Below are positions 1 to 64,000 of a stretch of 64,000 nucleotides of DNA, in pieces. The stretch is from Mytilus edulis. Its lineage: Eukaryota. The stretch spans positions 83,762,001 through 83,826,000 of the forward strand of contig NC_092350.1 of NCBI RefSeq assembly GCF_963676685.1, in the 5' to 3' direction. Under the pieces are notes generated by a model. The model was given only the letters and a program-made list of their open reading frames with translations, searched no databases and had not been told where the DNA came from. Positions within the stretch are counted from its first letter, which is position 1, and each line of letters starts with the position of its first letter. The translations under genes were made by a program, and so were the position numbers.

Positions 1-196
1 TTTAATTGGAGATGAATTTATACATGATAGTTCCCTCAAATACATATTCTACCAAATACAGTTTTACAATTACTATTTCTATAATATACTTGTGGGGTTG
101 GCTGCTTCCTCTGTAGTAATTGGTATATTGACAATGGTAATCGCCATCTTTGGATTAATTGGGTCATGGAAAAAATCACCACCAGTACTCATCATG
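1..196 (+). CDS. Gene A exon (equivalent to B exon 8): module 2 small loop and TM2, partial
   Basis: LIGDEFIHDSSLKYIFYQIQFYNYYFYNILVGLAASSVVIGILTMVIAIFGLIGSWKKSPPVLIM, donor gtaggt. Confidence 0.92.
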
Positions 197-3100
197 GTAG
201 GTAACACAGGTATTAATTTTGATATTCGAAATTAATAAAATAAAGTTGGTCAAACAGATTGTTAACACAAGTCTTGATTGAAAGAAAGCATGTCTTGTGT
301 AATTCTGTTATATGACTGATCTTAACCTTTTTATCCTGTTTCTAAATGTGTTTTTTTTTTATTTATTTACATGTTTGTGTTCTTTCCTTTGACTTAAGGG
401 TAGCTGGTTTAGATTATTCTAGTCAAATTAGCCTACATGGTAAAAACGTAACAGTGAACACACTATATAAAACAAAGCTCGTGCTACACAGTAATAGTAT
501 CTACACTAAGTAATTTACAACTTCGTGAACAAGAAAATAAACTGCCGGCATCAATAGTAATAAATATCTATTAACCTCATAAACATTCCAATTGTTAAAT
601 AGCATATTATGAATACCCGTCATAAACGAACACTCGCTGCCATGGACAAACCAAATAGTTGAAAAACTTGCATCACGGAGCACTGCAAGAACCGTTTCTG
701 GGTAATGATGCCGTAATTCATCATGATATTATAAAAAGTCAATTTTTTATACAAAAAGGAAGTTTTAACTGTACGATGTCTACGGCTAGAATGACCACCT
801 GAACAATTTTTGCACGAAACCGAGAAAAACAAATTAGCATAACAAAACGTTAGGTCAACTGACCTATCGCATCATCAAATTTGATAGAATCTTTGAGACA
901 GTATTTTCCCGCTATACTGCGAAACGTTGTAAAATATATTAAATGCATATCGTAAATTCGTTATCAAATTTTCAAAGTTTATTTTAAAACGTACAATATA
1001 TTATAAAAATGCAAAATTACTAATGTTGCATATATATTTATATTATAAAAACTACGAAGAAAGGTAACACTCGGCCACCGAAAGCTTTATTATTGATGCA
1101 AAAGTGGTTGAGTGGTCTAGCGCGACAAATACAGTGCAGGCGATTTGGTGTCACGTTATATCAGTAGCATGAGTTCGAATCCCGGCGAGGGAAGAACAAA
1201 ATAATTTGCGAAAGCAAATTTACAGATCTAACATTGTTAGGTTGATGCTTAGACGAGTTGTATATACAGAATGTACACAACCATGTATAATCATCACTGC
1301 TGGTGATCCGATGGAAAGATCTGTTGTAGGTCACTGGTTTAGACGTTCTTCTAAATATAATAATTTCTTTGACTGTATCTTGCATTACTTTGGATGAACA
1401 GCAAATTTACAGATCTAACATTGTTGGGTTGATATTTAGACAAGTTGTATGTACATATAAGTTTAAACTAAAATAAATACGTTCAAACCTATGATTGCGT
1501 TGGATAAAAACCGCAATTTTTATTCGTATGCATGTTAAACAAATTTCATTGTAGAAGGGTCTAAATACAGCACAAACAACATTTTCCAAAAGACAACAAC
1601 AGTGGATCTTGATATTATTTCAACTAGAACACACCCGCGAAATCGCGGGCATTCAGACCGTAGTTTAAAGTATGTAAAGTGTTGTTGGAAGAATTTTGTT
1701 AAATATTGAATGACTGGAGAATTTCAGCAAATGTATCATAAGTCATAGGTTATTTGGGACAGGAAAATGTTTTTTTTTTATCCCTCCTTCTTCATTTCCA
1801 AAATTCCCAATTTTTGGTTTTCTATCAATTTCAGTATGAACATACATTTAGTACATGTATGTTATGAACATTTAAGTAAGGAACCTGTAATTCAGTGGTT
1901 GTCGTTTGTTTATGTCAGAGACATATAAAAGTATTATATGTTTCTGTTCATGTGTTACATATTTGTTTTTCGTTCATTTTTTGTACATAAATATGGCCGC
2001 TAGTTTTCTCGCTGGAATTGTTTTACATCGTCATTTCGGGTCCTTTAAAAGCTGAGTATTCGGTATCGGCTTTGCTCGTTGTTGAAGGCCGTTCGGTGAC
2101 CTATAGTTATTAATTTCTGTGTCATTTTGGTCTCTTGTGGAGAGTTGTCTCAACATGGCAATCATACCACATCTTTTTTTGTTGTTGTAATAAATGAATT
2201 TTATAAAAGATTTAATGACTGGAGAATTTCAGAAAAGGTATCAAAAGTTCACATGAATAATTTTAGCGCTTATCTGTATATAATAAACATTCATTGCTAT
2301 ATAAATAAATCAAGTGTATTTACTTTCAATTCCAAGTTTACTAATCGATCCATGTGGTCAATTGATATAGTATATAGACCCACTCCATTTAATAAACTCT
2401 GTGACCACCGTAGATAGTAAACTTGAAAATGATACATAGTATCCTGTCGGTTTCACTGTTTAACAGATCTTCAAGGATATGGTTGCTGGCGACGTTGACA
2501 GGGGTAACGTCTATTAGCAACATTATTGTTTAGTCTCGAACGTCATAATATAGCACAACGTAGTACTATATGACACGAAAGTGAAAGTACATAATTAAAC
2601 AGAAATGCCTTCTAGATTCTCGTTTCATCTATTTAATTTCGGACGGTATTTCTTAATAAAATAATGTTCTTTTTTAATTCTCATTGGTTCCGTTGTTTTA
2701 TTTGAACACTGATAAAATGGAAAAATGAAGAAATTTGGTTGCATTTGGTCCAGCGCATCTATCAATTTGTTCGCTAAACGTAATTTTTCTTATGCTCAAG
2801 ACTCGAATTTGCTGTCTATGTACTATCATACGTTTTCTAATGGTTTTGCCGGTTTGCCCAATTTAATTCTCTTGACAACCCTTGCAAGTGATGATGTATA
2901 GAAGATTTGCCGATGCACATGTAAAACTGTCCTTGAATTTGAAAATATGACCGGATTTAAAGACGAATTCGGTTTCTTCGGATAAGTATAAAAAAGATTC
3001 ACAATTTGGTCGTCCACATTTTTGTACCTTTGGTTGTCTATTTTTTGTTTTAAATGTTGCGATTTTTTTTTAATGATTTCGGTTGTTGTTTGCTTTTAAT

Positions 3101-6100
3101 TACTTTGTGTGAATTAAATAATTTCAACATCCTTTGATTGCACTGTAAAATTTGTATATTGTTGAAAGCTTCATTATTTCTCGGGTTGTGAGTAGAAAAG
3201 TACGGTGACACGTGTTCTTTATGATGCGGTTCAGTTTCCCTTAATTCGTGTAAGTTAAACGATTTGGCTCTAGTTATACCGTCATCTAATATTCTCTTAT
3301 GGTATTTTCGGCCAAAGAGCATGTATCTTAGTTCATTTAATCTTGTATTCCTTAATTCTGGATTTGAAATGATAGTACATATGCGTTTAGCTAGGTTATA
3401 TGAACGGTTTGAGTATTGAAAAAAAAGGACAAAAAAGGATTTTTTTTTCTCGAGAAGTTACATATTTCAAAAATTCTGTATCCACAAAGGTGGGTGTCCT
3501 CAGTTCCGGACTGGTAACTCGTGGTATCTGAACTTTTACAATATTTGTCAACGTACAATCAAGTTATCGTTCTAAACGAATTGCATTATATTTACTAATT
3601 GACTGATGTAGAGTACAACCTCTGACTTAATTATGTCCATCCTTTTCTATGGTCAACATTAAATGCTTACCATTAATTGGGGTATGTAATTTTTAGATGT
3701 TGGCCATTTTTTGGGGTCATAAAACATAAATTGAAGATTTATCTATTTATTTTACCTGTTGAAATCAATCAGGGTTGAAGTGTTTATGTTTCTTTAAGAT
3801 TTACCTCTTCAGGTAACGCAGGTTTCTATTAAAATTGAAATTTCAACACTTTTGAAAATGTAGAATAAAATGTTGTTTTAGTCTTTGTTTGTTTATATTG
3901 TTTGTATATTTATCTTTCTTAGAATTTAAAAATTTTAGTTTATATTTTTCATTTGTTTTCATTTATTTTTGTATGATTTGTTTTTTAATTTTGTATTCTT
4001 TTAATTTCTTCTTGGTAAGGGTATTGAGTAGAAATGATTAAAAGTCATAGATAAATTATTGACTAGCATTTGTAAACAACTAAGATTATTTTTTAAGTAA
4101 AAAAAAAAGTGATTGTCCATGATGTACATTGTATTCGATTGTTCTTTTGTATTATAAATGACATATTATTAATTATAACTTATAATCATGCAAATGATAT
4201 GTTTATAGGAACCATGGAGCTAGTAATTTAACAAGCCTGTTTCTCAACAAAAAGAAAATGATCAATATCAATTTTTTTACAATATTTGTTTATAACAAAG
4301 TTGTAACATCAAATATTACTCAGGAAAACTACAAATATCATTATATGGTCTTAGAAAAAACTGTTTTTTGTTTATCTTTATTTTTATATTTATAAGGCAT
4401 GCATTATGAAAGTTTACATTATATTAGAACATGATATTTATTCATTCTTCAGTCTCCAAAAATACATACATAAATATCTTAAATTGATAGAATTATTTAA
4501 TAATAGGTATAACATCAAAACAAAACATACAAACAGTCATGAGACAATTTTTTCAAAAAAAAAGCAATTAAACTATATATGTTCCACTACTTTTATAATT
4601 TCATTTTATTTTTAAATTCTCTTGAAATATTTATAGTAATTTAATTTGACAAACACATTTACATTTTAACTGAGACACTTGACCTGTAAGTTATGTATAG
4701 TTTTAAAACAATGCAGTCATGATTTCCCTTTATTTGATTGATACCTTGTGTATTAATTAGGAAACATGGGGTATATTGATTGACATATAGGCCAATCATG
4801 AGGGACATAGTTTTTAGGGTCACAAATAGTAGGATAATGTCACAGGTAGTACTGTAAACTACCCTTAGATTTATAAGCCAGTTACACCATATACAAACAT
4901 CAGAGATACCAGCATTTAACTGTTTAATGCCATACTCGTTTGTCGTCTACAAAAGACTCATTAGTGACGACCGGATATACAAATTATCAAATAAAATAAA
5001 AGTTTAAAAGCATTGAGGATCAAAAATTCCAAAAGTTTTTTTTTCAAAATACAGCTTTGACCTGAATGATTGTTTTATCTTTACAGAGTTCAGTTCTTTC
5101 GATGATTTTGCATGTGCCAAGGATATTCACTGTCATATTGTTGTTGGTGTTCGTGGAAAAGGTAGGCATACATATATATCTACAGACGAAAATGTAAGAC
5201 GAGAGTCGAAAAACAATTAACATTACTAAACATATAATTTGATAGATCAATAGCACAAGATATTCATTTAACCTAATTTGAAATGACGTTTTATGAACGG
5301 AAAAGCAGTAACGAGTTACAAACTTTACTTAAATTAAGGCCACTGATAAGAAAAGTAAATAAAGGCAACATAAGAGATACGATTAAATAATGATCAACCG
5401 ATTTTCAAACTTCAAACAGTTTAGCATCGAGCAATACTAATGAGACATTCAATGCACATGTTTTGCATTTAAATTGATACATCAAATGAAAGTATTCATA
5501 CTAGAATGATACCTATTGCAGGTTGTATCATTTTGCAATCAGCTAACTTGTACTCCGATACTAGCATGAATGACGGATATCGCATTATTAAAATTTGCGG
5601 ATATATTATTTTCAACAGGTTTTAAGTTAGAGAATATATATCCCTCTTTTGCCTTGCCCGGCTTTTTATTCTGTATATTCTTTTTACTTTAATAGTTTAT
5701 AATTTTCATTAATTTTAAGAATCTATAAAATATTATGCCCTCGAGCATCACTGAAAACACATTCATTGTTTTAAACGTTCAAGATAATGGTTATTTAACA
5801 AAGTGCTTTAGGCACATGAATCATACAGTGGTATTTTCATTTTCAACGTATTTGATCGATCCCGCTAATACATGTAACAGTCAGTCATTGAGGGTATCAT
5901 TAGTTTAAATGAAACCCAAATATTTGAATAGTTGTATGACCGAAAATAATTACATAATCTAATGAGGCAAAAATAAAACCATCAATTATATTGATTGATT
6001 AGAATTTAACATATGGCAAATAGTCCTTTTAAGTTTATTTTTTTCTCTTCTTTGTAAAACCAAGGACTTTTTGAATTTACAATACATTAGAATGTGAAGA

Positions 6101-9100
6101 CTGTTTTCTTTCCAGATAAATGACAACATGATAGTTCAGCTGAACTTACAGCAACAAGGGTATTTTTACAACAACGTTCAAAGTGAAATAACTCGGAAAT
6201 GGAATGACATGATCATGCAAGTACGATACTTTATTTAACATGCATGACCTTTTTGTAAGTCTACAGAACCACTTATTTAGAATTGGGTAGTTTTTTTTCT
6301 ACTCATCGTTGTGCTTTTATCGTCAATCGTTTTTGTTCTTAGTAATGCACATCATGCCATCTTTCTGCTTGCCAACCCTCCCTTTTTTAGCTACCGCGCG
6401 AGGGTATAGACTCTCCCGTTATTTTAACGTTTAACTTGGAATGACTAGCGTTTTTCATGTTCGTAAACGTAGTATCCTGCTTTTTCATTACTGTCAATAA
6501 AAGAAAATAAACAATTTATGATTTTTTTAACTCGTTGGTCAGTTGTTTGAAAATTCAATTGATACAAGATCAATGAAGATAGAGGTCTTTGTCTGGATTA
6601 ATTGACAAGGTAAAAAAAAAATAGAAAACAAAAACGAAATTCAACATTAGTTTTAATAATCCATGGCCATTGTATTCCAAACTGAAGAAAACAGGTAGAG
6701 AGATTAAGGATGCATTATTTACGTAATTTGGTTCTCGACGAATTTAATAAGACAGATGAAAAACAGATTTATCCAAAACCAAAGGAATACATCGTCGAAT
6801 TCATACTATTCAACTATCACGATGTACAATTAGCTGATAAAATATTTAGAACACTTATATTCAGCTAATACATGTTTTTGACTTCTCCGATTTGTTACCT
6901 TGGTGGAAATAAAATTAACGGTACCAATTTTCTTGCACCAGATGCGCATTTCGACAATACATGTCTCTTCAGTGATGCTCGTGGCCAAAATATTTGAAAT
7001 TCAAAGCTTATATAAAAGATGAAGAGCTATAATCCAAAAGGTCCAAAAAGTATAGCCAAATCCGTGAAAGGAATCAGAGCTTTGCATGAGGGAGATACAT
7101 TCCTTAATTTATAATAATTTCTAATATTTTGTAACAGAAAATTTTAATAACACAAAAAATCCGTATGTTCATGCCAGTACCGAAATACTGGCTACTGGGC
7201 TGGTGATACCCTCGGGGACTAATAGTCCAGCTGCACGCGCCTGACGAAGCTAATTTGTTTAGCGAACTATTGCGTATATATGAAATATAACAAGTGTTTT
7301 ATAGCACTCATTGGTGTTTAAGCTACATTCTAATGCATTTATTCAATATAATTTATTAACTGCATTATTTTATTTTTAAATTGTACCACGCCCAGATAGT
7401 TTGAATGTTTATTGATTTTTAGACACAATATATATATTTGTTTTTATAGCTAGAGTGCTGTGGAGTCTATAGTTCTTCAGACACCTTGTCACGATCGTAT
7501 GGCTACGCAAACATATTTTGCTGTAAAAATGCACATGAGAGTAGAACAGATTCTGGATGGGATTATTATTATTATTATCATTATCATCATTATTATTATT
7601 ACTATCATTTAAACTTTTTTGGTGGCTGCGGTGGATATAAAACTGATGTAAGTGAATCATAAGATATATCGTTATTTGTTTTAGTTAAATTGTAAACATC
7701 AATATAAATGAACATTTATCAGGGGATATGTTTTGAAGGAACGCTCGTAAGAGAAACATAATCATTGTTCACATATATATTTAGATTATATGAAACAGTG
7801 ACTGAAAACATCATTAATCCGAGTTTGAATTGTAATCACTTTACATGTGTATCTAACTTTCAAGACACTTGACATATAACTAGAGGTCAGTCATTTAAAG
7901 ACGTATTACCGAATTATATACGTTGACGTATCTGCAGATTTAATAATTACCATTATGTGATCCCAAGCTTGAATTGTATATTCTTTCAATAATGCAGATG
8001 GGCAACTGATTCATTTCTAATAATTTGATTGTGTAGCTGATTCATATGTTAGAAAAGATGGGCGTAAAATAACAAAGGGACAAAGGGGAAAAGTATAAAA
8101 GTCTGAAGTTCGGGATCACATCATTTTGTTTTGGTATATCTGCAGATGCGTTTTTGAATGACCGACCTCTACTTTACAACGATAAACATCATTTGGCTTA
8201 AGCTCATTTTGAGGGACCTCCTAAAAAATTCGAGTAAACAAGCAACGATGCTGATTGTGCACTCTACAGACTAAATTGTTTTTTTTTCTGAATCGTTCAA
8301 AAAAAAACATAATACATAAACTAAGATTGTATGTCTGTTTTTCTCAACTTGTATTTTCATTTCAGACATGCAGTGAAAAAATAATACTTAAAACAAGACA
8401 ATTTTGCGGTTGGTTTCTTGCAATAGTTTTGCTGCAAATATTGCTTGAGGTATTTTTAAAGAATTCAAAATGCCAAACTTAACAGTTAACTGTGTCGACT
8501 TATATCAACAATAAGGCAATGTTATAAATAAGAAATAGATATCATTATTACCTTGGTTGCAATGAATTACATTGATTTCCCAGTTAAATAAAACCCGATA
8601 ATTTCACATGTGAAATTAACTTGGTTATTTCACTCTCTGACGTCATACAACAATAGGCGTTGTCAAAACGTCGATAATGCGAAACAAAACATGCGTAGGA
8701 AAAACATATAGTTCCTTACATTTTCTACATTAATTTCTTTAAAAAGCAATTTGACAATGTAATAAAAAGTTGCGCACTCGTTTAATCCCTGCGTCGTTTG
8801 GTCACGCGTTGTCTTATTTTTTTCTATTCAAATACGGCGATTAGTTATACTATAATTATTTCATTATTTGAACTAATAAATATGAAACATTAAACCATTA
8901 AATCACAGTCGTACTGAACCTGGGTTACAAGTACAAACTTTGACGACATTGATACATTCTTATTATAAGAATAATATTTGGTAATTTACATAGAACATCT
9001 GATTGAATACATTTTCTGTTGTATTTTCACAGTGTAAAAGAAAATTCTAAGGTACAAAATGATTGTTCAAATCAAATAAGCATTCACCTCTGAATATGGA

Positions 9101-12100
9101 TTTTTATTAGATAATATTATATATCTATCATGTATACAGTCATATATATAAAAGTGAAATCAGATAACTTGACAAAATAGTATCTGTTCTTGCCTTTGAG
9201 AAGGTTAACATATATTAATATAAAAATATTAAGTTGAGTATACATTCAGTCGGCGAATAACTGTATTTTTTTAATATATCAAACTGTGAAAATTAAAAAA
9301 ATGTTTTCTTAATTCCTATGACTAGGACATACATTTGTACCTTTCAAAGATTTAACCAAAAATACATGTCGTCCACACAGTTGCCTTGAAATTATTTTTG
9401 GTTGAATACAGACTTCGCTATAATAAATATTTTGTTTAATGTAATATGTCACTAGTATACAGATTTAAGTCTTTGACAGCATCTAAATAACATAAATATA
9501 GACTGAACAGATGTATTACACTGTCAGCGAATTGTCTGAACAGTACTAAAACTTCCGCAGTGGATAAGCGAGAAAGTTGGATGGAATTCTAAACTACACA
9601 ATATTTATTCAGTCTATACTAAGATCTTTTCTTAACATCTGAAACTGTGCAGCTTACATTGTGTTTAATTGAACTTTAAAGATAGTGTTAATGTGTTATA
9701 TATTTTACCTTTACCAAGGTGTTGCCTATCCTTTTAAATTTATAATTTCAAGCGGTCTACGAGAATCTTTTGCTTTTTCCAACATTTGTAGAAAAAATTG
9801 TTATACGATTTTTAACAATATGATTTTTTATAGTATGCAGTATAACTTGAATGTTGCAGATTGTAGGACTCATATTTACAAACAAAGAATATTCACAGAT
9901 CAGATCATCAAATACACTCGATAATGGAATCCCAGAAGACTCACATACTGTGCTTCACTCAAAGACAATAATTTTTAGAACAGTATTTCGAGGGATAAAG
10001 TTGTTCTTCATCAGTAACTGGAAAAGGTTGTTGTTTAAAGCGTTTGCTATTTTTCCCATTTACATTATTTGACACAACGTCTAATATGTGACAAATCCTG
10101 ATTTATCAAAATACAACTTAAAAAGTCATTTTTTTTATATTTTCTAATTAAGGCAGTTGTTAGCATCCTATTGGGTTAGAATAAAGCACACAAATTGTGA
10201 TGAAACAGTATGTTTGTTAATAATTTGCAATTTATGACGTTAACATAATTAAAATATATATTATATTGGTTTCTTATAAAGACTTTTCTAAACTAAAATA
10301 GATTGTGTTTCAAATACTAATCGATTGTGAACTTTTGACGAGGTCAATACGTTGTATATGGACCTGTTCAGATTATATTGACCGAGGACGAAGTCCATGG
10401 ATAACGTACTGACTGAATGAAAGTCCTTAATTTTTATATTACATATGTAAATAATATATAAGAAAATGGCACTTAATTTTCTTTTCAGTATTCCTAATTT
10501 ATATTGTACAAAAAATTATCATGTTATTGAAACAAGCAATATTCTTTGACCAACTTTATAGCTTGTTGCGTTAGCTGTTTTGTATTCCCAGCGTCTGCAT
10601 TTAACATTCTTGATATCTCCTTCTGATAAACATGCAAATTTATTTTCGTCTGCTGAGGCGCTTCTGCCATGACTGTTATGTGTGACATCATGACGTCTTC
10701 AATCTGAATTAAGCAACATATTTTGAACGACTATTTTTGTGTGTGTTTCCTATCATATAAACAATGTGTTTTCGCCTTAAAAGCAGCATCCACTTTCTAA
10801 GTAAGTCTTATTTACTTGAATTTAATTAACGACAGATTGCAAACTTAATTGGTTCGATAAATTAAGGATGTGTTAACCAAAAGATAGATATGCTTAGCTG
10901 TATTTGGTAGCAAATTTCGGAATTTCGGATAAACAATTCTTTTCAACTCTGTACATTTGTGGCAGTTGTTACTGGATTTTTTTTCAAGCATCACCGATGA
11001 GTGTCTTATATAAGAAAAAACACGTATGTCTGGAGTAGAGAATTTAATTCCTGGTACAATGAAATATAAATTGATACTTGGAAAGAGAGTTGTGTCATTG
11101 CACTCAGACCACACTTTCTTCTATATATATAGTATAGATAGAGGTAAATGGCTAAAACTGGATAAAATAAACTACAACAACAGTACAACACCCACTATGT
11201 CATGGCAACCCACTATTAGTTGAATTTATTGCATCATATAATATGTATTTTATTTTTAGATCGAAAATATCAGTACTGCATTTCATGTTTCTTGGGATCT
11301 TGGCGGTAAGTATTTCGGTAAACTCAAATACTGAGAAAGATCACATTTAAGATATTTCCTAACACTGAATTTTATCTAATTTGTTGCAAATCACTTTTTT
11401 CTCATTACCTCAAAGCAAAACTTTCGGATCATGTAAGCCAACGTAATGTTGCTCATTGTGATTGTTCGCTCACTAATTTGTATTTTACTTAAACAGTACA
11501 TGCATGCTTGATGAAGTTACATTTGTAAACGTTTAGTAATAATCTTGCAACGTGTATTCGTCGTATTAAAAGCAGCTTCAATAATAATGCAATTCATTGG
11601 TATTGCAACTGAGTGTCAACTGTTGAATTGCATTCTAATATTTGAATTATATTCAATGTTAAATGAGTTGCTAAGTCTTATAAAAATAACAAAATATATG
11701 TTACGTATACTAATTCTGTGAATAACTGTATACATTATGATCCGTTTTTTTTTTTTTTTTTTTGAAAACCAATGTTTACGGCGAACGAAAACATTTCATC
11801 GAGATTTGATTTCGTAGTTCGGCTATTCATCAAGCAAGCAACTTAAAACAAACCATTTGGGAAAGAATCCGAAAACATCTTTAACTTAATCGTAAAGATT
11901 TGACGTGTATTTGTACATTATATCTTTTTTCTTACAAACGTGCAGTTAAATCTAAAAGATTGTTTTTTTGGATATAATCGTATTGTTTTTCTTTATTCGG
12001 CCTTGCAATATATTTATTTTCTAATTATCTATCTTAATGAATATGTATGTATTATTCCAGATGTGCAACATTGGAACACTCGGATTAGCAATTAATATTA

Positions 12101-15100
12101 GATACGATTCTGTGTTTGGAAACTCAGATATAGAGGCATTGCTGTCGAAGTTCAGAATTGCAAACCACACGTTTACTAGAGCGCTCAACATTTTTTCAAT
12201 CGTTGTTGTAACTTTTTCCTCCACATCAATTGCTGTCATAATATTTACAGTTTTATCCATTGCAAAACTGAAATGGACAAGAATGTTACTGCATATTGTA
12301 AGTGCAAATAATGCCGAAATTTTTTGAAATTATCTTTAAAAAATAACATTCAAATACGAAAAACAAAGAATCACACAGAAACCAAATACACAACTGATGA
12401 ACGCCTAACATGCCTAGTGAAAATAACAATCAGGAAGGAGACAATAATGAAACAATATTAAGGTTGTATATATAAGACAAAATGATTCAGGGGATATGTA
12501 TAGCTTTATGAGTGCTTATTCAGATTTAAAAAACCTCGATCTACAGAAACCATAATTAACAAATGTTTTCTGTTGATTTTTTTTAAAACTTTTTCTGAAT
12601 TATCGGTATGAATTCGGAAAGATACTACAGACAAAAGTACGTTGACAAAGGCATATCAAATTACGACATTTTTTTAAATAGTTATACTAATGACATGAAT
12701 AATGCTAATGGCTAAGTTGAGGAAAATGATGCTCGTAAGCTGTGTATCAATTTGTTTGTTGGTATCCCAGATTATCTTTAGTCGTCGTTGTTTCATGCAG
12801 TTGCTAACATATATTTTCTTAAGCAGTTCCATAGACCCAGTAATAGAAATGATTGTTATAAAAAAAGTCGACTGAAGGAAAGTACGTTAAAATAAAATAT
12901 GTATTTCAGAGTGTAGGATTATGGAGTATAATAACAGTGGCAAACCTAGTGCAAATAGGTTTGTGGGGAAAGTTTATAACTACTGTAAGTATAAAGTCAC
13001 GTAGTAAGCAAGATACTGATAACATATTACATTAAAAAATTGTTAATTTCAAAAATAAAGAAGCATTGTTTGATTTTATAACATTTAAATGTCAATATTA
13101 AATTTCTAAAAGTAAATAATAATCATATATGCATAATGCCATGTAACAAATATGAATCAACGCTGCAACCGCAATTTGCCGACGTCAAATCTTTTATATG
13201 AGTTACAAAAACAATTCATGGTTACAAACATCAAGCCTATCGTCTCCCGCAGCAATTTATTGTCACAATCTGGAAAGGACAATCTAGATAAAATTACTGT
13301 CTATTAAAATTCCAGAAACCGAAATAATTTGTACAAAATAATAGGGACACATTAGTTTTAATTGATTCCCTTTATTGTGAATAAAGTAGAAGTACATATA
13401 TTTGTTTTTTAATTTAAAACTTCCACTTGATTGCTACAACTGCAACGTTTTCGGTTGAACCCTTATTGTTGTGATTTCAACAGTCTGAATTTTGTCACAT
13501 ATAAAAAAGATGTGGTATGATTACCAATGAGACAACTATCCACAAAAGACCAAAATGATACAGAAATTAACAACTATAGCTCCCCGTATGCCCTTCAATG
13601 TTGAGTTAATTGTTTGGAGATTTCTTTCATTTGATGCTTTAAATTATGTGCATTACATTCTAATTTTTTTTACATCAAGCGAATATATGTAAAACGCTCA
13701 TCGCAGCATATTTATAAAGTACTGAAAACATTTGCAATATGAAATTTCTTGCCGCCTTCTCCTTTAATAAAAAATCACATAGAAAAATTGTGTATTCGAC
13801 ACGAATCAACAGTTTTGTACAAACAATTAAAATACGAAAATGATAATTTTGTAGATAGTTTGTATGCAATCATCATTCTTGAATCATGGTCTTTTTAACA
13901 GGCAGACACAGAATTAGAAGACCTTATTAGTACTGAATTAAGAAACAATACATACACCTATCAACGTTCACATGCATCTGGGTATTTCAACAGAGAAACA
14001 TCTCTATCTTGGAATACATTATTTATAAAAGTAAGTGATTTGTTCGAGAGTCAATACATTTACCATGTTTACCACCAAATCGTTATGGGCTTGATTATGT
14101 TAATGAACATTATTTAATCGTGTTTGTTGTATCTTGTAAGTAACTACTATACATGTTAAGTCATTCAATAAATAAAACCAACACTCAGCCGACCTTGCTT
14201 TTGTGAAATTTTAGCTATCGAGTCTCACCTTACGACATCCTGTAGGTGTTTTGATTCCGATTCTGCTTTTTTGCCTACAGGCCCTGGTGCGAGTAGCTTT
14301 CTCTTTTTGCGCTCATCTCCTTTCCATAATTAATCCCTCATCAACAGACATTTTTAACCGTTACGTCATCTGATTTGAAATAGTGAACGTGGCTTTATAA
14401 ATATTACTGTAATGTTTTTGATTATCTTATTTCAATTGATAAACATAGTTCGTCATAATGATGTTCTGAATCGACCGATGAAAAAAATTAAATTATGACG
14501 ACGATAATCAGTTTAAATATAAATAAAAAGAAATATGAGTAAACATCGTTAAGACAACAATCCATCACCCATCACAATAAAACAGAAAATAAAGCAAACA
14601 ACACCATTTAAGGTGTACTTCTACATAGAAAATATAAATCGCAAAAGAGTAAAGTGTTTTGATTGAATACACTAGTTTAAGTGAAATCTTTAAAAAATAT
14701 ATGCAGGAGATAGATTTCTAATTTGATAGCTAAATAAACAACATTTTTATAGAACATCTGAAAGTTGAACAATACAAATACTTCAACCAAATATACTTAA
14801 TTGTATATCCTCTTAACATCAAATTAGTAGTTTTTTTTAGTTACAGCTAGTAGACATTTATATCATGCTGATATACTTTGTATAAAGTACTACACTGTAA
14901 ATAAGGTTTTGAGTAAAGTGAACGTGGATTTTTTATTTGTTTTTATTAATTGTAAAACAAAATGCACAACAAATAGCTGTTGTTCAGATACTTACATCTT
15001 CGCAAGCCAAGGGTTACGATCCACTCCCGTTCTCTTCACCCTTGGCGGATTGAGATAAAAATTTCGGAGACACAAGGTAAGGATGTTTATTTGTTGCAGT

Positions 15101-17870
15101 CGAAAATCACTGCATCCAATCAAAAAGCGCCTATAACATGATCACGTGTAAATGTAGAAAGTGTTTGTAAACAATTGCCACGTGTTTTATTGTGCAATAA
15201 GTCTTTATATTCTATAAGCATACGACTATATTTAGTGACAACTTGATTTTTTTTAATCAATTAGTGGAAGTTCCTGTGTATGTTTCATGCACAAACGCAT
15301 GCATGTTGACGTATATTTTCGTTTCCAGCTTTATCAAGTGTGTAGAATCTATACACTTCCGTGTTTTAACCTCCAAATTGAAGAATTCAAGTGCTACCAT
15401 TGGTCAAGAATACTGTATTCGGAATGGGCGTAACTTTGATCTTCCGGTAGATGGCGCAACATTGTTTTCCCAAATGTTGGCTTAATCTGCCAAGGGTGAA
15501 AAGAACGGGAGTGGATCGTAACCCTTGGCTAGCGAAGATGAGATACTTATAGTTTCCCTGTAATTATGTAAATTAATTTATCATTTGTCTGTGTTTTATT
15601 GATTTGTTTTGGTTTGTTTCCGTTTTCTCTTCAATTTATAGAAGTGTAGGTGAAAGGAGTTTAGTCCTGTAAATATAATTCTGGTTGTGTTAGTTTTGTA
15701 TTTTATATGTGTATGTAAATTATGCTAATATGTAATTAAGACTTTTTTAAGAAATTAAAATAAATAATAATGTTAGCATTTATTATGTGTATAGGGTGAA
15801 TGCTGCGGCGTTGGAATTAACATCACTAATTCATTCACTGCCTCATATTGGTATGGTTATCGGCGTGATTCGAACTCCCAGCGTATTCCAGTACAGTGTT
15901 GTAAATCTCAAACCGAAGTGTATCCATATGCGTATCAATACGACACGGACTGTACATATAATCTTTTAAATGGCTATTATCATACTCAGGTAATTTTTTC
16001 TGTGTTTAAAACTATATTCAGTTGGTCAAATAATGTGAAAAAAAGTAAAAATGACCAAAACTGTGAAACTCTCATTCGGAGACTTGTGACGTTTAATTTA
16101 GTATGTTAGGTGATCATTTGATGTGTTATGGTATGGAGGATTTTCGCTGTTATGATTCATTGTCTGGATTGTCATATAAGAAAATGCTATTTTCTGATTT
16201 TTTTAAAATATGTAAAATCTTCATTTTTCGAAAAATGGTATTTTCTTTTGCAACTTGACAATAATAAATGCTTGTCGAAATTAGCAGAATATACCGCCAT
16301 CAATACGATGAGTCGTCAATTACAGCATTTGCATTTAATTTGAAGTATGAAACAAATTTGGAATACCACAAATTCTCCTAAATAATGTGAAATCATACCG
16401 ATAAATAAAATTGAGAATGGATATGGGGAATGTGTCAAAAAGACAACAACCCGACCAAATAAAAAACAACAGCAGAGGGTCACCAACAGGTCTTCAATGT
16501 AGCGAGAAATTCCCGCACCCGGAGGCGTCCTTCAGCTGGCCCCTAAAGTCTTACAAACTGAAGGTTATCATACTTTTGGATATATTCAAAATCTTTTTTT
16601 AAAGTCGAATAATGTTTTCCTCAATTTCGTTGTCCTACTGTCGAGGCGAATCTGCGCTTAACAACTATATATGCGACTTTCACAATCCAATTGAGGGACG
16701 CGTTTGTTTTTCAAAATTTTTCAAAATTGTTTTTATTAAAATGCATTATAATTCGAAAAATTCATTTGAACAAAAATAAAAAAAAATAAAATTACATTTT
16801 AAAGATATATTATCATAATTATGCAATATTGATACATGTTTGATAGTTTCTTCCTTTGTCGCATTTTGTTTTTTGATTTGGTTGAAATTTTTTTGCTTGT
16901 ATCTTATTGATTTTAGAGCTTTTGTTTTCCCTTACAATCTTCGACTTATATATGAAATCCATAATGTGCTTTGAATTTTGTTTTATTTCAAGACTTGTTA
17001 TTTTTTTTTTATTGTGAATACTCGAAATCTAAGATGCACAATTAAAACCGATAACATAACAGCACACAATGAACGGCCTTCAACACTGAGCCTTGGCTCA
17101 CAACGAACAACAAGCTATAAAGGGCCCCTAAATTACTAGTGTAAAACCATTCAAACGGGAAAAACCAACGGTCTAGTCTATATAAAAAACGAGAAACGAG
17201 AAACACGTATAAACTTCATAAACAAACGACAACTACTGTACATACTGTATGCATAATCTAAAATATATCATGTATCTACTATAGGGATGTGATAAAGTAA
17301 TAGTAAACAGCTTAGATTTATACAGTCTTATATTCTTTGTATTCATGGGAATCAACGCTTTGGCTGAGGTAAGACTTGTAATAGTTTCGTTTTAGATAGT
17401 ATTTATTGTTTAAGAAAAAGCTTAATAAAGATCTCCGAGAGATGGACAGAAATTTGTTTAACCATGCAGATTATTATATCTTTTATTCTAATATATATGT
17501 AAAAGTTTCACTTTAAATTTGTTACATTTTCAACAATTTGGAAGATACCAACAGCACATTCAACCCAACAAGTCGAAAATAGCAACACTATGATTAAAAA
17601 ATAAAAGAAAGGCAACAGACAACAGACACATAACAGTTAATTACAATTTATTTTGGTTATCTTGAACAGTTGTTTTGAATTAGATTTATTTTTTAATTTT
17701 TTTTTATATTCAACTTTCCTAAGATTGGTATGATAGCTACAACCATATACAATGCAGTCAGTCTTACCAAGGAAGATAATGCGGAACTTGTTCGATATAG
17801 ATCGGATGAAGACAATGTAGAATTAAATGAAATAACGGGAAACGAAAGTCTGAATTTTGTACAAAGATGA
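1..17870 (+). CDS. Gene A: multi-module (concatenated) tetraspanin, 5'-partial; modules 2 and 3 in window (~578 aa)
   Basis: 13 GT-AG exons join in one frame: <1-196, 5087-5161, 6116-6220, 7450-7647, 8366-8449, 9860-10026, 11260-11305, 12061-12297, 12910-12984, 13902-14030, 15795-15989, 17285-17368, 17724-17870 (TGA). Two CCG motifs (LECCG, GECCG), PVQCC, Cys before TM4, 75-nt TM3 exons and 84-nt TM4 exons. Each exon matches an exon of gene B. Confidence 0.9.
1103..1192 (+). repeat. tRNA-derived (pseudo-tRNA or SINE-head-like) segment
   Basis: A-box-like tggttgagtggtctag and B-box gagttcgaatccc, but no clean cloverleaf. Followed by a ~55-bp segment repeated at ~1213 and ~1400. Confidence 0.55.
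1624..2432 (-). mobile_element. Non-autonomous Helitron
   Basis: On the minus strand: A|TC 5' end at 2432; 3' end with hairpin cccgcg-attt-cgcggg (1634-1649) then CTAG|T at 1624. Interrupted by a dispersed repeat at ~1878-2180. The 5' end is less certain than the 3' end. Confidence 0.65.
2440..3408 (-). mobile_element. Decayed Penelope-like element (RT thumb, GIY-YIG endonuclease, 3' region)
   Basis: Translates as YNLAKRICTIISNPELRNTRLNELR..RKY...PYFSTHNPRN...KSKQQPKSLKK, then after a frameshift KCGRPNC...TCASANLLYIITCKGCQEN*IGQTGKTIRKRMIVHRQQIR...EHYFIKKYRPKLNR* (ends 2625). The Tyr of YIG is a TAA at 2863-2865. A minimal hammerhead-like remnant lies at 2440-2479. Confidence 0.85.
5087..5161 (+). 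CDS. Gene A exon: module 2 TM3
   Basis: ttacag|SSVLSMILHVPRIFTVILLLVFVEK|gtaggc, 75 nt. Confidence 0.92.
6116..6220 (+). CDS. Gene A exon: module 2 large-loop helices
   Basis: ttccag|INDNMIVQLNLQQQGYFYNNVQSEITRKWNDMIMQ|gtacga. Confidence 0.92.
6908..7228 (-). mobile_element. Retrozyme-like repeat (family 2) with type I hammerhead
   Basis: Second copy on + at ~49995-50197. Shares a 28-nt perfect block (7192-7219, reverse complement of 23422-23449) with the 353-nt retrozyme unit. Confidence 0.75.
6935..6978 (-). ncRNA. Type I hammerhead ribozyme, intact core
   Basis: gcatca CTGAAGA gaca-tgtat-tgtc GAAA tgcgca TC^ tggtgc: 6-bp stem I, 4-bp stem II, palindromic mini stem III. Confidence 0.8.
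7450..7647 (+). CDS. Gene A exon: module 2 CCG exon with Tyr/His tract
   Basis: ttatag|LECCGVYSSSDTLSRSYGYANIFCCKNAHESRTDSGWDYYYYYHYHHYYYYYHLNFFGGCGGYKTD|gtaagt. Confidence 0.92.
7564..7608 (+). repeat. Coding (TAT/CAT)n microsatellite, 15 codons
   Basis: tat x5, cat, tat, cat, cat, tat x3, tac, tat, cat, in frame within exon 7450-7647. Confidence 0.95.
7883..8169. mobile_element. MITE with imperfect ~80-bp terminal inverted repeats
   Basis: ta|gaggtcagtcatttaaagacg...atctgcagat...atgtgatccc mirrored by gggatcacat...atctgcagat...cgtttttgaatgaccgacctc|ta. Confidence 0.6.
8366..8449 (+). CDS. Gene A exon: module 2 TM4
   Basis: tttcag|TCSEKIILKTRQFCGWFLAIVLLQILLE|gtattt, 84 nt. Confidence 0.9.
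9860..10026 (+). CDS. Gene A exon: linker between modules 2 and 3
   Basis: ttgcag|IVGLIFTNKEYSQ...SKTIIFRTVFRGIKLFFISNWK(R)|gttgtt, 167 nt, phase 2. Confidence 0.88.
11260..11305 (+). CDS. Gene A exon: module 3 TM1 start
   Basis: ttttag|(R)SKISVLHFMFLGILA|gtaagt, 46 nt. Confidence 0.88.
12061..12297 (+). CDS. Gene A exon: module 3 TM1, small loop, TM2
   Basis: ttccag|MCNIGTLGLAINIRYDSVFGNSDIEALLSKF...KWTRMLLHI|gtaagt, 237 nt. Confidence 0.92.
12910..12984 (+). CDS. Gene A exon: module 3 TM3
   Basis: tttcag|SVGLWSIITVANLVQIGLWGKFITT|gtaagt, 75 nt. Confidence 0.92.
13902..14030 (+). CDS. Gene A exon: module 3 large-loop helices
   Basis: taacag|ADTELEDLISTELRNNTYTYQRSHASGYFNRETSLSWNTLFIK|gtaagt. 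Confidence 0.92.
14995..15540. mobile_element. MITE with ~60-bp TIRs and 9-bp TSD (Mutator-like)
   Basis: catcttcgcaagccaagggttacgatccactcccgttctcttcacccttggc... and its near-perfect reverse complement at 15481-15540. AGATACTTA flanks both ends (14986-14994, 15541-15549). Confidence 0.9.
15795..15989 (+). CDS. Gene A exon: module 3 CCG/PxxCC exon
   Basis: gtatag|GECCGVGINITNSFTASYWYGYRRDSNSQRIPVQCCKSQTEVYPYAYQYDTDCTYNLLNGYYHTQ|gtaatt. Confidence 0.93.
16407..16545 (+). repeat. Dispersed repeat family 'aaattgagaatggaaatggggaatgtgtcaaagagacaacaacccgacc'
   Basis: Other copies near 19607, 30634, 47800, 47978, 56478 and 62335-62640 (+), and ~25495-25635 (-). Boundaries approximate. Confidence 0.85.
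17285..17368 (+). CDS. Gene A exon: module 3 TM4
   Basis: ctatag|GCDKVIVNSLDLYSLIFFVFMGINALAE|gtaaga, 84 nt. Confidence 0.92.
17724..17870 (+). CDS. Gene A last coding exon: end of TM4 and acidic tail
   Basis: cctaag|IGMIATTIYNAVSLTKEDNAELVRYRSDEDNVELNEITGNESLNFVQR*. Confidence 0.88.
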   Translation: MGMIATTIYNAVSLTKEDNAELVRYRSDEDNVELNEITGNESLNFVQR

Positions 17871-19489
17871 TTTTATTTAGTTCAGAACAATTTAGTTAAT
17901 GCAAATGCTATTTAAGATGAACGAGAATTACAAGCTGCAGAACATTAACTTATTGATAATAATTTATATAAAAACGACTGTTGAATGACTTAGAAGATGT
18001 AAAGTTACTTATGACAATGATGAGGCATACATTCTAAACAACTAAAAACAATCGAACGCAGAAACTAAACACTGATTATTTAGTTGCTGACAACTTTGTA
18101 TTTAGGATATTCATTTTTGTTTTATTTGGTTGCTGTGAGAGTGTAGAAGAGTCGCAATATTCCTTCCGTGTCTATAACTTGGAATTTGTTTATGTAATGT
18201 TAATTTGAAGTCGGTTGTGCAGTGCTAGTATGAGCATAGAAATCATTAATGTATCAATAAATTGATTGTGAGACCAAGTCTTAACATTCTTTACCTACAA
18301 ATATAAGTTATTAGTATTTTGTAGAATTCAAAAATTGTTTAAATATAATAAAACACGGAAAGCGACAAGGATGAATTTTTTGTCAACCAAACACAGTTGG
18401 TTTTTTTTCCGTTTTGGAAACAAAACAAAATACAGGCAAAGCTGACCTTGGATGGATTTCCTAATTTTTTTTATCTTATTGGTCATTAAGTACGTTTAAC
18501 CTTTGACCGTTCCACCATTGATTGACAAATATTCGGCTTTGACAGTTCCTGGTGATGTTAAATCCAGCAGAGCGGTTCGAACGCATAGATTAATAAAGCG
18601 TGGTGTTCATTGTCCTGATCCTTACATTTGGCTGGTTTTGTAAGATCTTAACCCTCCTAGTATACCTCTAGCCATTATAGGCAATTCATTTGAGTGGGGT
18701 GTAGACTGAGATGGTTATAGTCAGCTTCATAGTTGTGCTTTTAATGTCATTGATATTTCAATGAAAACATGATATTTTATCAGGACATTGAGAAATGTTT
18801 CGAAATTACAAAAAAAGTAGTATATCAAATTATCAGTCACACGCTTCACTATTTTATACGATATGAATGTTGAACACGGATTCAAACTGTAGTTAATATG
18901 AATAAGTAATGATTCTAATATGACGTCCTTATAACGCTTTGTAAACAAAGCCGTGTTCTAATGAGCACAAAATATGTTTGACACATGCGCACAAACTTAC
19001 TGTTTATATTAACGTTATTTCCATCGTTATCCTTTAAAATATATGCATTTAGGCAGCTAACACAAACTTTTATTATATATTTTTATGAAACAACATATAC
19101 TTATCCTACTCGTAGATTTTAAACTTATCAAATATGAAATGCAATGCACAGACTCCTCGAGGAGGAAACGGGAACAGCCAAACATTTTTACGGTAATTTC
19201 GTACGCTTCGACCTATAAAAATACTGTATTTGTTCTATTAGAATCGAAATAATTCCTTCATGTCATGCTCTATGCTCATTTTAACATGGGTAGGCATTAT
19301 ATTTGACCACATTTTACACCCTAATTCGAACGAGAAAACTAACAGATTAATGTGTGTACAAAAAATTAACCAAGAACAAATATTTAATTGTTCATTTGAA
19401 ATAAGTTTGATGTGAAACATTTTCTGCATATTCATTTTATGTAGAATTTGCAGAAACGATAATTGAATATAAAAAATAGATCATGCGGT

Positions 19490-19775
19490 GAGTTGGAGCA
19501 GGATCTGCTTACCCTTCCGGAGCACCTGATATCACCCTTGTATTTTGGTGGGGTTCGTGTTGCTTATTCTTTAGTTTTCTATGGTGTTTCATGTGTATTA
19601 CTGTTTAAAATTGAAAATGGAAATGGGGAATGTGTCAAAGAGACAACAACTCGGCCACAGAAAAAACAACAACAAAATTTGTCTGTTTGTCTTTTTCATT
19701 TTTAGCCATGACATTGTCAGTTTATTTTCGGATTATGAGTTTGACTGTCCCTCTGGTATCTTTCGTCCCTCTTTG
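19490..19775 (+). repeat. Dispersed repeat family 'ggagcaggatctgcttacccttccggagcacctg...tctttcgtccctc'
   Basis: Other copies near 21218-21365, 31840-32345 (split by a SINE), 33155-33410 and 51981-52135. This copy contains an inserted piece of the previous family. Confidence 0.8.
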
Positions 19776-20970
19776 ACAACCCACTGTTAAAGGATGTATC
19801 GCGTGTTCAACTGATTATTCTAGTCATTATCGGCAACTTTATTTTACTATGAAACGTGTGTACGTGTTTAAACAAGCAGACATAATGTTAGCCTATAAAA
19901 CAAAGCGCAGAATTGACATACATTAAAAAAAAGACGATATAGTAAGATTGCCAATGAGACAACTCTCCAAAAGAGAACACGAGACACAGACATTAACCTC
20001 TATAGGTCATCGTACTGCCTTCAACATTGACCAAAGCCCATACCGCAGAGTCACATATAAAAGACCCCATTAAATCTTTGTTTTATTTCATAGAAAAACT
20101 CATAATTTTTCCTCATGACATTCACACAGAAGTGGTGTATACTTTTTTCAATTTATGCATCAAAATAATAATGTGGCATTCCAATTGGTTTCGCTATCAC
20201 TTAAATAAATATAAGAAAATTTAGTATGAGTGCCAAGGAGACAACTTTCTATCCAAGTCACAATTTATAAAAGTAAACCTTTATAGGCCAAGGTACGGTC
20301 TTCAACACGGGGCCTAGGCTCACACCGGACAGGAAGATATAAAGGGCGTTAAAAAATACAAGTACTAACCGTTCAAACGGGAAAAGAAACGGTCAGAAAC
20401 GTATAGGTACTATGTGATTTATGTTTTAACTTATCTAAAACAACATGAGTATGGTATCACACAAAATTAAATCGTAAGTGAAAGAAATGCTTACAATACC
20501 ACGAAAAAAAACATATAATGACAAAAGAAAAAACAAAACTTTACATAGTAAATACAAATGTAGCCACATACACTCCATAAGTTTCATCAGGTGTTCCACA
20601 GTGACACTGCCTGCCATTCCTTTAGAACTAAAGGTAATTATTGGAAAGCATAGTCCCCTTGATCCGGATATCAGGATATGCGGGGCATTCTTATTTGAAA
20701 GAGAATGTTATTGTTTATCTGTATCACAATTTAATAATAGCTACATGAAAATAATAAATAATATTTCAAATATGTAACACTTGAATAAAAAGACAGTCCT
20801 CATTCATTTAAAACCAAATCGTTCTTTGTTGTCATGAAAACAACAGTTTGTTAACAGTAGACAAATGCAAGCATAAACACAGAAAAACTAGAAATTAAGC
20901 ATTATGTAAAGACATAAATAACTAACGCTATTCAAATTTTCTAACAAAGAAGACGTGTTCCCTAGTTCTG

Positions 20971-21102
20971 TTATGATTCTTCACTTTCCTTTAGTTCCTT
21001 CAATTCGATATTTTCACTAGATGTTTCTACTTTAGCACCTATTGCATTATCTCTTTTTGTCATAATAAATTCATAGAATATGGTTGTTGCTATGATACCA
21101 AA
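20971..21102 (-). CDS. Gene B exon 20: end of TM4 and acidic tail
   Basis: atatag|FGIIATTIFYEFIMTKRDNAIGAKVETSSENIELKELKESEES*. Confidence 0.88.
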   Translation of the reverse strand, partial: FGIIATTIFYEFIMTKRDNAIGAKVETSSENIELKELKESEES

Positions 21103-24100
21103 CTATATAAATTAGAATAAAAGAAACAACAGATGATATTGTTTTCATGCTATTTAGAACTATGCTGTAGAATATAGCTGACACGTTTTACTGTGATAAG
21201 AGTAAACACGTTTTATAGGGTTCGTGTTGCTTAGTCTTTAGTTTTTTATGTTGTGCCTTGTGAACTGCTATTTGTCTATTTGTCGTTTTCTGTTTGAGCC
21301 ATGGCATTGTCAGTTTGTTTTCGATCTATGAGTTTGATTGTCCCTCTAGTATTTGTCGCCCCTCTAATGATATTTAGAAAACATGTTCACTAAAAAAGTG
21401 CTTTACTTCATTAAGATGAACCCATATATATGCCAGGACAAACTTTTGTACTCCAAATGCGTGTTTTGTGTTCGAAAGACTCAACATTGTTGCATGATTT
21501 AAGAAATTTAAATGGCGCACAAAAATACGATGATTTAGAGTATGGTGGAGCCATAATTCAAACAGTTGTGCCATATACATTAAAGATAATTCATTCCGTG
21601 GGTAGAAAATCCTTAGTATAATGTTTTTTCTAAACGTATTAGTGGACGATTGTAATCAGAATGATATGAAAAACACAGAATAATTTGTATCTCGACTACT
21701 TGTTTTGTACTATTTAACGTTAGAGCAGACTGCTACATCATTGATATGATATAACCGAAAGAGCCAAGTTAAAAGCATGCATTAATTTTTATTTCTATGT
21801 AGCAACATCAAAGATATATTGAGTATGAAACTACTGTCGTGCTTTCTTTAATATGTTAAAAAGTGGATAAACAGTTTGCCATTTATTCATTCAAATATAA
21901 AAAAAGAAGATGTGGTATGATTGGTAATGAGACAACTATCCACAAAAGACAAAAATGACACAGACATTAAAAACTATAGGTCACCGTACGGCCTTCAACA
22001 ATGAGCAAAGCCCATACCGCAAAGTGAGCTATAAAGGGCCCCGATAAGACAATGTAAAACTATTCAAACGAGAAAACTAACGGCCTTATTTGTGTAAAAA
22101 AAATGAACGAAAAAATAATATGTCACACATAAACAAACGAAAACCACTGAATTACAGGCTCCTGACTTGGGACAGGCACATACATAAATAATGTGGCGGG
22201 GTTAAACATATTAGCAGGATCCCAACCCTCCACCTAACCTGGGACAGTGGTATAACAGTACAACATAAGAACGAATGAATTAAAACATCATTACATCCTG
22301 CATAAAAATCATTTGTATTGTTTGATTTTCTCTAGAAAACATTTTAAGAATAAGTTATCAATTTCACACCGCCATCTTCTATAAGAATTTGTTTACAAAC
22401 ATTACAATGTAAACAACACGTCTTTAGATAATGAATCATTAATTCTCAATATATGAAAATGGTATGTCGTACCTGAGCAGTAATAGCGATTGATATGAAT
22501 ACAAAAAACGGGACACTGTATGATTCCAATCTATTTATTATTGCTGTATCACATCCCTGCAAATAAACATAAGTTTGTCTGTATGTATAAACATATTTAA
22601 GTGCTCATTAGGTTGTATCTGTGAGTTATCGAAAATCACAAAATCAATCATTGAGTATGTACTATCCTGTTAGCGATAACCTTGGGTTCCGGCAGACAAT
22701 CAGCTGCAGTATCGACCCTTTTGATCTAAAGTCATACAACATAACAAGTTTGCTTAATACATTGTTATAGTGCATCAAAAAAGCACTGTTCGTCGGTTCT
22801 CAACTCATTTTTAAATTCAAAACAATTTTAAGGACAACCAGACGCTTATACAACAACAATCCAAACTGTTCTTCAAATATGGCTTATATTTGGCTATAAA
22901 TCATGACACGAATATAAGACCTGCATTGTTAAGGTAGACCATTTATTGAGCTTTTGTGGAAACATTATTAGTAGCTTTAAACGCGCGTCTGGCGTACTAA
23001 ATTTAAATCCTGGTACCTTTGATAACTATTTACACCACTATGTCGGTGCCACTGCTGGTGGACGTTTCGTCCCCAAGGGTATCACCAGCCCAGTAGTCAA
23101 CATTTCGATTTGACATGAATATCAATAATGTGGTCATTTAAATAAATTTCTTGTTAAAAAACTCTGAATTTTTCGAAAAACTAAGGATTTGCTTATTCCA
23201 GGCATAGATTACCTTAGCCGTATTTGGCACAACTTTTTGGAATTTTGGATCCTCAATGGTCTTCAACTTTGTACTTGTTTGGCTTTATAAATATTTTGAT
23301 ATGAGCGTCACTGATGAGTCTTACGAAGACGAAACGCGCGTCTGGCGTACTAAATTATAATCCTGGTACCTTTGATAACTATTTACACCACTGGGTCGGT
23401 GCCACTGCTGGTGGACGTTTCGTCCCCGAGGGTATCACCAGCCCAGTAGTCAACATTTCGATTTGACATGAATATCAATTATGTGGTCATTTAAATAAAT
23501 TTCCTGTCACAAAAATTTGAATTTTTCGAAAAACTAAGGATTTTCTTATACCAGGCATAGATTACCTTAGCCGTGTATGGCACAACTTTTTGGAATTTTG
23601 GATCCTCAATGCTCTTAAACTTTGTACTTGTTTGGCTTTATAAATATTTTGATATGAGCGTTACTGATGAGTCTTATGAAGATTGCTTGAATAATTGATT
23701 GTAAGGGTGTATCGTTTCTTTCAGCACTATTTAATAGTGTCTATAAAGAAAGGAAGCTATAGTTAATGGAGAGAGAACCACCGCCCTTATTTATTTTTTG
23801 TCGGCATAAATGTAGAACATTTACATATTTGAAAAACTTACCTGATCATGGTAATAACCGCTTAAAAGTGAATGTGTACAGTTGAAATCGTATTCACTGC
23901 CATAAGGATACACTTCTGTTTGAGATTTACAACATTGCACAGGAATATATTGGGAGTTTGAATCAGCCTGGTACCTCCAGTTTGATGTTCCGAATAGGGC
24001 GAACACTTCAGTGCTTACACCACAGCATTTGGCCTATGTAAATAAATGATTATTCTGTATACCAGGGCAAACTTTTACTTCATTAATAATATCATACAAT

Positions 24101-27100
24101 TAGTTAAAAATATGTAAATATATCTGACAAATAAACAATCTCATGCATTTAAAAATGTATGATGTCACTATGACGTCATTATTGTGCACCAACATTATAT
24201 TTGTACTATGAATTTGGTAAAATTGTAATGAATTTTGCTTCCAACGACATTTGCTTTGCATGGATCACCATACTTTTGTATTTGGCTAAACATCTGACCC
24301 CTATAGGTCTTTGTATCGGAAATTTACTTGGTTGAAAGGGTGCAGCTAGTGTTTTTCAGAAGATAGTAGACTTAACAAATGCACAAAAAAAGGTAATCAG
24401 GCTAAAACGGATATATGTAAGAATACAATTTGTACATTTATGGATTACCATTATCAATTCAACCATTACATGTACAATCGACTTTTTCTCCTGAAACTCA
24501 TGTTGTTATCACTAAGGCTTGTTACCTCTTTCCTTCTCTGCAGCTTACATCCGTATAAGACTTTCATCAACAAGTCCATTTAAATGAACAACCTACATTT
24601 AGCCATAACAATAACGAACCTTTACAAATAATGTATTCCATGATAGTGATGTTTCTCTGTCGTAGTGTCCAGACGCATGAGAAAACATATAGGTGTAATG
24701 GCTGTTTACGTATTTTATACTGATCCGGTGTTCTATATCTGTGTCTGCCTTTAGAAAAAATAATATTGTTTCTGTTCACATTCAAATAGCATTTGAAGTT
24801 AAATATACTTTTACGATTCGTGTGAAGCAACCTTTTTTTTTGTACCGGTGACATTTTGTAAGCCAAAAAACATCCAATTCTTTTTTCTAATTCCAATGGA
24901 ATATACATACAAACAATAAAAGTTGGGAATCAGTGGGGAAAAAGTTCATCAGATCACACCGGAATTAACTAATTAAATACCCAAAGAAGATGATTTAAAG
25001 CAGTAACTATATATTTTAAGAATCTGTCTAAAACTGATCTGACAAGTATTGTTTAAATATCGTACTGAAGTTCATTTAAACCTTAATTATCAAGCTGTAT
25101 GATTGCAAAGGTAAAATAACAAAAAACTGTATTCCGAGGAAAATCGAAGCGGAAAATCCATTATCAAATGGCAAAATCAAAAGCTCCAACTCATCAGACG
25201 ACTGAATAATTGGTACAGGTATTTCCTTCTGTAGAAAATGATGAATTAAAACTGGTTTTATATCTAGCTAAACGTCTTACCTGTATGACAGTCGCATGAA
25301 TCTTTCATTCACTTATTTGTAGTCTGAACAATAAGTGTATGCTTTATCTTGATAAGAAAAATGATTTGCATTAATAAATGAATTAGACTGCCGGTTTTGC
25401 TTACATAAATATGTAAGTCTTGTGTGATTTTTTTAACTTGAATTCACTTATATGTTTTGAAGTTTATTTTTGACGTTCATCTTCAGTGAACTAGTACACA
25501 TATTTGTAGGTGCCAGATAAGGCAAACTTCCGGGTGCGAGTTTTTTCGCTGCATTTAAGACACATACGTGGCCTTCTGTTGCTCTTCGGTCGGGTAATGG
25601 TATCTATGACATATTTTTCATTACCATATTCAATTAAATTGCATACTATAACTGGTCAACATCATTCAAAGTGATTTACCTGTGACATAAACTCCTTCCA
25701 CAAGCCAATTTGAACTAGATTTACCACTGTCATAAAACACCACAATCCTACATTCTGAATAGTAATAATATTTAGTTCACTTCATTGTTAAATACAATCG
25801 ACTAATTTACACTACTTGGTTGTTTTTTTTCATACACTGATGTTAAGTCCTACCATAAGCGAAAGCTACATAAGTTTTTTTTTTTTTTTCTTTATCATTA
25901 TTAAATTGGATACAATATTTATTGCGCATTTGAACATATATTTCCTGTCAATTTTTTCGTTTCTTTTTATGTTACTATCAAATATTCTTGATTTTGTTTT
26001 AGATGAGAAGGTATCTTGAACATATGAAAAAAAAAGTATGCTCAAAATACTAAGGTCCATAGCAAAATTTAAAAGAGAAAGTTCGAAAACACTGACAACA
26101 TCAAACACTAACAATCATCGAATCAAGTGAAAAGCAACGGTACCATACCTGGCGTGGTAAAGGCAATAGTTGTTTTGTCTTTTGCCTTTAGTAGCGTTAG
26201 TTACATTATCTTTCTAACGTGATTGATACATTTTTTTCAACTTTGAAATGAAAAAAAAAATTAACAATAAGGAAGTAAAGTGCTGTGAGTTCCTGGACCT
26301 GAAATGCATCATTACACATTTCGGCGTTGATTTATAATAAAATAAACAATTTCAAATTAAGGTTCTAAATCCCTATAAAAGGAATAGATGGTGCATTTGC
26401 TAAAAAAATAAATGTACTATCTGTTTATCCATCTCTTTTTCTTGCTTTTTAAAATGCTTACGTCTTTGCATTCATTGTGAAAAAAAATCCAGAAAAGTGT
26501 TCCAAACAAATGAATATGTTCAATTAGTTTGTAATTGATGAACGATTTTGAAGTACCAATAAATGTATTTTTTGAATATTAGAACATAAATAGCATGTGT
26601 GAAGTTCCAAATTCCATTCACTAAATTTGAGTCAACGGGTTTTTTTTTGCGACCTCATACATTTGATATGTTTCCAATAAATCAGCAATAAAATGGTCAT
26701 GCTATGGCAAAAAGAAGACGAAAGAAAACAACAGACAAACAACAATATACATATATATACTGATCAACACGAACACCGCCAAAATCCTGGGACAAATCTT
26801 TTGACCACAAATATCATAATTGAGTTACTTTATCATGAAATCATTTGAGTTATAGTTGACCTTACAGGAATATTTATTGTATATAACCCTAACTGTATTT
26901 AAAAAATCATTCGAAAATTTCGATCATCAAAGATCTCTATGTTAATTTGTTATTGTTTAGTATTTTTATTCGAACGGCACTGATGAGACTTATGCAGACG
27001 AAATGTACGTCTCTCGTACACATTTATGAATGAGTTTATGAATTCATCAGACTGTTGTCTCCCAAATTCACATTTGATATTAACCTTATGCGTTTTGAGT

Positions 27101-30100
27101 ATTATTTTCTTTTAATATTTCTCGAGTGATTTCTTTTTTTCCTGTTTTCTTTTGTTAATTTAGCTATTCTTAAATTATAAACCTTACATATATTTGTACG
27201 TTTCTCGTTTTCACTTACAATAAACATCTGCAGCCTTTTCCATTTAGACGACGCCATAGAACAAACTGTGTATACCAAGAGAACAATCGACGCAGATGAA
27301 AAAGTAACAAGAACAGTGGAAAACATGTTGAGTGCTCTGGTCAGTGTTTGATCTGCTATTATAAATTCTGACAGCAGTGCCTGTATATCTATGTTTCCAA
27401 ACACGGAATCATACCGAACGTATATTGCCAATCCGAGTGTTCCTATATTACATATCTGAAATATTTTGTTTCAGACCATGCATGTATCCTTTTAAAACAA
27501 ATAATTCTCCTTGTGAACATATCTAGTAATGTTTTTGTCTTCTTTATTAAACTATTTGTAATTTGGCTTGTTTCCTCTTGTTTGTCACGGTTTTGTCAGA
27601 TTCTCTTCGACATTTGATTTGGTTTTATATCATCGGCCGTTTTACCAATTAGTCTACTAATATTTATCTTATTTTCAAAACATATCAAACGAAATCTCAT
27701 TGTTACTGTAGTCAAAAGTTTTTTTTCTTTTTTCATTACATACAGCTTCATAAAATTTATCATATCATTTGTATTAACCATTTCTTGAAATCATAATTAG
27801 ACAACTTGTGTTTTGATATAATCAAAAATCAAAATCATCAATAAACTCGGATTTTTATTTTTGATTTAGAAGAAATGAACTTACCAAATGAGTTAACTTA
27901 GATATTTAAAGACAATAACATAATTTATGTATAACTATAATGATAATGATTTACAAAACTTCCGTCCGACTTCTAAACATACGTCTCATACTTTTTAATC
28001 TTTTCTTTACTGATTAATTGTCATCAAAACTAAGATTTACGCACTCACCAGCACAATTCCGTACAAGATGAAATGTAACAAAGATGTTTTGGATCTAAAA
28101 ATGAAAATAGTATGTACTTGAAGTAAGAATGAACTATTGTCCGCACTTTATGCAGAAGCTTTAGTGATTAAGGATTGACAAATTTCAATTCAACTATTTT
28201 TAACAGTTCGTATCTCTTTAAAAATGTTCAATGTGTACGCTGCTTTTTTTCTGGACATTATTTCGATATATATGCATACGGGACATTCGACCAAACAACA
28301 CATTTCTGAAACATAAGTGTCATTAACATGACTTTTTACGAAATCATCTTTTTTTAAATAACATGGTAAATTTGCAAACATTCTCTCCAGTTGCAGCTAT
28401 TTCATTTCAATCTCGAGGTGAAGACTGATGTCTGGTCACCTTTCGGAAGTGTTTTAAAACTGGCATGACAAGAATAAAAAATAGTTATCAAAGGTACCAG
28501 GTTATAATTGAGTACGCAAGACGCGCATTTCGTAAATGATATGATGGACATCAAATAAACAGTTTAAAAAAAAAACTTGTTCCGTTTATAGTATCCAATA
28601 TTAGTTGTAGGGATTTTTACGTATTTAAAGAACGGCCACGTATTTTATTATTTGATGTCTGAAAGTATCTACGATTTTGAATATCATTGTGTTTTTTGTT
28701 ATTTTTCTCTTGTTTTGCCTGTCTTACGTAGTTGGGTATTAGTAACTGTTCTTAAATTCATGTGTCAGCGTTTTGTGTACATTTGAATAATAGACAACTT
28801 TCAAGTTTGATTTTTTTTCTAAAAACTTCAATGAACACCATTTGTGCGTTAAAGATATTTTCACTTCCCGTCCACGTTAAGCGAGTGGATGAAAAAATGT
28901 AATGATGTATTGCACAACTTATTAGACAAATGAAATTCTTATAAACAGCACGGCTGTCAGCCTGTCATTAAGTAAGTGTGATTTAGTACGGAACAAACAC
29001 TTTTTCTTGTTTATCCTGCAAAATGCCTGTCACAAGGACGCTTGCTGAACTTTAATGATGCAAGGATACATGCAGCCCAGTCTATCTGGTAAAAAATATC
29101 ATAAAAGCGCGCATAATTCACGATTTTTTTCCGGTGAAGTACATAACTCGAAAGTGGTCTATTGTATGTATCGCTCGACATAAGGAGTATGGATGTAAAC
29201 AGATGAGCATTCGATAAAAGAAGAACATGAGGAGAAATAAAACTGCTAAAATTATAATTAGTTATACCGAAACTCAAAAGTACTTCATTTCCAGGTGCAA
29301 AATAATTATATGATAGTGAAGGAAGTCGGAAAATTGCAGTTGCTTGGTTTTCACCTGTCATATTGAAAGCAAAATATTAATTTTTTATCGAGGACCTAAA
29401 TGCACAAACAATCGGTAGGACATTTTCAGCATTGCATAATCGGTACTTACTAATAATAATTTGAAATACAGAACGTCGTGCATTCGTTTTTCACTTTTTA
29501 TCAAACAAAAGCACTGCAACTTTCATCTAGGGACATATTTTTCACCTCAACTGTTTAGCCCATTTTTTTATAATATCATTCTGGGATTGCTTGGTAGGTC
29601 ATACACATTCGCCATAGTGTTAATAATGGGTGTTTGTCTTCGTATTCATGTGTTTCCTTTTTGCTCATGTTCTTTTATATAGAGTGACTATATGTCATGT
29701 TGTTTTTATTTATTAACATTGTGGTTTGTTTTTAAGTGAAAAATTTAATAACACAACGCTGACTTTTGTACTAAAATGTTGACATGTTTATCTTAATATA
29801 TGTCTGTTGGTTGTACTCACATATTGCTGTCAATATAATGCAAGTATTTTCAACTGTCATACAAGTTTCGTTCTTAATTAAGAAAAAAGAATGAGTTTTT
29901 GGCAACTGATTTATGTAATTTCACCTTTTCCAGCTATTAATAAAGAATTGCTGTATCCCTCCAAATATTTTGCGTAATATTATTGTCTTTGAGTTAGGTG
30001 CCTGATCATGATCAGCTGGACCTTTAGTTTCATGTATATTCATTGATGTAATCAGTGAATATTCTTTGTTTGCAAATAGGAATCCAATAATCTATAAGTG

Positions 30101-33100
30101 TAAGGTTAGCGGCTATATTTTTGTTAAACAAGTCATGAGATTAATATTTTGAACACGAAATTTGTTATTCATGTAGCATTTATATTATTTTAATAAAATG
30201 TATATCATGAATTTTACGCAAATGTCAGAATAAGCAACAATTTTACTAAACGCAAAACAACAATGTATAACATAACTGTTCCTATGCCGATTACGTACGT
30301 TGTATGATTATTAAAACATAATGTTATGTTGTATGTGTTGACCATGCGTGATAAAATTTAAATATGTTCTATTTCGATATAACTATTTCAATTTCAAAAA
30401 TTCATTTAATTCAGATCTGTGTATCTTTGTCTAATTGTTTGCCTACTACGTTTTACAAAAAATTATTTGACTTTTGGTAACGACAACATGAAATTACTAT
30501 ATTTGACATGTCAATGGCTCTATTTTAAGTGTATTGCAAATAAATGGATAATGAAAATATCTTAGACAAGAAACGCTTTCTTTGTCGAAAATCCCAATTA
30601 TCATAAAAGGAAGTTTGCCGTTCAGCAAAATACAATTGAGAATAAAAATGGTGAAAATGTGAAAGAGACAACAACCCGACCAAAGGGTAGATGCAATTTA
30701 AAAGTGAATGGTTTTGATTGTCATAATGTTTGCGATGGGATGACTTTTTTCGTATGTGATATGTTAAACTTTGTTGTGTGGAGAAGGCGTACATAGAGTC
30801 GACATGTGGCGGAATACACATGTATTTTTCATTTCAAAGAAACATTTCACCAACCTAACAAAATTCTTGCTTCTTTTCGGAGTTTATGCAATTCCAGTAT
30901 TTTTTATAGTAATTTTGTATTTGCAAGCTTTTGAATATGTTTGCTATAGTATAGCAGTTGTCCTATTTTTAAAGGTATTCTAAACAATTTGTGTTTTTTT
31001 ATGTATTTGAACTAATAAGCATGTTTGTTTCTCAATTATTTACTCGTCCTATATGCAAATCACAAAGCAAATTTATAGGGTTTGCGATTGAGATTTCAAT
31101 GTATCTATGCAAGTCTTATTTTACTACCTCAATAATTATTTGCACTGACACTATTCCAAGAAACCAGCCAATAAACATTTTGGTTTTGAAGACTATCTTT
31201 CCAGTGCATGTCTAAAATAAAATAAAAGTATTAAAATCACTTTAAATAACCTTTTATATCTACACAAAAACTGTTTATCTGTATATGCTGTCCATCAATA
31301 TGTTTTAAAAAACATACTCATTTGCAAAAATAGATACCGTCTTATAATTTGTAGACATTATTACGTTGACTTCTTATAATAATCGATTTGTGTGGTTTTC
31401 TATTTATTTCGGCAAGGTTACAGCAATGACTTTCGATGGTAAATGTACATTTTTTTTTTCATTCTTTGAATGTTATGCACAGAAGTACATACATGTATAT
31501 ATATTTAAATGTTCGTAAATTATGAAGTCGTAATTTTCCAATCCTTTCATTGTTTACCAAACATTATAACAAACAAAACAATATGTATTTCTTTGCAGAA
31601 CACAGTTATATTAGTTATATTGAGTTTGAATTACAAATATATCGAATTATGAAATCACAACTAAAAACCATAAGACATACAATAAAAAGGTGTTTTATTT
31701 ATTTTGAATACTGCTGCTGATACACTTAAGTTCCTTAATGTATCATTAGGTCATTAGTACAGGATTTCAGACTAATTACTAACAACAAAGATGCTTCAAA
31801 AAAAGACACACCGAAAGGTTTGTACTAATATTTGCAACACAATGGGTGCCACACGTAGTGCAGGATCTAAAAACCTTGGGGTACAACTGATATAACCACA
31901 ATATTTTTGGGAGGAACGTGTTGTTCAGTCTTTTGTCGTATGTGTAGTGTATTGTGTACTGCTTATCTTTTCGGTTAAGGGACTTAATTTTTCGGCTCTC
32001 CTTTAGACACCATTTGCGAGTATGGTCTTAAGGGTACGACGATAGCCTGTCGGAAAGGGACGATAAATGGCTGAGCCGTGTATAGAGAGAGCCATATCAC
32101 TTGCACGTTAAAGACACCCTTGCAGATTTCTTAAAAAGAGCAGTTTAACGCCGCTACAAGGCAGCACTCGCAACCGCAAAGTGGAAACGGATTAATACAG
32201 GTTGCAATTACTCGTATCTCAATCCCCTATAAATACATATGTTTAAACTATCTGTTCGGTTTTGCAATGGCGTTGTTCGTTTAGTTTTTTTTTTGGCTTT
32301 TTTACTTGTGAGCTTGAATATCCCTACAATATCCTTCGCACATCTTTTAAAGCGTACTCTTCAATGAATTTTCATTAATGAATTTCTTAATTATATAGGC
32401 TCAAAGTAGTATACTTAATATGTTATAGACTGGAAGATCGTTTGAACATAGAGGATTAACGAACTAAGATTTATTAAACTTACGTCTCTTTTGTATCCAC
32501 CACAACTACCAAAATAGTCTAAATTATTTGAACTTGTAGTGTAATACGATCCTGCATCCATTCTACTCTCATGGGCATTTTTACAACAGAACTGGTATTC
32601 GTATATACCACCAAAACTGGTATCAGAAAACCAAAACACTCCACAGCACTGTAACTACATATGTTTACATGTTGATCAGTATTTTTCGTTTATTGGTGTT
32701 GTTCATAAGTGATTATCGTTACTCTTTTTTAAACATATAAGACCGCTGGTTTTTCTGTTCGAATTGTTTTACAATTGTCAATGTTGGACCCTTGTTAGCT
32801 TGATATTTGGTGTGAGCCAATGGCCCGTTTTGAGGGCATTACTGTTAACTATATTTACTTTTTATACATTTTGATTTTGATAGATATTTGACTTATTGAC
32901 ACTCAACCCACATTATCTTATTAATATTGTTTATACGTTCAATATGTTCACGATATTGTCATTAGAACAATTAAAAAATCTCTTCTATTTCACGCATAAT
33001 ACTTGATATAGTTGACGACTTGCAGCGGCTGTCCACTTATTTAATTAGCATATAAATAAATCGTTTTAAATGAAACAGAAGAATTTGTTACAAAGTGCAG

Positions 33101-36100
33101 TAGAAATAGAAAAAAAATCAGATTTTCGGGAGACAGATTTTGTAATACTATATTTACCGGATTTGTTATAACATAAGCAACACGACGGGTGCCAAATAAG
33201 GATCAGGATCAGCTTACCCGTCCGTAGCAAATGAGATCACCCCTAGTTTACATGTAGGTGAGGTTCGTGTTGATTAGTCTACAGTTTGTTATGTTGTGTC
33301 ATGTGTTCTATTGTTTGTCTGTTTGTCTTCTTTCATTTTTAGTCAGGCGTTGTCAGTTTATTTTCGATTGATTAGTTTGATTGTTCCTCTGGTATCTTTC
33401 ATCCATCTTTTACACATCTTGAAATGTAGTTATAGTCATCCAGGAAAAAACAAATAATGAATTAAAAGTTATCTTAACAATTTCAAACTTTTATATGCTC
33501 TGAAAATTCAAGGCAAATAAACTCATCATAGATACCAGGAATGGAATTTTGTATTTGTGCTAGACACGAATTTCGTCTACAAAAGTCTTGTTAGTGACGC
33601 TAGAATAGTAATATAGTGAAAAAGACTAATAAGTCGTGAAGTTGAAAAGCATTGAGGACTTGATGACACTGTAATAAGTTTTTTTTTTCATAAAGAAGAA
33701 TTCGATATGTTGTTTATCACAAAAAACTAATCGAAACGTTCATGTTGGCGATCAAACATATTTTTATTTAATATGCAGTTATTTTTTCAACAAATATTAT
33801 CCAACATACTTTCATTATCATGTTATTCCAGTTTTCTGTTAATTTGTTCTGGGTATTGTTGTAATAATACCCGTTCTGTTGTATGTAAAGTTGATCTTTC
33901 ATGTCGTCCTTAATCTGAAAATGAAAAAATAATGTTACCAACAATCATTTATGACTACAGATAACTTATTGTCAGTAACATACTTTCTTTGTAATTAGTT
34001 TTATCATAGTTTTTTAAAAGATTGGAAAATTACTATGGTAATCTTTTTTATACGACTTACATGGTAGTAATTCGGTTAAATAAGTTAAAAGATGAAATAA
34101 ATTGAAGTTTCTTTGAATTTGGAATTTTGGAAATTGTTGCGTATGTCATACAAGTGAGAGGTTTAGCTAGCTATAAAACCAAGTTCAATACATCATTTTT
34201 TCATGAGAAAATGCCTATACCAAGTTAGGAATATAAAAGTTGTTATCTTTTCATTTTATATGTTTGAGCTTTTAATTTTGCCATTTAATAAGGATAAATC
34301 CTGTTTGATTTTTTCTGAAAGTTCAGAATTTTGTTGTTTTACTTTTTTCTAGGAGAAAATTTCTCTTTTGCAATATTAATCAAAACCTATTTCTATATTT
34401 TAGTATGTATCATGATTGAACAATAACTTATGTTAGGAAACGTACCTTCTGAATTAACACAGAGAACACTATGAGACTAATTAACCTTGGAACATGTAAA
34501 ATAGTGGACAAAACTGAACTCTGAAAAAAAATTATATGCATATATGATTCTTGCAATTTTAAAGCTGATTGGTTAATATAAAGTTTAAAAACAAATCAAT
34601 GTTGATTGGTTAAATGTGTTAATTAGGTAGACTAACACTACTCAAGAATGAGAACCAATTCAAATGTGGGCTAGTTCGTTAAGATTCGGATATAAATACA
34701 TTTTTGTATGGGACTATATCAAGTCAGAAGCCTGTAATTTGGTAGTTTTTAGTTTTCGATATATATCTTATTGTATTTTAGTTTTGTTCATAAACTATAG
34801 CGTTAGTTTCTCATTAAAAATGATTTTCTTTCGTACTTTTTGGGGTCTTCAGTAGCACCATAGGTGGCATGGGTTTTGTCGTATTTGCAATCATACGATA
34901 TCTTATTTGTTTAATACCTCTTTTAATTGAATCATATATGTATCGGCAAAACGTTTTAAACTCTGATGATTTTCCATTAAAAAGAAGCTCTGGATGTTAG
35001 AGTTATTTCACTCTTGATTCCTTTGCAATGAACAAGCATTTCAGAAATTCGCTATAGTGAATAACTACAGATCTGTATTTGGTTACGACATATCAATATG
35101 TTCTTTTGATGGTAAAGTAGCAAATCAACAAACAAATGTTTATTAAAAATGCAAATGTTTGACATAAAAACTACATGTTTAAGGGTTGAACACAGTTTTG
35201 TAGAGGTCAGTTTACACACCGATAACCATTAGAGAAATATGTTTACCCCTTTAAGGGGCTTGCGGGTCTGTATCGATTTTTTAGGATATCACTATATTTT
35301 TTCTATAGGTTAACTTTATCTTATACATGTTATACTTAATAGAAAAATAGAATAAAGAAATTGGGTCACCGTTCATTTACGCTCAAAATCTGCTTTCGAA
35401 AGAAGCGAACATTTTTGTAAAGGCAACTTTTTTCTGTTGAACTAATAGGAGAAATACCGATAATATCGAAATAAAAAAAAAAACTTAATTACAGAAATCG
35501 CTCAAATTTTACAATAGTTTAGTTTAAGTACAGCTTAATTGAAGATAATAATAAAAAAATATAGGTCACCGATGAGTTTAAAACCATATTTCAATTCTAA
35601 TGCTAAAAAATAGCATTTTGGTACCAAATGGAGATAATTTGGAGCGTTTCCAACGATATCTACATTTTAAAATTCATCTGGAGCCAACACGAATTGATTT
35701 TTTTGAATTCCTTTTGTACCATATATTAAAGTAAGAACTACTAAAGGAAATAAATAAAATTTGTAATGAAAAAAAAAAAAAAAAAATCTGAAACTTTTAT
35801 ACCCTCGAGCCTCCTCAATGACTTCAATAAAAAAAAAACGTTCCACTTTACGTTAATTATCATTAGGTAGCTACTGAAATAGATAAGCCTAAAAATCACT
35901 ATTAGTATTTGGCAACCTACCGTGATCAAAAAGGCTGATGATTTTCTCCATGACCCAACTATTCCAATGATTGAAATTACCATCGCCAATATACCAAAAA
36001 CTACACTTGACGCAGCCAATCCAACAAGTATATCATAGAAATAATAATTGTAAAACTGTATTTGATAAAAGATATATTTGAGGGAACTATCATAAATGAA

Positions 36101-39100
36101 GTTGTCCCCCATTAAAGTCAGTCCTAATCCAAGGAGGCCACCTCCTACCATCTGAAATGTAAACCATAAATTATTGTTATTTGGTTTTACCCTTATAACA
36201 GGAATGATATCTATGTATTACTATCACTGATGCAAGTCAACCTTACTTAGTCTAACTATTAATTTACGAAGTTATAAGAAATCATCACTTTCGAGTTGTT
36301 TTTTTTTTAATTTAGATTAAACATCAGACTTGGTATAATATTTGTAAACATAAATGGCAGAAGGGTGTATTCCACGTATATTGTTATGAATATCATTAAA
36401 TGTATTCGTTTTTTGTTAACAGATTATTTAGTTGTATCTATAAGTAAAATACTCACAATGGAAGTGATCTTCAGTATAACTGATAAAAATGCAGACTTCG
36501 ATCTACAATTGTTTGTTTTCATTTAGTTATATACATGTATTGTTTTTGTTTTCAATAGCGTTCCACAAACTGACAAATATAAACCGACATTTATCTTCAT
36601 TCGATATCCTATACTGTATTAACATTTTTCTAATTTGAAGTTGTGTATTCTAGTTTCAAATTATCAATAATCGTTCGATGCTCTGATATTTTTAAGCAAG
36701 GTTGCAAATATATACAAGCCCAAGTACATTCTTTAGAAAATGTCCATATAAGGTACAAGTTTTGTCTATCGTCGCTTTGAAAATATGAAATAAGAGGATG
36801 TTTTCGAATAACGAACGGGGGCTCATGAGAAAGAGAATGTAACCATGTCCCTCTTTTAACAAACTACTGGTGATTAACCTTATAACTGTCTGGAAATATC
36901 TTTTTTTTATATTTTATTTTCTGTCTCTTCTCATTTACACCTTACAATCAGGTATTTATTTGTCAAACACTTATATATGGTGTCATCATTAAAGTGTTTG
37001 AAATATTCCCATCACTCATTTGTGTTTCTTCCAATGCAATGTGTCGTTGCTATTTGTCAATGTATGGAGCAATTGCTAGTCCTTCATACATAAATTTTTC
37101 CCTTTGAAAAATTATACTGTAGTTCTCACAAAAAATAAGAAGATGCAATATGATTGTCAATTATTCAACTGACCACCTTTGTGGTCATAAAGTGGATGTT
37201 AGCAATTAATAGCCGTACGACCTTCATCATGAAAAAAGCATATCAGATAATCGGTATAAGAAAACTCTTCCATAAAATTATGAATAAAAACAATTGAGAG
37301 TACTAGCGGATTGATTTATGTCTTCACAATTGACGAAAAACAAATATGACCGACAGGAAAACCACAACCAATGTTCCACAGGATCCTGACACTTGGGACA
37401 TGGAAAATTTATTTGCAGAATAAAACATGGCTGAAGACGCTAACATTCACATAACCTGGGGCAGTGATTTAACAGTACAACATAATAACAAACAATCCAA
37501 ATTAGTTGAAAAATGATTAGCTGATCATCTCGATACACAGCAGGGTTCGTATACATCCTTTAAAACAATAAAAGATACAAAGTACATATATAAAAAAAAA
37601 AATGCATCTAAGATGAAAATAGATATCAGTACACATTCAACATCTAAATGTATTTTGAGTGAATAATAAGTAAAGGAAATAGTAGTATACCGCTGTTCAA
37701 TAATGCTAAACTGATTTTTTCTGGAAATCAGTATTTTTGTGAATTTATTTTTTGTTTGTTTTAGAACTGCGTTCATTATTTATACATATTGATTTTTCAA
37801 ATGTTCATCAAAAGTGATTTCCGTGACATTACCTAGCAAATTTACTTGACCATATTGGGAAATAGGTAATTAGTCGGATCTTAACACGTACTTGTGATTT
37901 GTTTAAAATCGGTTTTGATAAATAATAAACGAAGAAATGTCGAAATGTTCAGGACTTAATTAAATCCGTATTTCGGTAAGATGGTGCACGCATACGATTT
38001 TATTGCGTCTTACACTTTGAGAAGCGAATAATCTTTAACTACTTTATTCAAATATTGTGTAAAAACGTTAATTTTGAGCTATGAAAGTCAAGTGGCTCGA
38101 GCATTTTTCTGAGGAAGTTTAACAAAATTGCAAAGAAATATTTTTACAGTGGGCTAGCTTTCATTAGTCTTCACTATCTATAGATTAACAATTTTTGGTT
38201 ATATTTATAATTTAGAATCATCATTGAAGGTGGAGCACGATTGCACAGTTGATTAATTATATTCATGTGCCATTTGTATGCAAGAATGACATTCCGTTGT
38301 ATTATGTGCCAATTCGAAAAAATTATGCGAGTATTGTCTCCCCTAAACAGGTTCATTTTTTTTTAATTAAGTTTAGGTTTCTGATATAATTTTGAATAAT
38401 TATGAACTGTATCAATTCAATATATTTCAGTTTTTGTTATTGGTGTATCAAAAACATTGATGTACGAATATAATTTCATAAATTTGAAACGTTTAAAATG
38501 ATTACATACCAATATAAAGAACCGTTCATCATTCTTCAAAAAGATTATAAATGAAAATCGAATTATATATCTTCCCTTGATGATAGATTGATTGGGAAAT
38601 GAACCAGAGTTATCTAATGGTAATCACAGAGAGGGACTAGCAAGCAATTTTTAATCGTAGCTTATTCAACGTTAAAACAAATTTCCACTATAAACGAATG
38701 TCACTTTATACAAATATAAGGACTTTGTTAGCCAAATCTACAAATTTTATTAGATATTATGATTTTTTATTGCAACAGATTAATATGCTACATTACCTTT
38801 GCCAGTTATCTTTAGCAGACATTAACAGATTTTTGAAGATACCATGCTTTAAAGAAAACAGCAGATAGTACTTGTTGTCTGTACTCCTTGATTTCTTTTC
38901 TTTGAATTCAAGTTTCCTGTACGTATATTCTACAGCAACTATGATGAAACACTGCGAAAACACAAACATATAAAGCTGCGTACATCGTCGTGAAAATATT
39001 GCAGTGGTAAAGTTCATTAATATAAAAAAGAAGATGTGGTATGATTGCCAATGAGACAACTATCTACAAAAGACCAAAATGACACAGACATAAACAACTA

Positions 39101-42100
39101 TAGGTCACCGTAAGCCCATACCGCATAGTCAACAACTTCTGTTGTTTCTATTGTTACTTCAACCTAATCACAACGCTTTATATAAAATTGATCACGTTAT
39201 TAAATATCATTTTTCATAAATTTTGGAATACCGAATTGAAATTTAATATCTGCAAATAAATTGGTAACAACTACAATGTGCTATATATATAGTTCTTAGA
39301 TAAAAGATTAAGATTTTGGAAAGCAATTGAAGAAAGTTAATTTCAGAATACGAATAATATTTTCAATTATCACGTTATACAACATATTTTTTAATTAGAG
39401 TATACTTTATCTTTTCGTTTTCACACAATGGTATTGTACCAGCATACACAGCATCTAGCAATACAACTATGTTAAAATCACTATTTGGAAAAGATTTTTA
39501 GAGAAATTTTGAATTTCACATGTACCCCTATAACATGCCTAGTATAGACTTTTTTAAAGAATCACAAACCCGTCGTACCCTCCTTTGGTATTGACAAATA
39601 AGATTTAAATCTCATGTCTTTATACTAGACCCATGTACCAAAACTTAGAATTAAAATAATGCATTGTTGACAGAGAGATACAAGTCTGTCTCTTTGTAAT
39701 TGTAATAGTTGAATGTAAATGTTGTAATTAAAAAGCAATACTTAAATATCGAAACTACTCCAACAAAATCAAGGTAGGCGCCATGATTGAAGGTGCAGGG
39801 AAAAATAACCTCCGTAGAAAAGAGAATCCCAATGCAAATAAGATTGCTTACAAAATATCTTTATATATTATAAGGAGTTCCCTTTGAAATCACTCAAACA
39901 CAACTTCATACATATAAGCTAAAAACAAAATTGAATGTAACACGATTGAAAAAATGGGATATACATGTATAATTTTCATGGAAATGATACTTACTTATGC
40001 TTATATAAATTCAGACGATGTCAATCACATAGTCTTTTAAATTCTATACAGTACTTCAAAGGATAATTCTAAATTACATTGGATCCCAATTTGCAGTAAA
40101 AACATTTTTTTCAAATGTTTCCGGGCCAAATTTACAAGTTGAATAGTTACATCATTATTGTTATAGTATTGTTTCTACAAATAAACTCATCACATATACC
40201 AGGATTAAATTTTGTATTTAGGCCGAAGGTTCGTTTCGTCTAAAAAATACTCACCAGTGACGCTATATTTTAAAAAGGTTAAAAAGGCCAAATAAAGCAC
40301 GAAGTTGAAGAGCATTTGAGGACCAAAGTTCCTTAAAGTTTTTGCCAAATACAGCTAATTATATTGTCATGTATTCCTGAGGTAGAAAAGCCCTAATTTT
40401 TTTTTAAATCAAAAGTTTTGTAAACAGTTATAAATTTATAAAGTATGACCATACCAATGATGGAGTGTATCAATTGCACAATGATCTTAGTTATTCAACT
40501 ACTGTATCAGTATTCTTTCATACTCAAGTTGTAAGTTCGAATGATGCTAGGTACTAGGATTGTCAGTTATTATCAAGCTGTCAGTCACGAATGGTTCAGT
40601 AGTACGGTATATTTGTTTATGTACTCGCTAATAATATGTTTATTCGGTTATTGATGTTTAGACACCAGACTAGTCGTCTAATATGTAACGTTGTTTTTTG
40701 GATTAAAGTCAGATTGTGACATTTGGACTAACTGTGTATGCACGTGGCAGATGATACATGCATATCAGGAGATGAAAACCCTGAAGAACCTTGTAAATGA
40801 TTATACCATACCTGACTATTCTAAAATAAAGGTACTTAATAACAGGTTTCATCTCTAGTGAAGTCAACCTTTCTTAACCATACCTGACATATGATACACG
40901 TTACAATCAGTCCAAAATATATCTGCAAATAGCTACTGAGCTGCTCATTATAGATTGCAGGACAGAAGTAAATACCGGGCTGTTCTCCGTCACATCCCAG
41001 CTATATAAAAATAAATTTTACTACAATTATAATGCATCAGATACAAAGTTTAACTTTAACTGTCTTCCAACAGATGTTTTGAATGTCATCTTTAGTAAGT
41101 CTTTTTGTTGTTGTTTTTTTTTTTCTGTTAAAAGTTTTGTTGTTCCGTCTTCATGGTCTTGGTACAAAATAGTACACAAAACAAAATATAGAAAACTAAG
41201 CTGAATGATATGAACCTAACTTAAAAAAATTAATGATCGCATATGCTTCATAAGGGTACGGACAACCCGTCGTGTTGCACAGGCTTGTACAAATTTTCAC
41301 TCATATATTTATTTGATAGTCAGTTTTAGTTAACCTCAACACCCGGACACTAGTGATGAGAGTAGGTCTACTTTTTTCAATAATAATTTTCTAAATCTTG
41401 GTGATTTATTGAATCTATGGTGGGATACTAGATTTTCATTTTTCACCATTGCAGTACAAGGAGATCGATTTTAATGTATGTTAGAACAATTAAAATCTTA
41501 CCTTTGACAGAAAATTTGGAAATGTATAGTAAAGATATGTAGATGATATATAACTCGAACCTGCTTCATAAGCGTGTATATAATTCATTAACGTTCCTCT
41601 CAGTTTTGACTTCTACAAATATAGATATAAAAAACAGTTTAACGAAATGGCAGTAATAAACTAGTAATTGGTTTGAAAGAGACCATATATATGCTTCCTA
41701 AAAAAATGTACAACGTAATGTAATGTGAATTAATATGTTTTTTTCTCTATACCTTTGTTCAACCTATTCGGTATAATTGAAATTACCTAATTCGGTAAGA
41801 TTAAGATTTTAACATACATTGTATCATTGAATATGAACCAATCAAATACATACTAGAAAGATGAAGGGGCCTGCAAAAGAAATCATACAGAATGTTATTT
41901 ATAGCTGTCCAAAGCCTGTAAGTCCGTTATTGTCGTTTGTTGGTGTATATCATGTTTGTTTTTCTTTAGTTTTTTTGGTGCATAAATATGGCCGTTAATT
42001 TTCTGTCTTGAAATGATTTACATTTGTTATTTGGGGTGATTTACATCTATCTTAGTTGTAGGTTTTATTTCATTGTTGTATGGCATTTGACAACCTATAC

Positions 42101-45100
42101 TTATAACGTCAATATCATTTTGTCCATGGAGGAAGGTTGTTTCCTTGACGATTATACCACATCTTCTCACACGTATTTATTTATGATGAAGTTGTGTTAG
42201 GTGGAAAGTTGCATTTTACATTAAATCAATGTTTTGGGTTTTTTTCATGGTTTTTATAGCACGATGGAACTTTGTTGTGTATGTCTTCATAGTATTAACA
42301 TAATAGTATCAACACTTACCTCATTGTATAATACAGCAAGGACAACTATGTATATACTGTATATCACAATCATCAATGATCTCAGTAAAACAGTCTGCAA
42401 TATTGAATCTGATAGGTAATACCTAATTTTTTAAGTGGATAATTTTTTCAGATACAAATTCATTGTTATATTATTATTTGCTTCTTTCTTCATTTCTTCC
42501 TAATTTCTGTTGGGTTCAATTTAAAAAATTCCAATAACCTCCGGTCTGTTTATGCACATTGTTTGTGTATAATAGTACGTTATGTACGGGTGGACCTACG
42601 ATACTAAAATGATTGGTTTTTATTAATTGACAATATTGATTGTTATAAAAGTAAATAATTTATAACTCATTCTATGTTCGAATAACTTTCTCGCGTATCG
42701 ACTCCATGGTCCTTCTAATAATTGATACTATCAAACCGTGTATATCTTTAATATTTGTATATCTTTTAGTTGCATTTTCCTGTAAGCGCATATCTAACTT
42801 CAAACTTAAGGTTGTTTTTCTATTTGTTAAATTTGTTAAATCGAAAACGTATATTGATCATGTAAACGAGAAAACCATCTCATATTATTATTGATTTAAC
42901 ATTTGTCAACCTACATCCTGACTTTATACGTTTAGAAATGAAAAAAAAATGTCAAGATCCCCGATTTGTTTATATGACAGATAAAATTGAAATGTATGTA
43001 CATGACTGTGTAAATCTTAAGATGTAAAAAAGAAATAAACAACGTTTTCATTCTAAACAACCAATCGCCATAATCGTTCGTACAAATCTTAACCCACATT
43101 TAACCTACAAATTGATATACCGTACTAAGCAGGGCTTACTATCGCTAACATCTGCTTTCTCCTACCAAAGGCTCCCCATATACCAACTACGCCAGTGAGC
43201 AGTTCCAGCACAAACACTCCAATAAGAGAAAACACAATTGCTTTCACCATTGTGCCAAGTGGCATGCCGGAAATTTCTTGCATATTTACGACTTTAATGA
43301 CGTCATCTTCTAAGATATCGTCACCAACTTTAATGTAGATTCCCATCATTATAAATCCAAAGGAAAAAGCCTAAAACGATTCATCAAACATTGCAAATCT
43401 TGAAATGGTGAACTAAGACACATTTTGATTAATTGATTGTTTAGTTAGTTAACGTTCAGTGCCAAATATTTCATGCATCTTTAGGGCAAGAACAAGTTGA
43501 CAAATGATGCTATAGATAGGTTTTATAAAAGAGGTTATCCGGGATTATGGTCGGGGAAATTTGGACTGCCTCTGGAAATGAGGGTATACATGTATTGGAC
43601 AGGAACAAAAACTGTGCTTTGCAGCAGGCCGCCTACGAAAAAGTTGTTCAAGCGTTCTAAACTTTCAAAGAGCGTGTCACTCTCTTTACAAGAAGCATCG
43701 GGTTTAGTGTCTTTGTTCCGACCAGACGTGGCTAAAAAATTGTACATCCCGAACAACCAAACGGACGCCCCACTTTGGCAAGCGTTTTACTACCGGTCTA
43801 AAAGAATACCAAGTGACCATATTTCTATTCCCAAATCATCCTTAGGGGGAAGACACATTTTTAAAATTGTCAGCGACTATGCATTTCAGCTAGACAACTT
43901 TTTCAATCTACTCCACTCTTATCCACCTTCGGATCCACAAGGCAATGAATTCAATTGGACGCAGTTCTAATTGACTGCGTCCAATCAAAAACGCCTTTAA
44001 GAAATCCCGTGTAAAGGTATAGTTTGTAAATAAAAAATTAACACGCTCCATCTTCTTCTTCTGAATCGGACGAAATTTAGCAACAAGTTTTTTTTTAAGT
44101 TTTCATTCGACTAATTAGAGTTCTTGTGTACGTTACTCGCCTAAATGTTGATATATTAACATGATTAACGTAAATATTAAGTTTTGGTTTCACAAGATTT
44201 GTAAACATTAGACACAACAATTTTTCAAAACTGTGCACTGAAGAGATTCAATTGCAGCAATTAGTGAAGGATGGTGTAACCAGAATCGAAGATGGCTATA
44301 AAGATCAAATGAAAGTTTCACTTTATAAACTTTTATATTCGAGAAAAAAAATCTTGATTAACCAGCATTCTGTTCCAGCACACAGGCATCGAACTATCAG
44401 TCATACATTTTGGCGGTTTTTCCGATTATCGGTAACAACCACAGACTATAATATAACACATTTTCGGCATTGAATGTTCAATTTGCATGAACGAAAAAAA
44501 ACGCTTACGGTACTCTCGGTGATTTAAAGGGAAATCACACTATTTATACTACTAATAATAATTCATTGAAATTTTGCATGTAGACAGATCATACTTATTA
44601 CGATATTTTAGGCTAACAAAATTTTGGGGTTACCGATGTTGTTTTCGAGATATGACGTCATCAAAACTTAAAGAATCGCGTTATACCAAAATATAGAAAT
44701 AGCGCTGTAAATTGCTTTAAAATGGCAAAATTATTGAAAAACGATTTTAAACTGGAATTTCAAATACAGTCAAATGTTATTTGTACCTTAAACACATTTA
44801 ATTGTCTCTGTTTCCTTATTTTTGGAGGCCTTTGGACATTTCCCGCCATTTTTAGTTGCTTTTTATAATAGATTTTTCTTGAAATAAAAAAAATCTACTA
44901 ATGTTTTTCCCTTCAAACTTATGCATAAGTTGCAGCTTCAGGGAAGATTTTAAAAGCATAAATAAAAAATGGGGGTCACCGATGTTTTAAATCCGTTAAA
45001 ACGGAAATAATCTTATCGTCGAATTTTGGCGGGAACTATAAACTTTTCTGTTAACGTTATAGAACGACGTTGCTGGCATAACAGCATTTCTTGCAACGCT

Positions 45101-48100
45101 TGGGCTGAATTAAAATATAATAACGATATCATGATTGAACATTTTTTTAGGTATTTTGATTATTCATTAATATTTTTATCAATCTATCGAATCGTTAAAT
45201 ATAGATACAGTAACAATGATTTTATTGTAAAGTAATTTTTAAAGTTGAAGTCATCTTTAGTATTTCTTAATTGCATTTGTTGTATGGGAAAAACGAATGT
45301 TTGACTCCGATGATGCCGTATTATGCAAATAAGTTTCGGCTTCCAGGTAAAGAATCTTCTATCTCAGAAGACCGAACGAAGGTATCCGTGCTAGAAAGTA
45401 ACACGTTCTTTTTAGACTGCAGACAGAATAATTTCACGAGACTGTCCATTCGCACCGTGTAGATAAAACCTAAAATGCCGTGTTTAAAATGTTAATAAAA
45501 ACTATTTCCGTAAGGAATTAAAAAATGGTTAACATTAATTTTCCGTAATTACACAACGCTTCATAAGTCAGTTATTTGAACTGTGGAAACCAATTTTTTG
45601 TCTGAGTTCTATCATCCCGCACCCATTTTTCATACATAATTTCGTGTTCATTGTACATAATATGTTCAGTGTTCATCGCCTGGGTATGAAAGCTTTATGT
45701 ATTACTTATATATATGATATTTCCGTTCGATTATTCGCGCAACCTTGGTACGTTATAAGAAATACAATGCATCTGATAATTAGAGCTAATACAGATAAAC
45801 AATAAAAGACACATCGTTACATTTGTATATTGATATCAGGAACATATAATGTTCCAAGTTGATATGTAATAAATAAATAATAAACGGAACTAGATTTTTT
45901 TCTTGTTCTGTTACATCTTTCCGTGTTTCTGTGGAAAAGTTATATATTTTATCTAACTCTTTTTTTTTATCAGATGACAAGATTTGTAGACATTTTAATG
46001 AGTTCGAGTTCCAGTTAGATTTTGAGTTGAAGTTCGAGTATCTTTTGAGTTCGCATATTAACTCGAATAAGAGTTCTAGATAAAGCCCGAGTTCCGCTTA
46101 GAACTTCCAAGTTATAGTATTACTGTGAGATAGTATGAGCAATTTTGGTAAGAGTTAAAATTTTGAGATCCGATATTATTGATGGTGAGATGTTAATAAA
46201 TTAATATTGTATTATTGTATAATATCCGATGAAATTAAGAGAAAGATTGCTGTTTCTATTTTCTGTTGGTGCACCTCTTTTTCTTTGAATGTATATTCTT
46301 CTATCACATTTATGTTTTAATATGGTATATATACTTTTGTTTCCCAATACAGATTAATAATAGGTCATTTGAAAATAACTGATTAAAATTTCCATCTAGA
46401 TACTAGCTTTTAATCATGATAAACAAGCTTCAGTCCAAGTTTGGTACAAATCCAGAATAGTATAAGAAAGTTATTAAAATTTAAGTCAATGTATTGTATC
46501 ATGGTAGAAAGCCTAGGTCTATTTATTAGTTAAATACGGAAAAAATGGATATTCTTTTTTCAAAATTTACTTCTGGATACTATCTTATGATCATAAACAA
46601 GCTTCTGTCCAAGTTTGGTAGAAATCCAGAATAGTTTATGAAAGTTATTCAAATTTCAAAAACTTTAACCACAGAGTGAATATTCGTGGACGCCGACGCT
46701 GACAGAATGTAGGATCGCGAGGTCTCTCTTTTTCGACTAAAGTCGAAGGCTCGACAAAAATTGTTGTCCTTTTCAGTCATGATCGGATTCCGACAATCTC
46801 TATATGTCACTGTTTTTTGAAAGGCAAGTGATCACATTGAGAGATATGAACACGCACCTACATCATTCTGGACTACTAGTTTTTGTTTTGTTTTTCCCCG
46901 TCTTTTTCTTAATTTTTTCAAATATTTCAGTGGCAAATATTACACGAAATTCAACACAAAAACATTTTTCTAAATGAGATGAATAATCTTTTACAAGACG
47001 GACCCTGGTGTGATGGTTACAGTTTAGCACTCTGAAAGATATGTTACTATACATAAATACATGTATTTGTGCGTTAAATATTTCTCTTGTCGGTGACTTG
47101 TAAAGCCAAATATACAGTGTGGAACTTTTGTTGTGGTGGTCATCAATAGGACCAAAATAACTAGACATAGTGTTTGATATTCCCATATTGCTATGGCGTC
47201 TAGCGGTCATATGTTTTAATCTGCTGGTCGTACAATTTGCTACAGTTTAAAGAAATACAACAAGATATATTTTGTTTGGTGCTTAAATAATGTAAGCCTT
47301 TACATAGCATTAAAGAAAGATTGAGTATGATTTACTTTATAAAACGGTGCTAAATTTTCATTGATTTCGACAGCAAGCAACCGATGTAAAATTTTGTATG
47401 CTTCTTACAGTGATTTTCAAATGGCGTTATTCTTAAATAACGTTGAATATTTCAACAAATATACGATTACTCTAGAAATCACTCGTGTTCATGTATTTGT
47501 GCTCCACCTCCCCAAAAGATAAAGAAAAAAATAGAGGGAAAGAGAGACGTAATATACCAAAGGAATATTTAAGGAAAGATGGATGACACTTGGATAATTT
47601 CTGTCGTCACATGTGAAATAAATAATATTTCAAACACTTCACACATTAATGGCTAGTGGCAAGTTAAATACATATTCAGAACTAGAACATTGACTTATAA
47701 AGTTTGACCCTGCTTTGTATAATCCGACAGGCTGAGCCGGATAAATACAAATGTGAAATGAAGTTTTGATGAATTGTTTATACATGTATAGTATAGAATA
47801 AAATTGAGAATGGAAATGGGGAACGTGCCAAAGAGACAACAACCCGACCATAAAGCAGACAACAGCAGAAGACTATATATAGTAATGACGTTTCATGTGA
47901 AAACTTACAGTCGACAGAAACTCCTTGTTCTTGTTTACGTCCCTATGGTGGACAGAAAACTACAAGTTCTGGAAGCTAAAATTGAGAATGGAAATGGGGA
48001 ATGTGTCAAAGAGACAACAACCCGACCATAGAAAAAACAACAGCAGAAGGTCACTAACAGGTCTTTAATGTAGCTGTACGTTTACATGCTGTTTCTCTTG

Positions 48101-49293
48101 GTAATAATATATTGTTATTTTTTTCCGGAAAATATACGCTGAATCCCACATACCGCATCGCGACGATACGCTGCCAACACCTGGGTTACACTAATGACTG
48201 GACGATTGTCCGGATTGTGACAGGATATTCACCGGAACTTTCTTGTTATTTGATAGATTATTTTAATATTTGAATACCTTAGAGATAAAAGACTATTTTT
48301 AATGAAAATCAAACAAAAATAGTTTAAAAAATATTTTTGAGCAAATAACAATTTACTGGACGGATTTCACTCTATGTACGCTTTACGTATATTGAACTGA
48401 TCGACAAAAAATGATAATATCTCTTTTGATTTACAATATTTTTTCATACCACTAAGAAATCTGCGAGATTAATAGTTATCTTATATGAACATTTAAACTT
48501 TATAGTAAAACAAATTGTTTTTCTACAACAACAAAAATTGACCGGACGTATTTCATATTCGCCAAGTTACGTGTAATTTTTATTATATTGAACTGATCGA
48601 CAAAAAGTTTTAATATTTCTTTTGTTTTACAATATTTTTTCATACAACTACGAAATCTGCGAGATCAATAAATATTTTATTTGAAATTATATAAACTTTA
48701 CAGTAAACTTAAAGGTTTTTTTTAATACAAAAATGAGTTGACTGAGCGGACGGTAACTCATATCAAGACCATATCAAGACCACTATCGGCTATTTGTGTT
48801 GCCATACATTGTGATTGTGTCCATTTCAAATAGCATTTTCATTGTTGCACTTAAATCAAAACGTGGTTTGCTTTCTTCTGCTTGAGTGAAACGTCCCTTC
48901 GAGCGGGCCGCCATTTTAGAAATTAGCAACCACTGCGACGGAATCGAAAACGGCGACGTCATAATACGGCCACGACACTATAGCGGCGCCGAGAGCGATG
49001 TGTATAAACAATAGTGTGATTTCCCTTTAAGGTAACAGCCTGCAGTATTTTTCTTCGATATAGGTTTTGCTTAGTATATCTAATGTAGAAGACTTCTTGT
49101 GGTATAAGATTGTTTGCAATAATTTTAATTTTACATTTGCTTCAAGAAGAATTGAAAAATAATATACCCTAATATATTATTAAATTTATCAACAAATGAC
49201 CTTCAAAATGTATTTGCTTACCTTAGTTATTATGGATGCTATCAGAATAATATTTACTGAAATAGTCAAAGGACCTCTTTTTATAGTAGCCAT
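20971..49293 (-). CDS. Gene B: complete triple-tetraspanin, ~12 TM, 844 aa, 20 coding exons
   Basis: Exons (minus): 49293-49222, 43370-43140, 42394-42320, 41612-41502, 41000-40884, 38951-38797, 36502-36457, 36151-35921, 34520-34446, 33914-33810, 32654-32484, 31211-31128, 30091-29925, 28094-28049, 27455-27219, 25754-25680, 24748-24620, 24033-23842, 22556-22473, 21102-20971. Total 2535 nt, ATG to TAA, no internal stop, all introns GT-AG. Exons 1-7 match gene C and exons 8-20 match gene A. The acceptor of exon 7 is purine-rich, so that junction is the least certain. Confidence 0.85.
21897..22275 (+). repeat. Dispersed repeat family 'aagaagatgtggtatgattgccaatgagacaact...'
   Basis: Longest copy at ~53524-54080 (+). 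Others near 13501, 19931, 20221, 37136 and 39021 (+), and 1878-2180, 32670-32920, 41910-42170, 52870-52955 and 53205-53480 (-). Confidence 0.85.
22473..22556 (-). CDS. Gene B exon 19: module 3 TM4
   Basis: ttgcag|GCDTAIINRLESYSVPFFVFISIAITAQ|gtacga, 84 nt. Confidence 0.92.
22979..23682 (+). mobile_element. Non-LTR retrozyme: tandem dimer of a 353-nt unit with type I hammerhead
   Basis: Two near-identical units. Equivalent GTC cleavage sites at 22989 and 23342 give a period of 353 nt. One complete hammerhead at the junction and half hammerheads at both ends. Confidence 0.88.
23305..23348 (+). ncRNA. Type I hammerhead ribozyme, intact core
   Basis: gcgtca CTGATGA gtctt-acg-aagac GAAA cgcgcg TC^ tggcgt, predicted cleavage after 23342. 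Confidence 0.85.
23842..24033 (-). CDS. Gene B exon 18: module 3 CCG/PxxCC exon
   Basis: acatag|AKCCGVSTEVFALFGTSNWRYQADSNSQYIPVQCCKSQTEVYPYGSEYDFNCTHSLLSGYYHDQ|gtaagt. Confidence 0.93.
24620..24748 (-). CDS. Gene B exon 17: module 3 large-loop helices
   Basis: ctaaag|ADTDIEHRISIKYVNSHYTYMFSHASGHYDRETSLSWNTLFVK|gttcgt. Confidence 0.9.
25680..25754 (-). CDS. Gene B exon 16: module 3 TM3
   Basis: attcag|NVGLWCFMTVVNLVQIGLWKEFMSQ|gtaaat, 75 nt. Confidence 0.92.
27219..27455 (-). CDS. Gene B exon 15: module 3 TM1, small loop, TM2
   Basis: tttcag|ICNIGTLGLAIYVRYDSVFGNIDIQALLSEF...SKWKRLQMFI|gtaagt, 237 nt. Confidence 0.92.
28049..28094 (-). CDS. Gene B exon 14: module 3 TM1 start
   Basis: ttttag|(R)SKTSLLHFILYGIVL|gtgagt, 46 nt. 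Confidence 0.88.
29925..30091 (-). CDS. Gene B exon 13: linker between modules 2 and 3
   Basis: ttatag|IIGFLFANKEYSL...SKTIILRKIFGGIQQFFINSWK(R)|gtgaaa, 167 nt, phase 2. Confidence 0.88.
31128..31211 (-). CDS. Gene B exon 12: module 2 TM4
   Basis: ttttag|TCTGKIVFKTKMFIGWFLGIVSVQIIIE|gtagta, 84 nt. Confidence 0.9.
31977..32248 (+). mobile_element. 5'-truncated SINE with 13-bp TSD
   Basis: TSD tatct(t/g)ttcggtt at 31964-31976 and 32249-32261. Contains cttgcacgttaaaga, a conserved SINE central-domain-like motif. Nested in another repeat. Confidence 0.7.
32484..32654 (-). CDS. Gene B exon 11: module 2 CCG exon
   Basis: atgtag|LQCCGVFWFSDTSFGGIYEYQFCCKNAHESRMDAGSYYTTSSNNLDYFGSCGGYKRD|gtaagt. 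Confidence 0.92.
33810..33914 (-). CDS. Gene B exon 10: module 2 large-loop helices
   Basis: tttcag|IKDDMKDQLYIQQNGYYYNNTQNKLTENWNNMIMK|gtatgt. Confidence 0.92.
34446..34520 (-). CDS. Gene B exon 9: module 2 TM3
   Basis: tttcag|SSVLSTILHVPRLISLIVFSVLIQK|gtacgt, 75 nt. Confidence 0.92.
35255..35814. mobile_element. Degenerate Kolobok-like MITE
   Basis: ttaa|ggggcttgcgggt ... accctcgagcctcc|tcaa: imperfect TIRs with a TTAA-like target. Internal ggtcaccg motifs also occur in the 44528 element. Confidence 0.55.
35921..36151 (-). CDS. Gene B exon 8: module 2 TM1, small loop, TM2
   Basis: tttcag|MVGGGLLGLGLTLMGDNFIYDSSLKYIFYQIQFYNYYFYDILVGLAASSVV...WRKSSAFLIT|gtaggt, 231 nt. Confidence 0.93.
36457..36502 (-). 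CDS. Gene B exon 7: module 2 TM1 start (alternatively extends to an in-frame ATG at 36522)
   Basis: ttgtag|(R)SKSAFLSVILKITSI|gtgagt, 46 nt; homologous to gene C 62056-62101. Confidence 0.82.
38797..38951 (-). CDS. Gene B exon 6: linker between modules 1 and 2
   Basis: tcgcag|CFIIVAVEYTYRKLEFKEKKSRSTDNKYYLLFSLKHGIFKNLLMSAKDNWQ(R)|gtaatg, 155 nt, phase 2. Confidence 0.9.
40884..41000 (-). CDS. Gene B exon 5: module 1 reduced Cys loop and TM4
   Basis: atatag|LGCDGEQPGIYFCPAIYNEQLSSYLQIYFGLIVTCIICQ|gtatgg. Confidence 0.9.
41502..41612 (-). CDS. Gene B exon 4: module 1 large-loop helices
   Basis: ttgtag|KSKLRGTLMNYIHAYEAGSSYISSTYLYYTFPNFLSK|gtaaga. Confidence 0.85.
42320..42394 (-). CDS. Gene B exon 3: module 1 TM3
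   Basis: ttgcag|TVLLRSLMIVIYSIYIVVLAVLYNE|gtaagt, 75 nt. Confidence 0.92.
43140..43370 (-). CDS. Gene B exon 2: module 1 TM1, small loop, TM2
   Basis: ttttag|AFSFGFIMMGIYIKVGDDILEDDVIKVV...GIWGAFGRRKQMLAI|gtaagc, 231 nt. Confidence 0.93.
43427..43849 (-). mobile_element. SINE-like retroposon with 12-bp TSD
   Basis: aagacacatttt at 43415-43426 and 43850-43861. Minus-strand 3' tail ...atgcatgaaatatttggcactgaacgttaac..aacaatcaattaatc. Confidence 0.75.
46370..46760 (+). mobile_element. Helentron/DINE-1-like non-autonomous element fragment
   Basis: Internal repeat ataaacaagcttc.gtccaagtttggta.aaatccagaatag present twice; terminal hairpin ttcgac-taaa-gtcgaa followed by ggctcgacaaaaa. Confidence 0.55.
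48350..48730. repeat. Tandem duplication, ~195-bp period
   Basis: tatattgaactgatcgacaaaaa...tttacaatattttttcatac..cta.gaaatctgcgagat at ~48388 and ~48584. Confidence 0.8.
49222..49293 (-). CDS. Gene B exon 1 (first coding)
   Basis: aaaATG MATIKRGPLTISVNIILIASIITK|gtaagc; matches gene C MVKVERGRITISANIILTALVITR. Confidence 0.88.
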
Positions 49294-50128
49294 TTTAGGA
49301 TATATATATTGGTTTATTAAACGATAGCTCATAAAAATGATTTTGTTGATTACAAGATTTAAAAATGTTTTATTTCAAAATCCATTGAAGCATTATAGGT
49401 ACACATAATAGATTCATTTAACTTCGGTCTATTTAAATATTCAAAACTTGATTTGATGTGATTATATATTTATATATATATATATATATGTTACCTGGTG
49501 TAAAGATAATATGCCTTCAACCTAGGACATATCTATCAGAGCATTTAAACTGATACATCTTATATTTTATAGTTATAGTTTATTCAGAGTCAACGCACAT
49601 GTTCATTTACGTTACATCGCCGTTTGTACGTGAGAATTTTGTTTCGTATAATTTTATTAAAATATTTGAAGTTAGGCGCCTTTAGAAGGGTTTGTTCTGT
49701 ATGCGCATTAACGTACATCGATGCATTACGTATACATGATATACATGATATATACTCATCAAACCGCGGTCAAAACTGCATACATTAGTATTTGCATTCT
49801 GTATTATTTTTTTCTATTCAATTTGAAGTTAAATTATAGTTGACTATATTAAATGGAAAGATCTGCTTTTTGTATATGTTAAGGCCAGAAATCACCTTTA
49901 AATTCAAGCCATAAAAAACAAAGACCAATAATATATTTAAGATTCATTGTTCAATTTTAAAAGAAATAAAATACAAATAGAATGTCAAATTATTAGAAAT
50001 TCTTATAAATTAAGGAATGTATCTCCCTCACGCAAAGCTCTGATTCCTTTTACGGATTTGGCTAAACTTTTTGATTATAGCTCTACATCTTTTATATCAG
50101 CTTTGGATTTCAAATATTTTGACCACGG

Positions 50129-50172
50129 GCATCACTGAAGAGACATGTATTGTCGAAATGCGCATCTGGTAC
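50129..50172 (+). ncRNA. Type I hammerhead ribozyme (family 2), intact core
   Basis: gcatca CTGAAGA gaca-tgtat-tgtc GAAA tgcgca TC^ tggtac, one stem I mismatch. Confidence 0.72.
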
Positions 50173-50199
50173 AGAAAATTTGGAACCGTTAATTTTATT

Positions 50200-50355
50200 T
50201 AAGGAATGACTGTAATATTTTTAATGTCTATGAAGAAATAACATGAAAAATTTGGTGCACACTGAATAACGCGCGTAGCGGGTTATTTTACAGTGTGCAC
50301 CATATTGTTTATGTTATTTCGAATAGAAAGGGAAAACATTACAGTCATTTCTTAT
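50200..50355. repeat. Long imperfect palindrome (~155 bp)
   Basis: taaggaatgactgtaat...gaaataacat...tggtgcacactg.aataac / gttatt..cagtgtgcacca...atgttatttc...attacagtcatttctta. Confidence 0.8.
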
Positions 50356-53300
50356 AATTTAATTCTGAATTCCATTCTAAATCGTAGAAAACAATGACAA
50401 AACGTTGATGACGTCACGGTCACATGACTAAATTATGTCTATTGGCTTATAACAAAATAACGTCAGCCAATCAGAAGATGCGTTACATCCAAAATTAAAT
50501 TATTATTACCTGTCAGAATATTACTGTATGTCCGTCCCTATAGTGGTTTCTTTGTCGGAAATTCGTCTCTTACTATTAACGAAATCATACGGAGTATACA
50601 AATGTACAATTAGTTTCCAAACTACTATGATGATGTTGTTAACGTCAATAAAAGTGCCAATTCAGATCTCAAGAGATCTTTCGGGAAAACTTAGATATTG
50701 TCCGAATAAATCTAAATTTTGTGTATATGTATATATAGTTACTATGATAAGTTCTTAGAACATCGACGAAGTTTATGCATCGTATACTCTTAAATTACTA
50801 TGCGCGTCAAACAGAAAGTTCTGATCAGTCCATCTCTGATTCTTCTAGTGATTTTTTAACTGCAAAATCATAACGTCATTTTGTAAATAATTACAAATAG
50901 GTCTCATCATTTTATGTTAACATCTTGTTAGACATTGCAACACAATTAATGCTTAGGTAACTAATTATAATAATTACTATCTCATAAAATAAAAAAGCTA
51001 TACTACATGTAGTCTTGTATTTAACTGCATTAATTTAAACGTATTCATATGATGAGACAACTATTTTTCATAACATGTTATAACTTGTATTGTATCGTCT
51101 TCGCACGATCAATATTCTGTTGTTCCTGCGGACAAAGCCTTAAGTAAAATTGTATTTGTATGTAACGTTAAATATCATGGTTTTCAGATGATATGTTTCT
51201 ATATGTGGGATTACCTGAATTATGATGTGTTCATTATAAAACTGTTTGTCTTCTTAATACCAAAGACATTGTCCATAAATAATTTTTTTCTTCTTATTGG
51301 GCTCCATTAATATGAAGTCCAGAAGAACCAGCATTTAAAGACACAACAGACATGGCTTCTCAGCCTCATTCCTAGGACATTCAACTTGGTTTTGACAAAT
51401 GCGCTCATTTGAGTTCAAGAGTTTATGACAAACGGGACTATCTTAGATTTAAAATTATAAATATACTAACTTAACATGAATATAGAATATATGTTTTCCC
51501 AACTCATTCGGCTTTTAAGAGCTTTCAGCTGCTGTGTTCTGTATTAACTTTACAATTGATACATGGTTGTCTTAAAGTAGATATTTTAAATACTGATATT
51601 GTTTATCATCTTAATAACGTGTATATTATTCTTCTATTTTTCTTCATGAATATAACTTTTACTGGTTAGTCTGCTGTTGGTCGTGTCCATTTGGCATGGA
51701 TCCGTATTTACACATCCTGTTTTGTGTTGTTGTTCTATGATATGTTTTATATTTTCGTCTTTCATTTGTGCGACTTTAATACGAATGATATGTTAACCCT
51801 GCTATAAAACACATTATTGCACAGGTTTCTACATAAAACATCTGTAAAAGTCAGCATAAGGACATTTTAGTTCCATTCGGTTGAAGTGTTTCAGATTTTG
51901 ATTTTGTCTTTTGACGATGCATTTTCGTAAGAGTTCGGATTTTAAAAAGTTTTTTTTATTGCACGAATCATGAATCAATTTTGGTGGGATTCGTGTTGCT
52001 TATTCTTTAATTTTCTATGTTGTGTCATGTGTACTATTGTTTGTCTGCTTGTCTTTTTCATTTTAAGCCATGGCGTTGTCAGTTTATTTTCGATTTATGA
52101 GTTTGACTGTCCCTTTGGTATCTTTCGTCCCTCTCTTTTTTTATTTATCCGTCACAAATGTAAACTTCACAAGCTACAGATCTTAATTGAAATTTAAATC
52201 ACAGGAATTTTAACTTTCGAATATTTGTATGTAATTTTTGTGTAGGGATCCAAGAAAACTACTTTTATAAGAATATAAAGTTTATTTTTTATGCCTGAGT
52301 TTATTATTTATAAACTTAAGTAAAAAAAAAGACAACTTACAAACTTAAACCAAAGAGTCTTTGTTTTGTTTAGAATGCGTAATAACATTTGCAATTTGAA
52401 TAACACAGTGTCTTTTCACCTTAATTTCTTATTGATTTTATAAATATTGGTCAAACAAATCTAACTGACACATTTTTACGATAAGACGAAGTATGAACTA
52501 ACAAGGAAAAATCATGCATTAATTGTTACTCGGTTTTCTTTTTACTGTCACTTCATGTATCCTCTTATTTTATGTATCGTAATGATTTGCAGTCAATACT
52601 AGGAGGAAAATCAACCAAACATATAGAATCTTAATGAAAAATGATGGGAAAATAAACTGACAGTATTTTTTAGGGTTTTTTGCTTATATATGTATATGAT
52701 ATCATGGCATACGTAGAGTCTTTTACAAAAGTGTTATATATTCTTATGTATTTTTACAAATATAGTTGGATGTTAAAAGTAAATGTTGGTCAGAATACAA
52801 CCTACTCTGTGAATTGGGTAATCAAAAATTATGACGTTGTGGTTACGAATATCAGTTTGATTAAATGAACTACGTATAGTTGTTAATTTCTGTGTCATTT
52901 GGTTTCGTGTGGAGAGTTGTTTCATTAGCAATCATACCACATCTTCCTTTCTTTATAAATAGATGTTCAGGATTATTTCAAACGAATTGATTTCACATAT
53001 CGGCGTTCAGTTGCCTAAATTACTTTTTTGAGAGTATAAATTGTTTATTATTTCAGAGCAGTATAATACTTTTACTTTGAATATATACCCCTTATTCGTA
53101 TCAACTTTATTTTTACATTTTATCATATATCAAATGTATTCGTTTAATGTATGGTCTTTTATGTTACAGATAAGGGTGAATGTTTGGTACCATGGAAACG
53201 TTTATACCAGCTGCAATTGATTGCACCTGTGCTTAGACAGGAGTCTGATGTTCAGTCGTTTGTAAATGTGGTTTATACGTGTTTTTCACATTTCATGTTT

Positions 53301-54974
53301 TTATATAGGTTAGACCTTTGGTTTTTTCGTTTGAATGGTTTTACACTAGTAGTTGTTGGGGCCTTTCATAGCTTGCTGTCCGTTGTGAGTCTAGGTTCCG
53401 TGTTAAAGACCGTACATTGACTAATAATTGTTTACTTGGATGGAGAGTTGTCTTATTATCACTCATATCAAATCTTCCTATATATATTTGTCCAATTAAT
53501 GATTGTTTTTCATTATAAATATAAATTGAAGATGTGGTATGATTGCCAATGAGACAACTGTCCACAAGAAACCAAAAGGACACAAATATTAACAGCTATA
53601 TGTCACCATACGGCCTTCAACAATGAGCAAAGCCCATACCGCATATTCAGCTATTAAAGGCCCCGATATGACAATGTAAAACAATTCAAACGAGAAAACT
53701 AACGGTCTTATTTATATATAAAAACAAAAATGAACCAAAACCAAATATGTAACACATAACAAACGACAATCACTGAATTGCAGGCTACTGACTTGGGATA
53801 GGCATATATGTAAATAACGTGGCAGGGTTTAACATGTTAGCGGGATCCCAACCCTCCCCTAACCTTGGATAGTGGTATTACAGTACAACATCAGAACGAA
53901 CTATAAAAATCAGTTAAAAAAGGCTTAATTCATCAGATGGACACAAATACTTGTAGACGTAGTCGGATACTTGTACATTCCAACAACAAAAAGACACTAG
54001 GAACAGATCTGAGAGTACTCGCTGTTATCTGTTCAAAGCCACTAACAACTAAATACAAAAAATCATGCATCTCAGACTAAACATGTACATTACGATTGTG
54101 GGGTTGCTTAGAGCCAGTTTTTTTTTTTTTTTTTAACATATTCATAACTAATCTTAATATGTTTTTGCAGTGACTGGACAGATACTTATTTCAATTTTTA
54201 TAGATAGCTCAACAAGTAAGTGTTATTTCAATGACATATTATACATACGTGCAATTAAACCCGCACAAACAAGAATATGATATCCCACAGCATTGTTATT
54301 GTTACAAATATTATGCTATTTACTAATTTACATTTTTTTCAGGTACTTAAATCAGATAATGCGTATTGTATGAATTTTGACGCATAAACACCTTTATAAT
54401 GTCAGGATTTCATTTAAGTAGACTGTCCGTAAGTTATACGACAACAAAATCCTTAAATTATATATATATTGTCATGAGACAAATTGAAATATTTGGTTTT
54501 TGATGCAAAAAGCTGTAGTTTTGTTTTGTGTGTCCATTGTTAGTGACTTTCTCTTTTCTGTACACATTAGAGTTATCTACTTTTTTTTCAAACACAACTT
54601 ATATAACTAAATAAAACCGACGGAAACTCTCGGTAATCCTCATCAATCATTACGTTGTATTTCTCACAATATGTGTTTTAATATGTTATCTTCTATGGGT
54701 CCTGTTATATTTTCTTTAAACATAAAACAACGTCTGCTTAACTGTTATCTACAAATAAACAGAAAAGTGTTATATATTTGTACTGATTTTTTTATCTACT
54801 ACTTGACCTACAAAAGTTTAAACCTCAATCAATTAATTCTAGTCTACAAATAAAACATGTATTAAAGAACAGTGTTATCTTTCACTAGGTAGCGAAAAAA
54901 TGCAGGATTACATATATTGATTGTGAGACCTTTTAGAAAATCAATTCAAAAATTAAAATACTATAAAATTCAAA

Positions 54975-55046
54975 ATGGTTAAAGTGGAAAGAGGTCGTAT
55001 CACTATTTCAGCTAATATTATTTTGACAGCTTTAGTGATTACAAGG
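54975..55046 (+). CDS. Gene C exon 1 (first coding)
   Basis: aaaATG MVKVERGRITISANIILTALVITR|gtaagt, 72 nt. Confidence 0.88.
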
Positions 55047-58000
55047 GTAAGTTTCATAATATAATATTTGTTGTATGGCAGAGCAAAGTTTTTAACAGTA
55101 CCATTATTTCGAAACCTTATCGTTGTCTTAATCAAGTAAAGATCAAAATATGAAAAGTAAATCCGCCTTTTCTATTTCGATCCCCGTTTCAAATGTTGAG
55201 TTAGAAATCAACGTTCTTCTAAAGGGTTATAATTTGGCATTATATTGTGTGTTATATCGAAGTATGTGACAAGTACATTATTAACGCCTGATATGATAAC
55301 CTTTTCGACATCTATTCTTATTTATCCTGCATCAGCCAAATATTGTACAAATAACAGACAATCGCAGAAATGTCTCATATTACCTGTATCAATGCTTTTA
55401 AGTCATCGTCGTGGTCTGCGTTTAAGCTATGTAGGTGATAAAAGTTGGTGTTCATGTTTTTAATTTTAACTTATAAAGTTTCAAGTGTTTGATTTTATTT
55501 TAAGGATAAAAACAATATACATACCTTGTAAGATTATTCATTTGTACTAGCAACGAAACAGGCGAAAAGCTCGGTAAGCCTCGCTCTTCGTCCTGTTTCT
55601 AAAGCTCATACAAATATATTTTATTTTTTTCCAACAATGTATATTTCCTCCTTCATGTATAGTTATTCATGCTAACAAGCCACGTATACATTGACAAAAC
55701 GTATATTTCGACAACATTATTACCCCGATAAATAATTGTCGACTGAGACGAAAGCATCTATGTGTTACTAATATAATACCACTTTCATTTGTAAAATACC
55801 AACATAGATCAACCTGGTATTTGTTGCAGTTCCTGTCTAAAGTTTTCTGTCTGCTCTCTAAAGAATATAATTTCAATATAAAATAACAAAACCTCCGCAT
55901 TTTTTCTGTCTTATCCAGAAGAATAATACTTACTTACCGACCTTAAGAACGCATAAAACCATTTTTGAATATAACAGAAAGAATTAAAGTAAATCCAAAA
56001 CGATTGAAAAGAAGTGAGTGTTACCTTATTAACATGCACTACCTTTTTTTATTTTAAGTTCAAGTTATTTTAAATTGATGGTTACGACGTTGTTATCTTG
56101 CAAAACTTGGTGTTACATCACCCTGGAAGTCCAATTGCATAATTGACAGTTCACCTTTTAAAAAGTCCTAAAATGTGATTGCGCGTAATCATTAAATTTT
56201 TTTTACAGGGTTTTAGTTTTGGATTGATAATGATGTCACTTTATATAAAATATGGAGATGATATTTTGGATGATGATGTCATTAAGATTGCAGACCTGGA
56301 AAATGCAGCTTCGATGCCACTTGGTACTGCTGTAAAGTCAATAGTGTTCTCTTTTATCGGAGTGTTTGTGCTCGAGCTTATCACAGGAGTTTGTGGAATG
56401 TTGGGAGTTCTAAGACACAGTAAGACAATGCTGTCAATTGTAAGTTCTGATTACTATAGAGATAAAATAGAGAAAATAAATTGAGAATGAAAAACGGGGA
56501 AACGTATCAAAGATATTACAGCGCACTCAACGACCGTAAAATAGACCAAGTACACTAACTTAAGTTCAGGCCCTTAAGCAATAATGTATACTAGTTTAGC
56601 GAATTGACGCCATATAAAACTCACACACATATGGAAAAAACAAACAACAGAACTAATAAAACTAACATGCTAGTTATCAAAATTCGGCCGGGTAAAACGT
56701 GTTTTGTGGGATATCAAACCTCCGTCTATACATTCAGCCAAGGGAAGAAAAAAACACGGCACAGTTGAAGAAGTCCGAGTCCTATGTTAGAGTGTAATAT
56801 CGATACCCAAATCATAATACATCACTACGGTTGCATACGAAAAAAGGGTCGATAAAAATATTCCCTTGAATTTGACAGTTAACGGAAATTGATCTTATAT
56901 TTCATTGCAGTAAAAAAAAAATCTGTTCTATAGACATATATCCTGAGTGTTTCAAAGCACCATTTTTTTTTATTTGGGGTTTCTATAGAGTATTGTGAAA
57001 CTTAAAGTTACATTGTTACTAAAGCTTATACAATGGGAGATAAGGGATGAAAATTGATTAGATAACTTCCAGTAATGGTAATTTACTTACGTACAATAAA
57101 ACATTATCGGATCTTCTTTCTATAGAACTAGACAGGATTAAACTATAATCATGGCAAATTATTGCTTTATTCGAAAGAAAGAAAAATTCTGCACATTTAA
57201 GTGCAAATTTAACAAACACTAGTAGGGGCAAATCAATGGTTGTAAAACACTTTAAATAGATAACAAAAGATACTTCGCTAATTGACAAAGATCAACATAC
57301 ATTTACAAAGGACAAATCAGTTACTGACATGACTGATACAATCCTGTACTAAACTAATAAAAAAAGAATGTCTACATCATGATATGCCATCTTTTTAAAA
57401 GCATTATACATAACTCTATGCCCAATTAAAAAAATCTAACTATGAAAAAGGAAAGGGGGGGGGGGGGCAAATGATACAACAATCTTATATCTTATTTTTC
57501 CTTGCATTGCTAAGAATCAGATAACACAAGAAACTAAATAGTTAAATGTAGAGTTTTATTAACATACATTTGACTCTTTTCCTTTTAGCTATAGAAGCAT
57601 GAGGACAACAAAATCAGATAAATTTAGTAATAATCAGATTTGTACATATTCGCGACGATTTATATTCGCGCTTTTTCTGTTCGCGAAAGTCGCGAAAATA
57701 AATCATTCGCAAAAATTAGTCGGTTTACAGTAGCTGGTGCCGTCAATGCTATAATTGTTGCTTCTTTTATTTTATGTTTTTTTTTCAGACTGTTATGATG
57801 AATTCTCTGATGATTGTTATATACGGCATTTACATAGTGATTATTTCAATTATTTATAACAAAGTGAGTTGTTCTTCAGTAACCAATCAACATTTTGTGC
57901 ATCTGCAGATATTTAGTTGTGTTTCTGTTCATCTTTGATTTTTTCTGAAGCCTATATGAATTATGAAATATCGCTTTGTTCAAAAGGTTATAAACCAACA

Positions 58001-61000
58001 CTTGTATGCTGACATGAGATATCAGTTTCTCTAAATTAACTTAAACACCTTTTTGACTTAATCGATACAATATGAAAACTTTTTTATTTCGTTTGCTGTT
58101 CTCACTCGACAAAAAGCTTCAAATTGTGACATTTAGCTGTTATTCTACAATATCAATACACAGAGAACCTGATGATCGGTACGTATCATATTGATGTGAC
58201 TTCTGGTAAAACTGTCGTTCTAGAGATTATCACCAGACCAGTTGATAGCACATTTTTGCTGATATCAAATATCATTTTTATTATAACCATCAGTAGCTTA
58301 ACGGATACTACAATTTTGAAATAATCAAACCGCTAAGGTTCTTCTACGCCAGATGAAGAGTGTTTAAGCCGTATTTCGCCTATCTTTTACAATGTTTAAG
58401 GAATAATTGATTAAGATTTGCAACTATGTTTTTTTAAGGCGAGACTATTGAGTTTGATGTCAAAAACGTTTGCGTACCAAACAGTAGGCACAAAAATTCT
58501 TTTAAACTCCAAATAAAATTCAAAACGAAAAGTCCAAAATCAAAAGCAGAAACACATCAAGCGAAATGATAACAACCAACATATTCTTGGGAAAATTGTT
58601 GATTGGACCTGTTTTTATAGCTAGCTGAACCTCTGACTGGTATATGAACGTCGCCTCAAATTCCATTATATTGACAACAATGTGTATACAAATATGACGC
58701 ATAACTGTATACGCAAATGCATACTGTGTATTAATTATTATCATATGTATATATGTGTAACCCCTTGCGACAAAACAAATGGAATACACGCTTTATTTAA
58801 CAGAAACATGATGGTTATTCCCATTCGAGATTGCCACCTTGTGACTCTCTCGATCAAATGTCTTTAAGCTGTTATATATAAGTTTGCTGTCCAAGCTTTT
58901 TGAAAGTGTAGTGTTGAAAGATCACGAAGTAATACATCTTGAAAAGAAACAGGATATGTGTATCTTTGTTAATATTATCATTATTGTTCATGTTTATAGT
59001 ATAGAGGATTGTCAATGTTTTCCAGACATACCATCTGTACAAGTTGAAAGAATACATCAACGCAGCTGCCGCAGGTCAAATTTCATACACATACAACACT
59101 TACACGTTTCCAAACTTTAAGAGAAAGGTGAGTTTCTAACCTCTATTAAAAAAATGTTCAAAACTATTATAACAAAACTATTCACAAAATAGTTTGCTAC
59201 TCCTATGTGTACAACTTTAACCAGCTGGAATGTGTAAAAGTCTACTATATACTTTCAAAAACAACTACAAGTGTGTAGAACAATTTTATCCTACTAGCAA
59301 ATTTAAATTTTTCAACGTCACAGTTTGAATTGTTTATTCAAATGTGGGATTTTTTAAAACTTGATAGAAAAAACTACAAAATTCGTTCCAAATCACATAT
59401 AAAACAATCCACAGTACGCACAGGCTTTTTCCTTTCAACAAACAAATCAGAAAACGTTGACGCTATGATACTCAGAACCACTGTAGTGGCTTGCAACATT
59501 TGAAGTTACGAGTTATAAAATGACAATCAGGTGGTTGGTCATGTTTGTTTTACCTTTTGTTTATCACATTGGATCACTACATTTTATAAATTATATGCGC
59601 CCGAAGCATTTGAATAACCTTTTGCATGAACACTCAAAGCTGAATATTTGAAAGTCAAAAATGTATAAGGACCGAAACAGCTGAAGAGCCAGACTCATCA
59701 GTGACGCTCATATCAAAACAGTCCTATACAATCAAACGTTGGATTTTCATTCTATTTTTGGGGTTGTTTTTTTTTATCTTATTGTTAAAACATCTTCTTT
59801 AAAACATATTTCTAGCTGGGATGCCAGAGTTATGAATATTATTGCAAAGATGTTTATGCAGACAGAGTTGGTACATATATGGAGGCTTACTTCGGTATGA
59901 TAGTAACTTGCATTATCTGTCAGGTACGTTTGTTGGTAAAAAATATGAATGTATATTGAAATGAAACTCTTTTGTCTGCAATCAGATATGTTTGACCAAA
60001 CTTCATTTACACTTGATATTAATTTTTTTTTAAATAAGTATGAGAGTATTGAGTATCAAAGATGCATATAAAGTCAAGTCGAAAAATGCCATCTAGACTA
60101 AAAATAGCGGGTATAACGTTGCTGCTTTGGTTTACCTATTTTTATCTAATTAAGATACAATTGGAGTATTAATCAGTAGAATCGCATTATTAGTTCGGAA
60201 CCGTACAGTATTTTCTTTCTCTACACCAAAATATATTTGGTACAACCAGACCTTCACACCAGTGAATGTGTGACAATGTTTAATTTTGAAAACAGTCTAG
60301 GACACATTTTTTTTTCTATTCTTAAAGCAGATTTTTTAATTCAAACTATTATTTACCTAACTTTACTTCTATTCTTACTTTTAACTTTGAACTATCAACC
60401 TTTATTTCTCACAGAATGCACAACACATTCGGGGTTCGAGTGTATTCTTCAATTTTATCAGTTGTCGTGTCAGTACATATGCATACAAATTATATGTCAA
60501 TGAGCATATTTGCATAATGTGTATTTTCTGTCAATTTTATTGTGTTTATCATTTGTCCATCTCTTTCATTGGAGTTGGCTCTGTTTGTCAATGGAGTATT
60601 ACAATTGATATTCGACTTTTTATATGGTTTCTTTAACAAACATCACAATAATACAAAGCAGAAAAATGAAGAAAACAAATCATGTTGGGTACCAGACTTG
60701 AACTCAAACAATTAATAAAAAACGTTCTGATTGTTGTAAGCAATGTCTCTTCGATCGAAGCTATCGGCGTTATGATTGAAAAAAAAATATATATACTTTT
60801 TAACTAAACCACAGTTAGGAACTTTTGGTCCTCAATGCTCTTCAATTTTGTACTTGTTTTGCCTTTTGAACTTTTCTCATCTGAGCGTCACTGGTTAGTC
60901 TTGTGTGGACGGAGCGCGCGTCTGGGGTATTAAATTGTAAACCTGGCACTTTTTGTTAGCTATTATTCGTGTGTTTCCCTGTCCTGTATGTTCTCCCATT

Positions 61001-62101
61001 TATTTGTATTGTAGTCATATCATGTAATGTTGTCATTTTGGTTTTATATTTAACATTGCCATAAAAACGGGAGTTTTGCATGCTGCAAATCTCGTTTCAA
61101 CCCACCATTTTTTTTAAATGTATAATGATAAAGACAAATTTACATTTATTCTCGCGTCGAAGATCGATTTGTATGTTTTGGGATATATATAAAATCAGAC
61201 GTTATCGTACTTTTTATACATTAATAGGGTATTATTGATATTGGGTTAGTAGGGGTGTTTCATTTTCATACGCGGTTAGTAGTGGTGTTTGGCACACAAT
61301 TAAAAATAACAGTGTGTTGAAGAAAGAATACATTATGTAACTTAACAACTTATCTTGCGGTTATCTCTTTTTCGCATCTAATAGTTTCGTTTGTTTTTAT
61401 TACTTTTTATATAGGTTGTGAGCATTATAGCAGTTGAGTATACATACAGAAAATTTGAATTCAAGGACAATAAATCAACTATTTCGAAAAATAAGTACTA
61501 TCTATTGCTGTCGTTACAATACGGAATATTTCGCAATTTTGTTTTCTTTATCAAGAAAAATTGGAAAAGGTACGATATTCATAATCAACCACAAGACCTA
61601 TATGCTTAACAAAAAGTGGAAAAACAATGGATTCATATTAACTTGAAAAAGATAAAAGAAAAATGAAAACCATACACAATAGTTGAAGTAACGCAGTCTG
61701 ACCTGTTTTAATGACATCGCCAATCACGACGAGTTTTCAGGTTTTTTTTTGTATATTGCTTTTTCTCATTTCTTATTACTCTTGTTTTGCTGCGTAGCGA
61801 GAAGGTGTATTTAGACAATAGGAATAGACAAACAATTTGCTGATTTTAAAATCATGAAAAGTTCAAGTAGAATTATTTTTACAGAAAGTTGACTATTTTC
61901 AAGGTTTTTCAAAGAATTTGTTAAATAATAATATGTAAAGGAAAAGTAATGCTACATTTAAGGTTTGTCTCATGTCCATCATAGTTAATTAAGCATTGTG
62001 AAATGACGTTTGTACAAACTGCACAGGACGATAATATCGTAATAACTTATTTCAGATCCAAAATTATCTTTATCTCAGCGGCAATTAAAATCGCTTCAAT
62101 T
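54975..62101 (+). CDS. Gene C: multi-module tetraspanin paralog, 3'-partial; module 1, linker and first exon of module 2
   Basis: Exons 54975-55046, 56209-56439, 57789-57863, 59026-59127, 59816-59923, 61415-61569, 62056-62101. Lengths 72/231/75/102/108/155/46 versus 72/231/75/111/117/155/46 in gene B, with clear protein similarity (GDDIL.DDVIK, MPLGT.VK.IVFS.IGVFVLEL.TGV, TFPNF, IVTCIICQ). The frame is still open at the last donor. Confidence 0.88.
56209..56439 (+). CDS. Gene C exon 2: module 1 TM1, small loop, TM2
   Basis: ttacag|GFSFGLIMMSLYIKYGDDILDDDVIKIA...GVLRHSKTMLSI|gtaagt, 231 nt. Confidence 0.93.
57789..57863 (+). CDS. Gene C exon 3: module 1 TM3
   Basis: tttcag|TVMMNSLMIVIYGIYIVIISIIYNK|gtgagt, 75 nt. 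Confidence 0.92.
59026..59127 (+). CDS. Gene C exon 4: module 1 large-loop helices
   Basis: ttccag|TYHLYKLKEYINAAAAGQISYTYNTYTFPNFKRK|gtgagt. Confidence 0.85.
59816..59923 (+). CDS. Gene C exon 5: module 1 reduced Cys loop and TM4
   Basis: ttctag|LGCQSYEYYCKDVYADRVGTYMEAYFGMIVTCIICQ|gtacgt. Confidence 0.9.
61415..61569 (+). CDS. Gene C exon 6: linker between modules 1 and 2
   Basis: atatag|VVSIIAVEYTYRKFEFKDNKSTISKNKYYLLLSLQYGIFRNFVFFIKKNWK(R)|gtacga, 155 nt, phase 2. Confidence 0.9.
62056..62101 (+). CDS. Gene C exon 7: module 2 TM1 start
   Basis: tttcag|(R)SKIIFISAAIKIASI|gtaagt, 46 nt. Confidence 0.88.
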
Positions 62102-63179
62102 GTAAGTATATACATATCATTTTCATATTCAAAAGAAATTGGAGCAAACGTTTTTTTTTTCATATAAAAGATGAATATAACTTTTGAACAATAGCAGCTC
62201 AAATGTTTGTTCAACATGCTCTGTATAACGTTTTTAACATGATGGCAAATTTTAATTTTTTTTAGTGTTTCTGCAAGTTTCTATTATATACATGTAGGAT
62301 ATACAATGGCATGGATTTGTCAACATTGTATGATAAAATTGAGAAAGGATATGGAAAATGTATCAAAGCGACAAGAACCCGACCATAGAGCAGACAACAG
62401 TCGAAGGCCACCAATGGGTCTTCAATGTAGCGAGAAACTCCCGAATGCGTAGGCGTCCTTCAGCTGGCTTCTTAAAGAAATATGTTTACTGGACCTCATA
62501 CTGTACTCAGAATTACACACAACAAACTAAAATTAAAAATCATACAAGACTAACAAAGGCCAGAGGCTCCTGACTTGGAGCAGGCGCAAAAATGCGGCGG
62601 GGTTAAACATGTTTATGAGATCTCAATCCTCCCCCTATACATCTATAATGTCTGCTTTGTTCCCTTTAATGTGTCAATGTTTACATAATTCTTGATTTGG
62701 TTGTCTTGGTATATTGTTTTGTTCGTTTTACAACAAATGGCCACTAGCTTGATACCAAGCTGGTGAACTTTCCCTTCCTGAGGATAAACACGTCCCAACA
62801 GGTATCACTACAGTTTTTTCCTGTCATTTGTATAGTAAAATTAATAATTCAACTGTTTATATAACTTTGATCTTTCGTTATATGAAGTATTATATACCCC
62901 AGGAATAGATTATATTAGCTGTGTTTAGGGGGACAAAACGTTGCAATGTTTCATCCTCAATGCTCGTGAAATACGTTTTAATTTAGCCTTTTGACTTTTT
63001 TTATTCTTTTGGTGACTAAAAGTACGTTTTGGCATATTCTTAGGTTATTATCTTTCATGAGTTTATTTTTAAATATCTTACACTACTGGACGAAAAAACA
63101 ACTGTCCATACCAGTAACAGTCATTGTACGACTATTTTAGTCTGTGGAAGACTGAGGAAGACTGTCAAATCAACCTTAT

Positions 63180-63605
63180 TTCGTTGTTACAGTTATATTT
63201 TGTCTGTCCCAACACTTTTATGGGTTGTGAAAATCATTAAATGCTATCATCAGTCATTTTAGGACTGTTGCAGTGGTTTACGGCGTTGTCACAGCCAAAT
63301 ACTATTCATAACAGTCTTTCTAAAAGTTGTGGCAGTTGTATAATGTTTGTCCCAACTTTTTTATAGTTGGGACAGTTGAAATTTGTTTGTGTCAACTTTT
63401 CAGACGTTGAAGGAGTCCAAAAATGTTTGTTACAATGTTTTTAGAGTTGTAACAGTCGTAAAATGTTTGTTACAACTTTTAAAGGTTGTTACAGTCATTA
63501 AATGTTTATTAAAACTTTTAAAAGGTTGCCACAGTCGTAAAATGTTTAAAACAAACATTTCATGGGTTGTTACAGTCGGTAAATATGTAATACAAATATT
63601 TTAGT
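63180..63605. repeat. Degenerate minisatellite, ~40-bp unit
   Basis: Recurring ggttgttacagtcgtaaaatgtttgttacaacttttaaa-like units, clearest at 63421-63590. Confidence 0.75.
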
Positions 63606-64000
63606 GTGACGGTTGCGAATGTTAAAAAAATGTGTACACGTCTCAGGTGCACCTTCTCAAAGTTTGATACAGGATAAATGGATAAATGTATTTTATTTAA
63701 GTGTCACGTATTGATGATACAGTTGTGAAATTACCCATAATTTATATGATCCCTCATCTGCTGTGGTTTTTTTTTTTTATTATTTTGCGATCGTTCTGTC
63801 TTTTGTCGTATTCCGTTTATGGCATTATAATTATGTCTGTTCATATACATGTGGCGGACTTGTGCGTTTGACGGTTTATCTTTATTTTTTATTCAGTCTA
63901 TTCAAGAGTCTTTTATAACTATTTTTATACCAAAAGCCTTCGTTTAAAAATAGAGTTTTAAATATTATTGCAGAAGATTGCTTTAATTGTCTTAATTGTG

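Follow-up and report, generated by a model that had tools for sequence, protein, structure and literature searches.

Gene B of Mytilus edulis, on the minus strand, is best read as one gene in which three non-identical tetraspanin modules are covalently joined in a fixed order. This one-gene reading is well supported because the same gene structure is present in seven paralogs, collinear predicted proteins occur in five Mytilus species, and a spliced RNA-like contig is found at the junction between modules 1 and 2. Taken as a whole, gene B likely belongs to a Mytilus-restricted family and specifies an 844-aa protein whose three modules together contain 12 membrane helices.

Gene Structure

Within the window (the whole stretch of 64,000 nt that was analyzed), gene B runs from 49293 to 20971. 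Exon boundaries were set by hand from the sequence, and all 20 exons were rebuilt; spliced together by a local script, the 20 GT-AG exons form a single 2535-nt frame whose first stop follows codon 844. Every intron of the model is GT-AG with a pyrimidine-rich acceptor. This rebuild reproduced the 20 exons and uninterrupted 844-aa frame of the initial annotation, and exon sizes agree with the exon cassette that it had described as repeated three times (72 or 46 nt; 231, 231, or 237 nt; 75 nt). The joined model was examined by frame check, hydropathy, and BLAST against fetched proteins, and public homologs were used for family and fold searches. The features are as follows (a slash within a motif marks the exon-intron boundary).

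49222..49293, minus strand: exon 1, 72 nt; module 1 ATG, N-terminal tail, and TM1 start; sole ATG-type first exon in the unit
43140..43370, minus strand: exon 2, 231 nt; module 1 remaining TM1, small loop, and TM2
42320..42394, minus strand: exon 3, 75 nt; module 1 TM3
41502..41612, minus strand: exon 4, 111 nt; module 1 initial part of the short large loop
40884..41000, minus strand: exon 5, 117 nt; module 1 loop end with two Cys and no CCG, and TM4 first half; covered by the X1 RNA-like contig
38797..38951, minus strand: exon 6, 155 nt; module 1 TM4 end and predicted cytoplasmic linker 1 (43 aa); W-Q-AG/GT, phase 2
36520..36522, minus strand: candidate alternative start ATG, in frame, 6 codons upstream of exon 7, with a stop directly before it
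36457..36502, minus strand: exon 7, 46 nt; remainder of the Arg codon, followed by S-K and module 2 TM1 start
35921..36151, minus strand: exon 8, 231 nt; module 2 TM1 end, small loop, and TM2
34446..34520, minus strand: exon 9, 75 nt; module 2 TM3
33810..33914, minus strand: exon 10, 105 nt; module 2 initial part of the large loop
32484..32654, minus strand: exon 11, 171 nt; module 2 large loop with CCG, CC, and C
31128..31211, minus strand: exon 12, 84 nt; module 2 final loop Cys and TM4 first half
29925..30091, minus strand: exon 13, 167 nt; module 2 TM4 end and predicted cytoplasmic linker 2 (50 aa); W-K-AG/GT, phase 2
28049..28094, minus strand: exon 14, 46 nt; remainder of the Arg codon, followed by S-K and module 3 TM1 start
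27219..27455, minus strand: exon 15, 237 nt; module 3 TM1 end, small loop, and TM2
25680..25754, minus strand: exon 16, 75 nt; module 3 TM3
24620..24748, minus strand: exon 17, 129 nt; module 3 initial part of the large loop
23842..24033, minus strand: exon 18, 192 nt; module 3 large loop with CCG, PVQCC, and C
22473..22556, minus strand: exon 19, 84 nt; module 3 G-C ahead of TM4, and TM4 first half
20971..21102, minus strand: exon 20, 132 nt including TAA; module 3 TM4 end and 34-aa acidic tail

Tetraspanin Features of the Three Modules

Kyte-Doolittle hydropathy placed 12 hydrophobic segments in the 844-aa model, four per module, in line with the 12 transmembrane segments expected beforehand, and 12 long helices were also present in AlphaFold2 models of public homologs. 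With four helices per module, both ends of each module are predicted to be cytoplasmic and, because this number is even, all three large loops would point outward; the linkers of 43 to 50 aa and the C-terminal tail would face the cytoplasm. Modules 2 and 3 each carry six large-loop cysteines, including CCG, with the final cysteine 11 residues before TM4 (CCG, CC, C, and Cys in module 2; CCG, PVQCC, C, and Cys in module 3), in agreement with the motifs first described for these two modules. The large loop of module 1 has two cysteines only, one of them at the same position 11 residues before TM4, and is without CCG. As a rule, tetraspanins hold polar residues inside TM1 (Asn) and inside TM3 and TM4 (Glu or Gln). 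Asn was found in TM1 of modules 1 and 3, and Glu or Gln lies near the TM3 ends and in TM4 of all three modules.

The tetraspanin family PF00335 scored 19.1 and 14.8 bits on single exons of the window, against a gathering cut-off of 32.1 bits, and matched a collinear public homolog in three stretches (XP_076116466.1, E value of 4e-25; P0035, 89.2 bits), so that the three matches initially predicted were seen on this homolog. Homolog P0036, comprising module 1 and part of module 2, scored 31.8 bits, slightly below the cut-off. In a Foldseek search with a homolog model (pLDDT 54.5), all rows at probability 0.9 to 1.0 were tetraspanins (E values of only 2e-3 to 0.5; target TM-scores up to 0.65), the best matches being PRPH2/ROM1, CD81, uroplakins, CD9, and CD53. 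A sequence search of solved structures returned weak CD53 and UPK1B matches only.

The helix count might suggest that the 12 helices form a single channel- or transporter-like bundle whose function departs from that of tetraspanins, and Foldseek did return rows to long channel proteins, at probabilities of 0.02 to 0.14 and TM-scores below 0.1. We regard such a bundle as very improbable: tetraspanin gene structure and loop motifs are kept in each module, every high-probability fold match is a tetraspanin, and the AlphaFold2 models contain no confident inter-module contacts. Those models, built on homologs P0035 (11 sequences; pLDDT 40, pTM 0.29) and P0045 (31 sequences; pLDDT 54.5, pTM 0.41), leave module packing unreadable, and the structure prediction of inter-module packing proposed in the initial annotation thus foundered on the poor quality of both.

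Conserved Junctions in a Cluster of Seven Units

The modules meet at exactly 38797/36502 (modules 1 and 2) and 29925/28094 (modules 2 and 3); in each case the donor is in phase 2 and the next exon is 46 nt long. Recurrence of the 1-2 junction in gene C and of the 2-3 junction in gene A, noted at the outset, was found again, and the pattern extends to seven paralogous units. All 14 linker exons of these units end in TGG-NNN-AG/GT (W-x-AG/GT) in phase 2, and 13 of the 14 junctions continue with a 46-nt exon behind AG that reads R-S-K/R. Paralog similarity at the junctions begins at the AG acceptor and stops at the GT donor. A junction pattern repeated in seven units is far beyond chance, which upholds the earlier view that the fusion is unlikely to be chance adjacency.

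Genome-wide, the TM1-loop-TM2 exon had 22 matches, all in one 340-kb stretch, and these resolve into seven collinear E1-E20 three-module units on the chromosome. An ATG-type E1 exon occurs exactly once in each of the seven, and spacing is 8 to 12 kb within units and 17 to 30 kb between them. Automated gene models of paralogs A and F are intact three-module open reading frames. In a module tree, grouping followed position (support of 100/100 for module 1 and 98/100 for module 3), so the triple is older than the unit duplications. The large loops of modules 2 and 3 diverge faster among paralogs, and linker 1 is well conserved. Rfam and tRNA scans of the repeats gave no match. In our judgment, gene B is probably one gene with three tetraspanin-type modules in a single 844-aa polypeptide, within a family that is restricted to Mytilus and comprises about seven tandem paralogs and one more distant relative. 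The exon structure shows three tetraspanin gene units joined at the gene level, with the ATG exon retained in the first unit only. Units 2 and 3 each open with a 46-nt internal exon preceded by an AG acceptor, and units 1 and 2 each close on a phase-2 GT donor that lies one base ahead of the unspliced stop point.

Invertebrate genomes commonly carry tetraspanin genes in tandem, and three separate neighboring genes could have been wrongly merged here, with the spanning RNA a product of rare read-through. Such an arrangement would accommodate the immediate stops met by exons 6 and 13 of gene B if left unspliced (TAA at 38795-38793, AG/GTAA; TGA at 29923-29921, AG/GTGA), the ATG available ahead of exon 7, and at least one RefSeq model that ends after module 1. 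Neither these stops nor this ATG had been pointed out in the initial annotation. However, paralogs A and C retain AG/GT with no immediate stop past the donor. Upstream of exon 14 there is no in-frame ATG before a stop, and 7 of the 13 junction exons likewise have no in-frame upstream ATG, an overall frequency at about chance level. Further arguments against separate genes are the single ATG-type E1 exon in each of the seven units, the confinement of paralog similarity between AG acceptor and GT donor at all junctions, the closer spacing within than between units, an RNA-like contig whose genomic match ends exactly at the exon 6 donor and then continues, and the presence of both junctions in RefSeq models of two species. 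Wrongly merged neighbors are therefore an improbable explanation.

RNA Evidence and Probable Shorter Products

RNA checks cover the 1-2 junction region of gene B, where depths are very low. A 303-nt RNA-like contig in run X1 matches exon 6 (38797-38951) exactly and extends beyond it at both ends, by 108 and 40 letters; its bin depths (0.12, 1.46, and 2.35) are the values expected if these letters lie on exon 5 and exon 7. Since the E6-E7 joint itself is absent from the joint table, we infer from piece ends and depths that this contig (depth about 3) runs E5-E6-E7 over the junction. RNA reads over 38797/36502 were among the checks that the initial annotation had proposed. The exon 7-8 joint (36457/36151) was seen in both X1 and X2, and introns without repeats had zero depth. 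Raw RNA-seq run X24 contributed zero reads to the exons.

Other contigs read through the exon 7 acceptor, at 36463-36624 in X1 and at 36560-36457, joined to exon 8, in X2; this coverage upstream of exon 7 ends by about 36625-36667. The read-through, together with the in-frame ATG at 36522, means that some transcripts may have an internal start or stay unspliced. Shorter products are probably made alongside the full-length protein and would consist of module 1 alone and of modules 2 and 3 from an internal start. Such signs bear on the "hard-wired hetero-trimer" first put forward: its fixed order and covalent link are well supported, and its fixed stoichiometry may fail for some transcripts.

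Carried further, the same observations would allow a full-length message whose main products are shorter, the triple being one isoform among several. Module 1 alone would then come from a retained intron after exon 6 or early polyadenylation, ending W-Q-R-stop, and modules 2 and 3 from transcription begun at an internal promoter and translation from the ATG at 36522. Consistent with this are the read-through contigs, one of them spliced to exon 8; the depths of the two paths into exon 7 (2.8 and 2.0), which sum to about that of the exon 7-8 contig (4.52); the position of the ATG directly behind a stop; an excess of upstream ATGs at the 1-2 junctions (5 of 7 exons versus 2.1 expected; P about 0.02 for a subgroup picked post hoc); and M. 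californianus RefSeq models of 255 aa (module 1 alone, ending N-W-K-R-stop) and 651 aa (modules 2 and 3). However, ATG positions are unconserved (6, 7, 17, 18, and 17/29 codons upstream), with none in paralogs A and F; the read-through contigs may be pre-mRNA, and X2 also has depth just outside exon 5; the post-donor stop is the expected result of a GTAA or GTGA donor in phase 2 and is missing from paralogs A and C; and the depths are very low. Predominance of shorter products is rather unlikely, and we retain the full-length triple as the preferred reading.

Public Models and Annotation

Model residues 1-844 align with public Mytilus proteins at 48 to 61% identity. Both W-x-R-S-K/R junctions are present in XP_076116466.1 (997 aa; M. 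galloprovincialis), LOC127706050 (995 aa; M. californianus), LOC127706052 (933 aa), and LOC143083940 (942 aa). RefSeq models with both junctions come from two species and collinear predicted proteins from five Mytilus species; all are predictions, and one error may be common to them. Full-length three-module models are named "uncharacterized protein" or, automatically, TSPAN9 in RefSeq and ENA, the latter name being that of M. edulis CAG2224584.1 (871 aa). Gene B itself has just one near-identical public entry, M. edulis CAG2222687.1 (375 aa), which skips exon 14 and so looks mis-spliced. Short database proteins are mostly single-exon open reading frames from unspliced DNA and are uninformative on splicing, and a protein search that took the open frame around exon 6 as its query gave no match, a weakly informative result given the length filter. 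A literature search found no paper on natural multi-tetraspanin proteins or on such an architecture, and one phrase match proved unrelated. The novelty originally claimed must be narrowed, as RefSeq and ENA already contain complete three-module models.

Possible Function and Significance

By analogy with other tetraspanins, the protein would most likely act as a lateral organizer of membrane partner proteins, in the form of a preassembled hetero-trimer of fixed order. Module 1 would be mainly structural, given its reduced loop (two Cys, no CCG) and the well-conserved linker 1, and modules 2 and 3 would be the partner-binding faces, as their canonical six-Cys loops diverge faster between paralogs. 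The tandem, lineage-specific expansion invites speculation that the family has a recognition role, in immunity or between gametes. More doubtful is the full extension of this idea, in which a covalent tetraspanin hetero-trimer would constitute a class of 12-helix scaffold unseen in model animals, its make-up adjusted through internal starts and early termination (module 1, modules 2 and 3, or all three), and kept in seven fast-diverging copies for self/non-self or gamete recognition.

Tetraspanins are thought to associate loosely and non-covalently, and the rules of their association are hard to study. A natural chain of three modules in set order would offer a ready model for side-by-side packing and reveal which module faces remain open to partners. 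The mussel protein is also a clear case of domain-architecture change through tandem gene fusion. For mussel biology, this work flags a lineage-specific, tandemly expanded surface-protein family in which annotation errors occur at times (split, truncated, or mis-spliced genes).

Comparison with Known Systems

Canonical tetraspanins (PF00335: CD9, CD63, CD81, CD53, and the TSPAN family) consist of a single four-helix domain of about 200 to 350 aa. Each mussel module resembles them in its four helices, small and large outer loops, and 75-nt TM3 exon; modules 2 and 3 share CCG and additional loop cysteines, with one some 11 residues ahead of TM4. Polar residues are found in TM1, TM3, and TM4, and the PF00335 and fold matches of homologs agree. 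The mussel chain differs in having three modules in 844 aa, in a module 1 that has lost CCG and keeps two loop cysteines, and in long, predicted cytoplasmic linkers where canonical proteins have free tails.

Predicted Mytilus proteins such as XP_076116466.1, LOC127706050, and CAG2224584.1 have the same module order and both W-x-R-S-K/R junctions and are collinear over residues 1-844. They are paralogs or orthologs of other cluster units, and many have a long Lys/Glu-rich tail, whereas gene B does not.

Conjoined (read-through) genes, in which each unit has a start-codon exon and a stop of its own, also place several gene-like units in one message and can yield shorter products. They were considered and set aside: there is one E1 ATG exon in each of the seven units, usable ATGs are missing from 7 of the 13 junction exons, and donor stops are unconserved. 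Mussel units 2 and 3 lack a conserved exon with a start codon, and all seven paralogs keep a phase-matched intron at the junction. The gene structure thus argues for a fusion that is fixed, in contrast to read-through that happens now and then.

Peripherin-2/ROM1 and uroplakin Ia/Ib assemblies, the best fold matches of the homolog model (7zw1 and 8jj5), are likewise hetero-oligomers of differing tetraspanins that serve as structural membrane units. Those assemblies draw their subunits from separate genes and join them non-covalently or by disulfides, whereas in the mussel protein order and ratio would be fixed by the peptide chain.

Gene structure and modules

The model of gene B, the triple tetraspanin on the minus strand of the window (AT-rich eukaryotic DNA, GC ~0.31), held when rebuilt exon by exon. 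Its 20 exons, from 49293 to 20971, assembled by a local script, make 2535 nt (844 codons and a terminal TAA) free of internal stops, all introns are GT-AG with pyrimidine-rich acceptors, and both between-module junctions fall where the initial annotation placed them, at exon 6/exon 7 (1-2 junction, 38797/36502) and exon 13/exon 14 (2-3 junction, 29925/28094). The exon cassette described there was likewise recovered three times in succession.

Exon cassette of gene B
First exon: 72 nt with the ATG in module 1; 46 nt in modules 2 and 3
TM1, small loop and TM2 exon: 231, 231 and 237 nt in modules 1, 2 and 3
TM3 exon: 75 nt
Large-loop exons: after the TM3 exon
TM4: divided between two exons, the second also encoding the cytoplasmic linker or tail

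Hydropathy gives 12 membrane segments. Modules 2 and 3 each show the sequence features of a tetraspanin, with six loop cysteines arranged as in that family; module 1, whose loop spans 61 residues, lacks CCG and departs in cysteine number, having two.

A tandem family of three-module units

Across the 1.37-Gb genome, a profile search for the TM1-loop-TM2 exon returned 22 matches, all of which lie inside ~340 kb of the window's contig (C7 in coordinates below). Exon-by-exon tblastn resolved this region into seven collinear units (A to G) that run from E1 to E20 in order with a single E1 (ATG) exon apiece.

Paralogs of gene B
Window 1-17846, start upstream at C7:83749064, plus strand: paralog A, full three-module unit with module 1 just outside the window; the automated 20-exon model gives an unbroken frame of 860 aa
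Window 54975-64000, on to about C7:83857527, plus strand: paralog C
C7:83862474-83994279, minus strand (all four): paralogs D-G, three-module units spaced 17-30 kb apart

Automated models of A and F are intact three-module ORFs, as in B, and the script resolved the other four only in part. Paralog G corresponds to LOC143083943 (997 aa) of M. galloprovincialis. In paralog C, ~18 kb separate the exon-7-like exon (window 62056) from the exon-8-like exon; a strict 46-nt AG...GT pattern did not recover the 2-3 junction exon of C, which may be altered or decaying. In addition, a more distant relative 90 kb upstream (C7:83656314-83663765) has module-1-like, linker-1-like and module-2-like exons and matches M. 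edulis CAG2209053.1 (1074 aa), which extends into more repeated membrane segments, a different multi-module architecture.

In a tree of TM1-to-TM3 segments the modules cluster by position (module 1, 100/100; module 3, 98/100), and the three-module arrangement is therefore older than the sevenfold duplication. Linker 1 ranks with the best-conserved parts (mean identity to B, 64%); conservation is lowest in linker 2 (41%).

One gene or three neighbors

Three neighboring but separate tetraspanin genes, with the joining an artifact, would fit some features of gene B: unspliced exon 6 terminates in W-Q-R-TAA and unspliced exon 13 in W-K-R-TGA, and an in-frame ATG, immediately preceded by a stop, lies six codons upstream of exon 7. 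Exon 14, however, has no such ATG, and the paralogs speak mostly for joining. As the initial annotation had claimed for the 1-2 junction in C and the 2-3 junction in A, AG|GT is kept at the same place in the exon-6-like exon of C and the exon-13-like exon of A, where it is followed by stop-free stretches of 37 and 43 nt, respectively. Since these paralogs keep AG|GT without an adjacent stop, the donor rather than the stop is the conserved element; a phase-2 donor of type GTAA or GTGA is a stop codon by its own sequence. Furthermore, similarity among paralogs sets in precisely at the AG that precedes each 46-nt exon and stops precisely at the donors. Across the family, all 14 linker exons end in TGG-NNN-AG|GT, and at 13 of the 14 junctions a 46-nt exon, flanked by AG and GT, reads R-S-K/R plus a hydrophobic stretch. 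An upstream in-frame ATG occurs at 6/13 junction exons versus 4.0 expected by chance, with 5/7 at the 1-2 junction (2.1 expected; P ~0.02 for a subgroup picked post hoc) and 1/6 at the 2-3 junction.

Transcription

RNA was mapped on window 35900-41650 from one raw run and three contig sets (X1, X2 and X6) judged RNA-like by coverage of exons and repeats with zero depth on unique intron stretches. Both X1 and X2 contain the E7-E8 joint (36457/36151), which reads CT..AC on the plus strand. One X1 contig of 303 nt is identical to the genome along exon 6 (38797-38951), where its match stops at the donor; beyond the exon it carries 108 extra letters at one end and 40 at the other. Bin depths of 0.12 and 1.46 around exon 5 and 2.35 around exon 7 equal the expectation at depth 2.8 with the extra letters on 40884-40991 and 36463-36502, so we read the contig as E5-E6-E7, spliced RNA spanning the 1-2 junction. 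Gene B is thus transcribed across at least that junction, although the E6-E7 joint itself is inferred from piece ends and bin depths.

Counting against a pure fusion, two contigs read through the exon 7 acceptor, one from X1 (36463-36624) and one from X2 (36560-36457, joined to exon 8). They represent either pre-mRNA or internal-start transcripts for which the ATG at 36522 could serve. Depths of 2.8 and 2.0 on the two routes entering exon 7 together come to about that of the exon 7-8 contig (4.52). All depths are low, indicating weak expression in these samples, and the raw run had zero reads on exons within 35900-41650. Upstream of exon 7, window 36640-36851, unique within the cluster region, is covered by a 213-nt X6 contig (depth 3.3) that may represent RNA from the intron or a transcript of its own; X6 does not cover exon 7.

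Repeats were also represented. Intronic repeats at 37436-38779 and 40124-40507 were covered deeply, with many mismatches, by the raw run and every RNA-like run and look like transposon copies transcribed from other genome sites. An interspersed repeat reached summed depths of 24,000-209,000 in RNA-like contig sets, where rearranged joints were numerous, and had no match in Rfam or tRNA scans.

Interspersed repeat of ~100 nt
Window 38972-39163; copies at 2094-2203, 13499-13593, 19924-19997, 21891-21998, 52872-52960 and 53509-53610

Public proteins

Against 1.84 billion representative proteins, the TM1-loop-TM2 profile gave only 34 matches, and those looked up were all Mytilus (M. galloprovincialis, M. 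edulis, M. californianus, M. trossulus and M. coruscus); a full-length family member as query retrieved 25 proteins, from Mytilus only. Both W-x-R-S-K/R junctions are present in RefSeq models of 933-997 aa (XP_076116466.1, LOC127706050, LOC127706052 and LOC143083940), to which the gene B protein aligned over its full length (residues 1-844) with 48-61% identity by local BLAST, and PF00335 matched three stretches of XP_076116466.1 (E 4e-25). Annotation is uneven, with triple-module, module-1-only and modules-2+3 models coexisting; M. californianus has additional models of 255 aa (module 1 alone, terminus N-W-K-R-stop) and 651 aa (modules 2+3). The sole entry near-identical to gene B, M. edulis CAG2222687.1 (375 aa), a likely ortholog, starts within exon 10 when compared with window 20971-33914, joins exon 13 to exon 15 with a shifted frame and omits exons 14, 17 and 19, which looks like an annotation error.

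Three diverged tetraspanin units are joined in a fixed fusion at the gene level, conserved in paralogs and across Mytilus species. Together with the probable E5-E6-E7 contig, these data uphold the single three-module gene first proposed, and we consider it quite probable that gene B is real, both as a sequence feature and as a fused gene, with shorter isoforms plausible alongside the full-length product.

Proposed role and relation to known tetraspanins

All three large loops are predicted to lie outside and the linkers and tail inside. We hypothesize that the protein is a preassembled tetraspanin trimer organizing membrane partners, in which module 1 would be mainly structural and modules 2 and 3 would provide binding faces. 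Because the tandem expansion is lineage specific, a recognition role for the family may be suggested, speculatively. AlphaFold2 on two public homologs gave long helices at low confidence (pLDDT 40 and 54.5; pTM 0.29 and 0.41), below what a reading of inter-module packing would need. Foldseek on the second, better model returned, with weak E-values, only tetraspanins as high-probability matches (PRPH2/ROM1, CD81, uroplakins Ia/Ib, CD9, CD53 and Tspan15); nothing favored the channel-like bundle raised initially.

The claim of novelty stands in part. Full-text searches with thin coverage of subscription papers found no paper describing natural multi-tetraspanin proteins, so an earlier description is possible, and public annotation already lists three-module models, either as uncharacterized proteins or under the automatic name TSPAN9. 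What is new is the domain architecture inside a known superfamily, since the whole protein departs from the single four-helix domain of tetraspanins.
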